In this document: positions 1 through 64,000 of the stretch, in pieces
How positions within the stretch are numbered: the stretch's first letter is position 1
Layout of the letters: every line of letters starts with the position of its first letter
DNA from: Candidatus Egerieisoma sp.
GTDB lineage: Bacteria > Bacteroidota > Bacteroidia > Bacteroidales > UBA932
Direction of reading: 5' to 3'
Length of the DNA stretch: 64,000 nt
Assembly: GCA_045592325.1 (NCBI GenBank)
Contig: JAZNUM010000058.1
Coordinates: 834-64,833, forward strand
Translations under genes and position numbers: made by a program
The notes under the pieces: generated by a model
What the model saw: the letters and a program-made list of their open reading frames with translations, nothing else
Told to the model about the DNA's origin: nothing
The model's database searches: none

Positions 1-1
1 G

Positions 2-460
2 GAGATTCTTACGGAACTTACCAATATGCGCCAGTTCTCAGACCTGAGGGCAGAGAGGAAACTTGAGGTGAGGATATTCAGTTTTTCATACAAGAAAGGT
101 ATTCCTGTAGATACGAGCGGCAACGGAGGAGGTTATGTATTTGACTGCCGTGCCATAAACAATCCTGGGAAATATGACCACTTCAAGCACTTTACAGGCT
201 TGGACAAAGAGGTGATAGAGTTCCTTGAGGAGGACGGAGAGGTTACAAAATTCCTTTCTCATGTATATGAGATGGCAGATGCCCATGTAACACGCTACAT
301 GGAACGCAAATTTACAAACCTCATGTTCAGTTTCGGCTGTACAGGAGGACAGCACCGCTCGGTTTACTGTGCCCAGCATCTGGCAGAGTATCTTGCAAAG
401 AAATACAACATAAGTGTTATCCTGTACCATAGGGAACAGGATATAAAACAGGAGTTTTAA
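2..460 (+). CDS. RapZ-like C-terminal domain protein, 5' end cut by window edge
   Basis: The frame stays open back to position 2. FGCTGGQHRSVYCAQHLAEYL matches the conserved GCTGG(K/Q)HRSVY block of the RapZ/YvcJ C-terminal domain. Stop at 458-460. Confidence 0.6.
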   Translation, partial: EILTELTNMRQFSDLRAERKLEVRIFSFSYKKGIPVDTSGNGGGYVFDCRAINNPGKYDHFKHFTGLDKEVIEFLEEDGEVTKFLSHVYEMADAHVTRYMERKFTNLMFSFGCTGGQHRSVYCAQHLAEYLAKKYNISVILYHREQDIKQEF

Positions 461-465
461 GGATT

Positions 466-1260
466 ATGAGGGCCCTCATTTTTGCAGCAGGTTTGGGGAC
501 AAGGCTCAAGCCAATCACAGACACCATGCCAAAGGCATTGGTGCCGGTGTGCTCAAAACCTTTATTGGGGCATATCATTGACAAACTTAAAAGGAGCGGA
601 TACAATGAGGTTGTGGTGAACCTGCACCATTTTGCAGACAAAATCCGCAACTACGTGGAAGATAACGGCAATTTTGGAATAAAGGTTTTCTTCTCCGACG
701 AGACCGACCTTCTCAGGGAGACCGGAGGCGGCATCAGGCACGCTGCCGCACTTCTGAATGACGGGGAGCCGTTCCTTGTGCACAACGTGGACATTATCTC
801 CAACCTCAACCTGGAGGAGTTCTATGAGGCCCATATGGCAGAATCCATATCTCCGGATACACCGTTGGCAACCTTGCTTGTAAGTGAAAGGGAGACATCA
901 AGGTATTTTCTGTTCGACACAGAAAACAACCTTACCGGATGGATGAATGTTTTGTCGGGAGAAGTGAAATCACCCTTTGAAGAACTAAGGAGGGAACCTT
1001 CTGACAATTTCAACAGCGAAGGGTTCCTCAAGGAATATGCATTGAGGAAACTCGCTTTTGCAGGGGTACACATTATCTCGCCTGCAGTGTTCGGGTTAAT
1101 GGAAAATATGCCTGAAAGGTTCCCTATAGTGGATTTTTACCTGAAAATGGCAGATAAATACATAATAAAGGGTTATGTACAAAAGGGTCTGGAGATGGTG
1201 GATGTAGGGAAACTGGATTCCCTGGATAAAGCTGAAGAGCTTTGCAGAAAGTTTTTATAA
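466..1260 (+). CDS. sugar-1-phosphate nucleotidyltransferase family protein (MurU/GlmU-N-like)
   Basis: N-terminus MRALIFAAGLGTRLKPITDTMPKALVPV is the classic GxGTRxxPxT..K NTP-transferase signature. Starts 6 nt after the upstream gene. Confidence 0.8.
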   Translation: MRALIFAAGLGTRLKPITDTMPKALVPVCSKPLLGHIIDKLKRSGYNEVVVNLHHFADKIRNYVEDNGNFGIKVFFSDETDLLRETGGGIRHAAALLNDGEPFLVHNVDIISNLNLEEFYEAHMAESISPDTPLATLLVSERETSRYFLFDTENNLTGWMNVLSGEVKSPFEELRREPSDNFNSEGFLKEYALRKLAFAGVHIISPAVFGLMENMPERFPIVDFYLKMADKYIIKGYVQKGLEMVDVGKLDSLDKAEELCRKFL

Positions 1261-1266
1261 AAGATT

Positions 1267-3405
1267 ATGAAAGGAACAAATAGCATAAATAAATTGATAG
1301 GATATATGGTGCTTGCGGTTCTATGCCTTGTATTTCAAAGCGTGGAGGCCGGAGCCCAGAATACTGACACACTTGAAACGGCTGCAGATTCTCTGGCAAC
1401 CAATGATTCAACTGCTGTAGTGACATACACAAAAAAGGAATTGAGACAGATGTACAGGGACAGCGTATGGAACTACAAGGACAGTATCCTGAGAAATACT
1501 CCGCGTATCCTGCATACATATGTGTTTGATGACACTACTAAAAACAAGAGGATGTTTTTGTGGAATGCCGATACATACTTCAACAAGCCTGTAAGCATAA
1601 AACCTGACACCACCTTCCACGAGTGGTTCTCCGAACAGCCACACCAAAGATATGATGCAGGAGCCAACTATCTTGGTGTTTCAGGTTCCGCAATGCAATA
1701 CAACAACTGGTTTTTGAGGCCTCACTTCAAGGTATTCCCATTCTTTGACTATTACCTCCCGTATTCATACACCCCGGAGACACTCCCATTCTACAACACC
1801 AAGACCCCATATACCGAATTGGGCTATTGGGGAACATTGTTTGCCAACAAGCAACTGGAAGAAGCCAACATAAGATTCCTGCATACACAGAACTTCACCC
1901 CATCATTCAATGTAAATTTCCTGTACCAGAGATATGGTGCAGCAGGTATGCTTCAAAATGAGAAAACAGACAACAGGACACTCGCTATAACCGGCAATTA
2001 CCTGGGCAAAAGATATGTAGCACAGGGTGGATATATCTTTAACCGTATCAGGAGAAATGAAAATGGAGGAATCTCTGATCCTTCCATGGTCCTGGACACT
2101 TTGGTTGACGCTAAAATAATCCCCGTATATCTGCAGGATGCGCAAAATACGCTCAAGAGGAATACATTCTTCCTCACCCACTCATACGGTATTCCTTTCA
2201 AATTCCTACAAAAGGGAGACTCTTTGGGTGTCAAGGAGGATAATGGGCTTGGAGAAGGTACCATGGCATATATAGGGCACAGTTTTGACGCTTCATTCTA
2301 TTCCAAGAAATACACAGATGAAATCTCCCTTACAGACTCTCTTGGCAGGTCGTTGTACAACAACAAGTTCTACATAAATCCTACCACCAGTGCAGACTCA
2401 ATGAGGGTTTTCAAACTTGAAAACAGATTCTTCATAAATATGCAGCCTTGGGCAAAAGAGGCAATTGTGTCAAACGTTAGTGCAGGAATAGGACACCAGT
2501 ACCTGAGCCTTTATGGCTTTGAACAGCAGTTCTTCCTCCAGGGCAACAGCACTGAGAAGCAGAACAATATGTACATGTACTTTGGGGCAGGCGGCAAACT
2601 GAAAAGATATTTCTCATGGGACGGCATTGGTATATACAACTTTGCAGGGTACTACCAGAATGATTTTTCAATTGAAGGGAAAATGAAGTTCTCCTCATAT
2701 CCCAAGGGGATGAGCCAGGGAATCCACCTTACCGGAAAACTCCATATTTCCCAAGAACGCCCCAACTATTTCTTCAACAACGCATACACAAACCACTATG
2801 TGTGGAAAAATGATTTTGGGAAGACCACCCAAACCAGAATTGAGGCAAAACTGGATATTCCCGACTGGAAAATGGAGGCTTTCTTCGGTTATGCAATGCT
2901 GAAGAACAATACTTATTTTGACTCACTCTCCATTATAAGGCAGAATCCGGAAGCAATGAGTATCCTTACAGCATATCTGAAGAAGGATATCAGACTGTGG
3001 AAATTCCATTTTGAGAACAAAATACTGTTCCAGATTTCATCTGATGAGGAGGTTGTACCGCTTCCAGAACTGGCATTGGACTTGAGATACTATTTCCAGT
3101 TCTGGCTTGTAAAGAATGTCCTTAATGTGCAAGTTGGAGCAAATGCAATTTACACATCCGATTACTATGCACAAGGCTACTCTCCTGCTCTTGGAGTATT
3201 CTACAACCAGAACGTTGAAAAAATTGGAAATACCCCTTATATAGATGCTTTTGTAAACCTTCAGTGGAAGCGTGCCAGCATATTTGTAAAATATGAGAAT
3301 GCTGCACTCGGATGGCCCGACAGCGATTATTTCTCCTCATTCAGATATATCAGGACGCAAAAGGCCCTTAAGTTTGGTATCCACTGGCCGTTTTATGTAA
3401 AATAA
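1267..3405 (+). CDS. secreted outer-membrane beta-barrel protein (Bacteroidota putative-porin type)
   Basis: Signal peptide (LAVLCLVFQSVEAGA). 712 aa rich in aromatic/polar beta-strand-like segments. Aromatic C-terminus KFGIHWPFYVK. Confidence 0.45.
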   Translation: MKGTNSINKLIGYMVLAVLCLVFQSVEAGAQNTDTLETAADSLATNDSTAVVTYTKKELRQMYRDSVWNYKDSILRNTPRILHTYVFDDTTKNKRMFLWNADTYFNKPVSIKPDTTFHEWFSEQPHQRYDAGANYLGVSGSAMQYNNWFLRPHFKVFPFFDYYLPYSYTPETLPFYNTKTPYTELGYWGTLFANKQLEEANIRFLHTQNFTPSFNVNFLYQRYGAAGMLQNEKTDNRTLAITGNYLGKRYVAQGGYIFNRIRRNENGGISDPSMVLDTLVDAKIIPVYLQDAQNTLKRNTFFLTHSYGIPFKFLQKGDSLGVKEDNGLGEGTMAYIGHSFDASFYSKKYTDEISLTDSLGRSLYNNKFYINPTTSADSMRVFKLENRFFINMQPWAKEAIVSNVSAGIGHQYLSLYGFEQQFFLQGNSTEKQNNMYMYFGAGGKLKRYFSWDGIGIYNFAGYYQNDFSIEGKMKFSSYPKGMSQGIHLTGKLHISQERPNYFFNNAYTNHYVWKNDFGKTTQTRIEAKLDIPDWKMEAFFGYAMLKNNTYFDSLSIIRQNPEAMSILTAYLKKDIRLWKFHFENKILFQISSDEEVVPLPELALDLRYYFQFWLVKNVLNVQVGANAIYTSDYYAQGYSPALGVFYNQNVEKIGNTPYIDAFVNLQWKRASIFVKYENAALGWPDSDYFSSFRYIRTQKALKFGIHWPFYVK

Positions 3406-4494
3406 GTGCCTATGGGCAGATTTTGGAGAAACAGATATTTCCAGTACACCCTCACTTTTGTACTAGCGTTCTCCCTTTTCTCATTCCCGAGATGGGAAGC
3501 GGAAAAGTGGGATATCCCTTCCCCTTTACTGTTTGCCGGAGATACCCTCAAATGTTCTATAATGCTCGACAAGACACTCCGCTCCAGCGGATACAATATT
3601 GGGTATCTGTACGAACTGTTCGACAAGTTCAAGCAGCACCAGCGTTGCGAGATAAGCCTTAACATTGTTGAACAGAATGCCATGCAGCAGTGGGTACAAC
3701 TTATAACCGGGAAAATAGACATGCTGGTCCTCAACTCGGAAAGAGATACGGTACCCAACATCTTTGCCGATGAAGTGGTTTCAAGTTCAATCCTCGACAG
3801 CAGGGAGAATGTATGCGTAGTAAAAAAAGACAACTACAATATAGTGCAGACCCTTAACTACTGGTTCCCGTACTTCAAGCAGACCCAGGAGTATAACGAC
3901 ACACGCAGATACCATAAGAGTTACAGGATACAGGACCGCAATGGAGCGCCCATTTCCAGGACAACCATTTCGCCATATGACATTTATGTTAAAAAGTACG
4001 CGCATATTGTTGGCTGGGACTGGAGACTCATATGTTCACTCATTTACCAGGAGTCAAAGTTCAAGATGGGGGTGAGTTCCAGCCGCGGAGCCATAGGACT
4101 GATGCAGATAAAGGAGGCTGTAGCCAAGACATATGGAATAGATGACATTTATAATCCCGAACAGAACATCAAGGCGGGAATTTCGCATCTTGCACGTCTG
4201 CAGAGACTCTACAAACGTGCGGGTGCAGATTCAACAAACCTCATAAAACTCACCCTGGCAGCCTACAATTGTGGCGAAGGGCGTATGGATGATTGTATGG
4301 CACTTGCCAAAGAAAAGGGGCTGGATCCACTTGTATGGGATAATCTGGCAGAAATCATACCTTTGATGAAAGAGGAGGAGCACTACAAAAGTGACGTTGT
4401 AAGACTTGGCAGGTTCAACGGCGGCGAAACCCTCAAATTTGTGGAACTGATACTTGAAAGGTACGGGCAATACTGCCAAACCGTAAAACAATAA
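3406..4494 (+). CDS. lytic murein transglycosylase (SLT domain, MltF-like)
   Basis: SLIYQESKFKMG...GAIGLMQI...AAYNCGEGRM are SLT-domain catalytic Glu-Ser and AYN motifs. Abuts the upstream gene. Confidence 0.8.
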   Translation: MPMGRFWRNRYFQYTLTFVLAFSLFSFPRWEAEKWDIPSPLLFAGDTLKCSIMLDKTLRSSGYNIGYLYELFDKFKQHQRCEISLNIVEQNAMQQWVQLITGKIDMLVLNSERDTVPNIFADEVVSSSILDSRENVCVVKKDNYNIVQTLNYWFPYFKQTQEYNDTRRYHKSYRIQDRNGAPISRTTISPYDIYVKKYAHIVGWDWRLICSLIYQESKFKMGVSSSRGAIGLMQIKEAVAKTYGIDDIYNPEQNIKAGISHLARLQRLYKRAGADSTNLIKLTLAAYNCGEGRMDDCMALAKEKGLDPLVWDNLAEIIPLMKEEEHYKSDVVRLGRFNGGETLKFVELILERYGQYCQTVKQ

Positions 4495-4497
4495 GTT

Positions 4498-5742
4498 ATG
4501 GGACTGAATCTGTTTCTGGCAAAAAGGATAGGAAGCAAGGCTGATGCAACCGGCAGACTCAGCAAAATGGGGAGCAGAATCTCCTTTCTGTCTGTGGCAA
4601 TAAGCATTGCAGTAATTGTTGTAGCCTGCGCCGTTGCCAATGGGTTCAGAAACGAAATACTTGACAAGGCCAGAGGCTATTCAGCCGACATTACACTCGC
4701 AGCCCTAGGGGAAGAGATTACAGGCACATCCAAACCGGTAAACTATCCCCTCTCATACCTGGGGGAACTGGAAAATCTCCCATTTGTCGGGAGTATAAAT
4801 GGAGTTGCATACAGCCAGGGTATCCTGAAGGGGGAGAATGAGATAAGTGGTCTGATACTCAAGGGGGTGGACTCTACATACAACCTTAATTTCTACGAAA
4901 GGCACCTGATTGCAGGAGAGGTGCCCACATTTAAAGGGAAAAGGGCATCAAATGGAATTATGATTTCAAAATCTCTTGCCCAGGCACTCGACTATAAAGT
5001 TGGAGACAAGGCTACAGCATATTTTGCCGGAGAACAGGCGAGGGTGCGCAGATTTGAAATAACAGGAATATTTGACGCACAACTGCAGGAAATAGACAAA
5101 TACCTTGCAATTGCAGACATACGCCAGACAACCAGACTCAACGGATGGAACGGGACAGTATCGGGATATGAAATAATGCTGGAAAAAGGGGTGGAATGGG
5201 GAGAAGAGATATCTGAAGCCCTGGAGGAAACCATATACAGATATACAACTGAAAAAGACACCTCCGTTGCAGCAATATCACTAAAAGAGAAATATTACAT
5301 CTTCTTCGACTGGCTTAACCTCTTGGACCTTAATGTATTGATTATTCTCGCCCTTATGATGGCCGTAGCAGGATTCAACATGATATCGGCACTTCTTATA
5401 ATGCTGTTTGAAAGGATATCACAAATAGGCTTGTTCAAGGCTATGGGAATGAGCAATTCTGCAGTATCCGGGGTATTTCTGACCAAAGCTGCCATAACCG
5501 TACTGCAGGGAATGCTCGCAGGCAACGCTTCCGCACTCCTATTGTGCCTTGCTCAGGAAAAATTGAAGATAATACCACTCGACCCGGAAAATTATTTTGT
5601 ATCCCATGTCCCAATTTCCATTGAATGTGAATCAATCATCCTTATGAACGTTATATCATTTGTGGCAATAATGCTCCTAATGTTGATCCCGACAATTTTC
5701 ATTGGAAAAATAAACCCTGCCACCACAATGCGTGTTAAATAA
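4498..5742 (+). CDS. FtsX-like ABC transporter permease (LolC/LolE family)
   Basis: 414 aa with an N-terminal TM helix, a large extracytoplasmic loop and three C-terminal TM helices (FtsX architecture). Confidence 0.75.
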   Translation: MGLNLFLAKRIGSKADATGRLSKMGSRISFLSVAISIAVIVVACAVANGFRNEILDKARGYSADITLAALGEEITGTSKPVNYPLSYLGELENLPFVGSINGVAYSQGILKGENEISGLILKGVDSTYNLNFYERHLIAGEVPTFKGKRASNGIMISKSLAQALDYKVGDKATAYFAGEQARVRRFEITGIFDAQLQEIDKYLAIADIRQTTRLNGWNGTVSGYEIMLEKGVEWGEEISEALEETIYRYTTEKDTSVAAISLKEKYYIFFDWLNLLDLNVLIILALMMAVAGFNMISALLIMLFERISQIGLFKAMGMSNSAVSGVFLTKAAITVLQGMLAGNASALLLCLAQEKLKIIPLDPENYFVSHVPISIECESIILMNVISFVAIMLLMLIPTIFIGKINPATTMRVK

Positions 5743-5778
5743 ATTGGATGGCTTCTTTGAAACCAGACAAAAAATTCT

Positions 5779-5786
5779 TACATTTG
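5779..5786 (+). promoter_or_regulatory. Bacteroides-type -7 promoter box TACATTTG for tRNA-Gly
   Basis: Matches the TAnnTTTG consensus and lies 12 nt upstream of the tRNA 5' end. Confidence 0.5.
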
Positions 5787-5797
5787 CAATCTCATTT

Positions 5798-5870
5798 GCG
5801 GAAATAGCTCAGTTGGTAGAGCATCAGCTTCCCAAGCTGAGGGCCGCGGGTTCGAATCCCGTTTTCCGCT
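5798..5870 (+). tRNA. tRNA-Gly (anticodon CCC)
   Basis: Folded by hand. Acceptor GCGGAAA/TTTCCGC, D arm GCTC..GAGC, anticodon stem TCAGC/GCTGA with loop TTCCCAA, T arm GCGGG-TTCGAAT-CCCGT. Confidence 0.9.
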
Positions 5871-5881
5871 CAAGAAAACCG

Positions 5882-5908
5882 ACGGATGATGCAAATCATC
5901 CGTTTTTT
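5882..5908 (+). terminator. intrinsic terminator after tRNA-Gly
   Basis: ACGGATGAT-GCAA-ATCATCCGT hairpin followed by TTTTT. Confidence 0.8.
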
Positions 5909-6019
5909 GTATCCGTACGGGACCGATGCAAGCTCGCTTGCAGAAGGGGCCGGATGGATACAAAAAAGGAGGTGCGCCAGCACATCCGGTTTTCTTGAAA
6001 GCGCCCCCGCGGCAAGCGG

Positions 6020-6117
6020 AAAGGGAATGGCGGAGCCCAAATCCCACCGGAGGCAAAGGGAATAGCGGAGTCCAAATCCCACCGAAGGCAAAGGGAATGG
6101 CGGAGCCCAAATCCCGC
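6020..6117. repeat. 35-bp tandem repeat, about 2.8 copies
   Basis: AAAGGGAATGGCGGAGCCCAAATCCCACCGGAGGC recurs with period 35 starting at 6020, 6055 and 6090, with a few substitutions. Confidence 0.85.
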
Positions 6118-6471
6118 ATTTCCCGAGTTCCCCAATTGGCCTACGCCTCCCAACTCTGTTCCTGCAAATCACCGTGGGCACTTACCCCCGCCAAACAGCA
6201 CTCTAGCAAAGGTTACCGCCCACGGCAGAACAATTTTGTTGCACCGTGTGCACATATCCACTCTACAACCACCTACAACAACGTATACTGCCCACGGCGA
6301 ATTGCAGGAACTCGCCAGTATACAATCTGCATCAATTACACGATTTACGTCACTTGCATAGTGTCTGGCAAATACAAGTTCTTATGCAAGATATATTTAC
6401 AGTTTTAAGTAGCCTCACGCAAAATATATGGAAATGCCGGATGTAAAAATCCTCATTGCGGAGAGGAAATG

Positions 6472-7467
6472 TTATGGGAACGGTATCCTAAAGACTTTAT
6501 ATGCTCTTTTCAACAAATTGAAGATTGTGCAATTGCCCTTCAGCACAAAATATAGCATCAGTTTATGGTTATAGTCTTTTGCAAGCCCTAACAGTGATTT
6601 GACATTTCCTTCAATTTCCGGGAAAAGTCTGCTATAATGTTTCTGCGTGTCGCCACCTGTATACATCATGCACCAGTATCTTACTGTCAATTTCCTGAAA
6701 TTCATGTAAGGGGTATATTCCGACAACCCTTTCCGATTCAGGTAATCTGACACACAGCCAACTGAATACAACCAACTTGAAATATGGCTCAGAGAGATAT
6801 TCTTTGTTATGGAATTGGTGTTATACTGCACATAATGGTATACTGCCTCCGGAACATAGGCAATACTTCCGGCCTCTATGCAGGCTTGGACAATAACCGC
6901 ATAATCTTCAGAATTATTATATCCCTCTTTAAGGACTTTTGCACAACTGGCAAGCAACTCACGCCTGACAAGTTTATTCCAAAAATAGACAGAGTTGCCC
7001 ATAATTATTTTTGAAATCATTTTAAACTTATCTGCATCATATGGAGACTTGAGTAAAGTTGTTCTGCCGCTATATTCTTTCACGACATCAGACATCACCA
7101 TATCTGCATCATATTTTTTGGCAGCAACATACAATTGTTCCAAAAAGCAGGGCTCTATATAATCATCCCCGTCTATGTAAATAACATATTCACCTGTAGC
7201 ATTTTCCAACGCAGTAATCCTGGCAGCCGCAACACCTCTGTTTTTCTGATGGGAAAGGAATTTGAAAGAAATATTATCCTTAACTTCCGATATGCTGATC
7301 AAATCCTTTATTTGTCCTATACTGTCGTCTATAGAACAGTCATCAACAACAATAATCTCAACGTTGGAGCAAATTGTCTGCTCCAATAGAGATTTAAAGC
7401 ACTTTGCCACATATTTGCCAGTATTATAAATTGGCACCAGAACACTTATTTCAACCCCTTTCTGCAT
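6472..7467 (-). CDS. family 2 glycosyltransferase
   Basis: ISVLVPIYNTGKYV...IIVVDDCSIDDS...YIDGDDY are GT-A fold GT2 motifs (DxD). Confidence 0.85.
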   Translation of the reverse strand: MQKGVEISVLVPIYNTGKYVAKCFKSLLEQTICSNVEIIVVDDCSIDDSIGQIKDLISISEVKDNISFKFLSHQKNRGVAAARITALENATGEYVIYIDGDDYIEPCFLEQLYVAAKKYDADMVMSDVVKEYSGRTTLLKSPYDADKFKMISKIIMGNSVYFWNKLVRRELLASCAKVLKEGYNNSEDYAVIVQACIEAGSIAYVPEAVYHYVQYNTNSITKNISLSHISSWLYSVGCVSDYLNRKGLSEYTPYMNFRKLTVRYWCMMYTGGDTQKHYSRLFPEIEGNVKSLLGLAKDYNHKLMLYFVLKGNCTIFNLLKRAYKVFRIPFP

Positions 7468-8882
7468 ATCAGTTCATATAAATATGACATTTCATTCCTG
7501 CAAATAAAGAAGGACAAAATGATATAGCCAACTACTCCAGATATTATTCCATATATCAATTTGCAGATTGCAGAATCAAATAGACCCATAATACAAAAAA
7601 CAATGATACCCATAATTACAGATTGGATTGCCACAGGCATAATCTCCTTGAAATGGTTCTTAAGATTCACTTCCGGAAGCACAATCCTGGTAAATCTTGT
7701 TATAATAAAAATATCTGCAAATGAATATATCAGCAATCCGCAGCACATTGCCATTACTCCAGCGGGGATTGTTGCAGCCAAAATGGCAATTGCTGTAATC
7801 TTCTTTATTATCTCCGCCTTGAATGTATACTCACTTTTGCCTTTTGAATTTATCAATACAACAGAAAAATTCATTAATGGATCCCACATATATGCAATGC
7901 ACAATACTTGCATATATGGGACACAATCTATCCATTTATCTGTAAGGACAACCTGGATAAACGGCTCGGCAACTGTTGCCAATCCAATCATCAGAGGAAA
8001 AATGAGATACGATGTGAGTTTTATTGAAGTATAGAATTTTTCGACCAGTTTATCATCATCTTTCTCCTTGCAGAAAACAGGAAACAGTACCCTGTTGACA
8101 AGGGAGGAAATATTATGTGAAAGATAATTGGAGGTAGTCTGTGCCCTATTGTATAATCCAAGTTGAAGAGTATTGTAGACCTTTCCAATAATGGCTGTGT
8201 ACAAATTTGTAAATACCGTATGTATAAGGCCCCCTGCCAGAAGTTTTGAACCATATGAAAAAAGTGTCCTGAAGGATAGCATGGAGAACTCTGGAGATGG
8301 AACCCATCTTACAGAAATCCAAAGTATTACAGTATTTAATGTATTATTCAGCAAAGTCTGCACCACCAAAGACCATACACCATATCCGCCATAAGCCATA
8401 TAGACTGCAACAGCACCGCTCAACAATACGGAGAAGAGCGAGACAAGCGCCTGTTTTCTAAAATTTATATCAATTATAAGAATAGCCCTCTGCACTGTAG
8501 CAAAGGAACTTATAATAAGATTGAGTCCAAACCAGATTATAATTTCCGTAAGCAACGGTTCATTGTAGAAACCGGCAATTAATGGAGCAGCCCACCTCAA
8601 AAGCAGGTAACATATACATGATACAGTCACACTGAAATAAAAGACTGTAGAAAAATCACTCTGCGACCTGTTTTGTTTCTGAATGAGTGCACTGGTGAAT
8701 CCGGAGTCAATGAATGTTTGTGCTATGGCCATAAAGACGGACAGCATAGCTACAAGTCCATAATCTTGAGGAAGAAGTTGTTTTGCAATAATAAAAGAGA
8801 GGACAAATTGTACACCCTGAACAGAGAATCGTTCAATAGCGCTCCACATAACACCAGATATTGCCCTGCTGCCTTTACCCAT
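7446..8882 (-). CDS. wzx: Wzx-type polysaccharide flippase (MOP superfamily)
   Basis: 478 aa polytopic membrane protein. The N-terminus GVMWSAIERFSVQGVQFVLSFIIAKQLLPQDYG is typical of polysaccharide biosynthesis/O-unit flippases. Overlaps the GT2 start by 22 nt. Confidence 0.75.
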   Translation of the reverse strand: MGKGSRAISGVMWSAIERFSVQGVQFVLSFIIAKQLLPQDYGLVAMLSVFMAIAQTFIDSGFTSALIQKQNRSQSDFSTVFYFSVTVSCICYLLLRWAAPLIAGFYNEPLLTEIIIWFGLNLIISSFATVQRAILIIDINFRKQALVSLFSVLLSGAVAVYMAYGGYGVWSLVVQTLLNNTLNTVILWISVRWVPSPEFSMLSFRTLFSYGSKLLAGGLIHTVFTNLYTAIIGKVYNTLQLGLYNRAQTTSNYLSHNISSLVNRVLFPVFCKEKDDDKLVEKFYTSIKLTSYLIFPLMIGLATVAEPFIQVVLTDKWIDCVPYMQVLCIAYMWDPLMNFSVVLINSKGKSEYTFKAEIIKKITAIAILAATIPAGVMAMCCGLLIYSFADIFIITRFTRIVLPEVNLKNHFKEIMPVAIQSVIMGIIVFCIMGLFDSAICKLIYGIISGVVGYIILSFFICRNEMSYLYELICRKGLK

Positions 8883-8970
8883 TACGTTACTCTATTATAA
8901 TTTCTATCTCAATACTGCAAATATAGTGCTAAATCTACAATTATTGCATGATTCTTCCTATTTTTGCCAC

Positions 8971-9858
8971 ATGGAAAACAAAGCATTCATTATAAGGAAA
9001 CTGGTTGCTGGGGCAGCATATCCGAATGGTGCCGGGGGAGATCCACATATACATCCCGGCAGGGAAGGCTGTATGGGGCATAATCCCTACCACCACGGAA
9101 GCATATCTCCTACCCGTTCCCCCATGCATTATTTCTTTTTCCTGATAAAAGGTACGGTACTTGTTGAGATAGGAGGTAAAACTTACCTGGTAAAAGAACA
9201 CGAACTGGTTATAATTCCGTCGGGACAAATGTTTTCCATAAAGTACTTTGAAAATGCAGAAGGTTACATGGGAGGGTTTGGAACAACATTCATTTCAGGG
9301 ATAAATACAACGGAAAATGCTTTTGCAAAATATGATTTCCTGAGAATCTGGGGCTCTCCAAAAATTGAATTGGGGGAAGAGGCTTTTTCCCGACAGGTAC
9401 CCCTGTTTGACCGCATTTACGAAGAGTCCGTTTCCGGGAATCCCAATCCGGAGATTATCCGGGCCTACATTACTGTAATCCTCACAGAGGCAGACATCAT
9501 ATACAGGAACACCATCAGGGAAGTCACCAACCATAACAACAGCATCTGCAACAGATTCCTCAACGAACTGTTCAAGGAGTCTGCAAATCAGGCAAAACTT
9601 TCAGTAAACGGATATGCAGACAAACTGGGGGTAACCCCCAACCACCTTAACAAGGTTGTAAAGGGGACAACAGGCAAATCGCCTTCAGTTTGGATTAAGG
9701 AGACCATAATACAGGAAGCCAAACTTCTGCTCAAGAAAACAGACCTCCCGTTAAGTGAGATTGCAGCACGGGTTGGAATACTGGACCAATCCTATTTTGC
9801 CCGCAAATTCAAGCAGCACGAAGGAATTACCCCATCTGAGTACCGGCAAAATGATTGA
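8971..9858 (+). CDS. AraC family transcriptional regulator
   Basis: C-terminal double HTH (VNGYADKLGVTPNHLNKVVK...LSEIAARVGILDQSYFARKFKQHEGITPSEYR). Start chosen at MENKAF; an upstream ATG at 8926 is also possible. Confidence 0.85.
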   Translation: MENKAFIIRKLVAGAAYPNGAGGDPHIHPGREGCMGHNPYHHGSISPTRSPMHYFFFLIKGTVLVEIGGKTYLVKEHELVIIPSGQMFSIKYFENAEGYMGGFGTTFISGINTTENAFAKYDFLRIWGSPKIELGEEAFSRQVPLFDRIYEESVSGNPNPEIIRAYITVILTEADIIYRNTIREVTNHNNSICNRFLNELFKESANQAKLSVNGYADKLGVTPNHLNKVVKGTTGKSPSVWIKETIIQEAKLLLKKTDLPLSEIAARVGILDQSYFARKFKQHEGITPSEYRQND

Positions 9859-9909
9859 TTTATCCTAAATCATGCATCCTTCTTAACATTTTCCGACAAC
9901 AGTATACTG

Positions 9910-9917
9910 TACATTTG
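9910..9917 (+). promoter_or_regulatory. -7 promoter box TACATTTG upstream of the TonB-dependent receptor
   Basis: TAnnTTTG match 26 nt upstream of the ATG at 9943. Confidence 0.45.
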
Positions 9918-9942
9918 CAATCAAAACAGATATTAGACAAAT

Positions 9943-12309
9943 ATGTACAGAAAACTCCTCATCTGGGCACTTGCAGTTACAGTCTCAGTGCCGACATTTG
10001 CAGAAGGTGATGCTCTCAAAGCAGCAGAGAACAAAAAGGACACAATAAACGTACTCTCTGAAGTGGCTGTGGTTGCCAAAATGAAACAAAAGAATGATCT
10101 TAGGGAAGAGCCTCTCTCCTCTTCCACTATAAAACTGGGAGAAATTGAACGGAAACAGATTGTCTCGCTTCACGATGCTTCCATGCAGACACCAAATCTG
10201 CATATTCCAAATTACGGATCAAAGATGACCTCTTCAATTTATATAAGGGGTTTGGGAAGCAGGATTGACCACCCTGCAATAGGAATGTATGTAGACAATA
10301 TCCCATACCTGAACAAAAATGGATTTGACACGGATTTATGGGACATTATGCGCATTGAAGTGCTCCGTGGCCCGCAAAGCACCCTATATGGGCGCAATAC
10401 CATAGGCGGCATTATAAATGTATATACCCTTTCACCAAAGGTGTATCAGGGGGCAAGGGTTTCTGCAGGATACAGCAGCGGTGACACCTACAACATAAAA
10501 GGCTCGGTGTATATGAAGCCATCCGAAAAAGTTGCATTGAGCATAGGGGGAAACTACCTCAACAGAGGGGGATTTTTCACAAATGAATACACCGGCGAAA
10601 AATGTGATGACCAGGAGAGTGCAAGCGGAAGATTCAGATTTATATACACCCCAAACGGCAGGCTTACAATTGACAATTCCTTCTTCTTTGGAAAGGTGGA
10701 CCAGGGCGGATATGCCTACAGGCTCTACAATGCAGGTAACGGGACCATCGGGCCAGTAAACTACAATGACAAGTGCGGCTATGAAAGGACAACCATATCC
10801 AATGGTCTCTCTGTAAACTACAATACCGGAAGACACACTCTCTCCAGCGTAACATCATGGCAATATCTGGATGACTGCATGACTCTTGACCAGGACTTCA
10901 CTCCGGCGAGCATGTTTACCCTCAAACAAGCCCAGCATGAGAATACCGTTACCCAGGATTTCACTATCAAGAGGAATCAGGAAAACCGCAAATGGCAATG
11001 GCTTACAGGTATAACCCTTTTCTACAAGGATATGGATATGGATGCCCCTGTAAGGTTCAAAAAAGATGGTATCAACAACCTCATTTTAGGAGGAATCAAC
11101 GGAATGTTCCAGGGGATGCCGGCACCTATGAATACTGCAAGACTGCAGTTTGTACAGGATGAATTTGACCTTTCAAGCAAGTTTGAGATACCGGTCAAAG
11201 GGGTTGCACTGTACCACCAGTCGCAACTCTCGGCAGGAAAGTTCACCTTTACCGCAGGCCTGAGGCTCGATTATGAAGAGGCCTCTCTCAATTATCTGTG
11301 CAACAGTTCAGTAGATTACATCTACACCATGAAGATTCAGATGAGCCCTATGATGCCTCCAAGGGAGATTAAAGTGGAAAGCGGAGTAAATACTGCAATG
11401 GATGACAATTTGTCTGAAAACTGGTTTGAGGTGCTTCCAAAATTTGGAATCCAATATTCGCTGGGCAAAAAAGGGAATCTATATGCTACCGTAACCCGAG
11501 GATTCAAGGCTGGAGGTTATAACACACAGATATTCTCGGATATCCTGCAGAATGAACTCAAATCGGACCTTATGGCAGACCTTATGGACAAGTCCGGTGG
11601 AGCCTTAGGTTCTATGGGTGGAGGAATGCCGGGTGGAACTGCATCACCAGACTACTCCGTAGATGAGGTTATCACATACAAACCCGAGTATAGTTGGAAC
11701 TATGAAGTGGGAACACATCTATCCCTGATGGACGGGAAATTGAAAGCAGATGCAGCACTCTTCTACATAGACTGCACAGACCAGCAACTGACCGTTTTTC
11801 CAGACGGCAAAACAACAGGACGCATGATGACAAATGCAGGAAAGACAAAGAGCATTGGAGGGGAGATTGCATTGGATGCACAAATTACCCCGGCATTAAG
11901 ACTTGGCATTTCCTACGGCCACACATCAGCCAAATTCGTAAAATATGATGACGGGATAAACAATTACAAGAACAATTACGTACCATATGTGCCCCAGAAC
12001 ACCCTGGCTGCCAACGCATCATACACTTTCTGGAATGCAGGCAAACTGGCAGACAAGATTCAACTCAGATTGGGTTACAACGGAATTGGCAAAATATGGT
12101 GGGACGAGGCAAACCTCAACTCCCAGAAATTCTACTCACTCCTGAACGCATCAGTTTATGCGGAAAAGGGAAAATTCTCATTGGAATTGTGGAGCAAGAA
12201 CCTCAATGACGCCAATTATAACGCATTCTATTTTGTTTCTGTAGGAAATGCATTTTTCTCACAGGGCAATCCGGCAGAATATGGCGTTACAGTATCATTT
12301 CAACTATAA
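9943..12309 (+). CDS. TonB-dependent receptor (siderophore/iron-type)
   Basis: Signal peptide and plug motif IEVLRGPQSTLYGRNTIGGIINVYT. 788-aa barrel ending in an aromatic residue (VTVSFQL). Confidence 0.85.
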   Translation: MYRKLLIWALAVTVSVPTFAEGDALKAAENKKDTINVLSEVAVVAKMKQKNDLREEPLSSSTIKLGEIERKQIVSLHDASMQTPNLHIPNYGSKMTSSIYIRGLGSRIDHPAIGMYVDNIPYLNKNGFDTDLWDIMRIEVLRGPQSTLYGRNTIGGIINVYTLSPKVYQGARVSAGYSSGDTYNIKGSVYMKPSEKVALSIGGNYLNRGGFFTNEYTGEKCDDQESASGRFRFIYTPNGRLTIDNSFFFGKVDQGGYAYRLYNAGNGTIGPVNYNDKCGYERTTISNGLSVNYNTGRHTLSSVTSWQYLDDCMTLDQDFTPASMFTLKQAQHENTVTQDFTIKRNQENRKWQWLTGITLFYKDMDMDAPVRFKKDGINNLILGGINGMFQGMPAPMNTARLQFVQDEFDLSSKFEIPVKGVALYHQSQLSAGKFTFTAGLRLDYEEASLNYLCNSSVDYIYTMKIQMSPMMPPREIKVESGVNTAMDDNLSENWFEVLPKFGIQYSLGKKGNLYATVTRGFKAGGYNTQIFSDILQNELKSDLMADLMDKSGGALGSMGGGMPGGTASPDYSVDEVITYKPEYSWNYEVGTHLSLMDGKLKADAALFYIDCTDQQLTVFPDGKTTGRMMTNAGKTKSIGGEIALDAQITPALRLGISYGHTSAKFVKYDDGINNYKNNYVPYVPQNTLAANASYTFWNAGKLADKIQLRLGYNGIGKIWWDEANLNSQKFYSLLNASVYAEKGKFSLELWSKNLNDANYNAFYFVSVGNAFFSQGNPAEYGVTVSFQL

Positions 12310-12331
12310 AATTGTTGAAAACTTACAAAAA

Positions 12332-12357
12332 AAGTGCCCTCAAAGGGCACTTTTTTT
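12332..12357 (+). terminator. intrinsic terminator
   Basis: AAGTGCCCT-CAA-AGGGCACTT hairpin running into a T7 tract. Confidence 0.85.
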
Positions 12358-12391
12358 GTAGTGAAAAACTGTTCCATTTAACCTAAAAGAC

Positions 12392-13471
12392 ATGAATAAA
12401 AAAGCAAAGTGGGGATTGGTAGCACTGATCCTTGTTTCATTGGCGGCCTGGGGCATATATTCTTCGCTTCCTAAAGAGAATAAAGAACTTTCTGCCGCAG
12501 ACAAAATTTCAAAGGGAAAGACTAACAAGAACATCCTTAATGTGAATGCGATTGTTGTTAAACCTCAGACTCTTTCGGATGAAATTTTCATTAATGGAAG
12601 TTTGCTTCCCGACGAAGAGGTTGACCTCTCTTTTGAAACATCAGGAAAAATTGTAGAAATCAACTTCAAGGAGGGATCCTTTGTAAAGAAAGGCGACCTG
12701 TTGGCAAAGGTAAATGACAGGCACCTTCAGGCACAGTTGCAGAAACTCACCTCTCAGGTAAAACTTGCAGAAGACAGGGTTTACCGCCAGAGTACCCTTC
12801 TCAAGAGGGATGCAGTGAGCCAGGAGGCTTACGAGCAGGTAAAGACAGACCTTGCTACCCTGAAGGCAGATATAGAACTTGTAGAGGCAAACATTGCCCT
12901 GACGGAACTCCGTGCCCCATTTGATGGAGTAATAGGACTCAGGGGGGTAAGTGCCGGTTCATATGCCTCCCCTTCTACCGTTGTGGCAAAACTCACAAAA
13001 ATATCCCCCATTAAAGTGGAATTTGCAGTACCTGAGCATTATGCAGATGATGTAAAGGTTGGGTACAATGTGGAATTCTCACTCCCGGGCAAACTACAGC
13101 CGTTCAAGGCCAAGGTATATGCCAAAGAGTCAAAAATTGACCCTGTAACCCATACCCTTACCGTAAGGGCCCTGTATGACAACATCAAGGGGGAAACATT
13201 GGCAGGAAGATACGCCTCTGTAAATCTGGAAAAACAGAGGATAGAGAATGCCCTTGTGGTACCTTCAGAGGCAATTGTGCCGGAAATGGGTGTTGACAAA
13301 CTATACCTTTACAGGAGCGGCAAAGCCCAACCTGTAACAGTAAATGTCGGTATAAGGACAGACAAGTCTGTACAGATAGTGGACGGATTGAAACAGGGTG
13401 ACACCGTAATTGTATCCGGAACCCTACAATTGCGTATGGGGTTGCCTGTAACATTGGATAACATAGACTAG
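12392..13471 (+). CDS. RND efflux periplasmic adaptor (MFP/HlyD family)
   Basis: Membrane anchor plus barrel-sandwich/coiled-coil pattern (LAKVNDRHLQAQLQKL...LRAPFDGVIG). Sits upstream of the RND pump gene. Confidence 0.85.
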   Translation: MNKKAKWGLVALILVSLAAWGIYSSLPKENKELSAADKISKGKTNKNILNVNAIVVKPQTLSDEIFINGSLLPDEEVDLSFETSGKIVEINFKEGSFVKKGDLLAKVNDRHLQAQLQKLTSQVKLAEDRVYRQSTLLKRDAVSQEAYEQVKTDLATLKADIELVEANIALTELRAPFDGVIGLRGVSAGSYASPSTVVAKLTKISPIKVEFAVPEHYADDVKVGYNVEFSLPGKLQPFKAKVYAKESKIDPVTHTLTVRALYDNIKGETLAGRYASVNLEKQRIENALVVPSEAIVPEMGVDKLYLYRSGKAQPVTVNVGIRTDKSVQIVDGLKQGDTVIVSGTLQLRMGLPVTLDNID

Positions 13472-13479
13472 CCTGCCCT

Positions 13480-16400
13480 ATGAACATTTCAGAACTAAGT
13501 ATCCGCCGCCCCGTACTGGCAACGGTTATGACCGTAATAATACTGCTGTTCGGTATTATCGGTTATACCTATTTGGGCGTAAGGGAATATCCTTCTGTGG
13601 ATAATCCCATAATTTCAGTACAATGTTCCTATGCAGGTGCCAATGCAGATGTTATTGAGAACCAGATTACAGAACCTCTTGAACAGAATATCAACGGTAT
13701 CCCCGGCATCCGCTCCCTCTCAAGTGTGAGCCAGCAGGGTTCGAGCCGTATTACTGTAGAGTTTGAACTCTCCGTAGATTTGGAGACCGCTGCAAATGAT
13801 GTGAGGGACAAGGTGTCCAGAGCGCAGCGTTACCTTCCAAGGGACTGCGACCCTCCTACCGTTTCAAAAGCAGATGCAGATGCCCGTCCAATCATTATGG
13901 TTGCTCTGCAGAGCGACAAACGCTCTCTGCTGGAGTTGAGCGAGATTGCAGACCTCACAGTAAAGGAGCAGTTGCAGACCATTCCGGATGTGAGCGGTGT
14001 AAGCATCTGGGGTGAAAAGAAATATTCTATGCGTCTGTGGCTGGACCCCATAAAAATGTCGGGATACGGAATAACCCCTATTGACATTAAGAATGCGGTT
14101 GACAAGGAGAATGTAGAGTTGCCAAGTGGAAGTATAGAGGGAAACACCACAGAACTTACCATCCGCACATTGGGTCTGATGCACACAGCCCAGCAGTTCA
14201 ACAACCTCATCATTAAGGAAGTTGACGGAAAGATTGTCCGTTTCAGTGATGTGGGCCGTGCTGAACTCGGCCCTGCCGACATCAAAAGTTACATGAAGAT
14301 GAACGGTATCCCTATGATTGGTGTTGTTGTGACTCCCCAACCGGGTGCAAACCACATTGACATTGCTGATGCCGTATATGAAAGGATGGAGAGGATGAAG
14401 AAAGACCTTCCTGAAGATGTGACATATTCATATGGCTTTGACAACACAAGGTTTATCCGCGCATCCATAAATGAGGTTAAGGAGACCGTATATGTGGCAT
14501 TCATCCTTGTAATCATCATTATCTTCCTCTTCCTCAGAGACTGGAGGGTTACACTGGTCCCTTGTATTGTAATCCCGGTATCCCTTATTGGAGCCTTCTT
14601 TATAATGTACCTTGCGGGATTCTCAATAAATGTACTCTCAATGCTGGCGGTGGTGCTGGCGGTAGGTCTTGTGGTGGATGATGCCATTGTAATGACTGAG
14701 AACATATATGTGAGGATTGAGAGGGGTATGAACCCCAAGGAGGCCGGTATTGAGGGAGCCAAGGAGATTTTCTTTGCAGTAATCTCCACTACTGTAACAC
14801 TGGTTGCAGTATTCTTCCCGATAGTTTTCATGGAGGGACAGACAGGGCGTCTGTTCAGGGAGTTCAGTATAGTGGTTTCAGGCTCTGTGATAATTTCATC
14901 ATTTGCCGCCCTTACCTTTACCCCTATGCTTGCCACAAAACTGCTTGTAAAGAGTGAGAAGAAGAACCGTTTCTACCAGATGACAGAGCCGTTCTTTGAG
15001 GGGATGAACAGGATTTACAGCCGCTCTCTGGAGGCACTGCTCAGGATGAAGTGGATTGTACTCCCTTTTGTTGCCATAATGTTCGGCCTCATTGTACTGC
15101 TATGGACTATAATACCAGCCGAGACAGCCCCAATGGAGGACCGTTCCCAAATAAACATAAACACCAGCGGAGCCGAGGGTGTAACCTATGAGTTCATGAG
15201 GGACTATACAGAGGATATAAACCGTCTTGTAGATTCACTGGTTCCTGACGCAAAGGCAGTAACTGCCAGGGTATGGAGCGGTAGCGGCAACATTCAGGTG
15301 ATGCTCAAGGATATTAAGGAGAGGGATTACACCCAGATGGATGTTGCAGAGAAACTTTCCCAGGCTGTAAGAAAAAAGACAAATGCGAGGTCGTTTGTAC
15401 AGCAGACATCCTCATTTGGAGGCAGAAGGGGCGGTATGCCGGTACAGTATGTACTCCAGACCACCAGCATTGAGAAACTGCAGGAGGTACTCCCTACATT
15501 CCTTGCAAAGGTGTATGACAACCCTACATTCCAGATGGCAGATGTGAACCTGAAGTTCAGCAAGCCTGAGGTAAGGATAAACATAAACCGCGACAAGGCA
15601 AACATTATGGGTGTGAGTACCCGTAACATAGCCCAAGTACTCCAGTACGGATTGAGCGGCCAGCGTATGGGTTATTTCTATATGAACGGAAAACAGTATG
15701 AGATTCTGGGTGAGATAAACCGCCAGCAGAGAAATACACCTGCCAACCTCAAATCCATTTACATCCGCACAGACAAAGGAGAAATGGTTCAGATGGACAA
15801 CCTTGTAGACCTTGTAGGAGGTATTGCCCCTCCAAAACTCTACAGATACAACCGTTTCGTTTCTGCCACAATCTCTGCAGGTCTGGCCAAAGGAAAGACC
15901 ATAGGCCAGGGTCTGGATGAGATGGACAAGATTGCCAAGGAGGTTCTGGATGACTCGTTCAGGACAGCATTGTCGGGAGAATCCAAGGAGTACAGGGAGA
16001 GTTCTTCTTCCCTCATGTTTGCATTTGTACTGGCAATTGTACTCATTTACCTCATCCTTGCAGCACAGTTTGAGAGTTTCAAGGATCCGGTGATAATTAT
16101 GCTTACTGTACCTCTTGCAATTGCAGGTGCTCTGGTATTCATGTATTTTGGTGGGGTAACAATGAACATCTTCAGCCAGATTGGTATAATTATGCTCATT
16201 GGACTTGTAGCCAAGAACGGTATCCTCATTGTGGAGTTTGCAAACCAGAAACAGGAAGCAGGCTTGAGCAAGGAGCAGGCCATAAAGGAGGCTTCAATGC
16301 AACGTCTCCGTCCTATCCTCATGACCAGTGTATCCACAATCCTGGGATTGCTTCCATTGGCATTTGCCGGTGGTGAGGGTGCAAACCAGCGTATTGCAAT

Positions 16401-16527
16401 GGGTGTAACAGTTGTTGGTGGAATGCTGGTTTCTACAGTTCTTACAATGTATGTGGTTCCTGCCATTTACAGTTATATCTCAACAGACAGGGCAAAGAAG
16501 GCTGCGGCGGCTGCCCTAAAAAAATAA
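13480..16527 (+). CDS. RND efflux transporter permease (AcrB/HAE1 family)
   Basis: 1015 aa. The N-terminus MNISELSIRRPVLATVMT and the AVVLAVGLVVDDAIVMTENI motif are typical of AcrB-type pumps. Confidence 0.9.
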   Translation: MNISELSIRRPVLATVMTVIILLFGIIGYTYLGVREYPSVDNPIISVQCSYAGANADVIENQITEPLEQNINGIPGIRSLSSVSQQGSSRITVEFELSVDLETAANDVRDKVSRAQRYLPRDCDPPTVSKADADARPIIMVALQSDKRSLLELSEIADLTVKEQLQTIPDVSGVSIWGEKKYSMRLWLDPIKMSGYGITPIDIKNAVDKENVELPSGSIEGNTTELTIRTLGLMHTAQQFNNLIIKEVDGKIVRFSDVGRAELGPADIKSYMKMNGIPMIGVVVTPQPGANHIDIADAVYERMERMKKDLPEDVTYSYGFDNTRFIRASINEVKETVYVAFILVIIIIFLFLRDWRVTLVPCIVIPVSLIGAFFIMYLAGFSINVLSMLAVVLAVGLVVDDAIVMTENIYVRIERGMNPKEAGIEGAKEIFFAVISTTVTLVAVFFPIVFMEGQTGRLFREFSIVVSGSVIISSFAALTFTPMLATKLLVKSEKKNRFYQMTEPFFEGMNRIYSRSLEALLRMKWIVLPFVAIMFGLIVLLWTIIPAETAPMEDRSQININTSGAEGVTYEFMRDYTEDINRLVDSLVPDAKAVTARVWSGSGNIQVMLKDIKERDYTQMDVAEKLSQAVRKKTNARSFVQQTSSFGGRRGGMPVQYVLQTTSIEKLQEVLPTFLAKVYDNPTFQMADVNLKFSKPEVRININRDKANIMGVSTRNIAQVLQYGLSGQRMGYFYMNGKQYEILGEINRQQRNTPANLKSIYIRTDKGEMVQMDNLVDLVGGIAPPKLYRYNRFVSATISAGLAKGKTIGQGLDEMDKIAKEVLDDSFRTALSGESKEYRESSSSLMFAFVLAIVLIYLILAAQFESFKDPVIIMLTVPLAIAGALVFMYFGGVTMNIFSQIGIIMLIGLVAKNGILIVEFANQKQEAGLSKEQAIKEASMQRLRPILMTSVSTILGLLPLAFAGGEGANQRIAMGVTVVGGMLVSTVLTMYVVPAIYSYISTDRAKKAAAAALKK

Positions 16528-16537
16528 TGATGGTAAT

Positions 16538-17860
16538 ATGAAGAAATTATTTACATATATTGCATGCGCATTGTTCTGTGGCACTGTTGCTGCCCAGAAC
16601 AATGTATATACCCTTCAGGAGTGCCTCAAGGAGGGGTTGCAGAACAACTATTCCCTTAAGATTGAGAAGAACAACCAGCGCATTTCAGACAATAATGCCA
16701 CATTGGGAAATGCAGGGTTCCTACCCTCTGTAAATGCATCGGGAAGATACTCCGGGAGTTCACAGGACACCGAAACAAAACTTAGGGATACCAGGGAAAT
16801 TGTGGAGGAGAACGGTATCTTCAACCAGACAATTGATGCCGGTGTTGACCTCAACTTTACAGTTTTTGAGGGGTTCAATGTAACCACCACCTATAAAAAA
16901 TTGAAGGAACTGCAGGGACAGGGGGAACTCAATACCCGCATTGCCGTAGAAAACCTTGTTGCAGAAATTACTGCCGAGTATTACAACTACATTCAGCAGC
17001 AGATAAGGCTCAAGAACTTCAGATATGCAGTTGCCCTCTCAAAAGAGAGGTTGAGGGTAGTGGAGCAGAGGTACAGGATAGGAAACTTCTCGGGATTGGA
17101 TTACCAGCAGGCAAAGGTTGACTTCAACTCTGACAGTTCTGCCTTCATGAAACAGCAGGAGGCGCTGCAAAGTTCTGCAATTGCCCTAAATGAACTTCTT
17201 GCCAGGGAAAACCTTAATGTTCCAATTGCTGTGGCAGACACTGCAATTGAAGTGGCAGGAGAACTGGTATTTGATGATCTTATGGGAGATATGATGGAGA
17301 ACAACACCTCCCTCCTTCGTGCCCGCATGGACAACAGGATAGCAGTGCTTGATTATAAAATAAAGGCATCACAAACATACCCATACCTGAGGCTTAATGC
17401 CGGTTACGGATACACCCTCAACAAATACAACAAGGGGGCCAACTACCATAGGGCAACCCTTGGGGCAGATTTTGGAGTAACACTTGGAATAAACATATTT
17501 GACGGCAACAATGCCCGCAGGGAGAGGCGCAATGCCAGAATAAACATTGAGAATGCCCGCCTGGAGCAGACAGATGTGGAGCAGGCACTAAAATCAGACC
17601 TGTACAATATCTGGCAGGCCTACAGAAACAACCTCCAGGTACTGGAACTTGAGAAGGAAAATCTGGTTACAGCCAAATTGAACCATGAAATTGCCATGGA
17701 GAGGTACATGCTGGGAGATTTGTCGGGAATAGAGATGAGGGAGGCGCAGAAAAGCCTCTTGGATGCTGAAGAGAGGCTGCTCTCTGCAAGTTACAACACC
17801 AAACTCTGCGAAATCTCACTTTTGCAGATAAGCGGTAGAGTACAGGAGTATCTGCAATAG
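16538..17860 (+). CDS. TolC-family outer membrane efflux protein
   Basis: Signal peptide, then YTLQECLKEGLQNNYSLKI and repeated coiled-coil halves. Third gene of the RND operon. Confidence 0.85.
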   Translation: MKKLFTYIACALFCGTVAAQNNVYTLQECLKEGLQNNYSLKIEKNNQRISDNNATLGNAGFLPSVNASGRYSGSSQDTETKLRDTREIVEENGIFNQTIDAGVDLNFTVFEGFNVTTTYKKLKELQGQGELNTRIAVENLVAEITAEYYNYIQQQIRLKNFRYAVALSKERLRVVEQRYRIGNFSGLDYQQAKVDFNSDSSAFMKQQEALQSSAIALNELLARENLNVPIAVADTAIEVAGELVFDDLMGDMMENNTSLLRARMDNRIAVLDYKIKASQTYPYLRLNAGYGYTLNKYNKGANYHRATLGADFGVTLGINIFDGNNARRERRNARINIENARLEQTDVEQALKSDLYNIWQAYRNNLQVLELEKENLVTAKLNHEIAMERYMLGDLSGIEMREAQKSLLDAEERLLSASYNTKLCEISLLQISGRVQEYLQ

Positions 17861-17883
17861 ACGAAGTGGCCTATTGCAGATAC
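17848..17883. terminator. perfect 13-bp inverted repeat hairpin between convergent genes
   Basis: GTATCTGCAATAG-(10 nt)-CTATTGCAGATAC. Includes the tolC stop codon and abuts the stop of the converging gene. No T tract. Confidence 0.5.
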
Positions 17884-18432
17884 TCAATTGTACTTCTGGA
17901 ACTTGTAACCCATTCTCTTGAGTTGCAGGCCGGCACCTATCTTGTACATCACCTTCATGGTGCGGGCAAGCATATAGAATGCCTTTTCCGAGCCAGGCTC
18001 AAAATCCTCTTTCATTATCATGGATATTGCCTTCTCTGCACAGGTGATGGTAATGTCCCTTATCTCCCTCTCCTCTGGGGAGCCAAGTGGATAACCGAGG
18101 ATGTTCACCATTATATGGTCATCCATGTCATCCCACCCCTCAACACCGTAAAACTTGTCGTAGGCATTGAACTGGTTGGCAATCCAATCCACATCCCACC
18201 ATTTGGCAACAGCCATTCCCATAAATGCCGGCCATGCAATTGAGGCATTGGGGTAATCATTTACCTGTTCAATGGCGTCAGTCATATATGGTGTGGCATA
18301 ATCATTCCACTTCTCTGTTATATCTTCACTCTCTGCAAGCACAGAATCCAACAGCCCTGCCCCATTGCAAAGTTTGAGCAGTTCCAACTGCAGGCGCTCC
18401 TCAAAACTGTTATAATATTCCAAATCGTTCAT
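17884..18432 (-). CDS. hypothetical protein
   Basis: Long ORF with no recognised motif. Start taken at MNDLEYY; ATGs at 18453 and 18489 are also possible. Confidence 0.5.
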   Translation of the reverse strand: MNDLEYYNSFEERLQLELLKLCNGAGLLDSVLAESEDITEKWNDYATPYMTDAIEQVNDYPNASIAWPAFMGMAVAKWWDVDWIANQFNAYDKFYGVEGWDDMDDHIMVNILGYPLGSPEEREIRDITITCAEKAISMIMKEDFEPGSEKAFYMLARTMKVMYKIGAGLQLKRMGYKFQKYN

Positions 18433-18496
18433 AATTGTGCAAAGGTAATACATTTCAATAAATTTGCTTCCCGACAAATTATTGGGCATTATTCAT

Positions 18497-18504
18497 TATC
18501 TTTG
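18497..18504 (+). promoter_or_regulatory. -7 promoter box TATCTTTG
   Basis: TAnnTTTG match 24 nt upstream of the ATG at 18528. Confidence 0.45.
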
Positions 18505-18527
18505 TTATCAAACAAAAACCACACACT

Positions 18528-19412
18528 ATGAAAAGAAGAGTTGTACTTTTGACCGTATCCTTTTTCTTTGCAGCGGCAGCATTTGCACAAAATGATTCAC
18601 TCACATTTGCCAATGCCAAATGGAATATAAAGGAGATAGACAAAGGTATTACATTAAAGGAGTACCACTTTACCGGAGATTCCAGAATCTTTGACTCAAA
18701 CCAGTATATTTCAATCATTGAGATTGATTCCAGGAAAGCAAAAGGTCGTTTTGCACTGGCAAGTGATCCCGGCAAGATAACCCCTACCAGCAAATTTGCA
18801 AAGGACAGCGGGGCTGTTGTGGCAATGAACGGCACATTCTACAATATGAGCAAACCATACAACTGCGTATGCTACTTCAGAAAAAATGGTGTGGAGGAGT
18901 TCTCAAATACTGAGAAAATGGCCCAGAGGGACAATGGCGCCATTGCAATTTCCAAGAATGGAAAAATTGCAATCTATGCTGCAGACCCCGCAGTACCGGG
19001 CAATATTGCAGCAAACCAGACCTGGCCTTCCAAACTTGAGGAGCCTTCTGCAATGTCAAGCGGTCCTATCCTTCTAGTTGACGGCAATGATGCCCGCCTG
19101 GATGAAAACTCATTCAACCGTAACCGCCACCCACGTAGTGCAATAGGCACCAAAGGGAAGAAAGTATATCTTGTGGCAGTTGACGGCCGCAACAAAGAGA
19201 ATGCACAGGGTGTAAGCCTATGGGAGTTCACCAAAATCATGCGCTGGATTGGTGCAGAGGATGCCCTCAATATGGACGGTGGCGGCTCAACTACCCTTTA
19301 TGCAGAGGGAGAAAACGGCAACGGCATTGTAAACCACCCTTCAGACAACAGGAAATTCGACCGTGAGGGTGAAAGGCGCATTGTAAACTCGCTTCTGTTT
19401 ATACTCAAATAG
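18528..19412 (+). CDS. phosphodiester glycosidase family protein (DUF2233/NAGPA-like)
   Basis: Signal peptide. AVVAMNGTFY...HPRSAIG...ALNMDGGGSTTLY is the characteristic pattern of this family. Confidence 0.7.
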   Translation: MKRRVVLLTVSFFFAAAAFAQNDSLTFANAKWNIKEIDKGITLKEYHFTGDSRIFDSNQYISIIEIDSRKAKGRFALASDPGKITPTSKFAKDSGAVVAMNGTFYNMSKPYNCVCYFRKNGVEEFSNTEKMAQRDNGAIAISKNGKIAIYAADPAVPGNIAANQTWPSKLEEPSAMSSGPILLVDGNDARLDENSFNRNRHPRSAIGTKGKKVYLVAVDGRNKENAQGVSLWEFTKIMRWIGAEDALNMDGGGSTTLYAEGENGNGIVNHPSDNRKFDREGERRIVNSLLFILK

Positions 19413-20286
19413 CCCGCCCGGCCAGTTTGTCCAGTGCCAGTATAACGAGTTTTTCTACCAGTTCCTTATAGTCCGGTTCTGCCCCTTTGTGATAGCGGTT
19501 GGCGATTATGCAGCAGACAGTACCTCCGCGGTGGCCGAGTTTGCGGGCCATACCTGCAAGGGCCGAGCCCTCCATCTCAAAGTTGGTAATGCGGTAATCT
19601 CCGAAGCGGAACTGCTCAAATTTCTCCATCATATCAGGCATTGCCAAAGGGAGGCGCAAAACTCTTCCCTGAGGGCCATAGAACCCTGGGGCGGAGATTG
19701 TAACACCTTTAACGGTTACATCTGCAAAAAGGTCTATGAGTTCCTGTGATGCCCCTACGAAATATGGTGCAGGGAGGTGGCTGTCCCAACCTGTAGCAGC
19801 CACAAATGCCTCTTCCATCTCTTTGTATGAAACCTCATCTCTGCCGGCATACCAGTTCATAAGGCCGTCGGCTCCAACCGAGATATGGGAGAAGACATAC
19901 GACCCCACCGGAATATCGGGCTGTATTGCTCCCGATGTTCCTATACGGAGTATCCTCAAACTCCTGAGGTTCTTCTTAACCTGTCGGGAAGAAAAGTCTA
20001 TGTTTACAAGTGCATCCAACTCAGTCATAACAATATCCAGGTTGTCGCACCCTATACCGGTAGAGATTACTGTCATGCGGGTACCTTTGTAGGTTCCGGT
20101 GGCCGAGACAAATTCGCGGGAAGCCTTGCGCACCTCCACCCGGTCAAAGAATGAGGATACAAGTTCCACCCTGCCCGGGTCCCCTACAAGGATTACGGTA
20201 TCTGCCAATTCCTCCGATTTCAAATGCAGATGAAATACCGAACCGTCACTGTTGATGATGAGTTCCGATGCCCCTATTTTTTCCAT
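19405..20286 (-). CDS. nucleoside phosphorylase (PNP/UDP family)
   Basis: VILVGDPGRV...TGIG...RIGTSGA...EMEGSALA are PNP_UDP_1 motifs. Confidence 0.8.
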   Translation of the reverse strand: MEKIGASELIINSDGSVFHLHLKSEELADTVILVGDPGRVELVSSFFDRVEVRKASREFVSATGTYKGTRMTVISTGIGCDNLDIVMTELDALVNIDFSSRQVKKNLRSLRILRIGTSGAIQPDIPVGSYVFSHISVGADGLMNWYAGRDEVSYKEMEEAFVAATGWDSHLPAPYFVGASQELIDLFADVTVKGVTISAPGFYGPQGRVLRLPLAMPDMMEKFEQFRFGDYRITNFEMEGSALAGMARKLGHRGGTVCCIIANRYHKGAEPDYKELVEKLVILALDKLAGRAI

Positions 20287-20708
20287 TTTTTCCTGTTTTT
20301 GGTCATATCCCTTAGTGAGTTCATGGATTGCACCAATGCCTCATCCTCGGAAATTTTCCTGAATGCCATGAATACAAAAATTCCTGCAACTATTGGGAAT
20401 ACCGCAGAAATTGTAAATACAGTACCGTCAAGCCTTGTAAAGAACATGTACGCTATCCATGCCTGGAATGCAAAAAGTACCAGCATGTTGTAGATGCAAA
20501 GACGCATCTGCGAGATTCTTCTCTTGTATATGAAAATGCAGAAGAATGACAATACAAATGTTACAATTACAAAAATGAGGAATGGCCAATACTGTGTAAA
20601 CTTCATCACAACATTACCATCCAGATCCCTCATGAGAGGTCTGAAAAACAACGAGAACAATATTCCCGACGAAGCAAGCAAATATAAACTCTGTAATCTC
20701 TGTATCAT
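20274..20708 (-). CDS. DUF4293-type small membrane protein
   Basis: MIQRLQSLYLLASS N-terminus and four TM segments, as in Bacteroidota DUF4293 proteins. Confidence 0.6.
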   Translation of the reverse strand: MIQRLQSLYLLASSGILFSLFFRPLMRDLDGNVVMKFTQYWPFLIFVIVTFVLSFFCIFIYKRRISQMRLCIYNMLVLFAFQAWIAYMFFTRLDGTVFTISAVFPIVAGIFVFMAFRKISEDEALVQSMNSLRDMTKNRKKWKK

Positions 20709-20727
20709 ATCCTTTTATTTTAATTAT

Positions 20728-22755
20728 CTACTGTTCTTCCTCTATACAATATTTCTTTATTACATTATATGCATCATGGACACCCAACTCTCCTGCCTTG
20801 CTCAAATCAATACACCCCTTCTCTTTATCCTTGAGATAAATCAGGACAAGCCCCCTGTTAAAATAGGCCTGACCCATTGCAGGATAAAGTTCAAGCGCCT
20901 TCGTATATTGGTTGATTGCTTCAGGAAGATCGCTTGAAAGGCAATAAAGATTACCCAAATTGTAATATGTAAACGGCAACTCAGGCATCAGTTTGGAAGC
21001 CTTGGTCATATCATGTATTGCAGGGGTATAGTCATAATTCATGGAATTACGTTCCTTGACTCTGGCACGTGCTGCTCCGGAATTGTCCAATGTAAGTATC
21101 TGCACATTGTTTTCCATTGATGATATGAAATCAATCATCTCCGCTTGCAGGGCACCCCTGTTTATATAATAGAATGTCTGCTCAGGTTCATTCTTGATGG
21201 CCTGTGTATAATTCTCAAGCGCTGAGTTGTATCTGTTGTCATTGCCGTCCACAATTGCCTTGGCAAAATACAGGCGCGCAATATCAGAACCGCTTTCGCC
21301 TTTGGCTTCCTTTCCCCTCAATTCCTCCATAATGTCGGCAATCCTGGTACCATAACCAAACTTGTCCAATTCAACTGTCTCCTTCCTGGCTTCCAACTCT
21401 ACCGGCACAGGCATTTGTCCTATGAATTCATCAACTTTCCTGTCTTCCCACTTTTCTTCCAATGCTATCCTCATATTTGACGCATTGCTGAGATTGAATT
21501 TGAACAAAGGCTTGAGCCTGATGTCCACATCCCTGTGCTGCAACAGTTCATTGTCAAAATCCTTCTTCGCAAAATCTGCATCAAGAGCAAGCAGACTGTC
21601 ATATTTTTTGGTTGTATCTGCAAATGCCACCCTTCCAAGACTGTCTCCAGTCCTCATCTTATACTCCTGTATCTTCTGTTGGGCAATCTGGGCATCCTTT
21701 CTGGCCGATGTAAACTGTCCTATCTGATTCTTTGCATATGAACGGTTCATATAGGCTTTGGCAAAGTCGGGATAAAGATTGATTGCCTTGGAATAATCAT
21801 CCATTGCATCCCGGAACCTTCCCATCTCCATAAAGACTCCCGCTCTGTTGAAATATGCAAGCACATTATTGGGATTTACTGCAATTACACGGTCATAGTC
21901 ATCCAAAGCATTGTTATAATCTCCTATCTGGGCCCTTATTATGGCCCTGTTGTACAATGTAAGTGCATTGCCGGGCTCATGTTCCAGCACTGTATTCAAA
22001 TCCTCCAGAGCACCCTGTATCTGCTGCTTGTCGTACCGTATGAGGGCCCTGTTGAAAAAGGCAAACGTATTGAGTGTATCCAGTTCTATTGCAGTGTCAA
22101 GATCCTTCAATGCTTCATCAAAATTCTCCTGCATTGCATAAATCCTGGAACGTCTGACATATCCCTCAGGATCAAATGTATTTATCTTTATTGCCTTGTT
22201 GTAGTCGGCCAGCGCTTTTGTTGTATCCCCCAGATACAAATAACATGCGCCACGATTGAGGTATGCATCAGCCGCTTTAGGTTCTGCCTTTATGAAACGG
22301 TTGAAATCCTTCACGGCCTTGTCAAACTGCTGAGAGAGGAAATATGTTACTCCCCTGCTGAAATACAGGCCGGTATAACTGGGCCTCAAATCCACAGCCT
22401 CTGCCAGATCCTTAAGCGCCCTGTCATATTTGCCTGTACGGCTCAGGGTAATTGCCCTGTAATGGTATGCAGGAGTATAGATTGGATTGAGCCTCAATGA
22501 AGTATTGAAGTCTTTCTCAGCCCCAATAAAATCTCCCAGGTTATATTTTGCTATTCCTCTGAAAAAATAGGCGTCAAAAAGGGTACTGTCCAATCTGGCA
22601 AGTTTGTTGAAATTCTCAATGGCATTGGCATATTTGCCATCTATAAGCATCTGACGCCCACGCGCAAAAAATTGGTCTATATCATATTGTGCATTTGCCG
22701 CTAAAGAGAGCAACAGCAAGACAAGCACCGCAAATAATTTTCTAAAACTTCTCAT
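20728..22755 (-). CDS. tetratricopeptide-repeat protein
   Basis: Signal-like N-terminus followed by many TPR units (AxxxFxxAIxLxPxxxxAYxNRG). Start taken at MRSFRKLF. Confidence 0.8.
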   Translation of the reverse strand: MRSFRKLFAVLVLLLLSLAANAQYDIDQFFARGRQMLIDGKYANAIENFNKLARLDSTLFDAYFFRGIAKYNLGDFIGAEKDFNTSLRLNPIYTPAYHYRAITLSRTGKYDRALKDLAEAVDLRPSYTGLYFSRGVTYFLSQQFDKAVKDFNRFIKAEPKAADAYLNRGACYLYLGDTTKALADYNKAIKINTFDPEGYVRRSRIYAMQENFDEALKDLDTAIELDTLNTFAFFNRALIRYDKQQIQGALEDLNTVLEHEPGNALTLYNRAIIRAQIGDYNNALDDYDRVIAVNPNNVLAYFNRAGVFMEMGRFRDAMDDYSKAINLYPDFAKAYMNRSYAKNQIGQFTSARKDAQIAQQKIQEYKMRTGDSLGRVAFADTTKKYDSLLALDADFAKKDFDNELLQHRDVDIRLKPLFKFNLSNASNMRIALEEKWEDRKVDEFIGQMPVPVELEARKETVELDKFGYGTRIADIMEELRGKEAKGESGSDIARLYFAKAIVDGNDNRYNSALENYTQAIKNEPEQTFYYINRGALQAEMIDFISSMENNVQILTLDNSGAARARVKERNSMNYDYTPAIHDMTKASKLMPELPFTYYNLGNLYCLSSDLPEAINQYTKALELYPAMGQAYFNRGLVLIYLKDKEKGCIDLSKAGELGVHDAYNVIKKYCIEEEQ

Positions 22756-22827
22756 ACAACCTACAAAAGTACACAAAAAGGCTCACTATTCAAATAGTGA
22801 GCCAAATCTTGCATACTCCCGACAATC

Positions 22828-24132
<1,305 letters not shown>

Positions 24133-24188
24133 TCAGAATTTTATATGGATAGAACACCTGAACCTCCCGATTGTTCAACGGCGGGCTG

Positions 24189-25157
24189 TCATTCAACAAG
24201 CCACAGGAATCTGTATATTAACTCTATCCGCCTGAGCAGAACATCCAGATTAAGATTCTGCAAGGAATCACCCTCCTTGTTTGTAAGTTTTGTTATTCCC
24301 GACGTAAACAGCAATGCCGGCACATCCCTTTCCGTAAAACTCTGCTGGTCCGAGAGTTTATAGAAAATATCATAGAATTCCCTGCTTCCGTAATAAGAAT
24401 AATCCAACTGCAAATCCAACCCGAAATAACTGTTTGCAAAATCAAGTTGTTCCTCCTGCCAACCTTGAAGTTTATCACTTCCCAGAACCAGCAGATACCC
24501 TTCTTTTTTTTCCACTGGTGCAAGTGTGCTTCCCATCTGGTCCAGATTCAGCATAAATGTTGTCCTTGCCGGATATGACGTAAAATGCGATGCAAAATAT
24601 CTGCTTCCCTGCAGATTGAGATTATTGGCATCAAAAGCCACAAACACAATATTGTGGTTAAGGTCCCCTCTCTCACCATACCTCTTCCCGAAAGCCTTTG
24701 CCAACTCAAGCAAAGCAGCCACACCTGAAGCATTGTCATCTGCACCGGGATATACTTTTCCGTCTATTTTCCCCAAATGGTCAAAATGGGCACCCACCAC
24801 TATATAATCTGCATTTTTCTTTTTTGCAGGAAGATAACCCACTACATTATACCCTTTGCCTTTGCCCTTGCTGAGATTGAACGGTTGCAGGAAACTCACA
24901 CTCCTGAGCGGTTGCAGCCCGTACTTCTCAAACTCCCCGGCAATATAATCGGCCACCTGCTTTGCCTGCGGCGTACCGGCAGCCCTCCCTGCAATCTCCT
25001 CCGAAGTGAGAAACTCCAGATGCCTTTGCAACCCCTCCTTAGAGAGAAGGTACCTGTATGCAGATGAAGAGTGCACCTGAGCTTGCAGCTGTGATATGGT
25101 TACAAATGCAACAACTGCACACATCAAAAATAATTTATGGATTTTGACTGAATTCAT
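24189..25157 (-). CDS. M28 family metallopeptidase
   Basis: Signal peptide. VVGAHFDHLG...GADDNASGVAALLE are M28 zinc-ligand motifs. Confidence 0.85.
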   Translation of the reverse strand: MNSVKIHKLFLMCAVVAFVTISQLQAQVHSSSAYRYLLSKEGLQRHLEFLTSEEIAGRAAGTPQAKQVADYIAGEFEKYGLQPLRSVSFLQPFNLSKGKGKGYNVVGYLPAKKKNADYIVVGAHFDHLGKIDGKVYPGADDNASGVAALLELAKAFGKRYGERGDLNHNIVFVAFDANNLNLQGSRYFASHFTSYPARTTFMLNLDQMGSTLAPVEKKEGYLLVLGSDKLQGWQEEQLDFANSYFGLDLQLDYSYYGSREFYDIFYKLSDQQSFTERDVPALLFTSGITKLTNKEGDSLQNLNLDVLLRRIELIYRFLWLVE

Positions 25158-25170
25158 CGGGAAGAATATA

Positions 25171-26304
25171 TTATAAATTGTGCCTCATTGCCAGCCACAT
25201 GGAATAAAAACGGTTTGTTATAAAATAACTGCCATTCATACTTGAAATGGTTTCCTCTTCTGCCAAAGGTTTCAATGCACCCTGCACGGCACTGGCACTG
25301 CGGAGGTTGTATTTTTTTATGAAATCAACACTTGTGGGAGATGATGTCTTCCCTTCCTTTGCCAATGCATACAGCAGTTCCTTCTGCCGTTCAGATACGC
25401 CCATATATATCTCCTGGAATATTGGAGCAAAAATATCTATGATATAGTTGATTGCACAATTGGCATCCCCAATGGTCAATGTTCTTCCGTCATACATTTC
25501 AAAAAGCCTGTTGAAAACATATTGTACAAACCATGTATGTCCCTCAAACATTTCATAAACATAATTGACAGCCTCCTTTTGTATCTGCCTGTTGTTTGCA
25601 TTGAAATGCTTCAATACAAAATCTGCATATTTTTCCTTCTCTATTGCCTCCAGCGTAATGGGACTGCAACTCATAAAAAAGGGCTCTGATGGGGTATGGA
25701 ATAATTTTCCCATCATACGTCTGTTGCTGCCTGCAAAGATAAAACGTGTCCTTTTGCACCCCTGTACAAAAGTCCGTAAAGTGGCAATATCCTTTTTGGC
25801 ATTACCATACTCCGCAATCTGCTGAAACTCATCAATTGCAACAATACATGGCTTTTCCGCCCCCTCCAGGAACTCAAACAATTGTTCCAGAGTCTTTGAA
25901 GAAAACTTTGCATCTGTTAAAGAAAACTCCATTTCGGGTTGGCCTGTAAGTGGATTCTGTGCAAATCCTATTTTTACCGAATTTACAATTGAAACAAATT
26001 TTTCAAAAAATCTTTCCCCCTTATGCTGCAACCTGGCAGTAATCTCCTTGCTCAACTTGAGTACAAACTCTTCCAGACTTGAAGTATCGTATATATCTAT
26101 AAAGAACGTTTCATATTTTTCCTTTATGACATCCTTATTGAAAACATGGTATATCAAACCTGACTTGCCCATTCTCCGGAGAGAGATTATGACTGTATTC
26201 CTCCAGTTCTCAATATTTGAGACAAGTTCTCCAGTCTCCTTTTCCCTGTCACAAAAGAATTCAGGCGCCACATACCTTCCCGTTATAATGAATGGATTGT
26301 TCAT
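25171..26304 (-). CDS. ATP-binding protein (archaeal-type AAA ATPase / DUF234-like)
   Basis: FCDREKETGEL...ISLRRMGKSGL (Walker A-like) and VAIDEFQ (Walker B) fit the Arch_ATPase family layout. Confidence 0.65.
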   Translation of the reverse strand: MNNPFIITGRYVAPEFFCDREKETGELVSNIENWRNTVIISLRRMGKSGLIYHVFNKDVIKEKYETFFIDIYDTSSLEEFVLKLSKEITARLQHKGERFFEKFVSIVNSVKIGFAQNPLTGQPEMEFSLTDAKFSSKTLEQLFEFLEGAEKPCIVAIDEFQQIAEYGNAKKDIATLRTFVQGCKRTRFIFAGSNRRMMGKLFHTPSEPFFMSCSPITLEAIEKEKYADFVLKHFNANNRQIQKEAVNYVYEMFEGHTWFVQYVFNRLFEMYDGRTLTIGDANCAINYIIDIFAPIFQEIYMGVSERQKELLYALAKEGKTSSPTSVDFIKKYNLRSASAVQGALKPLAEEETISSMNGSYFITNRFYSMWLAMRHNL

Positions 26305-26415
26305 ATTTAATTAATGTATTTACGCAGACAAAGATAATTATAAGTTTTATTATTATAACTTTTTTAATAATTATTTTTATTATAAATTTGTTCCCGATAG
26401 AATCTATATAATGGC

Positions 26416-27093
26416 ATGAAAAGGAAAAAAGGGAAAAGATATTCAAAACTGCTCAGGTGGATACTGCTGTACATCCCTCTGTGGTTTATAGGGATTACTG
26501 TTTCCTGGGTGGTGCTGCTCAAGTGGGTTCCAGTGTATTACACCCCACTTATGGCAGTAAGGAGTTGGGAGTTCCGCAATGATTCCACCTACCACACATA
26601 TAAAACATGGAAACCTCTTGAGAAGATCTCCACAAATATGGCAAAGGCTGTGGTTGCCAGTGAAGATGCCCGGTTCTACACCCACAACGGATTTGACTGG
26701 ATAGAGATTGAAAAGGCGGTTAAGGAGCACCAGAGGGGAAAAAAGCTCCGCGGAGCCAGTACAATAAGCCAGCAGACCGCCAAGAATGTATTCCTCTTTC
26801 CCGGACGCAGTTGGATAAGAAAAGGATTTGAGGTATATTTCACATTTCTGATAGAAAAAATATGGGGCAAGGAGCGGATTCTTGAAGTCTATCTCAATGT
26901 GGCTGAAATGGGACGGGGTATCTTTGGAGCCGAGGCAGCCGCCGAACGTCTTTTCAACACCCGGGCAAGCAAATTGTCTTCCCGGCAGTCTGCCCTCATC
27001 GCCGCCTGCCTCCCCAATCCTCTGCAACGCAAAGCCAACAAGCCCACCCCGTATCTCCTCAAACGGGCTGGGGAAATTGAGCGCAATTTTTAA
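26416..27093 (+). CDS. mtgA: monofunctional peptidoglycan glycosyltransferase
   Basis: AVVASEDARFYTHNGFDW...GASTISQQTAKNVFL...RILEVYLNVAEMG are GT51 motifs. 225 aa with one TM segment. Confidence 0.9.
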   Translation: MKRKKGKRYSKLLRWILLYIPLWFIGITVSWVVLLKWVPVYYTPLMAVRSWEFRNDSTYHTYKTWKPLEKISTNMAKAVVASEDARFYTHNGFDWIEIEKAVKEHQRGKKLRGASTISQQTAKNVFLFPGRSWIRKGFEVYFTFLIEKIWGKERILEVYLNVAEMGRGIFGAEAAAERLFNTRASKLSSRQSALIAACLPNPLQRKANKPTPYLLKRAGEIERNF

Positions 27094-27211
27094 TCACGTC
27101 GCAATTTTGTACAATTAACTCATTGACAGCAAATTAAAAAAAAGAGGTATTACTACCTCTTTTTTTTAATTATCTAATAATCTGCTAATTGCACAAAATT
27201 GCGACGTGATT
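27092..27211. repeat. 26-bp inverted repeat (25/26 match) bracketing the intergenic terminator
   Basis: AATCACGTCGCAATTTTGTACAATTA at 27092-27117 pairs with TAATTGCACAAAATTGCGACGTGATT at 27186-27211. The left arm overlaps the mtgA stop codon and the right arm abuts the converging gene's stop. Confidence 0.85.
27136..27167. terminator. bidirectional intrinsic terminator
   Basis: A8-AGAGGTA-TTAC-TACCTCT-T8. Confidence 0.85.
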
Positions 27212-29242
27212 TTACCAAATATTAATACGCTCAGCAGGAGCCATCCACATTGGGTCTCCCTCCTGGATGCCGAATGCGTCATACCAGGCCTGGATATTTC
27301 TCAAGGCACCGTTTACACGCCATTTGCCCAATGAGTGTACATCGGTTTTGGTTCTGCGCAGGATTTCCTGAGGGCGTACATTCTGGGCCCAAAGGTTTGC
27401 ATAGCCAAGGAAGAAGCGCTGGTTGTGGTTGAAGCCGTCTATATCAGCAGGAGTCTCCTTGCCTTTGAGAGTATTAAGGTATGCCTGGTGTGAGATAAGC
27501 AATCCTCCCTGGTCTGCAATGTTCTCGCCAAGGGTATATGCTCCGTCTGCATGTACAGTATCAATTACAATAATCTTGTTGTACTGCTCTACAAGCACCT
27601 GAGCCTTCTCATTGAACTTGGCAGCATCCTCTTCTGTCCACCATGCGCTTATGTTTCCGTCTTTGTCATAGTTGCGGCCCTGGTCATCAAAGCCGTGGGT
27701 CATCTCATGGCCAATAACCACACCAATACCGCCATAGTTTACAGCATCATCAGCATCAGGGTTGAAGAAAGGAGGCTGAAGGATCGCTGCAGGGAAACAG
27801 ATCTCATTGGTTGTAGGGTTATAGTATGCGTTAACTGTCTGAGGGCTCATTCCCCACTCTGTGCGGTCAACAGGCTGTCCCTCATCCTTCATCATATCCT
27901 TGTGGCGGAACTCGCTTGCACGGCACATGTTTGCCCAGTATGAATCATTCTTAATGTCAAGGGCAGAGTAATCTTTCCATTTGTCGGGATAACCCACCTT
28001 TACAATGAAAGTTCCGAGTTTCTCGTGAGCCTTGGCCTTTGTCTCTTCGCTCATCCACTCCAATGCAGAGATTCTCTCTCCAAGTGCCGCCTGAAGGTTA
28101 GAAACCATCTCAACCATCTTCTCCTTTGACGATGCAGGGAAATATTTTTCAACGTATTTCTGGCCAAGGGCCTCAGACAAAGTGCGGTTTACAACAGATA
28201 GAGAGCGTTTCCAAAGGGGCTGCAACATCTCACGTCCCTGAACGGTCTTACCAAAGAACTCAAAGTTTGCATTTACAAAATCATCGCTCAGATAGTTTGA
28301 AGCAGAATTGAGAAGTTTGAACAGCATATACTCCTTCTGGGTCTCCAAAGGGACATTCTTAAGAAGTTTTGTAAGTCCCGCAAAGAACGGAACCTGGCTT
28401 GCATTGAGTTCAGTTGATGATTTTACCCCTACTTCCTTGAAATATACATCCCAGTTGATGAAATTGTATTTCTTTACAAACTCCTTCACCGGCATCTTGT
28501 TGTAGTTCTTGTGCACATCCCTCAATGTTGCCCTGTCAACAGAAACCTTTGCGATCTCAGTCTCAAGATCAAGCACAGCCTTAACGGAAGCTGCCGCATC
28601 CTCTGCCGAATATCCTGCCAACATGAACAGTTTGTTCATATACTCCTTGTAGGCATTGCGGATCTTTACAGAGGTTTCATCATCCAAAAGGTAATAATCC
28701 CTGTCTCCCATAGAGAGGCCTCCCTGTGAGAACTGCAACAGGTTCATCATGCTGTTCTTCTCATCGGCGCCAATGTACATTCCAAAGTATGATCTGATAC
28801 CCTGAGTCTGGAGTTTACCAAGCATTGCAGAGAACTCATCCTTATCCTTAACCCCTTTGATTGCAGCAATCTGCTCCATAACCGGGGCTGCGCCCTCTGC
28901 ATTGCGTTTTGCTGTATCAAGGCCAAGTGCATACATAATCTGTATCTTCTCACCCACGCTGCCTGCCTCCTGCGGAACAGCATTCACCTCTTCAATCAAA
29001 GCCCTGAGCCTCTCTTGGTTCTCTTTGTCCAACTGGTCAAAAATTCCGTAACGCGCATACTCCGGAGTAAGCGGGTTAGCAGCCATCCAGCCGCCACAGG
29101 CATACTGGTAGAAATCTTCACCGGCAGAAACGGTATTGTCAAAATTTGCAAGGTCTATTGCAGGTTTTCCTGCATCCTTGCTCTGGGTACAAGCGGCAAA
29201 TGCCATTGCCGCAACACCAAGTGCCATAAATAATTTTTTCAT
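27212..29242 (-). CDS. M13 family metallopeptidase (PepO/neprilysin-like) lipoprotein
   Basis: Lipobox AFAAC. VIGHEMTHGFD (HExxH), NAYY and GENIADQGG are M13 motifs. C-terminal W. Confidence 0.9.
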   Translation of the reverse strand: MKKLFMALGVAAMAFAACTQSKDAGKPAIDLANFDNTVSAGEDFYQYACGGWMAANPLTPEYARYGIFDQLDKENQERLRALIEEVNAVPQEAGSVGEKIQIMYALGLDTAKRNAEGAAPVMEQIAAIKGVKDKDEFSAMLGKLQTQGIRSYFGMYIGADEKNSMMNLLQFSQGGLSMGDRDYYLLDDETSVKIRNAYKEYMNKLFMLAGYSAEDAAASVKAVLDLETEIAKVSVDRATLRDVHKNYNKMPVKEFVKKYNFINWDVYFKEVGVKSSTELNASQVPFFAGLTKLLKNVPLETQKEYMLFKLLNSASNYLSDDFVNANFEFFGKTVQGREMLQPLWKRSLSVVNRTLSEALGQKYVEKYFPASSKEKMVEMVSNLQAALGERISALEWMSEETKAKAHEKLGTFIVKVGYPDKWKDYSALDIKNDSYWANMCRASEFRHKDMMKDEGQPVDRTEWGMSPQTVNAYYNPTTNEICFPAAILQPPFFNPDADDAVNYGGIGVVIGHEMTHGFDDQGRNYDKDGNISAWWTEEDAAKFNEKAQVLVEQYNKIIVIDTVHADGAYTLGENIADQGGLLISHQAYLNTLKGKETPADIDGFNHNQRFFLGYANLWAQNVRPQEILRRTKTDVHSLGKWRVNGALRNIQAWYDAFGIQEGDPMWMAPAERINIW

Positions 29243-29284
29243 CTTATTGTTAAGTTAAATAATTTCTTCTTCCCGACAGATTAT

Positions 29285-29410
29285 CTCTGTTGTGATGAGA
29301 TTTATGCAACGGGGACGACGCAGTCTCCTCTGCTTCGTCATCGCTACGCGATAACTCGCAACCGTCGAATGAGGTCACCATCGCTTAAACCTCATCACAA
29401 CCGTTGCCAG
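29285..29410. other. GC-rich, highly self-complementary non-coding element (candidate structured RNA)
   Basis: An 11-bp perfect outer stem pairs 29289-29299 with 29391-29401. It encloses at least two local hairpins and several mutually exclusive pairings. No plausible ORF. Confidence 0.3.
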
Positions 29411-29424
29411 TTCATGTCCAGACC

Positions 29425-29448
29425 AAAAAATTCTCCAATCAGGGGAGA
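29425..29448 (-). terminator. intrinsic terminator of uvrA
   Basis: On the minus strand, a TCTCC-(7 nt)-GGAGA hairpin is followed by ATTTTTT. Confidence 0.6.
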
Positions 29449-29456
29449 TTGCAATA

Positions 29457-32288
29457 TCACTTATTACCCCCCGGTTCCCCTTCGTAAGTGATCTGACCGC
29501 CGGCATCGCCGCCGTCGGGACCAAGTTCAATCTCCCAGTCTGCGGCTGCAATTACGTCGGGATTATGCTCCACCACAATAATGGTGTGTCCCCTCTCCAC
29601 CAGGGCATTGAATGCCGCAAGGAGTTTCTTTATGTCGTGGAAATGGAGTCCGGTAGTAGGCTCGTCAAAGATGAACAGGGTAGGCCCTTTTACCGACCCT
29701 TTGCCGCTGCTGTCCTTGCTCAGAAACTGGGCCAGTTTCACCCTCTGGCTCTCGCCTCCGCTCAAACTGCTGCTGCTCTGCCCCAACTGCACATACCCCA
29801 GCCCCACATCGTCCAGAATCTGCAGTTTCTGGGCAATCTTTTTGGCATAACTCTCCTTCTGGGCCCCGAAGAATGCAATGGCTTCCTCCACACTCATATC
29901 CAGCACCTCATTGATGCTCTTTCCCTGATATTTCACCTCCAGCACAGCCGGCTTGAACCTCTTTCCGCCACACTCCTCGCATACCATCTTGATGTCTGCC
30001 ATAAACTGCATTGGAATTGTTATGAAGCCCTCTCCCAGGCACTGCGGACAACGCCCGCCGTCTATATTGAAAGAGAAGTGCGAATGCCCGAAACCGTTAA
30101 CCTTGGCAAACTGCTGCTCCGAGTAAAGTTTCCTTATATCATCATAAATCTTCAGGTATGTAACAGGATTGGAACGGGAACTCTTCCCTATAGGGTTCTG
30201 GTCAACAAATTCCACTCCCACAATCTTGTCCAGATCGCCTTTCAACTCTTTAAATGCCCCCGGCTTAAGCCCAAACTGCTGGAAATGCCTTGCCAGAGCC
30301 GGATACAATGTATCCCCAATAAGGGTAGATTTGCCGCTGCCGCTCACCCCTGTAACTGCAGTGATAACCCCAAGAGGGAACTTTACAGAAACATTCTTAA
30401 GGTTATGCTCCATAGCCCCGCAAACCTCAACCACATACTTCCATTCCCTTTTGCGGGAAGGGAAATCTATCTTCTTTATCCCACTCAGATAATCAATAGT
30501 AAGCGACCCGCTGGATGTTGTATCCCCCTTCTTCCTCCCCTTAAGGGCCTTTCTTATACCCTCTTCAACGCTTCCCTGATAAACCACCTCACCACCGTTC
30601 ACACCAGCATACGGGCCAATATCTATAAGTTCATCTGCACTGCGTATAATCTCCTCATCATGCTCCACAATAAGGACGGTATTTCCAAGATCCCTCAAAT
30701 CCTTTATAACTGAAATCAGCCTCCCTGTATCCCTCTGGTGCAGACCTATGCTGGGCTCATCCAGAATATACAATGACCCCACCAGGCTGCTTCCCAAAGA
30801 ACTTACCAGATTTATCCTCTGGCTCTCACCGCCGCTCAAAGTGTTGGCATGCCTGCTTAAAGTAAGGTAACCCAGCCCCACATTCTCTATATAGCTCAAA
30901 CGGCTGCATATCTCCTTAATTGCCCTCTGGGCCACAGCCGCATCATACGGCTCCAGCACAAGTTCCTTAAAGAAAGTATGGAGAGAGGTAATGCTCATAT
31001 CCATAAGCTCCGCAATGGTCTTCCCCCCTATCTTTACATAATTTGTCTCCTTCCTCAAACGGCTCCCCTCACACTCGCGGCACACCGTCTTGCCCGAATA
31101 TCTTGCCAGCAGATACTTGTACTGAATCTTGTAGCGCATCTCCTCCACCATCTTAAAGAACGGTGTAATCCCTGTAAACTGGCTGTTTCCGCACCACAGA
31201 AGTTTCTTCTGCTCTTTGGTAAGCTCTGCATACGGCTTATGGATAGGGAAATCAAACTTATGGGCACACATAATGAACTCCTTAAGGAATTTGCCCATAA
31301 CCTCGCCCCTCCAGCAGGCAATTGCCCCCTCATACACAGAAAGCGAAGCATTGGGCACCACAAGGCTCTCATCAATTCCAATAACGCTGCCATAGCCTCC
31401 GCAAACCGGACATGCCCCTATAGGGTTATTGTAACTGAACATAAGTTCTGTAGGCTTCTCAAACCGGATACCGTCCGCCTCAAAAATATTTGAAAACTCC
31501 TTCAGTTCCACCTCTGCACCACGCCCTTGCTGCTGCGCCACAAACACATGACCTTTCCCCTCATTGAATGCAATCTGTACAGAATCCAGCAGCCTGGTAA
31601 CATCCTCCTCTGCCAGTTCCCCACCACCCGGAGCCACCAGATACCTGTCAATCATTATGAACAGCCTGCTCCCCGCAAACCCCTCCACATCCTGCAGCAC
31701 CGCATCAATCCTTACCATCCCCTTCTCAAGAGAGAAAAGTCTGGCGTAACCGGCATCCTTCACCGACAGAAGTTTCTCCACCCTATTCTCATTCTCCAGC
31801 CACTCAATCTCTGCAAGAATATATGCAGTAATATTGTCGGGAGTATCATTTTTCATATTCCCTATGAATTCCACCACATCATTTGCCGTATGGCACTTCA
31901 CCTCCTCCCCGGTAATTGGGGAATAGGTACGTCCAATCTTGGCATAAAGGAGCCTCAGGTAATCATAGATTTCAGTAGTTGTACCCACCGTAGAACGGGG
32001 GTTGCGGGTATTCACCTTCTGCTGTATTGCAATGGCAGGCGGTATCCCCTCAATCTTGTCAACTGCAGGTTTCTGCATACGCCCCAGGAACTGGCGTGCA
32101 AACGAAGAAAGGCTCTCGGCAAAACGCCTCTGCCCCTCCGCAAAAAGGGTATCAAACGCCAGCGAAGACTTTCCACTGCCACTCAAGCCGCTCATAACTA
32201 CCAATTTTCCGCGAGGTATCTTAAGGTCAATCCCCTTAAGGTTGTTTGCCCTTGCCCCCTTTATGTATATATATTCCTTGTTCCCCAT
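29457..32288 (-). CDS. uvrA: excinuclease ABC subunit A
   Basis: GARANNLKGIDLKIPRGKLVVMSGLSGSGKSSLAFDT, a second Walker A GVSGSGKSTL, LSGGE signatures and zinc-finger cysteines. Start taken at MGNKEY. Confidence 0.95.
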   Translation of the reverse strand: MGNKEYIYIKGARANNLKGIDLKIPRGKLVVMSGLSGSGKSSLAFDTLFAEGQRRFAESLSSFARQFLGRMQKPAVDKIEGIPPAIAIQQKVNTRNPRSTVGTTTEIYDYLRLLYAKIGRTYSPITGEEVKCHTANDVVEFIGNMKNDTPDNITAYILAEIEWLENENRVEKLLSVKDAGYARLFSLEKGMVRIDAVLQDVEGFAGSRLFIMIDRYLVAPGGGELAEEDVTRLLDSVQIAFNEGKGHVFVAQQQGRGAEVELKEFSNIFEADGIRFEKPTELMFSYNNPIGACPVCGGYGSVIGIDESLVVPNASLSVYEGAIACWRGEVMGKFLKEFIMCAHKFDFPIHKPYAELTKEQKKLLWCGNSQFTGITPFFKMVEEMRYKIQYKYLLARYSGKTVCRECEGSRLRKETNYVKIGGKTIAELMDMSITSLHTFFKELVLEPYDAAVAQRAIKEICSRLSYIENVGLGYLTLSRHANTLSGGESQRINLVSSLGSSLVGSLYILDEPSIGLHQRDTGRLISVIKDLRDLGNTVLIVEHDEEIIRSADELIDIGPYAGVNGGEVVYQGSVEEGIRKALKGRKKGDTTSSGSLTIDYLSGIKKIDFPSRKREWKYVVEVCGAMEHNLKNVSVKFPLGVITAVTGVSGSGKSTLIGDTLYPALARHFQQFGLKPGAFKELKGDLDKIVGVEFVDQNPIGKSSRSNPVTYLKIYDDIRKLYSEQQFAKVNGFGHSHFSFNIDGGRCPQCLGEGFITIPMQFMADIKMVCEECGGKRFKPAVLEVKYQGKSINEVLDMSVEEAIAFFGAQKESYAKKIAQKLQILDDVGLGYVQLGQSSSSLSGGESQRVKLAQFLSKDSSGKGSVKGPTLFIFDEPTTGLHFHDIKKLLAAFNALVERGHTIIVVEHNPDVIAAADWEIELGPDGGDAGGQITYEGEPGGNK

Positions 32289-32353
32289 AAAATTCACAAT
32301 TCCCGAATCATGCAAAGTTACTAAAAACATACCACAATTCAGTCATATCCAAA

Positions 32354-32402
32354 ACAAACAACTGCTGCGCCGGGGAAATCCCCCAATGCACAGCAGTTGT
32401 TT
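32354..32402 (-). terminator. long hairpin terminator after the FISUMP lipoprotein gene
   Basis: 12-bp stem AAACAACTGCTG/CAGCAGTTGTTT with a nested GGGGA/TCCCC hairpin. A T-rich tract follows on the minus strand. Confidence 0.6.
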
Positions 32403-32434
32403 CATTTGCATCCGCTTCCCTGTACTGTAAGTTG

Positions 32435-34309
32435 CTATTCCTGAATCTGGACACAGCGGATAGAGAAGCCGGAAGCACGATTGTAATTAACGATAACTGA
32501 ACTTTGAGGAGATTCATGGTACCATAAGCAATACGCAGTTGTAGAGCCTGAAGTGTAACTTTGAGGATCAGATGTCCAATAGAGAAGAGAAGAGCCTCTC
32601 GACCATATGCCTGAATTATCGGTACCACCTTCTGGCAAGATACAACCGGCAGCCGGCAAGAAGATTTTTGGGGCTTCATCTATAGGAGTGTACTCTCCAT
32701 AGTAATAAACGCCAGGCTGACCATTTGGGCCCGTAGTCAGACCTTGCCAATTCATATTTAGATTTTCCAATTCACTTTTTGTGGGTATCCTCCACCCTGC
32801 GGGGCAAGGATCATTCTCTCTTTCATTTTCTATCCACATATATCCATTTGGGGATCCACACCAATCAAAGTGATTTCTACCCCAGTAATTATACGGCACC
32901 TGTGTGAAGAATACATCAGCATTCTCCTGAGCATTACCCTCTGCTTGTGTAACCGGACCAGATTTAATTTTGGCCCCAGAAGGGTAAGATGCATCATTAT
33001 CATCATATCCCTGGCCATATTTCCTCCCCCACTGATAATATTTTCCGTAAGGATATCCCTTATAATCTCCATCTGCTGGCTCATATCCGCAGTTTACAGG
33101 TGCCCACACTATATCCCCTATAGGTATACCATATCCATAATCTTTATCTCCAACGACATATTTCTTAGTTGGTACTGCTGTAGTGGATTTTACTTTTACT
33201 GAACACTCTCCACTTATTGCGTACAGAGACAACTCAGCCCTAATGACAGACTCACCATCAGCCACTGCGGTAATATTTCCATTCTGGTCTACAGTAACCG
33301 CTGATGGATTGGATGAAGTCCATTTAACATTATGACCTGCAGCATTTGAAGGATTGACGTTTGTCTCTAAAGTATATGTTCTTCCCGGCAACATAGTCAT
33401 AGATCCTCTTGAGAGGTTGAGAGAGTTGATTGGGTTCAACTCCGGCATTGTTAAAATCTTCGATTCAATAATGGTATTGTCAGAACTCGTCTCAATATTA
33501 TAGGTATAAGGAGTATAATTGACATTTTTAGCTTCTACTTTCACTTTAAAGCCATTGGAAAAAACATCTGGAGGAAGGGCAATGATAAACTCAACAGCAT
33601 TTGAGCCATCCAACTGAACTCCATTGCCACAAACCAATGACACAGATTTGGCAGATTCCTCTTCTGAGGTCAAAGTTATGGCAGGTGCTGTGCCATTGGT
33701 ATATGTTGTAAAGGCTGCAGAACCTGAAAGCACCTCATTGTTCTTTCCTTGAACAGTAATACTGGTTACCTTATTGTCCCCTTTCAATTGAAGTTTTATT
33801 GCTCCAAAAAGATTTTCAAAAGCAATTGCACCTTCAGCATTCCCTGCATAGGCCGACATTGGAGATGCCCCTTTCCCAAAACTTCCGGCTGCATATGTCT
33901 GCTCCGCAGGAACTGTATAATTTATTGTTCCATCAAAAGTAACTCCTTCAAACGGATATATTGCCTGAACAGGTTGATCTACTTTAAAATCTTCTTCAGT
34001 ATATCCGCAATTCTCAAACAGTTGCAAAGTAAAGGTACCACTGGTACTGCCTGCGTCCTCTGCATCCACAACAAATTTGAAAAGTTTGCCATTATTTATT
34101 ACCGCTATTGCATCCCCTTCACTCCAAAATACAGGATACTCTCCATTATTCAAAGCACCCAAAGATGTCTTGGTTCCACCATTGTTGATTACTGCAGAAA
34201 GGGTGATATTTCCTTGTACAGAATTGTGGGAAAGATTCTCATTTTTCTCACATCCCACTGAAGCCAACATTGCCAATGCCGCTATCAGAATAGTCATCAG
34301 TTTTCTCAT
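32435..34309 (-). CDS. surface lipoprotein with Ig-like (Big_2) domain and C-terminal FISUMP (Fibrobacter succinogenes major paralogous) domain
   Basis: Lipobox LASVGC. VKWTSSNPSAVTVDQNGNITAVADGESVI is Big_2-like. WAPVNCGY...YYQWGR...GWRIPTKSELENL...GFSIRCV is the FISUMP pattern. Confidence 0.7.
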   Translation of the reverse strand: MRKLMTILIAALAMLASVGCEKNENLSHNSVQGNITLSAVINNGGTKTSLGALNNGEYPVFWSEGDAIAVINNGKLFKFVVDAEDAGSTSGTFTLQLFENCGYTEEDFKVDQPVQAIYPFEGVTFDGTINYTVPAEQTYAAGSFGKGASPMSAYAGNAEGAIAFENLFGAIKLQLKGDNKVTSITVQGKNNEVLSGSAAFTTYTNGTAPAITLTSEEESAKSVSLVCGNGVQLDGSNAVEFIIALPPDVFSNGFKVKVEAKNVNYTPYTYNIETSSDNTIIESKILTMPELNPINSLNLSRGSMTMLPGRTYTLETNVNPSNAAGHNVKWTSSNPSAVTVDQNGNITAVADGESVIRAELSLYAISGECSVKVKSTTAVPTKKYVVGDKDYGYGIPIGDIVWAPVNCGYEPADGDYKGYPYGKYYQWGRKYGQGYDDNDASYPSGAKIKSGPVTQAEGNAQENADVFFTQVPYNYWGRNHFDWCGSPNGYMWIENERENDPCPAGWRIPTKSELENLNMNWQGLTTGPNGQPGVYYYGEYTPIDEAPKIFLPAAGCILPEGGTDNSGIWSRGSSLLYWTSDPQSYTSGSTTAYCLWYHESPQSSVIVNYNRASGFSIRCVQIQE

Positions 34310-34326
34310 ATTAACTCCTCCAATTT

Positions 34327-34452
34327 TTACCATACACCGTCACCTTCTCCAAAGCCTTGGGTTCCTCCACTTGTAGCAAAGCCTTGCTCTACCTCAACCT
34401 CAATAATCTCTACTTGAGGCGACTCATAACTATTTTCAAATTCATGTTTCAT
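34327..34452 (-). CDS. candidate small acidic protein (41 aa), not in the ORF track
   Basis: ATG at 34452 to TAA at 34327-34329 gives MKHEFENSYESPQVEIIEVEVEQGFATSGGTQGFGEGDGVW. It ends 18 nt before the lipoprotein ATG. A TATTTTTG -7 box lies at 34508-34515 on the minus strand. Confidence 0.35.
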   Translation of the reverse strand: MKHEFENSYESPQVEIIEVEVEQGFATSGGTQGFGEGDGVW

Positions 34453-34593
34453 ATAATTAACTCTGTTTAAATAAAGATATGTTGTCAATAATTTTTCTAT
34501 TTTAGAACAAAAATAATATTTTTTCTGTAATAATAAAATTATGAGACTAAAATAAACAGATTTTTATGGATTGGAGGGGCACAGCCCCCTCCT

Positions 34594-36744
34594 TTACTTC
34601 CCGCTGGTTCTCAGGACGGTCTTTACCTCTCGGATTTTCTTGAGGGCGGAGGTGACGCGGTCCAGATGGGCGTTGTTGCCAACAGAAATGCCAATTTCTG
34701 CCACAAACTCGGTCTGGTTGCCCGGTTTGCGCCTCTCGTTTATATTGAACGACCTCATTGAGGCATCCTGTTTTGTAACACACTCTATAAGTTGTGCGGC
34801 AATTGTAGCGTCTCCGTCTCCAATTACCTTAAGGGCTGTCTGGAACTGGGTGGTATTGGATACTTGTCTCCATTTCACCTTCTGAAGCCTATACGGGTAT
34901 TTCTCTATGAGCCTTGCAGCATTTGGGCAGGATATCCTGTGTATCTTAATGCCGCCAGTTGCCGAAACAAACCCGAACACATCATCTCCAAAAATTGGGT
35001 TGCAGCATTTGGCCATTGAGAAACTTATGTTGTTAAGTTTGTCGCTGATAATCAGATAATCTCCATCTGAGGACTTGCTGCGGCCCTTGCCAGTTCCCCT
35101 CTCCGGTCTGTTGTCGGGAAGATTATCCTCCTGTTCCCCTTTTGTAAGAAAATCCTTCAACTGCAGAAGGTCTATTTTCTCCTGATAGATTGCCAGGAAA
35201 ACCTCTGCAGAGGCCCTCATCTTATAGTGCTTTGCAATATCTGCCAGGACATCGTCATTGAGTTCAAGTTTCCAGTTCTTCATCCTCCTCTCCAGCATCT
35301 CACGCCCCAGATTCATGAGTTTGTTCTCCTCCTCCTTGAGTTTGGCCTTTATGCGGTTGCGGGCCTTTGAAGAGACAACTATCTTGAGCCAGTCTGCCGA
35401 AGGCTTTTGGTTCTTGTTGCTCATTATCTCCACAACATCGCCGGTATGGAGTTCATCCTTAATGGAGGCTATCTTGCCGTTAACCCTTGCTCCGCTACAC
35501 TTCACTCCAAGGTTGGAGTGGATATTGAATGCAAAATCGAGCACACTTGCCCCTTTTGGCAACTGCTTGAGGTCTCCGTTTGGAGTGAACACAAATATCT
35601 CATCCAGTTCTGTCTGAACAGCATTTGTATATGGATTGGACTCCTGGCTCTCCAACATGCTCTTCACATTCTTAAGCCACTCATCCAACCCCTGCACACT
35701 CTTTATACCTTTATAACTCCAATGGGAGGCATGTCCGTTTTCTGCCATATCATCCATACGGGTTGTACGGATCTGCACCTCAATATATGCCCCCTCCTTG
35801 TTTTGTACTGTGGTGTGGAGAGACTCGTATCCATTCGGTTTGGGATTGGTAATCCAATCCCTCAAACGCTTGGTATCGGGCTTGTACTCCTGGGTCACCC
35901 TTGAGTACACCTCCCAACAGTAGTCGTGCTCCTTCTCATAAGGTACATCCAGAATAAACCTCATTGCAAAAACATCATACACCCCCTCAAAAGGGACATT
36001 CTGTTTCTGCATCTTTTTCCAGATTGAATATGCTGTTTTGGTACGCACCTTCAGTTTGTACTTTATACCGCTCTCCTTCAACGACTGCTCCAGCGGCTTC
36101 ACAAACTCCTGCGCCAGTTTCTCCCTGTCCTTTTCGGTAGCCTTAAGTTTGTTTGTAATGGCCCTGTAGTTCTCAGGATCGGAGTGTCTGAAATAAAGGT
36201 CCTCCAGTTCGCTCTTGAGGTTGTACATTCCCAACTGATGAGCCAGAGGTATGTACAGCATTATGGTCTCGGTAACCTTCCGCATTATACTGCTCTTTGG
36301 AAATATATCCAGGTTACGCATAATCTCCAGCCTGTCTGCCAGTTTAATGAGAGTCACACGGGGATCCTTTGAGTATGAAACAATAAGTTTCCTGTAGTTC
36401 TCCGCCTGCAGTTTGGTATCTTTTGGGGTTATTCCCGATATCTTGTTCAACCCCTCCACCATTGTTATAATCTCCTGAGAATACTCTTTTGAGATCTCCT
36501 CCAACTGTTCATCCTTCCCCCTTGTAGCCTCGTGGAGGAATACAGCCGCCACAGCCTCATGCATGAGGCCTATCTCATTTGCCACTATAAGTGCCACCCC
36601 CAACGGATGCTCAATGAACGGTTTCCCGTTACCCCTCTGCTGCCCCTCCAACTCTTTGCAGGCATACATATACGCCTTTTCAACCAAATCTTTCTGCGGA
36701 GCCTCATAATGCTCCATCACTTTCATCAGACTCTCCGGTATCAT
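34594..36744 (-). CDS. spoT: bifunctional (p)ppGpp synthetase/hydrolase (RelA/SpoT family)
   Basis: HD domain (FIEHPLGVALIV), synthetase block (DVFAMRFIL...YESLHTTV), then TGS and ACT-like C-terminus. Confidence 0.92.
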   Translation of the reverse strand: MIPESLMKVMEHYEAPQKDLVEKAYMYACKELEGQQRGNGKPFIEHPLGVALIVANEIGLMHEAVAAVFLHEATRGKDEQLEEISKEYSQEIITMVEGLNKISGITPKDTKLQAENYRKLIVSYSKDPRVTLIKLADRLEIMRNLDIFPKSSIMRKVTETIMLYIPLAHQLGMYNLKSELEDLYFRHSDPENYRAITNKLKATEKDREKLAQEFVKPLEQSLKESGIKYKLKVRTKTAYSIWKKMQKQNVPFEGVYDVFAMRFILDVPYEKEHDYCWEVYSRVTQEYKPDTKRLRDWITNPKPNGYESLHTTVQNKEGAYIEVQIRTTRMDDMAENGHASHWSYKGIKSVQGLDEWLKNVKSMLESQESNPYTNAVQTELDEIFVFTPNGDLKQLPKGASVLDFAFNIHSNLGVKCSGARVNGKIASIKDELHTGDVVEIMSNKNQKPSADWLKIVVSSKARNRIKAKLKEEENKLMNLGREMLERRMKNWKLELNDDVLADIAKHYKMRASAEVFLAIYQEKIDLLQLKDFLTKGEQEDNLPDNRPERGTGKGRSKSSDGDYLIISDKLNNISFSMAKCCNPIFGDDVFGFVSATGGIKIHRISCPNAARLIEKYPYRLQKVKWRQVSNTTQFQTALKVIGDGDATIAAQLIECVTKQDASMRSFNINERRKPGNQTEFVAEIGISVGNNAHLDRVTSALKKIREVKTVLRTSGK

Positions 36745-36751
36745 AATCGCC

Positions 36752-38755
36752 TCACTTTTTAGATATCAACTCTCCCAAAAATTTCATTTCATCCCTGAAT
36801 TTGGCTGCCCTTATGAAATCAAGTTCGGCTGCAGCCTTCTCCATCTCCCGTTTTGCACTTGCCATAGCCTTCTGCAACTGCTCCTTGCTCATGTTCCTTA
36901 TTACAGGATCCTGCAAAACATCAACTTTCTCCTCATCCCTCACATATTCCATACCAACCTGTGTCCTCTCCATAACATTCCGCTCTTTCTTAAGTACCTG
37001 CTTAGGGGTAATGCCATGTTCCCTGTTGTACTCCATCTGCTTTTCCCGGCGCCGGTTGGTTTCGTCTATTGTACGCCTCATGCTCCTGGTTATGGTATCT
37101 GCATACATTATAACCAATCCGTTAATGTTTCTTGCCGCACGCCCTGCAGTCTGGGTTAGGGCCGTCTCACTGCGGAGGAATCCCTCCTTGTCGGCATCCA
37201 GAATTGCCACCAGCGAAACCTGCGGCAAATCCAACCCCTCACGCAACAGGTTAACACCAATAAGGACATCAAAACGGCCCGCCTGGAAATCTTCTATAAT
37301 CTCTATACGCTCCATTGTATCCACATCCGAGTGGATATAACGGCAACGCACTCCAGCCTTCATAAGATATTTGTCCAACTCCTCAGCCATCCTCTTGGTA
37401 AGGGTGGTCACCAGCACCCTCTCATCCTTCTCAACCCTTATCTGAATCTCCTCCAGGAGGTCATCTATCTGGTCTGCAGTAGGACGCACCTCAATAGGAG
37501 GCTCAAGCAGACCGGTAGGCCTTACAACCTGCTCCACAATCATGCCGCCGCTCTTCTCCAGTTCATACGGGGCCGGAGTGGCGCTTACAAACACAGTCTG
37601 CTTTGTAAGGGTCTCAAACTCGTCAAACTTCAACGGACGGTTGTCAGCCGCAGCAGGAAGGCGGAAACCATACTCAATGAGGGTCTCCTTACGGGAACGG
37701 TCCCCTCCGTACATCGCCCGTATCTGGGGAATCGTAACATGACTCTCATCTATAAAAGTGACAAAATCGTCGGGAAAATAATCCAGAAGGCAGAAAGGTC
37801 TTGTACCGGCAGAACGGCCGTCAAAATATCGGGAATAGTTCTCTATACCGGAACAGTACCCTATCTCCTTAATCATCTCCAGATCATACTCCACCCTCTG
37901 CTTCAGCCGCTTTGCCTCCGCATGCTTCTCTATGCTGTGGAGGAACTCGCATTGCCTCACAAGGTCCTCCTGAATATTCCATACCGCACTCTTTATCCTC
38001 TCCTTGGTGGTGCTGAAGATATTTGCAGGAAAAATGGATATCTCATCCACAAACTCCAAAGTGCCTCCGCTCACGGGGTCAAACATCTCTATCTCCTCAA
38101 TCTCATCCCCAAAGAAAATCACCCTGCACCCCTTGTCTCCATACGCCAGATAAATGTCTATACTGTCCCCCTTTACCCTGAACGTACCCCTCTTGAACTC
38201 CACATCATTGCGGGAATAGAGGCTGTCCACCAACTTGTAGAGGAACTGGGTGCGGCTGAACACCTGCCCCACCTTAATCTTCACCGTATTGGAATGGAAA
38301 TCGGCAGGATTGCCAATACCATACAGGCAAGAGACACTGGAGACCACAATCACATCCTTTCTTCCCGACAACAGGGCGCTTGAACAACTCAACCTCAACT
38401 TCTCAATCTCATCATTGATGCTCAAATCCTTCTCAATGTATGTATCGGTAACCGGCATATAGGCCTCCGGCTGGTAATAATCGTAGTAGGAGACAAAATA
38501 TTCAACCGCATTGTTTGGAAAGAAAGACTTGAACTCACCATACAACTGCGCCGCCAGAGTCTTGTTATGGCTCAGCACAAGGGCAGGCCTCTGCAATTTC
38601 TCAATCACATTGGCCATAGTAAAAGTCTTGCCGGAACCAGTAACACCCAACAGTGTTACCGCCTCCTGCCCCTCCTTAATGGCCTGCGCAATCTCCTTAA
38701 TTGCATCAGGCTGATCCCCAGTAGGTTTATATGGTGACTCTATCTTAAAATCCAT
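36752..38755 (-). CDS. uvrB: excinuclease ABC subunit B
   Basis: PTGDQPDAIKEI...LLGVTGSGKTFTMA, DESH box, helicase C motifs and the C-terminal UVR domain (AAELDFIRAAKFRDE). Confidence 0.96.
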   Translation of the reverse strand: MDFKIESPYKPTGDQPDAIKEIAQAIKEGQEAVTLLGVTGSGKTFTMANVIEKLQRPALVLSHNKTLAAQLYGEFKSFFPNNAVEYFVSYYDYYQPEAYMPVTDTYIEKDLSINDEIEKLRLSCSSALLSGRKDVIVVSSVSCLYGIGNPADFHSNTVKIKVGQVFSRTQFLYKLVDSLYSRNDVEFKRGTFRVKGDSIDIYLAYGDKGCRVIFFGDEIEEIEMFDPVSGGTLEFVDEISIFPANIFSTTKERIKSAVWNIQEDLVRQCEFLHSIEKHAEAKRLKQRVEYDLEMIKEIGYCSGIENYSRYFDGRSAGTRPFCLLDYFPDDFVTFIDESHVTIPQIRAMYGGDRSRKETLIEYGFRLPAAADNRPLKFDEFETLTKQTVFVSATPAPYELEKSGGMIVEQVVRPTGLLEPPIEVRPTADQIDDLLEEIQIRVEKDERVLVTTLTKRMAEELDKYLMKAGVRCRYIHSDVDTMERIEIIEDFQAGRFDVLIGVNLLREGLDLPQVSLVAILDADKEGFLRSETALTQTAGRAARNINGLVIMYADTITRSMRRTIDETNRRREKQMEYNREHGITPKQVLKKERNVMERTQVGMEYVRDEEKVDVLQDPVIRNMSKEQLQKAMASAKREMEKAAAELDFIRAAKFRDEMKFLGELISKK

Positions 38756-38758
38756 TGC

Positions 38759-40273
38759 TTATTTCTTCGCCTGTCCTTCTGCTATTCTGCACTCTTTAAT
38801 GTAGTCGTTCAAACCTTTGGCAACGTTTTCCATCATTGCGTGGCGGAACTGAGGGTCTGCAAGTTTCTCCTCTTCCCACAGGCTTGAGATGAAGAGTGTC
38901 TCCACAAGTACGCATGGGAAATCGGTAATGGCACTCAATGAGAAGTTGAAGTTTCCAACCATTCCAAAGTTCTTTACTCCATCCATCTGGAGAAGGTATC
39001 CAAGAATATCCTCTGCAAGAGGTTTATATACATTGTATCTGTAGTATGTGCTGGTACCCAATGTTGAAAGCGGGCTGCCGCCTGCGTTGCAGTGGATTGA
39101 GATTACAATGTCACATTTGCTGTCAATAAATTTGTCCTGTCTCTCGCGGATGCTCATTCCTGTATCCTCCTCCCTTGAAAGGACAACTTTTGCCCCCTGT
39201 TTCTCAAGGATACCTTTGAGGGTATGGGCCATTGAGAGATTCATGTCCTTCTCCTTAAGGCCGCTCAAGCCTACTGCCCCGTTGCTCTGAGGTCCGCCGT
39301 GTCCGGCATCAATTCCTATGGTAAGGTTCTTCATGTACAAAGATGAAGGTACATGTTTGATATCCAGGTTAAGGCTGTTTCCGGCATAGTTCATTGAGAA
39401 TCCCCAAGAACTTTTGGTCTTAAGGTATACAGTTACTCTGGTAATATCTGAATCTATGCTCTCAACATCAATGTTATCTACACTCTTGAGGCCCGATTTG
39501 TGGGTAAGCCAGTTTGAGTTGCACTGTACTCCGTAAAGGTCTACCACAATCTTGTGAGGATCTGTGTACTCCTTTACAATGTAAGGCTTCTTGCCCCCTA
39601 CTCCAATGGATACCCGGTCAAAATCACCCATATTGTATGCTGTTGAACTTCCGCTCAAAACCACATTCTCCTGCATGAAATCATAACCCTCATTTGCCTT
39701 CCCGACAACTTCCACCTGGCTCTTTGGAATATATGCATATCTGTTCTGCGAGAGTCTTACCCTGTAGAGGTTTGCATTTTCTGCATCTGCATACATTACA
39801 ATCCCCTCCGGAAGGTAGTTTATCTTGGCTCCGCCCAAACGGTCTGTACCGGCACCGTAGTTGAGGTATGAATATTTTTTTGTGGATACCTTTACGCTTG
39901 TAGGATAGAATTTTGCCTTTTCCGCCTCAGCAGCCTCTCGTGCCAGGTCTCTCTTCCTCTCTTTTGGAGTTGTACTGTAGAAGACATTGAATTTCTTGTT
40001 TTCATTGCCGCTTACAACCTCTATTGTATTGTCCCCCTCCTTCAATTGGAGTTCAACACCCCAGGTACCGGTCTTGTACACCTTTACATTCTCACCGTTC
40101 ACCTGCACTTTGGCGGCAGGGTCTGCAAGGCCCAGAACCTGATGCTTTGCTTTGTAAACTGTATCAACTTCTCCTCTTTTTACCACCAGTTTCCCCTGTG
40201 GCTGCGCATTTGCGCCAAAAGCAACCGCAAGCATTGCGGCCGCCATTGCTGAAATTCCTATAATCCTTCTCAT
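38759..40273 (-). CDS. N-acetylmuramoyl-L-alanine amidase (Amidase_3) with N-terminal extension
   Basis: IGIDAGHGG...ISIHCNA...LVETLFISS are amidase_3 motifs. Signal peptide present. Confidence 0.85.
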   Translation of the reverse strand: MRRIIGISAMAAAMLAVAFGANAQPQGKLVVKRGEVDTVYKAKHQVLGLADPAAKVQVNGENVKVYKTGTWGVELQLKEGDNTIEVVSGNENKKFNVFYSTTPKERKRDLAREAAEAEKAKFYPTSVKVSTKKYSYLNYGAGTDRLGGAKINYLPEGIVMYADAENANLYRVRLSQNRYAYIPKSQVEVVGKANEGYDFMQENVVLSGSSTAYNMGDFDRVSIGVGGKKPYIVKEYTDPHKIVVDLYGVQCNSNWLTHKSGLKSVDNIDVESIDSDITRVTVYLKTKSSWGFSMNYAGNSLNLDIKHVPSSLYMKNLTIGIDAGHGGPQSNGAVGLSGLKEKDMNLSMAHTLKGILEKQGAKVVLSREEDTGMSIRERQDKFIDSKCDIVISIHCNAGGSPLSTLGTSTYYRYNVYKPLAEDILGYLLQMDGVKNFGMVGNFNFSLSAITDFPCVLVETLFISSLWEEEKLADPQFRHAMMENVAKGLNDYIKECRIAEGQAKK

Positions 40274-40414
40274 AATTCCTTGAATTTTTAACTGCGTAAA
40301 TTTACTAAAAATCTCACATTAGATAAAAATATATGTATTTTATCGGGAGGCAGCAGAACAATCGATTGATATTTATATTATCTTGCAATGATTTTTTGTA
40401 AAATTCAATTCAAA

Positions 40415-43120
40415 ATGAATAAAAGGCTCTCCGTTTCCCTTATCTGCCTGCTGTTCTTGTTTGCGGGGCAGGAAGTTATGTCTCAGGAAAAGAATAATCC
40501 TGCAGATATGTTCCACAATTATTCCAAATTGCTTTCTCCGGAGAAGGTATATCTGCATACAGACAAGGATGTTTATTTTGCCACAGATACAATATGGTTC
40601 AGCGGATACGTTGAAAACGCATCATACGCCGCCGAGTTTGATGAATCAAACTACATATATGTGGAACTTATAAATGACCAGCTCATAAGGGATGAAGGAA
40701 GCCTTTCCAACTTTGCCAAAGTTGAACAGAAAGTGATTGCCAGAAAGAAATTGCGCCGTATTGGAAACGCTTTTCAGGGACACATTGTGGTGCCGGAAAT
40801 GAACTCCACAGGAAAGGCCATACTCCGCGGATACACCTACTGGATGCTGAACCGCCCCGTTGAATATATGTTCTACAAAGAGATAGAGATAACAAACCCA
40901 ATAAAGGACAATGTTGTGTCAGCCATGCAGGAAAAGGATGTAAAACGCAAGGCAGACTACCTGCGTATTGGGGAACTTTCTCCGTTCGAAAAGGAAAAAT
41001 TGCAGAAAAAGGCTGAAAAGAAGGGGAAATATGATGTCCAGTTCCTTCCCGAAAGCGGCAATACCATTGCCGGTACAAATGCCACTCTTTACATCAGAAG
41101 CATAAACTTTGAAGGGAAAGGGGCTCCTGTATATGGTGATATAATGGATGAAGCAGGGAAAGTCCTCACCACATACTCAACCGATTCCATGGGATTCGGG
41201 AAAGTCATGATTGCAGGAATTCCAGCCGGCAAACTTTCAGCAACAGTAAATGACACTACAGGACATTCATCACTTACCGCAATTATGGAGCCTCTTGATG
41301 CAGGGGTGACAATAAACGGTACTGCAGGTATCCTGTCAGCAGCAGAATATTCTGAGAAAGATTTCTTCAGATTTACAATTAACACTTCAGAACAATTGCT
41401 CACAAACAATCTGATTGCAATCCTGCACAATGGTTCTGAAATCTACTACACCAAACATATCCATAGGAGTATTGAAGGGCTTACCGTACAGCCAAAAATC
41501 CTTAACCCTGGTATCCACTCGGTTTCCGTGATTGACCATAAAGGAAACATATATGCCCAGAGGCCGTTTCTGATATTGCCTGACACAGAGGAGACACTCT
41601 CAGTAAAGACTGACAGGCAGCAATATGGGAAAAGGGAATTGGTAAACGTTTCCATAAAACTTCCTGAAGGGATGGCTGATTCTTCAAGCAACTTTTCCGT
41701 TTCCGTTACGGATGCAGACATTGCCGAGAACATTGAGCATACAACCATTGAATCTTATATGCTGCTCAAGAGTGAACTTAAAGGATATATAGAAGATATC
41801 GCCTATTATTTCAACAGAACCGTTCCGCTCTCAAAAAGGATGCAGAGGGGCGACCTCCTTATGCAGACACAAGGATGGAGATACTATGACCTTGCAAAGA
41901 TTATGAAAGGTGAGAGTGAAGTTCCCCATTTTGGAAAAGAGTACAAACAGACACTCTTTGGCAAGGTTGTTAACATGACTGGACTTACAAACAGGGCCAT
42001 AGTCTCATTCCTTGCCCCATCTATAAACTTCAAGGCTATGGGACAGATAGACTCAGGCTATTTTGTCCTTCATGATGTGAACTTCCCTGAAGGGACAAGA
42101 TTCATCATAAGCGCCGTTGGTAAAAACGGCCGCAGCATAAGACAGACCCCTGAACTTATGCAGGAGTATTATGCACCGGTATACAAATATCCTACAAGGC
42201 CGGGAGACGTAACTTATTCCGACGAATTCAAAAAGACTGTAGAGAACATATACTACAACAAGGAGGACGGTGAGCATGCAATGGCATACGAACTGGATCC
42301 TGTAGTGATAACCTCACAACTTATCACCCCAAAAAACTCCCCATCCCCTATTGCCAACTACCCTATCAGAAGGGAGTGGTACAGGGATACTCTTGCCATG
42401 AAATCATACTCGCAGAATTATAATGTGGCATCATATGTAACCGCAACCTACGCAGGTGTAAGGGAATTCTTTGGAGGAGTTGCCGATGATGTTTCAATTC
42501 CGTCTTATGCAGAACCGCACATGACAGGTGATACAACTGCCGAATCCCGAGGAATTCCATCGGGCTCCCTTATAGGGCCCAAATCATCTGCAGGCTCCAT
42601 GGCCGGAGGTGAGGTTACCAAACCTGGCAGACACGGACTTGTCCTTGTATATCTTAACGGGACCTACATTCATCCCGACGATGCGGTAAACACAGTGCTC
42701 TCATTGCCTCTTTCACAAGTTGAGTCAATGATTTATGTATCCGGTGTTTCTGCAGCACCTTTCCAGCCTTCGTTTGATACCGGAGACGTATCACCTTATC
42801 CGATACTTATGGTAAGGACCAAACCACATGTGAGAACAGACCAGATTCCATACAATGTCTCATGCGACTACCCTCTGGGATGGCAGAAACCTGTAAAATT
42901 CTACACTCCAAAATACAACACTGCCGAACTGAGGCGCACTCCGGGAAAAGACAACCGTATAACACTTTACTGGAATCCTTCCGTGAAGGTAAATTCAAGC
43001 GGTGAGGCATGGATAAGTTTCTACACTACTGACACCTATAACAATTACAGGATAGAAGTTGAAGGAAGGTCTTCACATAAGACATACCACCATACAGAGA
43101 TGATCGTCAACAGAAAGTAG
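40415..43120 (+). CDS. large secreted protein, MG2/alpha-2-macroglobulin-N-like
   Basis: Signal peptide from MNKRLS. VYLHTDKDVYFATDTIWFSGYV resembles MG2-domain starts. Otherwise unassigned. Confidence 0.4.
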   Translation: MNKRLSVSLICLLFLFAGQEVMSQEKNNPADMFHNYSKLLSPEKVYLHTDKDVYFATDTIWFSGYVENASYAAEFDESNYIYVELINDQLIRDEGSLSNFAKVEQKVIARKKLRRIGNAFQGHIVVPEMNSTGKAILRGYTYWMLNRPVEYMFYKEIEITNPIKDNVVSAMQEKDVKRKADYLRIGELSPFEKEKLQKKAEKKGKYDVQFLPESGNTIAGTNATLYIRSINFEGKGAPVYGDIMDEAGKVLTTYSTDSMGFGKVMIAGIPAGKLSATVNDTTGHSSLTAIMEPLDAGVTINGTAGILSAAEYSEKDFFRFTINTSEQLLTNNLIAILHNGSEIYYTKHIHRSIEGLTVQPKILNPGIHSVSVIDHKGNIYAQRPFLILPDTEETLSVKTDRQQYGKRELVNVSIKLPEGMADSSSNFSVSVTDADIAENIEHTTIESYMLLKSELKGYIEDIAYYFNRTVPLSKRMQRGDLLMQTQGWRYYDLAKIMKGESEVPHFGKEYKQTLFGKVVNMTGLTNRAIVSFLAPSINFKAMGQIDSGYFVLHDVNFPEGTRFIISAVGKNGRSIRQTPELMQEYYAPVYKYPTRPGDVTYSDEFKKTVENIYYNKEDGEHAMAYELDPVVITSQLITPKNSPSPIANYPIRREWYRDTLAMKSYSQNYNVASYVTATYAGVREFFGGVADDVSIPSYAEPHMTGDTTAESRGIPSGSLIGPKSSAGSMAGGEVTKPGRHGLVLVYLNGTYIHPDDAVNTVLSLPLSQVESMIYVSGVSAAPFQPSFDTGDVSPYPILMVRTKPHVRTDQIPYNVSCDYPLGWQKPVKFYTPKYNTAELRRTPGKDNRITLYWNPSVKVNSSGEAWISFYTTDTYNNYRIEVEGRSSHKTYHHTEMIVNRK

Positions 43121-43143
43121 CGGATTGCCAATTGATCCGCTAC
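43117..43143. terminator. 9-bp perfect hairpin spanning both convergent stop codons
   Basis: GTAGCGGAT-(9 nt)-ATCCGCTAC. Includes the TAG of the + gene and the stop of cobC. Confidence 0.5.
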
Positions 43144-43682
43144 AGGGATAATCTGATTATACTGCCATAATCATCCAATGAGGAAAAGGCATCTTCAGGC
43201 TTGAGGATACCCCCGAAGATTTTGGCACATATAAGTACACCTCCATGACAGAAGCACAGGATATTACTTTTTCCTGACGCCTTCTGCTCCTGCAGGAATG
43301 CAGAAACCCTATTGAACTGATCCTCAAAAGATTCTCCGCCTGTAGCCTTTACATGGAGATAATCCTTATACCACTCTTGCAGCCTCGGATCCTGAATTGA
43401 GTTGTAATCCTGCATCTCCCACTCCCCAAAATCAATCTCCATGATGCGTGGTTCCCTTATGGCCCCTTCAAATCCACAGAACTCCGCCAGTCTGGTACAA
43501 CGGCTCAAAGGACTGGTATAAACAGCATCAAGGAGAGATTTGTCGGGAAGAAGATCATGCAGCCTGTACATAACTTGCTCTGCCTCCTGGGGAAAGGTGA
43601 TTTTCAAAGGGACATCGCTCTGCCCATAGCAGACTCCCTTGGGGACATCTACAGATGTATGCCTTACCAGATAAACATTCAT
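43140..43682 (-). CDS. cobC: alpha-ribazole phosphatase (histidine phosphatase family)
   Basis: MNVYLVRHTS (RH catalytic motif) and a late CHGGV. Positioned after cobS. Confidence 0.75.
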   Translation of the reverse strand: MNVYLVRHTSVDVPKGVCYGQSDVPLKITFPQEAEQVMYRLHDLLPDKSLLDAVYTSPLSRCTRLAEFCGFEGAIREPRIMEIDFGEWEMQDYNSIQDPRLQEWYKDYLHVKATGGESFEDQFNRVSAFLQEQKASGKSNILCFCHGGVLICAKIFGGILKPEDAFSSLDDYGSIIRLSL

Positions 43683-43683
43683 A

Positions 43684-44448
43684 TTACAGCAGTGGATTTA
43701 TGATTGCAAGGGATGTGATCAGGAAGGCAAGTTCACACAGCAGGAATGTGGCACCGCAACAGTCTCCTGTATAGCCCTGTATCCTCTTTTTCAGATACAG
43801 GATAATGAGAAAGAATGTCACACATGGAGCAATGGCTGCATAAGCAGCAACGGCCGGGATGTACAATCCGTAGAAATGCCACAGAAGCCCCGATACAAGA
43901 AGGAGATTAACTGCAAATATCCATACCGGCATCCGGTTGTATACCAATTTGTTCTTGCTTTCCTGCTCGGTGCGGGCATAAGGGAGCAAATTCACTATAT
44001 TGCTTGATATGAACTTGCAGAAGATATCTCCACAAAAGAACAGCGGAACTGAGATTGCAATTGGCATAGACGAAAGTACAGCCACCTGCAATACAAAGTG
44101 GAACAGAATCCCCAGGACGCCATAACTTCCTATATGGGAATCCTTCATAATCCTCAAAACCTGTTCCTTGTCTCTCCCCCCGCCAAAACCGTCAAAAAAA
44201 TCTGCCAAGCCATCCTCATGAAGAGCCCCTGTAACAAGAATCCTGGCCGCCAATCCCAGGATTACAGCCACAATCACAGGGAAGAAAAACGACGCCCCCA
44301 GCATAACCGTCGCACCGGCACCTCCCGTAATTATCCCTGCATACGGCCAATAATTTACAACATTACGGAAATACTCCTTCCCAAGTGTTGCCAACCGCCA
44401 GAAAGGCAATCTGGTAAAAAACATCAATGCAGCAAGAATTCTCTTCAT
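43684..44448 (-). CDS. cobS: adenosylcobinamide-GDP ribazoletransferase (cobalamin synthase)
   Basis: FFTRLPFW...GALHEDGLADFFDG is the CobS signature. Start taken at MKRILAAL, 2 nt after the cobT stop. Confidence 0.85.
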   Translation of the reverse strand: MKRILAALMFFTRLPFWRLATLGKEYFRNVVNYWPYAGIITGGAGATVMLGASFFFPVIVAVILGLAARILVTGALHEDGLADFFDGFGGGRDKEQVLRIMKDSHIGSYGVLGILFHFVLQVAVLSSMPIAISVPLFFCGDIFCKFISSNIVNLLPYARTEQESKNKLVYNRMPVWIFAVNLLLVSGLLWHFYGLYIPAVAAYAAIAPCVTFFLIILYLKKRIQGYTGDCCGATFLLCELAFLITSLAIINPLL

Positions 44449-44452
44449 CACA

Positions 44453-45523
44453 TTAAAAATATTTTGTAACAGAAGCACCGTTAAAACTATCCATCTGATT
44501 TATCATATTTACAGCCGATACAACTATAGGATAGGCACAAATGGCCCCGGTACCCTCTCCAAGCCTCAATCCGAGGTTAAGGACAGGTTTGGCCCCCAAT
44601 ACATCAAGTACACGTCTGTGCCCTATCTCGTCACCACAATGCCCGTAAATTGCATAATCAGTAACGGCAGGATACAGTTCCCTTGCCGCCAGGATACAAT
44701 TTGTCATAATGAAACCGTCTACCAGAATAATCATCTTCAGTTCAGCAGCCCTGAGCATTCCTCCCACAGCCATAACCATCTCATACCCTCCAAACCATCG
44801 CATAATCTCCAAAACATAATCCCTTTTTCTTCCCGACGGGTTCCCATCACCTTTCTTTTCCCTGTAGTTCGCTGCCGCAGCCTCCAGCACATCCAGTTTG
44901 TGCATCAATGCGCCACCTGAAAGACCGCTTCCGGCACCGACACACTCCTTCAATGGGATACCTCCGAGAAAACTCATCCACATGGATGAAGGGGACGTGT
45001 TCCCTGCTCCCATTTCTCCAAAAGAAACAATATTGCACCCCTGGGCATATACCCTGTCAACCTGTTCTGCGCCCCGTTCAATAGCCAGTTCAAGTTCATG
45101 CATTGTCATAGCCGGACCATGAAGGAAATTGCGTGTCCCTTTTCTTATCTTGGCATCAATAATTCCGCATCCCTGAGGAAAATCAAAATCCACGCCGCTG
45201 TCCACCACGTTAAGTTTAAAACCATGCTGGGCACAAAGAAAACTGATACCGGCACCACCCCTGAGAAAATGCCCCATCTGCTGCCAGGTAACCTCTTTAG
45301 GAGTGCAACTCACCCCCTCCTCCAGAATACCATGATCCGCCCCAAAAAGGATATGCTGCGGATTCCTCAATTCAGGTTCCAGACTCTGCAATATCATACC
45401 CACCTGCAAGGCCAGTTCCTCCAGCATCCCCAAAGAACCTTTGGGCTTGGTAAGATTGTCTATCTTGACCTGTAACTTCCCCCTCAAACTTTCGTCGGGA
45501 GAATATATATTGAATGATCTCAT
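44453..45523 (-). CDS. cobT: nicotinate-nucleotide--dimethylbenzimidazole phosphoribosyltransferase
   Basis: [18 protein letters not shown]...[10 protein letters not shown]...LGEGTGA are CobT motifs. Confidence 0.9.
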
Positions 45524-45531
45524 AATATTAA

Positions 45532-46302
45532 CTATTTTATCTTCATAGGAATACCGCTTACCATAAAGACTACCTCATCTGCCTTGGAAGCAATATACTG
45601 GTTCAGCCATCCCAAAAGATCAGTAAACTGCCTCTGCACCTTATTCTCCGGAACGCCGCACAACCCTATCTCATTAGTAACAAAAACAAAAGTTGCATCC
45701 TGCGAAGTAAACCTATCAAACTCTACCTTAATCTGCTGCAATGTCCGTTCAACCAAATTTGCAGATTCGGCTGCCTGACTCGCGGTCATTGTCACCTTCT
45801 CTGTACCATCCGCATCCGGAGCAACCTCCGAGATATCCGGAGCAACCTCCGGGACATCCGGCTCTGTACTCAAGTCAAAAAAGAAATTCGTACTCCACAA
45901 CGTTACACAATCTATAAGCACTACCCTTCCGGCAACATCATATCTGCTGAGATATTTGGGCTCCTCAAGGTTTATCCACTGCGGCCCCCTCCTCTGCTGA
46001 TGCAGTTTCACCCTATGGGCAAACTCCTCATCCCAAATCCTTGAAGTAGCCATATACACAGCCCTGCCGTCTGCATGCATACTGCCACCCGGCACCATGC
46101 CACCAGGCTCACTGCCTCCTTGCACCATGCCACCAGACTCGCTACCTCCTCGCACCATGCCACCAGACTCGCTACCTCCTTGCACCATGCCACTATCAGG
46201 CCCCTCTCCCGCAGACTTTGCCGCCATCTCCAGCACAATTTTCTCGGCGTATGTACTCTTCCCTGAACGCTGTCCACCAGTAACCAGAATAATTCTCTTC
46301 AT
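45532..46302 (-). CDS. cobU: adenosylcobinamide kinase/guanylyltransferase with repeat insertions
   Basis: [17 protein letters not shown]-loop...YMATS...LIDCVTLW...[14 protein letters not shown]...[12 protein letters not shown]. 256 aa versus about 180 aa for typical CobU. Confidence 0.85.
45814..45864. repeat. in-frame 21-bp tandem repeat (about 2.4 copies) inside cobU
   Basis: ATCCGGAGCAACCTCCGAGAT / ATCCGGAGCAACCTCCGGGAC / ATCCGGCTC. Encodes (EVAPDIS)n on the minus strand. Confidence 0.85.
46092..46195. repeat. in-frame 30-bp tandem repeat (about 3.5 copies) inside cobU
   Basis: GCACCATGCCACCAGRCTCRCTRCCTCCTY repeats at 46092, 46122, 46152 and 46182. Encodes GGSESGGMV(Q/R) units. Confidence 0.9.
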
Positions 46303-46320
46303 AGAATCACATTTATCTTA

Positions 46321-46328
46321 CAAAGATA
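46321..46328 (-). promoter_or_regulatory. -7 box TATCTTTG for the cob operon
   Basis: Plus-strand CAAAGATA is a minus-strand TAnnTTTG match, 19 nt upstream of the cobU ATG. Confidence 0.45.
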
Positions 46329-46355
46329 GCAAATTCCAATAAAGAATATCTCTGC

Positions 46356-46519
46356 TGAAATTCATTATCCTTACAACCCTATTCCCCTCCCCCACCAGAA
46401 ACCTCTTCTGAAGGCATTCTAAAAAAATTCCAAGGACAACGGGCCCATATCGGCCCGTTATCCTCAGCCAACCCTCTTCCTTTGCTTCCCGACAGGTTCA
46501 GCAAGGACAACAAAATTCA
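46356..46519 (+). repeat. 164-bp repeat element, copy A
   Basis: Shares TGAAATTCATTATCCTTA at the left end and a roughly 85% identical right half with copy B. Terminal inverted repeats GAAATTCATTATCCTT / AAGGACAACAAAATTC. 13-bp hairpin AGGACAACGGGCC-CATATC-GGCCCGTTATCCT. Confidence 0.8.
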
Positions 46520-46564
46520 GGAATACAAACGGCAGTTGCATAATAAAAATTTTAGTCATAACTT

Positions 46565-46572
46565 TACTTTTG
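46565..46572 (+). promoter_or_regulatory. -7 box TACTTTTG
   Basis: TAnnTTTG match 29 nt upstream of the ATG at 46601. Confidence 0.4.
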
Positions 46573-46600
46573 AGCGGCCACTAGAGGCGCAAGGTAGAAG

Positions 46601-47575
46601 ATGAAGAAAACAGATGAGTTGCTCAGAAATATTGGGCACGACTTAGGGCTTAATGAACCAACCTATAAAGGGAGAAATCTCCCAGTCAGAAATTGCTGGC
46701 ACTTTTACACCAATGGCAACAATATTGACCACATGTTCTGCGACGAACAGGACTTCAAAGATGGGATGAACCGCATATTTGTAACAATCAACAAGTTCAA
46801 AGCAATCATTCTGGCATTTACTCTCATGGATACCCACATACACTTTATCCTATATGGCCAGTTTGACGAATGCAACAGATTCATTCACCACTTCATAAAC
46901 ATAACATCAAGGGCTATAAGCGAAAGATTCAATGAATCACACAAACTGGCAAATGTACAGATAAGCCACCAGACAATAAACAACGAACAATATCTGAAAA
47001 CAGCCATCTGTTATGTATTGAGAAATGCACCTGTAGGAGGAATCCCCTACAATGCATTGGACTATCCGTGGTCAAGCGCACCACTTTATTTCAAAGGCCC
47101 AACCAAATGCAACTGGACATCACCACTTTGGCAAGCCCCTTCAAATTTCATGGAATTGCAGAATCTCACATTCACAGAGAAAAGGAAATTCCTCAAAACC
47201 AGAAACCCCGGAACACTCCAAAATGCAAAAATCTTCCATGGAATAGTTTTCCCAGGAGAATACGTTGCATACGAAGTAGTTGAAAGGATATTCAAAACCC
47301 ACAAAAGTTTCAATTACTTCCTCAACACCTGCAAAGAATCATACATAGAATCCCGACAAGGCAACATAGCAAATCTATCCATCCCCATGCAGGAACTGCG
47401 CATGCTCCGCAATGCAGCCTGTAAAGAGTTGCTCGGAGAAGAATTCTCCAGAAACCTCTCCACTCTCCAACGGCTCAAACTCGCCCGCACCCTCAAAAGA
47501 AAATACCTGTGCTCAACAAAACAGATAGCACGAATATGTGGCCTGCTATACGATGAAGCCAAACATTTGCTTTAA
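46601..47575 (+). CDS. HUH/Y1 transposase-like protein (IS200/RAYT family) with C-terminal DnaA-domain-IV-like HTH
   Basis: LMDTHIHFILYG is an HUH motif. ICYVLRNAPVGGIPYNALDYPWSS resembles the RAYT Y..NPV...DYPWSS block. The C-terminus LKLARTLKRKYLCSTKQIARICGL resembles the DnaA domain IV HTH. Confidence 0.7.
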   Translation: MKKTDELLRNIGHDLGLNEPTYKGRNLPVRNCWHFYTNGNNIDHMFCDEQDFKDGMNRIFVTINKFKAIILAFTLMDTHIHFILYGQFDECNRFIHHFINITSRAISERFNESHKLANVQISHQTINNEQYLKTAICYVLRNAPVGGIPYNALDYPWSSAPLYFKGPTKCNWTSPLWQAPSNFMELQNLTFTEKRKFLKTRNPGTLQNAKIFHGIVFPGEYVAYEVVERIFKTHKSFNYFLNTCKESYIESRQGNIANLSIPMQELRMLRNAACKELLGEEFSRNLSTLQRLKLARTLKRKYLCSTKQIARICGLLYDEAKHLL

Positions 47576-47645
47576 ATATAGGAAAATCATGCCCACCATC
47601 TGTGTAGACATACAGGATATGTTGTCTCAAGCCACTGGCCCTGAC

Positions 47646-47749
47646 GCAGCACACTGGTGCGGGATGCTGGTGCAGCACACTGGTGCGGGATGATGGTACA
47701 GCACACTGGTGCGGGATGCTCGTGCGGCACACTGGTGCGGGATGCTGTC
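47646..47749. repeat. 26-bp tandem repeat x4
   Basis: GCAGCACACTGGTGCGGGATGCTGGT units at 47646, 47672, 47698 and 47724. Each contains a small GCAC-ACTG-GTGC hairpin. Confidence 0.9.
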
Positions 47750-47813
47750 GGGAGATGGTGCCACAAAGTGAAAATGAATTATCAGCAGCAAAACGGCCAG
47801 ACAGATACTATAA

Positions 47814-47976
47814 TGAAATTCATTATCCTTATGAGTTAATGGCAACCTCGGCTACAACCATCTACAGAGGACTTTTTAAAAAAACTCCGAGGACAACGGC
47901 CCCAAATTGCCCCGTTATCCTCAGTACCCCTCCTTCCATTGCTTCCCGACAGATTATGTAAGGATAACGAAATTCA
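47814..47976 (+). repeat. 164-bp repeat element, copy B
   Basis: Same ends, same central hairpin region (GAGGACAACGGCCCC...GCCCCGTTATCCTC) and the same CTTCC.TTGCTTCCCGACAG block as copy A. The left-central ~47 nt have diverged. Confidence 0.8.
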
Positions 47977-48025
47977 CTTTCTACCAATAATTTGAATTAG
48001 CGGTACAACCTCTAATATTTTTTAT

Positions 48026-48033
48026 TAGATTTG
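48026..48033 (+). promoter_or_regulatory. -7 box TAGATTTG upstream of the asnA leader
   Basis: TAnnTTTG match 9 nt before the leader ATG. Confidence 0.4.
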
Positions 48034-48041
48034 CACCAGTT

Positions 48042-48125
48042 ATGAGACTCTACAATAATAATATCATTATAAACAATTGCATCAATAACCTTTTTGTTGC
48101 AGTGGGGAGTCTTATTGTTTTATAG
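48042..48125 (+). CDS. candidate Asn-rich leader peptide (27 aa)
   Basis: ATG AGA CTC TAC AAT AAT AAT ATC ATT ATA AAC AAT TGC ATC AAT AAC ... TAG translates to MRLYNNNIIINNCINNLFVAVGSLIVL. 7 of 27 codons are Asn. Located upstream of asnA. Confidence 0.5.
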   Translation: MRLYNNNIIINNCINNLFVAVGSLIVL

Positions 48126-48148
48126 GTAAATGTTTTAATGTAAATGAT

Positions 48149-48176
48149 AAGGCTCTCGGCAATGAGGGCCTTTTTT
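48149..48176 (+). terminator. intrinsic terminator (attenuator) between the leader ORF and asnA
   Basis: AAGGCTCTC-GGCAAT-GAGGGCCTT (9 bp with one G-U pair) followed by TTTTTT. Confidence 0.7.
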
Positions 48177-48280
48177 AATGGTGTACCAACCGTACCGGCA
48201 AAACCGGCAAAACCGGCAGCAACAACGGCAACCGGTAGTGACTGGCAGCAATACGGAGCATCTTTTTGGAGATTGGGATT

Positions 48281-49321
48281 ATGGGAAAATTGTTTATTCC
48301 GCAGGGATATGTTTCAAAACTGGATGTATGGCAGACAGAGAGGGCCATCAAGTTTATAAAGGATACTTTTCAGCAACACCTTTCGGCACAACTGAAGCTC
48401 AGGAGGGTAACTGCTCCGCTGGTGGTGGAGGCAAACAAGGGGTTGAATGACAATTTGTCGGGAGTGGAGGCCCCGGTAACTTTCGCCGTAAATGATCTTG
48501 GAGAGGGAAAGAAGGTCGAGATTGTGCAGTCACTTGCAAAATGGAAGAGATATACCCTCTGGAGACATCATATTGAAGCAGGGAAAGGTATTTATACAGA
48601 TATGAATGCTCTCCGCCCGTGCGAGGAACTGGACAATATCCACTCCATTTATGTTGACCAGTGGGATTGGGAGAAGGTGATGCTGGAGAGTGAACGTACC
48701 ACAGAATACCTGCACCAGACAGTAGAGTGCATCTACAAGGCTCTCAAACATACAGAGTACCTTTTATGTGAACAATATCCTGTCTTCTCCCCTTTCCTTC
48801 CCGACAAAGTGCATTTTATGCATGCAGAGGAACTCCGCAGGGAATACCCAGGCCTCGCCCCCAAAGGGAGAGAATATGAAATATGCAAAAAATATGGGGC
48901 AGTGTTCATTCAGGGTATAGGATGTGCATTGGGTGACGGCACCCTGCACGACACCCGCTCCTCTGATTATGATGACTGGAGTTCCCCTACCCCCGACGGG
49001 TTCTGCGGTCTGAACGGTGATATCCTAATCTACAATCCTGTATTGGATTCCGCATTTGAAATCTCCTCAATGGGCATAAGGGTAAATCCACATGCCCTTG
49101 AAAAGCAATTGGAGATCAGCGGCAACACAGAACGCAAGAAACTCATGTTCCACTCGTTGCTACTGGAAGGAAAACTTCCGCAGACAATTGGTGGCGGTAT
49201 TGGCCAAAGCCGCCTATGTATGCTCCTTATGGGGAAATGCCATATTGGAGAAGTTCAGAGCGGAGTATGGGATGATGCAACCAGGGCTGCCTGTGCAGAT
49301 GCCGGGGTATATCTGTTGTAA
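48281..49321 (+). CDS. asnA: aspartate--ammonia ligase (asparagine synthetase A)
   Basis: ERAIKFIKDTFQQHLSAQLKLRRVTAPL...DWEKV...GGGIGQSRLCMLLL-like class II aaRS-related AsnA blocks. Start taken at MGKLFIPQ. Confidence 0.9.
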   Translation: MGKLFIPQGYVSKLDVWQTERAIKFIKDTFQQHLSAQLKLRRVTAPLVVEANKGLNDNLSGVEAPVTFAVNDLGEGKKVEIVQSLAKWKRYTLWRHHIEAGKGIYTDMNALRPCEELDNIHSIYVDQWDWEKVMLESERTTEYLHQTVECIYKALKHTEYLLCEQYPVFSPFLPDKVHFMHAEELRREYPGLAPKGREYEICKKYGAVFIQGIGCALGDGTLHDTRSSDYDDWSSPTPDGFCGLNGDILIYNPVLDSAFEISSMGIRVNPHALEKQLEISGNTERKKLMFHSLLLEGKLPQTIGGGIGQSRLCMLLMGKCHIGEVQSGVWDDATRAACADAGVYLL

Positions 49322-49411
49322 TGCAGCTGCTGTAAAGCCGCCAGCATCTTATAGGAAAACAGCCTTAATCTTCGGGGAATCACCCCATTATTGAGGGAAA
49401 TCTGCACTCCC

Positions 49412-50842
49412 CTATCGGGAAGCAACTTTCCTGAAGAACAGTCCTGCGCATAGCAATGTTGCTACCGCTCCACCAATATAACCTGCAACAGGCTCAAGAT
49501 TGAGTCCTCCCTGTACATTAGGTGCAATAAGGAGGAAGCAGACACTCATATATGTAATGAACATTGCCGGAAGTGACATTACCCAATGGCTCTTTCCTAC
49601 TGTTGTAAGGTATACGGCACAAGCCCATAAAGTTATGGCAGCCAGCAACTGGTTACTAATACCAACGTATGTCCATATAATTGAGAAGTCAACGTTACAG
49701 CTTATGAATGCAACAAGGAATATTGGAATACAGATTATAATCCTGTTCTTCACAGGTTTCTGCGAATAGCCTACGGCATCTGCCAAAATAAGCCTCAAAC
49801 TTCTGAAGGCGGTATCGCCTGATGTAATTGGACAAACCACAATACCAAGGATTGCTATCACGGCTCCAATCTTGCCAAGCCAACTTTCACAAATGGTGTT
49901 TACAATTATTGCAGGGGTATTACCGGCATCAGCCATAGCGTTCAGTTGCTCCGGGCCGCCAAAATATGCCATTGCGGCAGTTGCCCAGATACATGCAACA
50001 ACACCCTCTGCTATCATTGCGCCATAGAAAATAGGACGTCCATACTTCTCATTACTCATACAACGGGCCATGAGTGGCGACTGTGTAGCATGGAAACCGC
50101 TTATCGCTCCACATGAAATCACAATGAAAAGCATTGGAATAAGCATATATTCTCCAGCATTTGATTTATAATTATGAAACGTTGCAGGTGTCAGTTCAAC
50201 CATACTCAACTCCCCGGCAAACCCTTTTACAAGAATAGATCCGCCAATGACTACTGCCATAAAGAGCAGCACTGCCCCCATATATGGATAAATTGTCCCT
50301 ATAATCTTGTCTATCGGGAGGAGGGTTGCAATTATATAATAAATGAAAATCAATGTAAGCCACACCTTTATATCCCATCCCGACAACTGTTGCAACAAAC
50401 CTGCCGGACCGCTTATGAATGAAGTTCCTACTGCAAAAAGGAGCACAATTATAACGAACGTAAGAATCTTGGTAAATCCTTTCCCCAAATATTTGCCAAT
50501 CACCTCATTCAGGCTCGCCCCCTTATGCCTTAATGAAAGCATCCCCGCAACATAATCGTGCGATGCACCCATAAAGATACACCCCAGCACAATCCACAGA
50601 TAAGCTATAGGGCCATACGCTGCACCCATTATTGCGCCAAAGATAGGCCCCAATCCTGCAATATTGAGAAACTGAATAATAAATATCTTCCACGGCTTTA
50701 TAACCTGATAATCCACACCATCCGCCATCTCCACTGCCGGAGTGATACGAGAAGAATCTGCACCAAAGAATTTATCTATAAACTTGCCATAGGTAAAATA
50801 CCCGGCAACAAGCAATGTAATAGAAACTAAAAATGTAATCAT
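49412..50842 (-). CDS. cstA: carbon starvation protein A family transporter
   Basis: 476-aa polytopic protein. FGKFIDKFFG...NIAGLGPIFGAIMGA...GCIFMGASHDY are CstA motifs. Confidence 0.85.
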   Translation of the reverse strand: MITFLVSITLLVAGYFTYGKFIDKFFGADSSRITPAVEMADGVDYQVIKPWKIFIIQFLNIAGLGPIFGAIMGAAYGPIAYLWIVLGCIFMGASHDYVAGMLSLRHKGASLNEVIGKYLGKGFTKILTFVIIVLLFAVGTSFISGPAGLLQQLSGWDIKVWLTLIFIYYIIATLLPIDKIIGTIYPYMGAVLLFMAVVIGGSILVKGFAGELSMVELTPATFHNYKSNAGEYMLIPMLFIVISCGAISGFHATQSPLMARCMSNEKYGRPIFYGAMIAEGVVACIWATAAMAYFGGPEQLNAMADAGNTPAIIVNTICESWLGKIGAVIAILGIVVCPITSGDTAFRSLRLILADAVGYSQKPVKNRIIICIPIFLVAFISCNVDFSIIWTYVGISNQLLAAITLWACAVYLTTVGKSHWVMSLPAMFITYMSVCFLLIAPNVQGGLNLEPVAGYIGGAVATLLCAGLFFRKVASR

Positions 50843-50883
50843 AATATGTAATTTTCCCGCTACAAATTTATAATTATTTTTGC

Positions 50884-50914
50884 AAGTCGGTCCCCAAAGT
50901 CGGTCCCCGACTTT
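50884..50914. repeat. 13-bp-period direct repeat AAGTCGGTCCCC x2, forming a hairpin
   Basis: Copies at 50884-50895 and 50897-50908. AAAGTCGG-TCC-CCGACTTT hairpin at 50896-50914, followed by TAAAAAATTTTTT. Confidence 0.75.
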
Positions 50915-50929
50915 TAAAAAATTTTTTGG

Positions 50930-51688
50930 ATGAAAAGGATAATTTTATATGGGGCTTCTTCGGGTATAGGGAGAGCCCTTGCAGAATTGTATGCCGCGCA
51001 AGGCAATAAAGTGGCTGTAGCTGCACGGAGAATTGACCGGCTGCAGTTGGTCCAAAAGGAATATCCACAACAAATAATACCGTTCCAAGTGGATGTTACA
51101 GAAAAATGGGAGGAGGTCTCAGACAGTTCCTTATCACCACGTACCAGTTTCTTAAGGATGGTGGAGGCCCTTGGCGGTGCTGATATTGTTATATACAGTT
51201 CAGGGATGGGAAAACAGAACGCAGACTTTGACATGGATATTGAAAAGCGTACGATTGATGTGAATGTAACGGGATTCACCGCCATTGCCGCAGCAGTTGC
51301 CGAATATGGGAGCAAGGCCGGACACCATGTCCAGTTTGCTACAATCTCTTCAATAGCATCAATACGCGGCATTGGTGTGAGTGCCTCCTACTCTGCCACA
51401 AAAATGTATCAGGTAAGGTATATGGAGTCTCTCCGCCAACTGGCAACCATCAAAGGGTGGAACATGAGTTTTACCACCATAAAACCCGGATTCATTGATA
51501 CCGATTTTATCAAAGGACAGAGATACCCAATGACTATGCCGCTGCAATATGCAGCTAAAAAAATAAAGAAGGCTATTGACAGAAGGGAATACTCCGCCAT
51601 AATTGACTGGAAATGGGCAATTGTGGTTGCACTCTGGAGGATTATTCCTAACTGGGTATGGTACATGCTTAAAATAAGCAGCAAATGA
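50930..51688 (+). CDS. SDR family oxidoreductase
   Basis: YGASSGIGRALAELYA (TGxxxGxG-type) and a YSATK active-site motif. Confidence 0.85.
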   Translation: MKRIILYGASSGIGRALAELYAAQGNKVAVAARRIDRLQLVQKEYPQQIIPFQVDVTEKWEEVSDSSLSPRTSFLRMVEALGGADIVIYSSGMGKQNADFDMDIEKRTIDVNVTGFTAIAAAVAEYGSKAGHHVQFATISSIASIRGIGVSASYSATKMYQVRYMESLRQLATIKGWNMSFTTIKPGFIDTDFIKGQRYPMTMPLQYAAKKIKKAIDRREYSAIIDWKWAIVVALWRIIPNWVWYMLKISSK

Positions 51689-51715
51689 TATTCCCGACAT
51701 CGGGAAGGGATATGC

Positions 51716-51749
51716 AATAGGGGATGACCAGTTTTAGTCATCCCCTATT
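51716..51749. terminator. bidirectional hairpin terminator
   Basis: 13-bp perfect stem AATAGGGGATGAC-(8 nt)-GTCATCCCCTATT followed by TTGT. Lies between convergent genes. Confidence 0.7.
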
Positions 51750-51761
51750 TGTATCATCTGG

Positions 51762-53423
51762 CTAGATTACCTCCACGCCCTGTTCCTGGAGCATCTTTAA
51801 ACCTATATCCTTGAGTTTGAACTTCTGTATCTTGCCGCTGCCGGTAAGTGGGAAGCCCTCTACAAAAAGGACATATTTAGGTATCTTGTAACGGGCAATC
51901 TTACCTTTGCAGAACTCTTTTATATCACTCTCGTGCAAATCTGCCCCCTCGTGAGGAATGATGAATGCGCCTACCTCTTCACCATATTTCCTTGAAGGGA
52001 TACCTGCAACCTGAACATCCTTTATACCTGGATAATGATATAGGAATTCCTCTATCTCACGAGGATAAATATTCTCGCCACCCCTGATTATCATATCCTT
52101 TATACGTCCGGTAATACGGTAATTGCCGTTTTCATCCTTTATTCCCAAATCTCCTGAGTGGAGCCATCCGTTTGCATCTATTGCCTCCGCTGTAGCCTGA
52201 GGGTTCTTGTAGTACCCCTTCATTGTGTTGTACCCCTTGTTGCACAACTCACCTTGTACACCGGCAGGACACTCCTCACCTGTCTCCGGATCCAGAACTG
52301 CAACCTGTGTATGCTCAAATTCATAACCTACAGTGGTACATCTCTCTTCAAAACTCTGGTCCATTCGGGTGTGGGTCATCCCCGGAGCCGCCTCTGTAAG
52401 GCCGTATACACTGGTAACCTTCATGTACATCTTCTCCTCCACCTTTTTCATGAGTTCAACAGGGCACAAGGCTCCGGCCATGATACCAACTCTAAGGGAT
52501 GAAAGGTCAAACATATCAAACATAGGATGATTGAGTTCTGCTATGAACATGGTAGGTACACCATAAAGTGATGTGCACCTCTCCTTGTGTACAGACGCAA
52601 GAACTACAAGCGGATCAAATTTCTCCACCATAACCTCTGTACAGCCGTGGGTGAGGACATTCATTGTTGCCAACACCACTCCAAAACAATGGAAAAGGGG
52701 TACACATACACAAAGTTTGTCTTCTGAGGTAAACTTCATGTGTTCTCCGGTAAGGAATCCGTTGTTGGTTATATTGTGATGTGTAAGCATAACCCCTTTA
52801 GGAAAACCTGTTGTTCCCGACGTATATTGCATGTTTACAACATCAAAACAACTTACACTTTCCTTAACCTTCTCATACTCTTTCTCCTTAAGGCTGTTCC
52901 TTCCCAAAAGGAGCAGTTCCGGGATATTGTACATTCCCCTGTACTTCTCCTGCCCTATGAACACCAGATTCTTGAGCATGGGAAACTTTGCGCTCTCCAG
53001 CCTGCCCCTCTGGCTTGTCTTCAATTCCGGGAGCATATTGTAAACCATCCCAACAAAATCACTTTCGCGGTCACGGTCTATGATACACAGGGTATGCATG
53101 TCTGAATTCTGACACACATACTCGAGTTCAGACTGCTTGTAGTTAGTGTTTACAGTAATGGCTACCGCACCCAATTTTGCACAAGCATAAAGCACTGTAA
53201 GCCAATCCGGGACATTGGTTGCCCAAATTCCCACATGGGACCCTTTGGTTACACCAATCTCCATAAATCCTTTTGCAAGGTTGTCAACCCTCTCATTCAA
53301 CTGGGCATATGTAAATCTCAGATTTCTGTCTGAATAGACCACCGCCTCCTTATGAGGGGTTTCACAAGCCCATTTTTCCAACCAATCACCTATGGTTTGC
53401 TCAAATAACGGTAATGTACCCAT
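51762..53423 (-). CDS. AMP-binding acyl-CoA synthetase (fatty-acid--CoA ligase family)
   Basis: [20 protein letters not shown] (AMP-binding motif), YGLTE and GWLHSGDLG...[16 protein letters not shown]. Confidence 0.9.
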
Positions 53424-53432
53424 AACAGAATC

Positions 53433-54002
53433 TTAAACAGGTATATAAACTACAGCCAACAATTTTGCACCTCCTGCGGTACGCGGAAGCACAAGATGCG
53501 GTACTATTGAATCATAATAAATTGTATCACCTTTTGAAAGTACATATACATCTTTGCCATATCTTACCTCAACCTCCCCCTCAAGTACATACATGAACTC
53601 CTCCCCCTCATGGGATGACAACTGTTTTTCTTCCGACATATGCAGGTTTACAATATATGTCTCCATGTGCCTGTCCTGCTTCTGGCTTGAAAGGCTATAA
53701 TAACTCATTTGGTTTCCGGTATTCTCCTTCCCCCTCATAACAGGATTGTCCTGCATCTCCATTGCCCTTGAGACCACAGGACCGTCATTAGAAAAGTCAT
53801 CCAGGACAGTACCGACACGCACTCCCAGAACACGTACAATCTTAATCAGTTCCCCTATTGTAGGAACCTGTACATTCTCCTCAATAACATTCAGGTACTG
53901 GGCATTCAAACCGCTCTTCTGCGCCATTTCTTCCAACGGGATATTCTTCATCTCCCTCAAACTTCTGATCTTTGATCCAATGGCTGAATTTAACTTTTCC
54001 AT
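53433..54002 (-). CDS. XRE-family HTH regulator with C-terminal cupin domain
   Basis: IGSKIRSLREMKNIPLEEMAQKSGLNAQYLNVIE is an HTH_3 pattern. GEEFMYVLEGEVEV...GDTIYYDSIVPH is a cupin pattern. Start taken at MEKLNS. Confidence 0.8.
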   Translation of the reverse strand: MEKLNSAIGSKIRSLREMKNIPLEEMAQKSGLNAQYLNVIEENVQVPTIGELIKIVRVLGVRVGTVLDDFSNDGPVVSRAMEMQDNPVMRGKENTGNQMSYYSLSSQKQDRHMETYIVNLHMSEEKQLSSHEGEEFMYVLEGEVEVRYGKDVYVLSKGDTIYYDSIVPHLVLPRTAGGAKLLAVVYIPV

Positions 54003-54219
54003 CTTCTTATAAATTAATTGATTTGTTAAAAACCACCTCCAAAAAGCAGGGGTAGAACAAAGCAAAAGTAGTAAATTATCATATACATTATTCCTATTTT
54101 TTACATTTTTTTAAAGGCTAACGCCCTGCTTTTAAATACATTATTTGCGTACTTTAAAGATTTTTGTTTAAATTTGAAACCAGTTTGAAAAATCGAGTAA
54201 AAAAAACGCACCTTTTACC

Positions 54220-55128
54220 GTGGAAACAATTATAAAATCAATTTATGAGAATTATCTCTATTCAGTGGGGATAGGCAAGGTTGCAGATTATATCCCCCCT
54301 TTGGCAAACGTTCCTCCCGACAAATATGCCATTTCTGTTTGCACCGTAGAAGGAGAAAAATACAATATCGGGGACTACTCCGAGAAGTTTTCTATCCAAA
54401 GTATTTCCAAGGTGCTTACACTTTCAATGCTTTCACCAATGGTGGGCAAAGAAATTTGGGAATGTGTCGGCAAAGAGCCGTCGGGAAGCCCTTTCAACTC
54501 CCTTGTACAGTTGGAGTACGAAAAGGGGATTCCACGCAATCCGTTCATAAATGCCGGGGCACTTGTAATTACAGACAAACTTCTGCAACTGGTGCCCGAT
54601 TTCAATGAAAAACTGCTGGAGTATGTCCGTTCCCTCGCCGGATCAGAAGATATCCATTACAACAAAGAGGTCTCTGACAGCGAATATACCACCGGAGAAA
54701 GGAACAAGGCACTGGCCCATCTTATGAAAAGTTTCGGCAACTTTAAAGGCAAAGTAAGCAACGTATTCCGCTCATACTGCAACCAGTGCAGCATAGAAAT
54801 GAGCACACAACAGCTTGCCCAGACATTCCTTTTCCTTGCCAATAAAGGGATAAATCCTCTCAACGGGGAGCAGGTAGTAAGTTACAGGGATTCCAAAAGG
54901 ATAAACGCACTTATGCTCACATGCGGATTTTATGATGAAAGCGGAGACTTTGCATACCGCGTGGGAATGCCCGGCAAAAGTGGTGTAGGTGGCGGCATAG
55001 TTGCCGTAATACCCGGGAAACTTTCCATTGCAGTGTGGAGCCCCGAACTCAACAGGCACGGCAACTCATGCAGAGGTATCGCTACCCTGGCAGACTTCAC
55101 AACAGAATTAGGTATAAGCGTATTTTAA
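54220..55128 (+). CDS. glsA: glutaminase A
   Basis: GKVADYIPPLA...FSIQSISKV...NPFINAGAL...MPGKSGVGGGIVAV are glutaminase motifs. Apparent GTG start. Confidence 0.9.
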   Translation: METIIKSIYENYLYSVGIGKVADYIPPLANVPPDKYAISVCTVEGEKYNIGDYSEKFSIQSISKVLTLSMLSPMVGKEIWECVGKEPSGSPFNSLVQLEYEKGIPRNPFINAGALVITDKLLQLVPDFNEKLLEYVRSLAGSEDIHYNKEVSDSEYTTGERNKALAHLMKSFGNFKGKVSNVFRSYCNQCSIEMSTQQLAQTFLFLANKGINPLNGEQVVSYRDSKRINALMLTCGFYDESGDFAYRVGMPGKSGVGGGIVAVIPGKLSIAVWSPELNRHGNSCRGIATLADFTTELGISVF

Positions 55129-55140
55129 ACACCGTAAATA

Positions 55141-55718
55141 TGGATTTCAGACTCAGGGTATTCCTAGCCGTGGCAGACAATTTGAGTTTTACAAAGGCCT
55201 CAAAGGAGCTTTTCATCTCCCAACCTGCAATTACCAAGCACATCCAGGAACTTGAAAACACCTATATGGTACAACTTTTCTCCCGACAAGGGGGGCGTAT
55301 CAGTCTCACACCCCAAGGGGAACTGTTCAGAATCCATGCAAAGCGGATAATAGAGGGGTATGAAAATCTCCAATACGAAATTAACCTTTCAAAAGAGTCC
55401 TTTCACGGAGAGTTCATAGTGGGCATCTGCAGTTCCATGGCACAGTCACTTATACCGCACCTTCCCGGAATAATGAGTTCAAAATTCCCGGACATGCATA
55501 CATCATTCATTATTGATGACAATGCACACATCAGGGCCGCCGCAGAAAATGGCACAATTGACTTGGGTATATTGATGAATGAGGGGAATATGGAAATGCT
55601 TCTATACAAAAAGGACGAAAAAGGAGAGACTGTCTCCTCATTCGTCCATAGATGGTGTAACAGATTCTGCAGAAAAATCAATAAAGGTCCTTGCTCTCCT
55701 TCATCTCCTGAGGAGTAA
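55141..55718 (+). CDS. LysR-family regulator, apparently C-terminally truncated (192 aa)
   Basis: MDFRLRVFLAVADNLSFTKASKELFISQPAITKHIQELE is a LysR HTH. The effector domain ends early, and the last ~40 nt overlap the 3' end of convergent cydB. Confidence 0.6.
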
Positions 55719-56817
55719 TCTTTGATTTGTCCATTTGTCTCCACGCATACACTATATATGCTAGTACAAAAGGTATCAGCAATGATACACAAGACATCAC
55801 AAACAAGGTAAACCTGCTTGAACTGCTGTTTGCAATTGTAAGGGAACTCTGAAGATCAGAGAAGGAAGGATAATAGGCAGTACCATTGAACCCTGCAAGG
55901 AAAAATACACTCATAACTGCAAGTACTGTCCCTATACCTCCAAACCATATCCCTTTTCTCTTATTTGTAAATGCACCATGCCATATGGCGGCAAGCACCA
56001 TTACAACACCAACAAGAAGCATTGCTAGAACTGCCGGCATCTGTATGAGGTTATGCATATATTTGTATGGTTCCATGAATACAACACCATCTGCATTCAC
56101 AGCAAAACCATCCCGGCACAACAATATAACTGTCCAACCCAAGAACGCTACAAGGAAAGGAAGTGCCACAAATCTGATTGTCCTGCGCATCTTGTGCTCA
56201 AGATCTGAATCATCAATATTGTTGATCAGATACAACGCTCCAAGAATGGCAGTAAGAAGCACCAATACAACACCCAACAGGACCGCATGGGGCTGGGCCA
56301 ATGCATCAAGGCCTCTCCAACCATTGCCCCAAGCACTTATGACAGGAGCAGCCGAATCCAGAATAGCGGAGCGGTTTACTGTAAAATCAGACCCAGTAAA
56401 GAAAGTGCCCACTGCAGTACCGGTAAGGAACGGTGCAAGGAATCCGTTGGCAACAAGTGCAATCCTGAAACCTTTTGCACCCAGCAGGTTCTCTTTCTTG
56501 TTCAGGAATTCATAAGATACAGCCTGAAATACAAAAGTAACAAGCAGAAGCATCCAAACCCAATATGCTCCACCAAAACTTGTACTGTAGAAAAGAGGAA
56601 ACGATGCAAAGAAAGCACCTCCAAAAGTAACCAGAGTTGTAAATGCCAATTCCCATTTACGTCCTGTAGAATTAACAACCATCCTTTTCTGCAAAGGAGA
56701 GAGTTTACCATTTACAAGGTGTATGTTTGCCCCCTGGACAAACATGAGGAATACCAATAATCCCCCTAAAAGGGATATCAGGCACCACCAATAGTTCTGT
56801 AAAAAACAATATGACAT
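55678..56817 (-). CDS. cydB: cytochrome bd ubiquinol oxidase subunit II
   Basis: 379-aa polytopic protein directly downstream of cydA. N-terminus NYWWCLISLLGGLLVFLMFVQG. Confidence 0.85.
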   Translation of the reverse strand: MSYCFLQNYWWCLISLLGGLLVFLMFVQGANIHLVNGKLSPLQKRMVVNSTGRKWELAFTTLVTFGGAFFASFPLFYSTSFGGAYWVWMLLLVTFVFQAVSYEFLNKKENLLGAKGFRIALVANGFLAPFLTGTAVGTFFTGSDFTVNRSAILDSAAPVISAWGNGWRGLDALAQPHAVLLGVVLVLLTAILGALYLINNIDDSDLEHKMRRTIRFVALPFLVAFLGWTVILLCRDGFAVNADGVVFMEPYKYMHNLIQMPAVLAMLLVGVVMVLAAIWHGAFTNKRKGIWFGGIGTVLAVMSVFFLAGFNGTAYYPSFSDLQSSLTIANSSSSRFTLFVMSCVSLLIPFVLAYIVYAWRQMDKSKITPQEMKESKDLY

Positions 56818-56822
56818 ATCTA

Positions 56823-58319
56823 TCAGTTTTCAGGTTCAACTTCAGGCCCTTTTCTTATTGCCCCCACCATAATCCTTATTTCAATCACCAGGAACAGGGC
56901 AAATATTGCCAAAAATAGGAAAAACGTTGTCTTTACTGCAGCAACACTCACATTGGAAATTGCGACATTTACAGGCAACAGGCCCTGTATAGTCCATGGC
57001 TGCCTTCCCACTTCCGCAACAATCCAACCGGCCTGCCCACATAAATATACCAACGGAATTGAAAGCATTGCAACCCACAACAGCCATCTCTTGCTGTAAA
57101 GATTCTTCTTGTATGCATACCATACGGCAGCCGCAAGGACCAACGCCAGGAACATTCCAAGTCCAACCATAACACGGAAAGCCCAATATACAATCCATAC
57201 AGGAGGAACCACATCTTCAGGAGAGTCCAGATACCCGTATCCCATATACTGCATATTCTCCTCCAGGACAGCCCTTGCCCTGGCAGCCGCCTGAGGATCT
57301 GTATCCTTCAATTGTCTGAACTCTGCCAAAGAACTGAGAGCCAACCTTCCCTTCTCCATCTTTTCGGCAACCGAAGGAATGACATTACCGTCTCCATCAG
57401 TATATCCGTTTATAATATCATTTATGCCTGGGACATAACCGTCAATATCATGGGTAGCCAGAACAGAAAGCATTCCAGGCACTTCAATCCCCGGGACTAT
57501 GCTGAGAGCCACTCTTCTGCCTCCGTTCTCCAATCCCTCTGCTGCAGCCAGTTTCATAGGCTGGAATTCTGCGGCATGAATACCAGATATGTCTCCCGAC
57601 AACATGACAGCACCGGCTCCAACCAATCCTACAGCACCTCCTACCAATGCACTGGCTGTAGCAAACTTCCTCTCCCTTCCCTTAAGAAGATACCAGCAAC
57701 TTATTCCTACAACAAAAACACCGCCGGTAATCCACCCGCTTGTAACTGAATGGAAGAACTTGCTTACAGCCACCGGATTTGTAATCACTTCAAAGAATGC
57801 CTCAACCGAAGCCATCTCACTCCTTACAGTTTCCGGATTGAAGACAGTACCTACCGGATTCTGCATCCACCCGTTGGCAACCAGAATCCAATATGCCGAA
57901 ATGGAAGCGCCAATACCTGTAAGCCATGTTGATGCAAGGTGGAACCGTTTGCTCACCTTCTCCCATCCAAAAAACATAACGGCAAAAAATGTAGCCTCCA
58001 TAAAAAAAGCAAGAATACCCTCTATTGCCAAAGGTGCTCCGAAAATATCCCCAACAAACCATGAATAGTTGCTCCAGTTGGTACCAAATTCAAACTCAAG
58101 GATAATACCCGTTGCTATACCAACTGCAAAATTGATTGCAAAGAGCTTCATCCAGAATTTGGCAGTCTTCTTCCAGAATTCATCACCTTTTACAACATAA
58201 ATTGTTTCCATAACAGCCATAACAATGGCCAATCCAAGAGTAAGCGGGACAAACAGCCAATGGTAACCGGCTGTCACTGCAAATTGTAATCTAGACCAAA
58301 AAACTGCATCCATAATCAC
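56823..58319 (-). CDS. cydA: cytochrome bd ubiquinol oxidase subunit I
   Basis: WSRLQFAVTAGYHWLFVPLTLGL...GWIVAEVGRQPWTIQGLL are CydA motifs. Confidence 0.92.
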   Translation of the reverse strand: MIMDAVFWSRLQFAVTAGYHWLFVPLTLGLAIVMAVMETIYVVKGDEFWKKTAKFWMKLFAINFAVGIATGIILEFEFGTNWSNYSWFVGDIFGAPLAIEGILAFFMEATFFAVMFFGWEKVSKRFHLASTWLTGIGASISAYWILVANGWMQNPVGTVFNPETVRSEMASVEAFFEVITNPVAVSKFFHSVTSGWITGGVFVVGISCWYLLKGRERKFATASALVGGAVGLVGAGAVMLSGDISGIHAAEFQPMKLAAAEGLENGGRRVALSIVPGIEVPGMLSVLATHDIDGYVPGINDIINGYTDGDGNVIPSVAEKMEKGRLALSSLAEFRQLKDTDPQAAARARAVLEENMQYMGYGYLDSPEDVVPPVWIVYWAFRVMVGLGMFLALVLAAAVWYAYKKNLYSKRWLLWVAMLSIPLVYLCGQAGWIVAEVGRQPWTIQGLLPVNVAISNVSVAAVKTTFFLFLAIFALFLVIEIRIMVGAIRKGPEVEPEN

Positions 58320-58321
58320 TG

Positions 58322-58567
58322 CTATTTATCATTATTTGAAGAATCTTGCAAAGCACTCTCTATAAGGTGATTTCCAACCTGTTCACTCTTCTGTTCATCT
58401 GTCATACCATGCATGGCCGGCTTAAAGAAGAACATCCTCAACAAAAGAAAAAGAATTACGACCTTAAGTATTATAAGGCCCCACAACGGCCTTCCCCAGG
58501 TCATATTTCTGAAACCGTCCCTATAAAGTTCCCAGACTTTCCTTATATTACCTCCAATCAAAACCAT
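58322..58567 (-). CDS. DUF4492-type small membrane protein preceding cydAB
   Basis: 81 aa with one TM segment, 2 nt upstream of cydA. This arrangement is conserved in Bacteroidota, as I recall. Confidence 0.55.
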   Translation of the reverse strand: MVLIGGNIRKVWELYRDGFRNMTWGRPLWGLIILKVVILFLLLRMFFFKPAMHGMTDEQKSEQVGNHLIESALQDSSNNDK

Positions 58568-58597
58568 GTGTAAATATAACTAAAATCCACTGTATAA

Positions 58598-58629
58598 CAA
58601 AAAAGGGCGACAAATATGTCACCCTTTTT
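58598..58629 (-). terminator. intrinsic terminator
   Basis: AAGGGCGAC-(6 nt)-GTCACCCTT flanked by an A-run and a T-run. Downstream of the serine hydrolase gene. Confidence 0.7.
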
Positions 58630-58654
58630 AATCATTTTGGCTTTGCAGCAGTTT

Positions 58655-60097
58655 CTAATATATATTCTGTATCTCCTCCAGCATCTCCCACATCTCGTCA
58701 TCGATATCCATACTATAACTGCGGGAATTACAAAGCACCACACCGTTTACATTCCTCTTGGAACGTGCCCAAATTGTACACACACCTGCCAAAGTGCCGC
58801 CATGATACGCTGCCCATGATGTAATATCAGGATAATTTACTCTCCATCCCAATCCATACCTGTCCCAGGCAGCTCCCGACGATGTCTTCATACCTTCTTT
58901 TGCAGTATACATAAGGTCAAGAGTCTCTTTCTTGAAAATATCCGGAACCTTGGTACCATAATCCAAATGTGCCATCAGTTTCATTAGAGCAGGAGTTGAC
59001 GCTATAACGCCACCTGCAGCCACACCTGCCTCCACATCATTGCCATAAGCATTCTTACCGTCCTGTCCATAATATGTAACTTCCATATCCCTTGCATCAC
59101 TTGCATCATTGGCTCCAGCATAAATATCATAAATTTCAATTGGGTCATAAACCTCTTCTTTAAGGAACTCCATAAAGTCTTTACCGCTTACAGCCTCCAC
59201 AACCTTGCCCAAAATTCCGAAATTGGAATTATTGTATGAGAATCTTCCTATTTCGTATCCAGGAACAGCACATCTGTCCAAAAGACGTGCAATTCTCTGC
59301 TCAACTGTCATTCCGCTATAACCTGACACTGAAGGGAAAATACAATCTTCTGAAATACCGGCACTGTGCGACAAAAGATCCCTCAATGTTATCCTCTTCC
59401 ACTCACTGCCCATATCGTTTCCGAATTCATCCTCAAGAAGGCCACCTTCACCGAATACTGTATCATCAAGATCCAGCAGTCCTTTTTCATATAGTGTCAT
59501 GATACCGATTGCAGCATGCTGTTTAGACATACTTGCCAATCTGAACAGATGGTTCTCTGTCACTCTCTCTTTGGTATCCTTGTCTGCAAAACCGTAACCT
59601 GCCGCATAAACTGTCTCCTCATCCTTGCTTACGGCAACTGATACTCCAGGAATACTATGCTTGAGCATAAATGAATACACTTTATTGTCTACTCTACTGT
59701 TTCCATTCCTTACAAGAACAAGATACGAGGCACTTGTACCATTCTCTGCTTTTACAGTTATGGTAACGGTTTTTGAGAAATCCACTGCAGTCACACCGCT
59801 CTGTACAGCTTTACCGTCAGCCTTAACTTCCGCCTTTTCATGAACAGTAAATGTAGGAACCAGATTTGTCAAGGCAACACCCTCTGGAACTGTAACATAA
59901 ACAAGGCCCTTCCCATCATAGCCTGTACATGAACTGGAAAGACTGCTGTTTGATGAGCTCTGGAAACTGAATCTTTTAAGGCTGTTGTCAGATGAAAGCT
60001 CTTGAGGTTCTGCATCTGAAGATCCTTTTGAACAGCCTGCCATAATAAATCCTGCCGACAAAAACAGGAGCGCAAAATTCTTAATGTTAAATTTCAT
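58655..60097 (-). CDS. beta-lactamase-related serine hydrolase lipoprotein
   Basis: Lipobox MAGC. ASMSKQ (SxxK), an N-terminal Ig-like extension and a class C/PBP4*-like length. Confidence 0.75.
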   Translation of the reverse strand: MKFNIKNFALLFLSAGFIMAGCSKGSSDAEPQELSSDNSLKRFSFQSSSNSSLSSSCTGYDGKGLVYVTVPEGVALTNLVPTFTVHEKAEVKADGKAVQSGVTAVDFSKTVTITVKAENGTSASYLVLVRNGNSRVDNKVYSFMLKHSIPGVSVAVSKDEETVYAAGYGFADKDTKERVTENHLFRLASMSKQHAAIGIMTLYEKGLLDLDDTVFGEGGLLEDEFGNDMGSEWKRITLRDLLSHSAGISEDCIFPSVSGYSGMTVEQRIARLLDRCAVPGYEIGRFSYNNSNFGILGKVVEAVSGKDFMEFLKEEVYDPIEIYDIYAGANDASDARDMEVTYYGQDGKNAYGNDVEAGVAAGGVIASTPALMKLMAHLDYGTKVPDIFKKETLDLMYTAKEGMKTSSGAAWDRYGLGWRVNYPDITSWAAYHGGTLAGVCTIWARSKRNVNGVVLCNSRSYSMDIDDEMWEMLEEIQNIY

Positions 60098-60151
60098 ATC
60101 TTAAATTCTTAATAGTAGTCGTTGCAAATCACACAAAAATATAAAATAAAT

Positions 60152-60181
60152 AAAAAAGAGCAACCATTTTTCGGTTGCTCT
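60152..60181 (-). terminator. intrinsic terminator after the tRNA-Asp pair
   Basis: AGAGCAACC-(7 nt)-GGTTGCTCT preceded on the plus strand by A6, which is a T6 tail on the minus strand. Confidence 0.8.
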
Positions 60182-60185
60182 CTTG

Positions 60186-60260
60186 CGGTGCGGACGGGGC
60201 TCGAACCCGCGACCCCCGGCGTGACAGGCCGGTATTCTAACCAAACTGAACTACCGCACC
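60186..60260 (-). tRNA. tRNA-Asp (anticodon GTC), copy 1
   Basis: Reverse complement GGTGCGGTAGTTCAGTTTGGTTAGAATACCGGCCTGTCACGCCGGGGGTCGCGGGTTCGAGCCCCGTCCGCACCG. Anticodon loop CTGTCAC. Confidence 0.9.
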
Positions 60261-60330
60261 AATCCTTATGTCTCCTTCAAAGGCTGCAATGTTGAGGATC
60301 ACAACTTGCACTTGAAATAGTTTTTTACTG

Positions 60331-60405
60331 CGGTGCGGACGGGGCTCGAACCCGCGACCCCCGGCGTGACAGGCCGGTATTCTAACCAAACTGAACTACC
60401 GCACC
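60331..60405 (-). tRNA. tRNA-Asp (anticodon GTC), copy 2
   Basis: Sequence identical to copy 1, 145 nt away. Confidence 0.9.
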
Positions 60406-60463
60406 AGTAGTTGTTTTCCCTTTTGGGATTGCAAATATAGATGTATTTTTTGTTTTTGCAAAA

Positions 60464-61000
60464 TTATTTTTGCCTAAAGAAAGAAAAATGCACATTTCCG
60501 TACTTCCTTTCTTTTACAAAATATGGATGTTCCTCAAAATTATATGTTCCAGGATGCTCCAAAATCAGGTATCCATCCTCATTTACAAGCCCTTTTTCAA
60601 ACACTTTGTCGGGAATGGTATCCAGTCCCTCTATGCTGTATGGAGGGTCAGCAAAAACTATATCAAATCTCTTTGTGCAAATATTTATAAATTCAAACAC
60701 ATTATGGCGAACAACCTGCATTCCCTTTACTTTGTATGCAGTTGCCACTTGCTTTATAAATTTTGCATGAAGGGGATTCATCTCCACACTGACAATATCG
60801 GCACATCCTCTTGAAGCAAACTCCAGGCTTATGCTCCCGGTACCGGAAAACAGATCCAATACTGAGAGATCTTCAATATCATATTCATTTATGAGAATAT
60901 TGAACAGTCCCTCCTTTGCAAAATCTGTGGTAGGTCTGGCACCATAATTAGCCGGTGGTAGGATGTTCTTCCCTTTCAATGATCCTCCAATTATCCTCAT
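60464..61000 (-). CDS. rsmD: 16S rRNA (guanine966-N2)-methyltransferase
   Basis: MRIIGGSLKGKNILPP...RPTTDFAKEGLFNIL...LDLFSGTGSISLE...FADPPY are RsmD motifs. Confidence 0.9.
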   Translation of the reverse strand: MRIIGGSLKGKNILPPANYGARPTTDFAKEGLFNILINEYDIEDLSVLDLFSGTGSISLEFASRGCADIVSVEMNPLHAKFIKQVATAYKVKGMQVVRHNVFEFINICTKRFDIVFADPPYSIEGLDTIPDKVFEKGLVNEDGYLILEHPGTYNFEEHPYFVKERKYGNVHFSFFRQK

Positions 61001-61001
61001 A

Positions 61002-61508
61002 TTACAATAGTGTATTCAAATCGTTTGTCTTAAATCCGCTGAAGAATCTTGTGAAAACATCCTCCTGCTCCCTGCTGGTCTGCCAACATGCCATCACCTC
61101 ACACTGTCTGGGGTTCATCTGCAGCCCTTTTATAGAGAGAAAAAGGAAATACAGTGCACTTTCAAAACTGTCTGCCTTGAATGAGTTTGCAAGTTTCAAT
61201 TCATCACCTGTATATATTACCACATGTGCAAGTTTCTTTTCATGTGAATAATGGAATGCCACTTTATTGTATGCCACCACTTGGGTAGCCTCTTCCAATA
61301 GTTTCAACACAAAAGGAAGAGATTCGTCCTCCGGATTGCCGTCCTGCACATACGCTACAACAGCATTCTCCTTTTCCATATGGAAACTCCCTACAGAAAA
61401 AGGGGCAGTCAAAGAGAATTGCCCAGATAGAGCCCTCTGTGCCAATTCCTTGGAATACACCTCCTTGGGTATAAGTGTAAAATATTCAGATAATATATAC
61501 TTGCCCAT
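61002..61508 (-). CDS. hypothetical protein (possibly DUF3822 family, shorter than usual)
   Basis: Position immediately upstream of rsmD, as in other Bacteroidales. No catalytic motif recognised. Confidence 0.4.
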   Translation of the reverse strand: MGKYILSEYFTLIPKEVYSKELAQRALSGQFSLTAPFSVGSFHMEKENAVVAYVQDGNPEDESLPFVLKLLEEATQVVAYNKVAFHYSHEKKLAHVVIYTGDELKLANSFKADSFESALYFLFLSIKGLQMNPRQCEVMACWQTSREQEDVFTRFFSGFKTNDLNTLL

Positions 61509-61521
61509 AACTCATCAACTG

Positions 61522-61548
61522 AAAAAACCAGCCTTTTGGGCTGGTTTT
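61522..61548 (-). terminator. intrinsic terminator
   Basis: AAAACCAGCC-TTTTG-GGCTGGTTTT with A6/T-run flanks. Confidence 0.8.
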
Positions 61549-61568
61549 CCATATCTTCGCGGTAATGA

Positions 61569-62243
61569 TTACTCCCAGTTACCAGCGTTGTTGTTAGGAG
61601 CATCAACGCTACCTACTTTCAAACCTGGGTATTTTCCAGTATCCTCAGCCTCACATTTAAGGTTGACGATAAGCTGACGGTTCAAACCTACAAGATAATC
61701 CTCAAAAGGCATGCAAGCCTCAAACAAAGGAACATCTACACCAGATACTGATTTTATAACTGCATCCATAATGATAGGTTTACCTGAGAATGGAATGGTT
61801 CTGAGATCTTCAACCTTAAAATCAGTCCTCTTCAACAAAGTATCTTTAACTGGGATATTTACCTCACTTGAGAATACAAGGTTCATACCTTTCTCATATA
61901 GGGCCAACATCTCCTCAGTAGTGATTTTCCTGTTCTTTTTCTTCAAAGCCTGAGTGTTTGCAACAGCTGCAGAGTCATCCATTGAACCAATCTGTTTGAT
62001 AATGGTAACCTGACCATTATTGTAGAAATCGATAAGAGAATCAATGCTTGCAGTAAAATGACCATGTTTGCCCTTGTAAGCATCCTGAAGGTCACGGATG
62101 TCTTTCAAACGTTGAATAGCAATCTTTTCTCTGGCCTTCTGGTCTTTCTGGAACTGTACAGGCTCCTGAACGCTTTGCCAAATGGCGTATACCAAACCGA
62201 CGATAGCCAATGGCAGAATAAGGAATGTTAAAATCTTTTTCAT
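61569..62243 (-). CDS. hypothetical membrane-anchored protein
   Basis: Start taken at MKKILTFLILPLAIVGLVYAI (TM anchor). The longer ORF to 62519 overlaps the divergent nrnA gene and is unlikely. Confidence 0.5.
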   Translation of the reverse strand: MKKILTFLILPLAIVGLVYAIWQSVQEPVQFQKDQKAREKIAIQRLKDIRDLQDAYKGKHGHFTASIDSLIDFYNNGQVTIIKQIGSMDDSAAVANTQALKKKNRKITTEEMLALYEKGMNLVFSSEVNIPVKDTLLKRTDFKVEDLRTIPFSGKPIIMDAVIKSVSGVDVPLFEACMPFEDYLVGLNRQLIVNLKCEAEDTGKYPGLKVGSVDAPNNNAGNWE

Positions 62244-62318
62244 TTTATTATGTGTATATTTTATTAGTCTTTTATCGCACAAAAGTAAAAAATATATTTT
62301 TCCCTTGCAATATATTTT

Positions 62319-62326
62319 TAATTTTG
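62319..62326 (+). promoter_or_regulatory. -7 box TAATTTTG upstream of nrnA
   Basis: TAnnTTTG match 12-24 nt before the candidate TTG (62338) and GTG (62350) starts. Confidence 0.4.
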
Positions 62327-62349
62327 CACCCGTTAAATTGAGAAATAAG

Positions 62350-63366
62350 GTGAATAATATTGAAAATTTATCGCTTCTGGCTACTGCCATCAACAAATCT
62401 GAAGCCATTTTACTGGTAGGACATGTCAATCCCGACGGTGATTCCATAGGTTCCCTTATGGGTATGAAATGGTATCTTGAGACATTGGGCAAAAGTGTTG
62501 CTGCAGTTGTCCCGAACAATTACCCCGATTTTCTGGAATTCCTTGATCCCCAAAAGGAGATATTGATGTATTCCGACTCTCCTGAAGTGGTAAGGCAAAA
62601 AGCGGATACGGCACACCTTATTATATGTATGGATTTCAACTCCCTTAAAAGGATAGATGCACTTGGAGAGGTAATCGCCGGTTCCGGTGCGGAAAAGGTG
62701 CTTATAGACCATCATCCAGGACATGACAATATATTTGGACTTGTATACTCCTATCCGCAGATGTCTTCTACATGTGAGCTTGCATACTGGATTATTAAAG
62801 GGCTGATTGGGTTATACGGTAACTCCCTGCCACACCACTCTGCTGTGGCTCTCTATACCGGAATGATGACCGACACCAACAATTTTGCCAATTCAGTGCT
62901 ACCTTCCACTTTCATGATGGCAGGAGAACTTATGCAAGCCGGTGTTGACAAGGAGTGGGTACAGAAGATGGTTTTTGGAGGTTACAGCGAAAACAGGATG
63001 CGCCTTATGGGATACATGCTTTCCCGGAACATGAAGATTCTGCCACAATACAATGCCGCTGTAATGGTACTTACCAAAGAAATTAAGGAGAAGTTCAATT
63101 TCTCTGACGGAGACTCAGAGGGCTTTGTCAACCTGGCCCTGAATATAAAGAGTGTAAGGGTTTCAGCACTATTTACAGAAGGGGATGAATTCATAAGGGT
63201 ATCTTTGAGATCAAAGGATGATTTCTCGGCAAACAGGCTCAGTCGTGCATATTTCAATGGAGGAGGCCATGAGAGGGCTGCGGGGGGACGGCTGTTCATG
63301 CCTGTAAATGAAGTGGAGGAATATTTTGAAAAATCTCTTGGAGAATTCATTGAAAAAGAAAAATAG
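62350..63366 (+). CDS. nrnA: DHH-family phosphoesterase (oligoribonuclease/pAp phosphatase NrnA)
   Basis: LLVGHVNPDGDSIGS (DHH motif I), ICMDFN, LIDHHPG (DHH) and a C-terminal DHHA1 GGGH. GTG start inferred because the only upstream ATG overlaps the divergent gene. Confidence 0.8.
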   Translation: MNNIENLSLLATAINKSEAILLVGHVNPDGDSIGSLMGMKWYLETLGKSVAAVVPNNYPDFLEFLDPQKEILMYSDSPEVVRQKADTAHLIICMDFNSLKRIDALGEVIAGSGAEKVLIDHHPGHDNIFGLVYSYPQMSSTCELAYWIIKGLIGLYGNSLPHHSAVALYTGMMTDTNNFANSVLPSTFMMAGELMQAGVDKEWVQKMVFGGYSENRMRLMGYMLSRNMKILPQYNAAVMVLTKEIKEKFNFSDGDSEGFVNLALNIKSVRVSALFTEGDEFIRVSLRSKDDFSANRLSRAYFNGGGHERAAGGRLFMPVNEVEEYFEKSLGEFIEKEK

Positions 63367-63381
63367 GCATACCTTTTGTTA

Positions 63382-63389
63382 TAAGTTTG
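63382..63389 (+). promoter_or_regulatory. -7 box TAAGTTTG
   Basis: TAnnTTTG match ending 5 nt before the ATG at 63394. Confidence 0.4.
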
Positions 63390-63393
63390 CACA

Positions 63394-63909
63394 ATGAAAA
63401 AGACAATATTTGCATTACTGGCTGTAATTCTTTTTGCCGCATGCACAAAAGAGGACAGGGAAAACACCATAGTAAACCAGGAAGAGAGCATAGACAGATA
63501 TATATCTTCATTGCAGGGGGTAAGGATATCACGTAATGGAGGGTCAAACAGGATTGTATATACTGAAGGGAGCGGCATTGACTCTCTTGCTGTAGGGGAT
63601 TCCATCATGTTCCATTATGCAGGATATATCTTCTCAGGAAACGGGAAAGGGAGACTGTTTGCGACAAACAGTGAGGATATCGCCTCAGAACACAGTTTCC
63701 CATTGTCGGGAAGCATTGAGAAAAGGGTTCTGAGCGACTCTGACATGATAAGCGGACTGGCCAATGGCCTTCTTGGGGCAAAAAAAGGGGAAAAATGTGA
63801 TGTTGTCTTTTCTGCCAAATACGGATTCAACAATACTGTGGTCTACAACATTCCAAAACTCTCTCCATTAATTTTTGAGGTATGGATTGAGGACATTGTT
63901 AAAAATTAG
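63394..63909 (+). CDS. FKBP-type peptidyl-prolyl isomerase lipoprotein
   Basis: Lipobox LFAAC. GDSIMFHYAGYIF...GLANGLLGAKKGEKCDVVFSAKYGF...LIFEVWIEDI follows the FKBP pattern. Confidence 0.7.
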   Translation: MKKTIFALLAVILFAACTKEDRENTIVNQEESIDRYISSLQGVRISRNGGSNRIVYTEGSGIDSLAVGDSIMFHYAGYIFSGNGKGRLFATNSEDIASEHSFPLSGSIEKRVLSDSDMISGLANGLLGAKKGEKCDVVFSAKYGFNNTVVYNIPKLSPLIFEVWIEDIVKN

Positions 63910-63927
63910 TAGTATATTTGCAGTCTT

Positions 63928-64000
63928 ATGATAAAAATACTGAACAGATTTATTTATATGGCCGTTATGGCCTTGATTCTTACCTCTTGCGCTGAGGATA
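63928..64000 (+). CDS. lipoprotein, 3' end cut by window edge
   Basis: ATG at 63928 after a TATATTTG box at 63913-63920. MIKILNRFIYMAVMALILTSCAED has a lipobox. Confidence 0.45.
   Translation, partial: MIKILNRFIYMAVMALILTSCAED

Follow-up and report, generated by a model that had tools for sequence, protein, structure and literature searches.

According to a preprint of October 2025, Neisseriaceae and Pasteurellaceae were still the only families with described DNA uptake sequences. The DUS has 10-12 nt and the USS a 9-nt core plus flanks; orientation bias is reported to be absent from both, even spacing has been reported for the USS, and frame preference, placement at poorly conserved residues and absence from genes without homologues have been described. 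For HIP1, hyper-abundance and conservation of sites above background are the arguments used; variants of HIP1-like motifs differ by lineage, and methylated HIP1 boosts natural transformation. Here we analysed a 64-kb window (the whole stretch of DNA under study, 64,000 nucleotides) from an uncultured gut lineage, whose assignment to the Bacteroidales was confirmed and in which the word TCCCGAC occurs about once per 1.4 kb, on both strands.

All 46 copies originally listed were verified in the window: 25 TCCCGAC on the plus strand and 21 on the minus strand (read as GTCGGGA); one start, listed as 62440 by a typing error, lies at 62430. One hundred dinucleotide-preserving shuffles gave 3.25 ± 1.6 copies (maximum 7), base composition alone 5.3 and Markov models of orders 1-3 between 2.1 and 4.3, so the earlier chance estimate of 6-8 was too high and the enrichment is stronger than claimed. 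The order 5 (maximal-order) Markov model, which expects 35.6 copies, is saturated by the motif, since the motif accounts for 46 of the 49 CCCGAC and 46 of the 69 TCCCGA. The most over-represented 5-mer in the window was CCCGA.

Trivial causes deserve practically no credence, whether biased use of codons or dipeptides, a dispersed family of repeats, MITEs or REPs, or an error of assembly. Pro-Asp or Ser-Gly is encoded by 33 of the 40 genic copies, and two intergenic copies sit in a duplicated 121-nt element beside a RAYT-like gene, both of which would favour such causes; against them, synonymous-codon shuffles that kept the proteins gave 3.1 genic copies (maximum 9 in 500) versus 40, a ratio of about 13 under this codon-aware null; synonymous and codon-order shuffles yielded 3 versus 38-40 observed; the flanks were unique in 44 of the 46 copies, excluding a single dispersed repeat family; and the same enrichment recurred in at least 16 independently assembled genomes. 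Codon usage and repeats are refuted by the shuffles, by the unique flanks and by the 7-mer spectrum, in which TCCCGAC is the sole extreme word (z = 20.6).

The 33 copies share just two frames out of six: nnT-CCC-GAC (Pro-Asp) and nnG-TCG-GGA (Ser-Gly). These correspond to the two strands of a single DNA word, shifted by one base; the frames first quoted were right, and the wording "several frames" masked this strong preference. T|CCC GAC encodes 16 of the 43 Pro-Asp dipeptides in the window (CCC being 15% of the Pro codons and GAC 41% of the Asp codons), and G|TCG GGA encodes 17 of the 138 Ser-Gly dipeptides, in both cases despite rare codons. These data support a signal acting at the DNA level, as predicted, rather than an effect of peptides or codons; the frame preference and the placement at poorly conserved residues are like those of the USS and DUS.

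The sense copies in the Pro-Asp frame encode: Ile-Pro-Asp in the Porin_10 gene 1267-3405(+) (ATT CCC GAC, 2859..2865(+)) and the RsmD-type RNA methyltransferase gene 60464-61000(-) (60608..60614(-)); Leu-Pro-Asp in the RND membrane-fusion gene 12392-13471(+) (CTT CCC GAC, 12607..12613(+)), the histidine phosphatase gene 43140-43682(-) (43542..43548(-)), asnA 48266-49321(+) (48799..48805(+)) and a variable region of relA/spoT 34594-36744(-) (35113..35119(-)); Tyr-Pro-Asp in the TPR gene 20728-22776(-) (TAT CCC GAC, 21766..21772(-), mostly TCCCGAT in relatives) and the PepO endopeptidase gene 27212-29242(-) (27983..27989(-), kept at 10 of the 15 genus loci that were aligned); Gly-Pro-Asp and Asn-Pro-Asp in uvrA 29457-32330(-) (29514..29520(-) and 29556..29562(-), respectively), the proline of the latter being lineage-specific, because outgroups have Asn-Met/Thr-Asp; Phe-Pro-Asp in uvrB 36752-38755(-) (37769..37775(-)); His-Pro-Asp in the 910-aa ORF 40388-43120(+) (42673..42679(+)); Ser-Pro-Asp in the DBI_PRT (CobT-type) phosphoribosyltransferase gene 44453-45523(-) (45494..45500(-)); Pro-Pro-Asp in the glutaminase gene 54220-55128(+) (54315..54321(+)); and Asn-Pro-Asp in the DHH/DHHA1 gene 62182-63366(+) (62430..62436(+)). 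A further sense copy in uvrA (31836..31842(-)) lies in a variable, indel-prone loop and is retained at 16 of the 17 genus loci, where the preceding residue is Thr, Gly or Ser and the third base stays T; the relA/spoT copy is kept in 15 of 17, with Leu, Thr or His preceding and T as third base every time.

The Ser-Gly frame is read where the word is antisense to the gene. Leu-Ser-Gly is encoded in the NTP-transferase gene 466-1260(+) (TTG TCG GGA, 954..960(-)), the RND permease gene 13480-16527(+) (TTG TCG GGA, 15972..15978(-)), the outer-membrane efflux gene 16538-17860(+) (17722..17728(-)), ORF 17884-18489(-) (18469..18475(+)), uvrB (38363..38369(+); mixed codons for LSG in outgroups, TCCCGAC or TCCCGAT in relatives), asnA (48457..48463(-)), cstA 49412-50842(-) (50378..50384(+)), cydA 56823-58319(-) (57594..57600(+)) and the FKBP gene 63394-63909(+) (63705..63711(-)). 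The others encode Pro-Ser-Gly in the AraC-type regulator gene 8926-9858(+) (CCG TCG GGA, 9219..9225(-)), the phosphoribosyltransferase gene (44831..44837(+)) and the glutaminase gene (54480..54486(-)); Met-Ser-Gly in the RND permease gene (ATG TCG GGA, 14058..14064(-)); Ser-Ser-Gly in the DUF4293 gene 20274-20708(-) (20664..20670(+)) and the beta-lactamase-family gene 58655-60097(-) (58874..58880(+)); and Thr-Ser-Gly in the M28 peptidase gene 24189-25157(-) (24297..24303(+); TSG with other codons in outgroups) and the AMP-binding enzyme gene 51762-53423(-) (52815..52821(+)).

Minor frames are used in the MacB/FtsX permease gene 4498-5742(+), by an antisense copy (GTC GGG, Val-Gly, 4786..4792(-)) and a sense copy (ATC CCG ACA, Ile-Pro-Thr, 5687..5693(+)); in the amidase gene 38759-40273(-), by an antisense copy (Val-Gly-Lys, 39700..39706(+)); and, as sense Ser-Arg-Gln, in the AraC-type regulator gene (TCC CGA CAG, 9388..9394(+)), the phosphorylase gene 19405-20286(-) (19983..19989(-)), the RAYT/IS200-like gene 46601-47575(+) (47351..47357(+)) and the LysR-like ORF 55035-55718(+) (55281..55287(+)). 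The intergenic copies lie between the TPR and enolase genes (22817..22823(+)); 29 nt off the PepO gene start (29271..29277(+)); in the first of the two 121-nt repeat copies that flank the RAYT-like gene (46487..46493(+)) and, not independently, in the second (47944..47950(+)); where a 13-nt tandem array ends (47747..47753(-)); and 4 nt past the stop codon of the dehydrogenase gene 50930-51688 (51692..51698(+)), where a TCCCGACATCGGGA mini-hairpin is upstream of, and not part of, a strong terminator hairpin. The inverted-repeat terminator arrangement typical of the DUS was found in none of these six copies, unlike the DUS. Copies are denser in intergenic (1.6/kb) than in genic DNA (0.66/kb; P = 0.05).

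TCCCGAC is the fully specified 7-nt core, shorter than those of the DUS and USS, of a longer and weaker signal, approximately T-n-n-T-n-T-TCCCGAC-R-R, with T at -3 in 76% of the copies, R at +1 in 97% and R at +2 in 93% (about 17-18 bits, flanks counted). The base after the core is A in 30 copies, G in 14, T in 2 and C in none, exactly as first counted; CCCGAC lacks the preceding T three times (3315, 48991, 50905) and not twice. Single-base variants, first noted as a handful each, number 0-13, and TCCCGAT (n = 13) is itself 3.2-fold enriched; it is the only enriched one-mismatch variant and several others are depleted, unlike the near-matches of the USS and DUS, which are reported to be graded.

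These variants bear on a mutational or repair bias, by which near-matches would be converted to a word itself functionless, through very-short-patch-type repair with a cytosine methyltransferase or other context-dependent mutation. Depletion of the deamination-type neighbour TCCTGAC (2 versus 7.8 expected in the window; 0.39-fold pooled) agrees with such a bias, which we nevertheless regard as very improbable: single-position repair can move only T-variants into the motif; the transition neighbours show no overall loss (30 observed, 26 expected); transversion neighbours are depleted too (TCCGGAC 0.10-fold, TCCCGCC 0.34-fold); the flanking positions carry information; and the sites are conserved beyond control 7-mers. 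It is largely refuted because the motif and its five transition neighbours are expected about 28 times together, whereas the motif alone occurs 46 times.

The predicted lack of strand bias was borne out: beside the 25:21 of the window, the strands stand at 5:6 to the left and 20:15 to the right of a gene-orientation switch near 19.4 kb, genic copies are 21 sense versus 19 antisense, and the ratio relative to the G-rich strand (GC skew) is 126:108 over 16 genomes. This symmetry is like that of the DUS and USS, and it argues against a Chi- or KOPS-like element. Copies are spaced more evenly than chance would give (CV 0.67, P = 0.0012; widest gap 3.7 kb versus 6.0 kb expected, P = 0.011), as in the USS. 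TCCCGAC is absent from three low-GC blocks of the window (5.4 kb in total); most or all relatives lack the two of these blocks that were open to checking, which is comparable to the reported absence of uptake sequences from genes without homologues.

Chi sequences have 5-8 nt, are lineage-specific and are over-represented in core genomes. TCCCGAC fits these generalities in length, lineage specificity and over-representation, its one copy per 1.4 kb falls within the Chi density range, and Bacteroides is reported to have a functional AddAB. A Chi-like hotspot, read by an AddAB/RecBCD-type end-processing enzyme of the lineage and enriched as protecting and repairing the chromosome, nonetheless seems improbable, known Chi sites being co-oriented with replication, contrary to the ratios above, and the 13- to 23-fold enrichment being well in excess of that typical of Chi.

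TCCCGAC is a lineage-specific word whose hyper-abundance extends over the entire window and was seen at every related locus examined. Among the 7-mers of related genomes (GTDB family UBA932) it ranks first, with 23-fold enrichment across 357 kb; independent genomic regions of relatives are also enriched, so that the signal reaches beyond the window. It is restricted to one clade: no enrichment was found in the outgroups and other Bacteroidales examined, one subclade has a TCCCGAT dialect in place of TCCCGAC, and in some sister lineages the enrichment is weak or lost. Orthologous sites, whose conservation the original prediction had proposed to check, were conserved 73 times versus 37.4 expected from control 7-mers (about 2-fold), even where the adjacent amino acid differs, the preceding third-position T being kept; this also upholds the DNA-level claim.

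On sequence statistics, the predicted resemblance to DUS, USS and HIP1 more than to Chi or KOPS is supported, and a DNA-uptake-type or HIP1-type signal appears most likely. Site-by-site selection may keep TCCCGAC, as a HIP1-type word, for a role inside the cell. The word might help to organise the nucleoid or chromosome, or a cognate DNA methyltransferase, possibly an orphan, might mark it for the machinery of repair, recombination or transformation to read. An MmeI-like enzyme is conceivable as this methyltransferase, since MmeI recognises TCCRAC and many of its relatives recognise ...CGAC words. The abundance, the above-background conservation of sites within and between genes, the regular spacing and the variants differing by lineage all fit such a word. 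We consider it possible but on balance unlikely: TCCCGAC is asymmetric and no palindrome; the window encodes no such methyltransferase or binding protein, and none is known; its repeated weakening or disappearance among sister lineages speaks against a chromosomal function that cells could not do without; and low-GC variable genes devoid of the word fit slow accumulation better than structural need. Since HIP1 boosts transformation when methylated, this alternative may overlap with uptake.

Our leading explanation for the abundance, held tentatively and at somewhat below an even chance, is an uptake-sequence mechanism as for the DUS and USS. A sequence-specific factor reading the whole word would create and maintain it at the DNA level; we infer that this factor is a DNA-uptake receptor, with transformation in these uncultured bacteria. 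Competent cells would preferentially bind and import word-bearing fragments, and recombination would swap homologous chromosomal segments for them; word-gaining alleles would therefore be transmitted more often than word-lacking ones (molecular drive). The word would build up where the protein tolerates it (synonymous Pro-Asp and Ser-Gly positions, variable loops, intergenic DNA), until a fragment of typical length carries about one copy. No competence, pilin or receptor gene was found among the genes of the 64-kb window. The RAYT-like gene and its flanking repeats (46.4-48.0 kb) are a genome-specific insertion with four copies, unexpected for recently arrived DNA, which counts against uptake and is less odd if the element circulates within the clade; it also counts against uptake that site-by-site selection for an intracellular function would produce all the listed sequence statistics. 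The short core, the lack of a DUS-type terminator arrangement and the ungraded near-matches weigh on the same side.

The literature searched nowhere names TCCCGAC as a motif, consistent with the claim that it was undescribed in Bacteroidales. The window and its relatives carry a DUS/USS- and HIP1-like signature previously undescribed in this phylum.

An exact search found 46 copies of TCCCGAC in the window (25 on the plus strand and 21 on the minus strand), and the positions listed in the original prediction agreed with it except for the copy placed at 62440, which starts at 62430. Dinucleotide-preserving shuffles gave an expectation of 3.25 ± 1.6 copies (maximum 7), and Markov models of orders 0 to 3 expected 2.1-5.3 copies; the 35.6 copies expected by the order-5 model were dropped as a null, this maximal-order figure being so high since most occurrences of the sub-words it is built on belong to the motif itself. 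The enrichment also survived a codon-aware background, a test named in the original prediction: synonymous-codon shuffling with every protein kept gave a mean of 3.1 copies and never more than 9 in 500 rounds, compared to 40 genic copies observed, and an explanation by codon usage was rejected on these counts. In a 7-mer scan under the synonymous-codon null, TCCCGAC reached z = 20.6 and the next non-overlapping words z ≤ 8. The top over-represented 5-mer of the window was CCCGA; T precedes 46 of the 49 CCCGAC words; the single-base variants of TCCCGAC have 0-13 copies each; and the base after the word is A in 30 copies, G in 14, T in 2 and C in none.

The genes of the window, called as long ORFs and checked against Pfam and NCBIfam, are those of an ordinary chromosome (uvrA, relA/spoT, uvrB, enolase, an RND pump, cydAB, cobalamin salvage genes and others). 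Forty of the 46 copies (87%) are genic, 21 in sense and 19 in antisense orientation. Two reading frames predominate: nnT CCC GAC (x-Pro-Asp, 16/40) and nnG TCG GGA (x-Ser-Gly, 17/40), with three other frames sharing the remaining 7 copies. This skew is not explained by codon usage: T-CCC-GAC is found at 16 of 43 Pro-Asp dipeptides (CCC is 15% of the Pro codons and GAC 41% of the Asp codons), and G-TCG-GGA at 17 of 138 Ser-Gly dipeptides (TCG is 9% of the Ser codons). One DNA word, read as itself and as its reverse complement with an offset of one base, yields both favoured readings, a pairing predicted by no translational explanation. An Rfam search of the window gave three tRNAs only, with no pointer to a role at the RNA level. 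TCCCGAC is a DNA-level signal.

The flanks were profiled in 233 copies pooled from 16 genomes. Around the invariant core (100%), position -7 is W (G only 3%), -6 is T (54%), -3 is T (76%), -1 is T (57%), +1 is R (97%) and +2 is R (93%); beyond about -7 and +2 the information falls to background level. A manual tally of the copies listed for the window found T at -3 enriched alike in sense, antisense and intergenic copies. The word is not a palindrome (reverse complement GTCGGGA). Only one repeat pair overlaps motif copies, a 121-nt element (46399-46519 and 47856-47976, 78% identical) of which each member holds one copy. Since the flanks drop to background and this is the only such pair, a dispersed repeat family, an alternative considered in the original prediction, leaves the enrichment unexplained. 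REP/REPIN sequences resemble TCCCGAC in being highly repeated, and a distant RAYT-like gene is present in the window; however, REPs are extragenic palindromes of 20-40 nt, whereas TCCCGAC is 87% genic, non-palindromic and uniquely flanked, and a REP/REPIN or dispersed-repeat identity was rejected on the absence of extended shared sequence and the genic position of most copies.

This RAYT/IS200-like Y1 HUH gene (46601-47575, plus strand, 324 aa, in the block 46399-47976) matched the NCBIfam model for REP-associated tyrosine transposases with E = 1.5e-5, below the cut-off, and its translation, read by eye, has an HUH-like 'THIHF' and a 'YVLRNAP' stretch. It is flanked by the two direct copies of the 121-nt element, each with a REP-like hairpin (GGACAACGGGCC..GGCCCGTTATCC) followed by TCCCGAC about 25 nt on. 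The block is missing from the syntenic position in the related loci L003 and L012, and the hairpin was found nowhere else among the 154 loci examined. A link between the gene and the motif was set aside because the hairpin is seen only twice in these loci and the window, and because a Y1 transposase gives no route to genic enrichment on both strands. Other repeats were observed in the window: an intergenic tandem array of 13/26-nt period (CAGCACACTGGTGCGGGATGCTG...) at 47621-47773, just downstream of the RAYT-like gene, which ends in the motif copy at 47747; a 15-nt tandem repeat of 5 copies (46067-46193) within the 5' part of a CobU-type gene (45532-46302, minus strand), expected to give rise to a short peptide repeat on the N-terminal side of the CobU domain, whose first residue is 77; three tandem 35-nt units (6020-6124) in ORF 5926-6408, which directly follows a tRNA gene (5798-5870), had no family match and may not be a real gene; and two tandem tRNA genes of identical score (60186-60260 and 60331-60405, minus strand, 145 nt apart) in the stretch 60184-60422, within a direct repeat of 94 nt (93% identity).

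The orientation of the copies is balanced by strand (25:21) and by direction of transcription (21:19), without skew on either side of the window's gene-orientation switch, and 126:108 with respect to the G-rich strand in the related genomes (54% of 234 copies); no skew relative to the replication strand appeared in this comparison, which the original prediction had called for. Chi and KOPS are likewise short words, lineage-specific and over-represented in the core genome, but their copies are strongly co-oriented with replication; they were excluded because this skew is absent here. Spacing is more even than random (CV 0.67, P = 0.0012), with a largest gap of 3.7 kb compared to 6.0 kb expected (P = 0.011). 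Density is 1.6/kb between genes (6 copies in 3.74 kb) and 0.66/kb within them (P = 0.05). No inverted pair of the full motif is formed by any of the 6 copies between genes, and a role as terminator hairpin was rejected on this count; the copy at 51692, with a 6-bp mini-hairpin adjoining a real terminator, is the sole case of its kind among them. The gap that separates the convergent genes 26416-27093 (plus) and 27212-29242 (minus) is taken up by another, very long inverted repeat (27092-27211; arms of 58 nt with 84% complementarity, loop of 4 nt), which is probably a bidirectional terminator. Three low-GC blocks, 5.4 kb in total, are free of the motif (P about 0.02 by a Poisson calculation done by hand): 6472-8882, polysaccharide genes outside the region spanned by the related loci; 25171-26304, with an ATPase gene that aligned in L001 only; and 32435-34333, which encodes a Big_2/FISUMP surface protein and had no alignment in any genus locus checked. 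The latter two are lacking in most or all relatives. The RAYT-like insertion, with 4 copies, is a counter-example to scarcity in acquired DNA.

A RelA/SpoT scan with one genome per GTDB species returned 70 loci, the closest of them from uncultured Bacteroidales MAGs recovered from the guts of ruminants, chickens and humans; some of these bear the label Candidatus Egerieousia (GTDB UBA1232, family UBA932). The label 'Candidatus Egerieisoma sp.', under which the Bacteroidales MAGs of loci L003, L006, L009, L011, L012, L022, L025, L029, L032 and L055 were deposited, was not adopted and is regarded as an error, as NCBI taxonomy and the naming paper place this genus in Clostridia (GTDB UMGS1537); the name intended was probably Egerieousia or that of another UBA932 genus. 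The nearest locus (L001) encodes a RelA 99% identical to that of the window; its DNA is only about 88% identical, and it therefore belongs to a different species. At RelA identities of at least 86%, GTCGGGA ranks first or second among the 7-mers of nearly every sizeable locus (4-9 copies per 10 kb), the exception being L007, which leans to TCCCGAT; at identities of 61% or less density does not exceed about 2 copies per 10 kb, matching expectation. Pooled over 357 kb from 16 genomes, all of them MAGs and most represented by the same chromosomal neighbourhood, 234 copies were found against 10.1 expected under a second-order Markov model (23-fold). Independent regions, namely the loci around a porin gene fetched from relatives through protein homologues, carry 6.7-8.3 copies per 10 kb, including a stretch beyond the left end of the window; 80 metagenome cydA loci found with a CydA query, mostly from other, higher-GC Bacteroidales and used as negative control only, carry 1-2 copies per 10 kb. 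The enrichment is consequently not confined to the window, a possibility that the original prediction had raised, and is a property of the clade, not general to Bacteroidales.

On a RelA neighbour-joining tree, built from this single protein, the enrichment is confined to one clade. The same single-gene tree groups a subclade with the TCCCGAT dialect (18, 13 and 13 dispersed copies in L018, L014 and L053, respectively); elsewhere in the clade TCCCGAC dominates, and several sister lineages (L019, L021, L061, L022, L027) are weak or at baseline. L053 has 10 dispersed copies of TCCCGAA in addition to its 13, likewise dispersed, of TCCCGAT, and this lineage may allow W at position 7 of the word. 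Locus L026 belongs to a sister lineage in which TCCCGAC is not enriched; over its 22 kb, the 8-bp palindrome ATCGCGAT occurs at four dispersed sites (2435, 5726, 8583 and 21692; well under one expected), and every TCGCGA in the locus is flanked by A and T; the palindrome, also seen in L050, may be a separate HIP-like word, although 4 copies are a small number. The top words of some other loci were discarded as local tandem repeats (ACGTGGA in L152, GTGCTAA in L035, AGACAGA in L047), and a palindromic dialect TTGTCGACAA in L025 was not upheld, having one exact copy only. Loci L153 and L154 carry, in addition to the gene order of the window, a HigB-like toxin/HTH antitoxin pair (14650-15318) between the FtsX permease and AraC genes; the interval holding this insertion (14154-16293) has no motif copies.

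Conservation of the motif in related species, another check proposed in the original prediction, was seen at aligned sites in 18 related loci: copies of the window were perfectly conserved in 73 instances, compared to 37.4 expected from control 7-mers of the same gene and codon phase (the nominal z of 7 is overstated, as the loci are phylogenetically non-independent). Where the protein requires Leu-Ser-Gly, Thr-Ser-Gly or Tyr-Pro-Asp, the outgroups use mixed synonymous codons, and in the clade the word or its dialect is fixed. At the sites in variable loops (uvrA 31836, relA 35113), the outgroups have other residues or gaps and the genus has x-Pro-Asp through nnT CCC GAC; residue x varies (Thr/Gly/Ser in uvrA, Leu/Thr/His in relA), and the third base of its codon stays T. 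Several window copies are one- or two-base variants in relatives, most often TCCCGAT, and total motif density is similar among the relatives despite this turnover.

A repair bias of the VSP type (Dcm/Vsr) was rejected: the expected count of the motif plus its five transition neighbours is about 28 in all, and the motif alone occurs 46 times. These neighbours are not drained (30 observed versus 26 expected), and the transversion neighbours of TCCCGAC are also depleted; the enriching process must therefore recognise the whole word. The options remaining are a drive of the DUS/USS type, in which DNA uptake is biased and followed by recombination, or site-wise selection for an intracellular function like that of HIP1. 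We tentatively favour an uptake-type signal, at somewhat less than even confidence, and consider a HIP1-like function somewhat less likely than that; the rest of the probability lies with Chi-like, repair-bias and trivial explanations and with mechanisms not considered. No competence genes (comEC, dprA, comF, pilus or receptor) were found in the 64-kb window, nor any DNA methyltransferase gene among the genes of the window.

The statistics of TCCCGAC match, point by point, the published portrait of uptake sequences: these show no orientation bias, are evenly spaced and in excess in non-coding DNA, lie mostly within genes in a few tolerant frames and where residues are little conserved, are missing from genes that have no homologues, and come in dialects. 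The USS of Pasteurellaceae (e.g. AAGTGCGGT of Haemophilus influenzae) shares with TCCCGAC a short asymmetric core with weaker flanks, about one copy per 1.2-1.4 kb, a mostly genic location (65% in H. influenzae versus 87% here), the lack of orientation bias with spacing more even than chance, the excess in non-coding DNA, the preference for particular reading frames and poorly conserved residues, and the absence from genes without homologues. It differs in its 9-nt core (7 nt here) and its phylum; moreover, near-match variants of TCCCGAC lack graded enrichment, TCCCGAT excepted, and the likeness is one of sequence statistics only.

The DUS of Neisseriaceae is recognised by the minor pilin ComP and reportedly exists in lineage dialects. 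TCCCGAC resembles it as a family-restricted, hyper-abundant word with one-base dialects by subclade (TCCCGAC versus TCCCGAT); a ComP-like receptor for TCCCGAC is only hypothetical. A bias towards UvrABC genes has been reported for DUS, and the copies in the DNA-repair genes of the window (3 in uvrA, 2 in uvrB) are in line with it, as raw counts. DUS is longer (10-12 nt versus the 7-nt core), and terminators hold about half of its copies, frequently paired in inverted orientation, compared to 0/6 intergenic copies of TCCCGAC. That the enrichment has weakened more than once among sister lineages also agrees with a trait that can be dispensed with, such as competence. Against the uptake reading stand the short core, the absence of terminator pairs, the lack of enrichment of near-matches other than TCCCGAT, and the four copies carried by the genome-specific RAYT-like insertion.

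A HIP1-like function would draw on the same features: HIP1 (GCGATCGC, cyanobacteria) is 15- to 300-fold over-represented, has lineage variants and no peptide or RNA role, and its site conservation within and between ORFs has been read as evidence of selection. TCCCGAC shares this over-representation, conservation, variation and lack of a peptide or RNA role, and possibly a link to transformation; however, HIP1 is a palindrome with cognate methyltransferases, whereas TCCCGAC is asymmetric. As HIP1 has lately been tied to methylation-dependent transformation, the uptake-type and HIP1-type explanations may overlap and need not exclude each other. The likeness to DUS, USS and HIP1 over Chi and KOPS, anticipated in the original prediction, is borne out by the lack of skew (25:21, 126:108) and by statistics that match uptake sequences.

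To our knowledge, DUS, USS and HIP1 are the only well-described non-skewed, hyper-abundant short bacterial words, each from one group, and the receptor or function of two of them is still unsettled or debated. The literature searched held no mention of TCCCGAC or GTCGGGA as a motif, in keeping with the earlier statement that no such motif was known for Bacteroidales; in a 2025 survey, Neisseriaceae and Pasteurellaceae are still the only families listed with uptake sequences, and the clade is known solely from MAG catalogues. TCCCGAC belongs with the hyper-abundant genomic words that lack skew, a kind already known, and is a new instance of it in a new phylum, with an asymmetric 7-nt core, a documented dialect and a function that is only proposed. 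A fourth case, from a different phylum, would show that such genome 'watermarks' evolve repeatedly, and sister lineages with the word, a one-base variant or nothing offer a natural experiment in which phylogenetic profiling could find the factor. In practice, the word can serve as an inexpensive taxonomic marker when contigs of the clade are binned, and it is a candidate handle towards genetic tractability of these organisms. It would also hint at sequence-selective gene exchange in abundant, uncultured gut and rumen bacteria. More tentatively still, TCCCGAC(RR) might be an uptake or self-recognition sequence of uncultured gut and rumen UBA932, with its own dialects (TCCCGAC/TCCCGAT), lost repeatedly in sister lineages and the first such system outside Proteobacteria; if true, this would mean sequence-selective natural transformation in anaerobic gut Bacteroidota, through a receptor unrelated to ComP.

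Follow-up and report, generated by a model that had tools for sequence, protein, structure and literature searches.

A RAYT-like Y1 HUH gene bracketed by two palindromic modules, probably its own substrates, in a Bacteroidales genome

What RAYT-like proteins do and why bacteria retain them is difficult to work out in the known systems, since every enzyme there has to be studied against a background of hundreds of dispersed substrates. In the RAYT/REPIN systems or REPtrons of Enterobacteria and Pseudomonas, such as that of the E. coli TnpA-REP (4ER8), the gene is single-copy, vertically inherited and under purifying selection, the cognate palindromic doublets that flank it co-evolve with the protein, and REPs of 20–40 bp, with a GT[AG]G (or CGTC) tetranucleotide at the hairpin foot, form dispersed populations of tens to hundreds of copies (Bertels & Rainey 2011; Ton-Hoang et al. 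2012). The TIRtrons, with genes for TIRYT or TIR-associated tyrosine transposases (Di Nocera et al. 2013, PMC3733652), comprise a RAYT-like Y1 gene that is longer than RAYT and has a C-terminal extension, and long inverted-repeat flanks that are unrelated to the GTAG REPs, the copy number being low, the repeats being undispersed in most genomes and some of them being 'double palindromic'. Most TIRYT fall in subclass 2.1 (Quentin et al. 2018, PMC6006769), with the motifs NH[VYF]H and YI[EH]LNP and with C-termini defined by Bac_DnaA_C and HTH_23/28. The proteins of subclass 2.6 or Bertels group 5 in the Bacteroidetes (Quentin et al. 2018, PMC6006769) have ~179 aa, NH[LIV]H, YIH[QN]NP and an SS motif after the catalytic Tyr, their flanks have 'atypical secondary structures' that were found by manual inspection only, and copies of these structures were reported elsewhere in the genome. 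The IS200/IS605 elements (IS608, ISDra2) are multi-copy and mobile, encode a Y1 HUH TnpA of ~130–150 aa, and have imperfect subterminal hairpins on both sides with fixed end polarity, no terminal inverted repeats and no target duplication.

Here we describe a locus in the window, that is, the whole 64-kb stretch of DNA analysed, which we consider likely to be of the REPtron/TIRtron type: a chromosomal, vertically inherited gene for a domesticated, RAYT-like Y1 HUH single-strand-DNA endonuclease/ligase, bracketed by its own cognate substrates. The gene belongs to a large clade of the Bacteroidales, which seems to have been missed by the published RAYT classifications. The features of the locus are as follows.

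46356–46519, unstranded: module A, 164 bp, upstream of the gene (alignment, repeat search and profile match with E = 1.9e-53).
46356–46373, + strand: left terminus of module A, TGAAATTC (holds GAAATTC, conserved family-wide), then ATTATCCTTA (lineage-specific motif).
46432–46464, unstranded: central imperfect palindrome of module A, AAGGACAACGGGCC / CATATC / GGCCCGTTATCCT, with one C/A mismatch (from folding).
46503–46519, + strand: right terminus of module A, AAGGACAAC, then AAAATTCA.
46601–47575, + strand: RAYT-like Y1 HUH gene, an ORF of 324 aa containing MDTHIHF and YVLRNAPVGG...DYPWSS.
47646–47747, unstranded: tandem array, 26-bp unit x 3.9 with a 13-bp sub-period, between the stop codon and module B (Tandem Repeats Finder).
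47814–47976, unstranded: module B, 163 bp, downstream of the gene and in the same orientation as module A (profile match with E = 5.6e-49).
47890–47921, unstranded: central palindrome of module B, AGGACAACGG ... CCGTTATCCT, the upper stem being degraded in the window genome.

The likeness to the TIRtrons lies in the long RAYT-like Y1 gene with its C-terminal extension, in the long, usually undispersed repeats without relation to the GTAG REPs (the outer ends of modules A and B form an inverted repeat), in the low copy number and in the double palindromic character of the flanks. By contrast with subclass 2.1, the window family has T-H-x-H and Y-x-x-x-N-[AP]-P, and it is unmatched by Bac_DnaA_C and HTH_23/28. 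It also differs from the TIRtrons in that each flank is a full 150–165-bp module with four phased motifs, CAACCCGAAATTC ends and a conserved loop rather than a single inverted repeat, that the GGGGWSAS motif is absent, and that the host belongs to the Bacteroidales and the family lies under the Pfam threshold used for the classification of Quentin et al. 2018. With the RAYT/REPIN systems the locus shares the best structural match, a gene that appears to be single-copy and vertically inherited and is under purifying selection, and flanking palindromic doublets that co-evolve with the protein; however, no dispersed population was seen (18-mer scan of one MAG, the window and 572 kb of flanks), the stems have no GT[AG]G (or CGTC) at the foot, the modules exceed a REP several-fold in length and consist of a tandem inverted-repeat pair, and the protein is about twice as long. 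The initial annotation was right that the element length and the direct orientation depart from the proteobacterial REP/REPIN pattern, although the direct orientation, true at the window locus, is no rule of the family, in which the near-palindromic modules occur both ways. Subclass 2.6 has in common with the locus the phylum, the SS motif and the atypical flanks, whereas the window family has private modules and proteins of ~320 aa, which carry at the C-terminus a further domain of ~140 aa. The IS200/IS605 elements have in common with it the Y1 HUH fold, the imperfect hairpins on both sides and the lack of target duplication, whereas the window gene is syntenic and apparently single-copy, and its modules have terminal inverted repeats and free orientation.

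The arrangement proposed in the initial annotation, a Y1/RAYT-like gene between two structured repeats, is confirmed by the ORF, the alignment and the folding. Between modules A and B the left ends are identical at 18 of 18 positions in the alignment, with sharp edges, the following 47 nt have an identity of 51% and are effectively unrelated, and just beyond the element edges the identity drops to 24–38%; the right halves are indeed similar, but at 80% over the right 100 nt rather than the ~85% given before. A blastn comparison of flank with flank gives E = 7e-29, and in the window the 18-mer of the left end occurs in both modules and in the degenerate inverted right end of copy B only, against 0.13 expected. 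The terminal inverted repeats are imperfect, as described, with complementarity at 14/20 positions in copy A and 16/20 in copy B, and no target duplication is visible at the locus, again as described. Folded as single-stranded DNA, module A has z = -3.4, while module B has a non-significant z = -1.8 with damage at the top of the stem (GGCCCC/GCCCC); in the close relative L017 the hairpin of copy B is intact. Module A, which is also found in the relatives L001 and L017, contains four copies of AAGGAYAAC/GTTRTCCTT in the order < > < >. On its - strand the hairpin is followed by a T run, with a terminator-like match at 46467–46430; the T run beside the central hairpin is lineage-specific, while the loop CCGATATGG (- strand) agrees with the family consensus CGATTTNGG.

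The same geometry recurs across the family. A significant pair of flank repeats, typically of 150–165 bp, is present in 55 of 71 homologous loci (blastn of upstream versus downstream flank), and most loci that lack the pair keep one module of the same geometry, control windows never exceeding a score of 21. The upstream module typically ends 60–120 bp before the ATG, and the downstream one typically starts 2–120 bp past the stop codon. While the module sequences are lineage-specific, the architecture is fixed: a ~9-mer, the sequence of which varies with the lineage, is present in four copies of alternating orientation with 72-nt phasing, the four-motif layout at offsets ~0/47/72/119 being found in 54 of 82 distinct module copies. 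The outer ends (CAACCCGAAATTC...GAATTTCGGGTTG) and the central loop (CGATTTNGG) are conserved family-wide, and the GAAATTC beside the motif is conserved between lineages, the stems being bordered by GAAATTC/GAATTTC. The scheme can be written as (CAACCC)GAAATTC-[m']-~38 nt-[m]-CGATTTNGG loop-[m']-~38 nt-[m]-GAATTTC(GGGTTG), where m is the ~9-nt motif, AAGGAYAAC in the window and, for example, GGAAGGTG or GCGCTGCGA in other lineages. The element is therefore better described as two tandem ~72-nt inverted-repeat units than as a hairpin with terminal inverted repeats. The initial annotation would have been refuted by an element that was confined to this locus and lacked conservation beside homologous genes; the exact 164-bp sequence does occur at this locus only, but equivalent structured modules flank the homologues at most related loci.

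The central palindrome shows strong compensatory change across lineages: pairing is kept in 81% of cells, versus 61% when shuffled and 29–45% when the partners are slid, and 12 of the 14 palindrome pairs have changes on both sides. It is noted that this covariation is equally expected for a hairpin in single-stranded DNA and for a symmetric double-stranded operator, and the hairpin is not proven by it. Module orientation was read from the loop marker and full alignments only and not from blastn labels, since some of those reading 'inverted' arise spuriously from the near-palindromic nature of the modules, as with L058 and L064, which are in fact colinear; by the loop marker, 17 upstream modules are forward and 6 reverse relative to the gene. 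Families of ~290-aa paralogues have flanking palindromic modules of their own. The relatives of the protein amount to 5,652 clusters at 50% identity with E <= 1e-3, of which 168 have E <= 1e-30, and they include dominant rumen and gut lineages; an exact look-up of the window protein in the assemblies gave no record.

In the protein, the Y1 core spans residues ~30–160, with the HUH motif as T-H79-I-H81 and the catalytic Tyr helix as Y138-V-L-R-N142. H79, H81, Y138, N142 and Y155-P156-W157-S159 are invariant in 23 homologues at ~50% identity; the catalytic Tyr, which the initial annotation had allowed might be lost on proper alignment, is thus in place as Y138 of YxxxN, with little or no variation in DYPWSS or in the two histidines of the HUH motif. 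The AlphaFold model has a mean pLDDT of 76, and the best PDB match by Foldseek is 4ER8, the E. coli RAYT-REP hairpin complex (prob 1.00, TM 0.55 over target), followed by the IS608, ISDra2 and IS200 transposases (TnpA), which bears out the affinity to IS200/IS605 and RAYT/REP that had been claimed. The top set (4ER8, 2A6M, 2VHG, 2FYX, 2VJV, 2EC2, 2F4F and 2XQC) has prob 0.94–1.00 and TM 0.40–0.55 over target, with modest E-values of 2e-3 to 4e-2. By sequence the affiliation is faint: Pfam Y1_Tnp (PF01797) gives 16.8 bits, below its gathering cut-off of 23, with a weak match in 15 of 23 members (best E = 6.4e-5); NCBIfam REP_Tyr_transpos gives 25 bits versus a cut-off of 80 in an alignment spanning profile positions 9–146 of 146, the distant paralogues matching it end to end but weakly, at 19–33 bits; and a search of the protein and the family profile against the sequences of solved structures gave no meaningful match.

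Residues ~185–324 form a conserved domain with a helical C-terminus, to which no fold was matched. A C-terminal HTH may be suggested by a helix-turn-helix-like pattern, but the fused HTH domain of the initial annotation was not confirmed, since the last ~65 residues are confidently predicted helices without a significant family or structure match. The C-terminal domain has no Pfam match in any of the 23 members, Bac_DnaA_C, HTH_23 and HTH_28 included. DnaA domain IV, compared by hhalign with the E. coli sequence as an approximate query, gave a non-significant E = 0.25, and no other HTH could be assigned either, the separate domain model having pLDDT 69 and all its PDB matches E > 1.

The gene is under purifying selection, with dN/dS of 0.12–0.16. 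Its identity tracks that of the neighbour genes over the range of 57–100%, and the orthologues are syntenic among relatives; this co-divergence and shared synteny support vertical descent, while in distant lineages the gene is found in differing genomic contexts. There is one close whole-gene copy per locus, with no second in any locus or in the 64-kb window, and tblastn of the plasmid and phage collections gave no match to the protein. Modules at a distance from the gene are very rare, usually only the two flanking copies being present, and there is no sign of a REPIN-like population: the dispersed copies that the initial annotation had suggested looking for were not found, as the profile search of the 64-kb window gave no third copy and the exact 18-mer occurs in the species' representative MAG at the two flanking sites only. 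Extra module copies are present at 4 of 48 loci (572 kb of metagenomic flanks), three of the four within ~1.3 kb of the gene, and in L123 a third module, 96–98% identical and inverted, lies 7.6 kb from it. These copy numbers are based on the 18-mer scan of one MAG, the window profile search and the 572 kb of flanks, where metagenome assembly may under-represent repeats.

Based on these data, we propose the following for the mode of action. When the DNA becomes single-stranded, by replication or by cruciform extrusion, imperfect hairpins would form at the central palindrome and in the terminal repeats, and a dimer of the protein would read their variable stems. The dimer would then cut beside the stems via Tyr138, with the metal held by His79, His81 and Asn142, and the ends could be rejoined, so that now and then a module or the whole gene cassette would be excised, copied or flipped. 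Binding of the modules by the enzyme, the cleavage sites, the single-stranded nature of the substrate and a benefit to the host are what we infer here. The dozens of natural, matched enzyme/substrate pairs can be used to study specificity, cleavage sites and function.

Rearrangements at the modules are possible footprints of activity and speak for the REPtron/TIRtron reading. The gene cassette is inverted in L085 relative to L070, the inversion ending at the modules; L074 has its downstream module flipped; and in two strains whose proteins are 97.8% identical, the sequence similarity stops precisely where the gene has its 3' end, although the module-bounded inversions could be brought about by ordinary homologous recombination between the repeats rather than by the enzyme. 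The breakpoints match the edges of the 1.6-kb unit 46356–47976, which would also be expected if this unit were an autonomous IS200/IS605-type insertion sequence that transposes whole, with the modules as its left and right ends. A Y1 gene between similar structured ends without target duplication, a 20-nt inverted repeat between the outer ends of the two modules (left for A, right for B; 90% complementary) and the varying gene context in distant lineages are consistent with this. We consider it improbable, however, given the co-divergence with the neighbours and the synteny, the lack of a second close copy and of plasmid or phage matches, the dN/dS, the duplication of solo modules without the gene and the protein size of twice that of TnpA(IS200); moreover, the modules lie in either orientation, which strand-specific IS200/IS605 should not tolerate. 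A dispersed REPIN population of a classical RAYT that the data have missed is, in our judgement, very improbable. It would agree with the E. coli RAYT as the closest structure, with the flanking cognate palindromic doublets, which are the REPtron signature (PMC6006769), with the occasional extra copies and with the loss of repeats that can occur in metagenome assemblies; against it are the profile search, which gave no further copy in 62 kb of the window genome, the restriction of the MAG 18-mer to the two flanks, the scarcity of extra copies and their closeness to the gene, and the stems without an adjoining GT[AG]G foot.

There is also little probability that the modules act in double-stranded form as regulatory or architectural sites, be it as operators of the C-terminal domain, as insulators or as terminators, and that the protein is mainly a DNA-binding regulator of its own locus and not a nuclease. 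Four motifs phased with 72-nt spacing look like a multi-site operator, the upstream module, 60–120 bp before the start codon, has the position of a promoter, the central hairpin and T run in the window resemble an intrinsic terminator of the - strand, and the covariation does not separate a hairpin from a symmetric double-stranded site. Yet the invariance of the HUH histidines, Tyr138 and Asn142 argues for catalysis having probably been retained, a downstream module is unnecessary for autoregulation, the modules flip, duplicate and sit at inversion end points, the T run is limited to one lineage, and no DNA-binding fold was matched for the C-terminus. Returning to the REPtron/TIRtron type of locus, a narrower version of it, which we regard as rather unlikely, is a 'closed' REPtron, in which a domesticated Y1 HUH enzyme has as its sole substrates the two phased four-site modules beside its gene; a defined nucleoprotein complex for programmed flipping, excision or repair-linked processing of the cassette would then account for the strict 72-nt phasing, for the conservation of ends and loop, and for the inversions and breakpoints that map to the modules. 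If this were true, the locus would represent, rather than a decaying transposon, a device for chromosome maintenance or a site-specific switch acting on single-strand DNA, and it would provide a minimal, tractable model for the host role of RAYT-type proteins because there are two substrates only. As rearrangement hot spots, the modules matter for genome comparison and assembly in such bacteria.

Several other sequences were considered in the window. TTGCTTCCCGACAG was tried as a dispersed module, with 12 matches versus 0.35 expected, yet it represents an independent genome-wide 8-mer, TCCCGACA, without conserved flanks; nothing specific was found in the literature on this 8-mer or on RAYT in Prevotella/Bacteroidales. 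The family end CAACCCGAAATTC has 5 matches at <=2 mismatches versus 2.1 expected, none of which adjoins a module. Rfam gives three tRNAs only at gathering score, and the hits of a permissive scan of 46200–48300, rli43 at 26.8 bits (gathering 100) and Phe_leader at 23.5 (gathering 55), were judged to be noise. Short-period arrays lie beside the modules at only 17 of 45 loci and are therefore not a defining part of the system, the tandem array in the window being probably accessory and outside the core; in L017 the array has 7.4 copies.

The locus is probably of the REPtron/TIRtron type, that is, a RAYT gene with cognate repeats or a RAYT-like gene between long inverted repeats, and would represent a large and divergent group of RAYT-like Y1 HUH proteins in Bacteroidales whose cognate modules are private to the locus. 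The arrangement in the window is as follows.

45532-46302, minus strand: cobU, on one side of the ORF
46356-46519: element (module) A, with sharp alignment boundaries with B
46601-47575, plus strand: RAYT-like gene, an ORF of 324 aa
47814-47976: element (module) B, with sharp alignment boundaries with A
48266-49321, plus strand: asnA, on the other side of the ORF

The ORF and its two bracketing elements, as described in the initial annotation, are thus confirmed, with the two flanks matching each other at E = 7e-29 (blastn) and the sequence immediately outside the elements being only 24-38% identical. As had been stated, the left ends are identical (18/18 in the alignment) and are followed by 47 nt of effectively unrelated sequence (~51%), and the terminal inverted repeats of both elements are imperfect (complementary at 14/20 positions in A and 16/20 in B). 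The likeness of the right halves also holds, but the identity over the right 100 nt is 80% rather than about 85%. Both copies also have the central palindrome described as a long hairpin with a C-A mismatch. In copy A it reads AAGGACAACGGGCC/CATATC/GGCCCGTTATCCT, has a single C/A mismatch and folds as single-stranded DNA with z = -3.4; in copy B of this genome the top of the stem is lost (z = -1.8), whereas in copy B of L017, a close relative of the same species, it is intact.

The protein matches two sequence profiles, each below its threshold: Pfam Y1_Tnp (E = 0.008, 16.8 bits, cut-off 23) and NCBIfam REP_Tyr_transpos (25 bits, cut-off 80, although the match spans positions 9-146 of the 146 in the profile). 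In an alignment of 23 homologues (~50% identity), MDTH79xH81F and Y138xxxN142, including the catalytic Tyr, are invariant, as are Y155-P156-W157 and S159 of the DYPWSS block, with D154 nearly so (at least 90%). The AlphaFold model (pLDDT 76) has as its best structural match 4ER8, a complex of the E. coli RAYT with a REP hairpin, followed by IS608, ISDra2, IS200 and Sulfolobus Y1 transposases, with probabilities of 0.94-1.00 and TM ~0.5 over the target but E values of only 2e-3 to 4e-2. Comparison with two close relatives gives dN/dS values of 0.12-0.16. Conservation extends over the last ~140 residues, the end of which is predicted with confidence to be helical; since neither a Pfam family nor a solved structure nor DnaA domain IV matches this region, the fused HTH domain proposed in the initial annotation is not borne out and stays putative.

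A word-indexed search with the protein gave 758 matches, and an exhaustive search of clusters at 50% identity gave 5,652, 930 and 168 clusters at E thresholds of 1e-3, 1e-10 and 1e-30, respectively. We compared the close-relative loci L001 (protein 92% identical) and L017 (the GTDB representative MAG 'Bacteroidales bacterium SIG149'), two further loci at 54-57% identity and 80 from metagenomes. Where at least 250 bp was available on both sides, a significant repeat common to both flanks was found at 55/71 loci, typically 150-165 bp long, with the upstream copy stopping 60-120 bp short of the start codon and the downstream one starting 2-120 bp after the stop codon, and with sequences unrelated from lineage to lineage. 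Most loci with no detectable pair still hold one module of the characteristic geometry, for which the score never exceeded 21 in 60 control windows. With the 4ER8-like fold, the invariant catalytic residues and these flanking modules, the RAYT-like reading of the initial annotation is essentially right.

The wider superfamily includes proteins of ~290 aa that match the family profile over positions ~30-320 and also give weak, full-length RAYT matches. Each of those examined, of ~290-305 aa and ~25% identity, is flanked by palindromic modules of its own.

L127, 1382-2263: 139-nt flanking repeats of 98% identity, with CACCTGGC present four times
L126, 2661-3542: a 34-nt palindrome, one upstream and four in tandem downstream
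L004, 2302-3219: one inverted pair upstream

One such distant paralogue shares a contig with the main homologue, at a distance of 7 kb, and several systems of this kind can therefore coexist in a genome.

Although the modules differ in sequence, their architecture recurs. In 54 of 82 distinct module copies a lineage-specific ~9-mer (m; AAGGAYAAC in the window) recurs four times, its orientation alternating, with offsets ~0, 47, 72 and 119, i.e. as two tandem ~72-nt inverted-repeat units. Stacking of the copies gives the consensus CAACCCGAAATTC-[m'] ... [m]-CGATTTNGG-[m'] ... [m]-GAATTTCGGGTTG, m' being the reverse complement, in which the outer ends and the central loop are conserved family-wide and the two ~38-nt spacers vary freely. 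The window modules retain GAAATTC beside the motif and the loop (CCGATATGG on the minus strand), have lost CAACCC and have a first unit ~20 nt longer. The exact ends, CAACCCG...CGGGTTG, follow from the three copies in L123, with no target duplication. Among 20 central palindromes from different lineages, 81% of cells are paired versus 61% after shuffling (0/500 shuffles as high) and 29-45% with slid partners, 12/14 pairs show changes on both sides, and mismatches are frequent in the mid-stem columns, where the window has its C/A mismatch. This shows that the dyad symmetry is under constraint, with which a hairpin and a symmetric double-stranded site are equally compatible. A purely regulatory double-stranded operator would thus accord with the covariation, and we nevertheless regard it as unlikely beside the REPtron/TIRtron reading. 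On that reading, to judge by the fold of the protein, its invariant catalytic residues and how the family behaves, the modules would form hairpins recognised by the protein, after which Tyr138 would mediate cleavage and rejoining of single-stranded DNA.

The dispersed, REPIN-like element considered in the initial annotation did not appear. A profile from five copies found no third module in the window, and the exact 18-nt terminus gave, in a 596-Gb genome collection, chance singles only, except for two matches at the orthologous L017 locus. Among 48 loci (572 kb), extra copies are confined to L052/L053 (an adjacent third module), L059 (1.1 kb upstream) and L123 (7.6 kb away, 96-98% identical, inverted by alignment); modules can therefore be copied. 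The sequences covered, namely the window, the 18-mer scan and these loci, show no sign of a REPIN-like population, and an unseen population of this kind seems improbable. An autonomous insertion sequence is also a rather improbable account. When loci are clustered by neighbouring genes, genomic contexts recur, and gene identity follows that of common neighbours, the gene changing somewhat faster (for example, 86% vs 80-96%, 75% vs 79-98% and, for the window against L002, 57% vs 64-77%). Since the gene tracks its neighbours and has no matches in plasmid and phage collections, it appears to fit a vertically inherited chromosomal gene rather than a jumping insertion sequence.

The locus is dynamic all the same. 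The gene cassette has opposite orientations in L085 and L070 with respect to the same flanking genes, with the end points of the inversion at the modules; in L074 only the downstream module is flipped (by alignment and a loop-orientation marker); in L052 the downstream module is duplicated; and L109 and L116, with proteins 97.8% identical, diverge wholly straight after the gene (position 10962 onward). Upstream modules are forward in 17 cases and reverse in 6. From the strain-level breakpoint and the inversion at modules it follows that such loci mark synteny breaks in Bacteroidales genomes. It is also noted that, between the window and L017, module A is nearly identical (3 mismatches in 164 nt) and the first ~300 nt of the gene hold 3 differences, with most of the 57 nucleotide differences at positions 400-800; this mosaic divergence suggests recombination within the locus.

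The TnpA-Y1 classification of Quentin et al. 2018 (PMC6006769), built on proteins retrieved from complete genomes via Pfam PF01797 at E < 0.01, includes subclass 2.1, with HTH/DnaA_C tails, no REPs and the TIRYTs, and subclass 2.6, from Bacteroidetes, of ~179 aa and with 'atypical secondary structures'. TIRtrons (Di Nocera et al. 2013, PMC3733652) are RAYT-like genes between long inverted repeats, some double-palindromic and mostly undispersed. The present family works like these, but it lies outside the published subclasses in its motifs (THxH; YxxxN[AP]P), its ~140-aa C-terminal domain with no assigned fold and its module, which has four sites phased at 72 nt and conserves its ends and loop. 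It would probably have escaped the retrieval step of that classification, and we found no description of it in the literature.

Several minor features accompany the locus. On the minus strand, T runs follow the central hairpins (46430-46467, 47886-47913), giving the look of intrinsic terminators; this A/T run is lineage-specific and absent from GC-rich homologues. Each window module also holds one copy of TCCCGACA(A), an 8-mer that outnumbers all others in the window by a wide margin (30 copies, counting both strands, vs ~2 expected, ~1 per 2 kb, flanks not conserved; e.g. minus-strand sites 46487-46494, 47944-47951, 47351-47358 and 47746-47753). It is enriched in intergenic DNA (7/30); the copies inside genes lie in both orientations and fall in several frames. 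L017 has 7 copies in 8 kb, and GC-rich homologue loci have few, a distribution that resembles that of genomic words of the DNA-uptake or protein-binding type.

A minisatellite (47646-47747; 26-bp unit, 13-bp sub-period, 3.9 copies) lies downstream of the stop codon, ahead of module B, with counterparts in L017 (2989-3179, flipped locus coordinates, 7.4 copies) and beside a module in L002 (3044-3123); arrays of 12-14-bp period adjoin modules in several other lineages, at only 17/45 loci. The spacer upstream of asnA, with a short array ACCGGCAAA x 2.8 (48194-48218), is another hypervariable spacer beside module B, the region downstream of that module in L017 holding a 13-bp array of ~9 copies (3625-3735, flipped coordinates). 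Within cobU, an in-frame 30-bp tandem repeat x3.4 (46092-46193, minus strand) encodes GGSESGGMV-like peptides; the CobU-like protein has 256 aa in the window versus 239-240 aa in L001 and L017, and hence the repeat number varies between strains. Finally, we note that the cob gene run (43140-46302, minus strand) comprises cobU, cobT, cobS and a phosphatase, with no cobalamin riboswitch anywhere in the window at the Rfam gathering score, and that module A lies just 53 nt from the start codon of cobU, a gap into which a putative Bacteroidetes-type -7 box, TATCTTTG (46322-46329, minus strand), fits by eye.

Follow-up and report, generated by a model that had tools for sequence, protein, structure and literature searches.

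A putative asparagine-codon leader attenuator upstream of asnA in Bacteroidota

Leader-peptide attenuation is a textbook mechanism that has been documented for a handful of amino acids, mostly in Proteobacteria. The stretch of DNA from Candidatus Egerieisoma sp. analyzed here (64,000 nucleotides, hereafter the window) raises the question of whether asparagine is monitored in this manner in Bacteroidota: within the window, a short open reading frame (ORF) rich in Asn codons and an intrinsic terminator precede asnA, and the leader codons are cognate to the product of this downstream gene. On the evidence presented below, the region is probably a ribosome-mediated (leader-peptide) transcription attenuator that sets the transcription of asnA by the supply of charged tRNA-Asn, and homologs in about a dozen other Bacteroidota species suggest a conserved switch that would turn asnA on at asparagine shortage. 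With a Bacteroidota leader family that senses Asn, attenuation would gain an additional amino-acid specificity.

Layout of the asnA leader

All features of the leader lie on the plus strand. The putative regulated gene, asnA (aspartate-ammonia ligase, 48281..49321), is identified by the match of its product to TIGR00669 (385.6 bits with a cut-off of 292.8, 2e-115) and is monocistronic, as the next gene is convergent. The ORF upstream of the leader (46601-47575) shows a weak match to a REP-associated tyrosine transposase, and the ORF downstream of asnA (49412-50842) encodes a CstA-like transporter. A preliminary description of this locus had placed a TAnnTTTG box, a 27-codon ORF with seven Asn codons and an intrinsic terminator in this order before asnA, and direct inspection of the sequence bears out each of these elements. 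The box, a candidate ‘-7’ promoter element of the Bacteroidota sigma-ABfr type, is present as TAGATTTG at 48026..48033. The leader ORF (48042..48125; ATG at 48042, TAG at 48123-48125) encodes the peptide MRLYNNNIIINNCINNLFVAVGSLIVL, and its predicted regulatory Asn codons (48054..48089) are arranged in runs of three, two and two, namely, three AAT codons at 48054-62, AAC AAT at 48072-77 and AAT AAC at 48084-89, with all seven AAY triplets in the frame of the ORF.

The intrinsic terminator is located between the leader ORF and asnA, and its stem (48149-48172) consists of 10 pairs, five of these G-C, with the folding energy of -14.1 kcal/mol, followed by T6 at 48171-48176; the asnA start codon, announced at about 105 nt past the terminator, comes 104 nt beyond the T tract. 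Four segments of the leader are involved in alternative pairings. Region 1, AUGAGACUCU (48042..48051), is the anti-antiterminator strand and pairs with 48106-48115 in the minimum-energy fold of 48042-48176. Region 2, GGGAGUCUUAUUGUUU (48105..48120), lies at the 3' end of the ORF, with the stop codon 3 nt further downstream, and can pair alternatively with region 1 or region 3. The latter (48142..48158) combines the 3' strand of the antiterminator (48142-57) with the 5' arm of the terminator (48149-58), and region 4 (48163..48176) comprises the 3' arm of the terminator (48163-72), which overlaps the T6 tract. In addition, an inner hairpin (48076..48103), in which 48076-81 and 48083-85 pair with 48094-96 and 48098-103, is made of the conserved segments AAUUGCA (encoding Asn-Cys) and UUGCA.

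The antiterminator helix, 48105-48120 with 48142-48157, has 16 pairs and the energy of -17.8 kcal/mol, and so is stronger than the terminator. The preliminary description had derived both alternatives from three hexamer or heptamer matches. AGACTC in region 1 (48045-50) and AAGGCTC in the terminator arm (48149-55) are indeed where they had been placed, and GAGTCT in region 2 is present as well but at 48107-48112 instead of 48106-48111, a slip of one base. The 1:2 pairing that had been proposed from these matches is recovered by the minimum-energy fold (48042-51 with 48106-15), and the proposed antiterminator, GAGTCTT with AAGGCTC, turns out to be part of a 2:3 helix of 16 pairs rather than seven.

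The most trivial account of this arrangement would be a chance ORF in AT-rich intergenic DNA beside an unrelated terminator, given that the segment 47991-48150 has only 27% G+C, a composition that favors AAT triplets. Seven Asn codons within 14 stop-free codons are found only once across the six frames of the 64-kb window. When 400-nt sequences were simulated by a first-order Markov model, such a stretch appeared in one of 5000 replicates with the composition of this region and in six of 5000 with the AT-rich composition of the core (27% G+C). The next-best Asn-rich stretch of the window, at 7333-7380, was considered as a second leader and rejected, as it is the frame antisense to a minus-strand gene of 331 aa.

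The distribution of Asn codons before other asnA genes bears on the same issue. Up to 450 nt upstream of asnA were sampled from 78 species-representative genomes and 78 metagenome contigs among the matches listed. Over these ~156 loci, the maximum number of Asn codons per 14 codons is bimodal, with the background at 1-5 and the leader loci at 7-13, locus L012 being the exception among the latter with the maximum of five. The ~140 upstream regions without the element have maxima of 1-5, and the reverse strands do not exceed six. Four metagenome loci (L099, L122, L127 and L138), with maxima of 4-6, have an Asn-rich leader of a different design.

Homologs and the reading frame of the leader

If the element is regulatory, relatives could be expected to share it, and conservation of a short ORF with an Asn bias had been suggested as a check in the preliminary description. 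The outcome is positive: an Asn-rich ORF and a terminator precede asnA in at least 13 other loci (L001, L012-L015, L019-L021, L023, L033, L042, L056 and L081), with Odoribacter, Marinifilaceae and Labilibaculum among the carriers; two of these, Odoribacter sp. Z80 (L012) and Labilibaculum manganireducens (L023), are cultured. An nhmmer profile built from seven family elements of other species, with the window and L001 left out, matches the window exactly once, with model positions 1-137 aligned to 48042-48176, that is, from the ATG to the T tract (E = 1.8e-10), and the window element is therefore a homolog of a conserved family. Many of the leaders have in common the peptide motif NNN..NNC.NN and the RNA motif TTGCA..GGGGAGGTTRTTGTT. 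The profile match and the simulations, together with the frame consistency across the family and the co-variation of regions 2 and 3 and of the other helices described below, effectively refute the chance-ORF reading, which we regard as extremely improbable.

Carrier L001 encodes an AsnA protein that is 96% identical to that of the window. A single synonymous substitution, AAT to AAC, separates its leader from the window leader, whereas the spacer past the T tract is rearranged. Of the AsnA relatives whose upstream DNA could be read, the nine closest (81-90% identity; L002, L004-L010 and L016) lack the element; in these, asnA follows another gene at 7-63 nt or is preceded by a different intergenic region. 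Given this absence, the element is patchy in its distribution and dispensable, and its loss, we infer, accompanied the relocation of asnA to a new context. A metagenome scan with the AsnA alignment yielded, among the matches listed, mostly AsnA proteins of 52-60% identity without the element, along with one new carrier (L081) and the four loci of different design.

Where it occurs, the element always immediately precedes asnA and shares its orientation, in varied genomic contexts. In L012, L013, L021 and L081, the upstream genes are divergent, so that the hairpin is not the terminator of an upstream gene.

Several features of the family are consistent with an ORF that is read as codons. Across the 15 distinct elements, 127 of the 140 AAY triplets are in the frame of the upstream ATG, as are 28 of the 29 separate AAY runs, and AAT and AAC alternate at the wobble positions. 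The stop codon lies at most ~12 nt from the end of the G-rich segment (region 2) in 13 of the 15 elements. Reading the sequences shows that the codon phase of the GGGGAGG-type motif differs between elements, so this motif is conserved at the level of RNA rather than peptide, and the C-terminal part of the leader peptide is not conserved as a protein. A regulatory leader, rather than a functional small protein, would be expected to show such a combination.

The possibility that the ~135-nt transcript acts mainly as a small RNA, or that the 27-aa peptide has a function of its own as a small protein, the site before asnA being incidental in either case, has to be weighed against this background. 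The unit does resemble a stand-alone promoter-to-terminator transcript, and weak, sub-threshold Rfam matches to small RNAs were detected (FopS, 20.1 bits; STnc280, 21.2 bits), but these have E-values of at least 1, the peptide beyond the Asn runs is not conserved while the RNA motif shifts codon phase, and the invariant position and orientation before asnA in varied contexts would not be expected of an incidental neighbor. Furthermore, an exact look-up of 10 leader peptides found none of them in a collection of 15 billion proteins. We consider a small RNA or small protein to be very improbable. The same look-up indicates that leaders of this kind are missed by gene callers, and they are absent from Rfam too.

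Alternative helices and the predicted switch

The attenuator model that we favor runs as follows. Transcription would start immediately 3' of the TAGATTTG box, and the 27-codon leader would be translated as RNA polymerase advances. With plentiful Asn-tRNA, the ribosome would reach the TAG at 48123 and cover region 2, allowing the terminator (48149-58 with 48163-72, T6) to form, so that a ~135-nt transcript would end near 48176. When Asn-tRNA is scarce, the ribosome would stall at the Asn codons, hold region 1 and free region 2, which could then pair with 48142-57 in the 16-bp antiterminator and occupy the 5' arm of the terminator, and the polymerase would read into asnA. Finally, if the leader is not translated, region 1 would pair with region 2 and the terminator would form. 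The transcription start, leader translation, stalling and the response to asparagine are inferred parts of this model, whereas the helices can be assessed directly on the sequences of the family.

In the window, no other part of the leader complements the 5' arm of the terminator as well as region 2 does (-17.9 kcal/mol, z = -5.2, with none of 200 shuffles as good). The same holds throughout the family: in all 15 elements, the best complement to this arm is the 3' end of the ORF (-7 to -21 kcal/mol), and in 13 of the 15 it beats at least 98% of the shuffles. Column-wise scoring of the antiterminator is blurred by a MAFFT alignment in which the arms of the terminator do not share a register, and alignment-free tests, in which duplexes of segments from the same element are compared with duplexes across elements, were used instead for both 2:3 and 1:2. 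For 2:3, the own pairings have the mean energy of -15.5 kcal/mol versus -11.5 kcal/mol for the cross pairings, a difference matched in none of 5000 permutations (p<1/5000), which is alignment-free evidence of co-variation.

The 1:2 helix co-varies by the same test (own mean of -11.5 kcal/mol versus -9.1 kcal/mol for cross pairings, p=0.0008). On the plain MAFFT alignment, 70% of the cells for this helix are paired compared with 63% when shuffled (1/500) and 40-58% when slid; RNAalifold returned no consensus structure, the 1:2 helix included, when given the 5' parts aligned by MAFFT. The helix is A-U rich and its register shifts between elements; overall, we consider it moderately supported. 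The inner hairpin shows changes on both sides in five of its seven pairs on the MAFFT alignment, with 78% of the cells paired. On the full-length MAFFT alignment, RNAalifold recovers the terminator alone, with eight pairs, four of these with compensatory changes.

In most of the relatives, region 1 is composed of the first Asn run plus CCUU and pairs with GGGAAGG plus UUAUUGUU, with the Asn run itself forming one strand of the 1:2 helix, AAUAAUAAU with UUAUUAUUG; the window differs from these relatives in using the start-codon segment in place of the first Asn run. Given that the Asn run doubles as a strand of this helix, the repeats have a structural role, and taken together with the motifs conserved at the RNA level, this could point to an RNA-only attenuator, in which the AAU repeats and the G-rich segment are bound by a protein or ligand (in the manner of TRAP, PyrR or a riboswitch) or act by pure folding, with translation of the ORF being irrelevant. 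Structure alone does not account, however, for the placement of all but one of the AAY runs in the frame of a conserved upstream ATG with AAT and AAC interchanged at the wobble position, for the stop codon found consistently at region 2 or for the match between the repeated codons and the product of the downstream gene, and no Rfam riboswitch or T-box matches the region at E-values up to 10. An attenuator working through RNA alone accordingly appears quite unlikely, and the leader-peptide attenuator remains the preferred reading.

The predicted behavior of this attenuator was explored by mimicking the ribosome with a 28-nt footprint held single-stranded and computing equilibrium folding probabilities. 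In the window, the terminator has the probability of 0.93 without a ribosome. Placing the A site on the first Asn run lowers this value to 0.14; it is 0.53 for the last Asn codon and 0.95 for the stop codon. The minimum-energy folds follow the same course: the antiterminator forms with the footprint on the first Asn run, where the ribosome covers region 1 (48042-51), and the terminator forms again with the footprint on the stop codon, where the 2:3 pairing probability is 0.00. With a stall at the middle Asn pair, the fold of the window leader still contains the terminator.

Across the family, the transcript was cut before region 4 emerges, which was taken as the kinetically relevant moment. 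The mean 2:3 probability at this point is 0.76 for a stalled ribosome and 0.14 for one that has reached the stop codon; the ribosome-free mean is 0.53, with a wide spread between elements. At equilibrium, once region 3 has been made, the antiterminator can form without a ribosome in 10 of the 15 elements, the 1:2 helix failing to outcompete 2:3, so a state in which the absence of translation equals termination is not general, although it holds in the window. The robust and conserved logic predicted by these models is that a ribosome over region 2 leads to termination and a ribosome held on the Asn codons leads to antitermination. The stalling logic of the trp/his type that had been postulated for this leader in the preliminary description is thus supported by the footprint-constrained folds, by the relatives and by the co-variation of 2:3 and 1:2.

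TAnnTTTG is the sigma-ABfr -7 consensus (PMC7366714), and the window, L012, L013, L014 and L015 each have an exact match to it at 8-22 nt from the leader ATG on the 5' side, compared with a background of 33 such boxes per 64 kb of the plus strand. The gap between the box and the ATG is 8 nt in the window versus 13-22 nt in the other four loci, which would imply a 5' untranslated region (UTR) of ~3-5 nt. So short a 5' UTR is unusual for Bacteroides: in B. thetaiotaomicron, only ~3.7% of the 5' UTRs have fewer than 10 nt. In addition, Bacteroidota initiation sites have an A-rich signature, which is seen in the relatives and is missing from the start context of the window leader, gcaccagtt.

The very short 5' UTR and the start context that is not A-rich are the main reason to keep in consideration a weakened copy: the family would be real, but the window element would be a decaying or weakly functional relic that has kept the terminator and the pairings, with a leader that is little translated or not translated at all as its 5' UTR is too short, and asnA would be constitutively attenuated or otherwise read through. 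The departure of region 1 from the family norm and the loss of the element in the closest relatives fit this account as well. Decay is, however, hard to reconcile with the integrity of the ORF, of the stop position and of all three helices, with a leader in L001 that is the same apart from the single synonymous change although the adjacent spacer has been rearranged, and with the observation that the window has the cleanest predicted switch of the family (0.93 / 0.14 / 0.95). Moreover, short 5' UTRs do occur in Bacteroides. A relic is therefore unlikely, and a functional attenuator is the reading that we retain for the window.

Relationship to known regulatory systems

The region 47000-49000 was scanned against Rfam on both strands with E-values up to 10, and only sub-threshold matches were obtained, namely, rli43 (on the minus strand), Phe_leader, STnc280, FopS, Pseudomon-groES and STnc150, all of which are taken as chance or generic terminator-like matches. 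The best cis-regulatory match, Phe_leader (RF01859), scores 23.5 bits (E = 0.52), below the threshold of 55, and besides it the scan of this region returned no T-box, no Bacteroid-trp (RF01692) and no other leader family. Among the genes adjacent to asnA, which are transposase-like and CstA-like, there is no regulator of the AsnC/Lrp family.

Searches of Rfam and of the openly accessible literature found no description of an Asn-codon leader or an asnA attenuator; a comparative survey of attenuators by Lopatovskaya et al. from 2010 might mention an Asn leader. Whether the element belongs to the first recognized class of Asn-specific leader-peptide attenuators is, in our judgment, an evenly balanced question. 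This class would comprise a homologous family spread over several lineages of Bacteroidales and Marinilabiliales, with Asn codons doubling as the anti-antiterminator strand and with some tandem double attenuators, plus an independent, apparently translational Asn leader before asnA in bacteria with sigma70-type promoters and Shine-Dalgarno sequences, as represented by the four loci of different design (L099, L122, L127 and L138).

RNA-based regulation and translation initiation are poorly understood in Bacteroidota. If functional, the family would be direct evidence of tight transcription-translation coupling on near-leaderless Bacteroidota messages, and it would give a natural test of such coupling in this phylum. 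It would also offer a compact and portable switch, responsive to Asn, for use in gut Bacteroidales.

Control of asparagine synthesis takes other forms elsewhere. In E. coli, asnA is subject to AsnC-dependent control that responds to asparagine; AsnC is a protein, a transcription factor whose gene is divergent to asnA, whereas the window gene is flanked by the transposase-like and CstA-like genes. In Firmicutes, Asn-specific T-box leaders before asnA and asnS sense the charging of tRNA-Asn, with antitermination as the output. The signal and the output are those proposed for the window leader, but T-boxes recognize uncharged tRNA by direct binding and do not depend on translation. A resemblance in coding content is seen with sORF7 of Staphylococcus aureus, a short upstream ORF with an unusual abundance of Asn codons, which was noted by its authors as a leader-peptide candidate (PMC13009471). 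This is an Asn-rich upstream ORF as in the window, although it comes from another phylum, precedes a gene without an assigned function and has no demonstrated mechanism.

Within Bacteroidota, leader-peptide attenuation has been predicted earlier, including for 5' regions of Flavobacterium psychrophilum, and the Bacteroid-trp motif contains Trp codons. Bacteroid-trp is a listed cis-regulatory motif of Bacteroidetes (PMC2864571). These predicted attenuators share with the asnA leader the phylum and the proposed mode of action, and differ from it in amino-acid specificity and sequence.

In its predicted architecture, the asnA leader resembles trpL, hisL, leuL, pheL, thrL and ilvL of Proteobacteria, each with a short ORF enriched in codons for the amino acid that the pathway makes, four segments that form 1:2, 2:3 and 3:4 helices (the 1:2 helix of the asnA leader being moderately supported), a stop codon placed such that the terminating ribosome blocks the antiterminator, and an intrinsic terminator ahead of the biosynthetic gene. 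Judging from its sequence and predicted folds, the leader would act like the trp, his, leu, phe, thr and ilv leaders and yet none of the Rfam families includes it by sequence. It differs from the proteobacterial leaders in the combination of Asn with asnA, in the absence of sequence homology (below the Rfam threshold), in its Bacteroidota host with another type of promoter, no use of Shine-Dalgarno sequences and a very short 5' UTR, and in that, in most members of the family, the regulatory codons are themselves a strand of the 1:2 helix.

Sequence between the leader and asnA

The leader of the window is nearly identical to that of L001, the locus whose AsnA is 96% identical to that of the window, whereas the spacer that separates the T tract from asnA is divergent between the two (window 48177-48280 versus L001:2820-2955), being hypervariable, repetitive and G+C-rich. 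In the window, this spacer carries 2.8 tandem copies of ACCGGCAAA (48194-48218); in L001 the repeat array is expanded, its periods being 13, 36 and 48 nt, and the spacer is about 90 nt longer as a result. Another tandem repeat, common to the window and L001, is found at the end of the leader: the 14-nt unit TGTTTTATAGGTAAA, present in 2.1 copies at 48116-48146 of the window, covers the leader stop codon and the pre-terminator spacer, and in the predicted fold contributes a small hairpin inside the antiterminator loop.

Repeats and putative insertion upstream of the leader

Upstream of the leader, the window contains a 121-nt direct repeat with 78% identity between the copies (46399-46519 and 47856-47976) and a 20-nt inverted repeat (46356-75 and 47957-76). 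Both pairs flank two features: the ORF 46601-47575, whose similarity to REP-associated tyrosine transposases is weak (E 1.5e-5) and falls short of the cut-off, and a tandem array of 3.9 copies of a 26-nt unit (47646-47747). The region 46356-47976, which stops about 50 nt short of the leader promoter, is thus a possible insertion of a mobile or REP-like kind.

On the minus strand, positions 47809-48042 yield a full-length match to the Rfam family of the Listeria sRNA rli43, with a score of 26.8 bits (E 6e-4) that is below the family threshold of 100 bits, and two weak terminator-like sites lie directly upstream of the leader promoter (47886-47913). Such features are probably composition artefacts, but they could also mark a divergent small transcript.

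Leader variants and the naming of related genomes

Within the family of the window, Labilibaculum manganireducens (L023:114-367) and a Bacteroidetes MAG (L033:2667-2962) each carry two complete Asn-leader and terminator units in tandem upstream of asnA. In a metagenome contig (L081) with an upstream region of 20% G+C, the leader, located about 145 nt upstream of asnA, includes 13 consecutive AAT codons (MAIRTYNRVNNNNNNNNNNNNNRIRKRYE) and the terminator is also present; the predicted antiterminator is weak (-7.2 kcal/mol), with shuffled sequences performing equally well.

The AsnA of the window groups with MAGs labelled Bacteroidales and is 82-85% identical to those of four MAGs titled 'Candidatus Egerieisoma sp.' (L005, L006, L007 and L010). 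The NCBI taxonomy nevertheless places the genus Candidatus Egerieisoma in Clostridiaceae, a conflict that suggests an error of naming or of taxonomic placement.

A second Asn-leader design before asnA

Among the matches listed, four loci (L099, L122, L127 and L138) possess another Asn-leader design, unrelated to the family of the window and located about 190 nt upstream of asnA. Here, a sigma70-like promoter (TTGACg, 17 nt, TATAAT) accompanies an ORF of the pattern M..KK...INT.IINYNHNNNWVVPA.Q, the stop codon of which lies inside a co-varying hairpin (TTGGGYRG..CYRCCCAA). The design lacks a T tract, and its asnA ATG is preceded by ATTCC, which is conserved, and by a Shine-Dalgarno site, GGAGGAAAA. 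The hosts may belong to another phylum, outside Bacteroidota, and this second design may act by translational rather than transcriptional attenuation.
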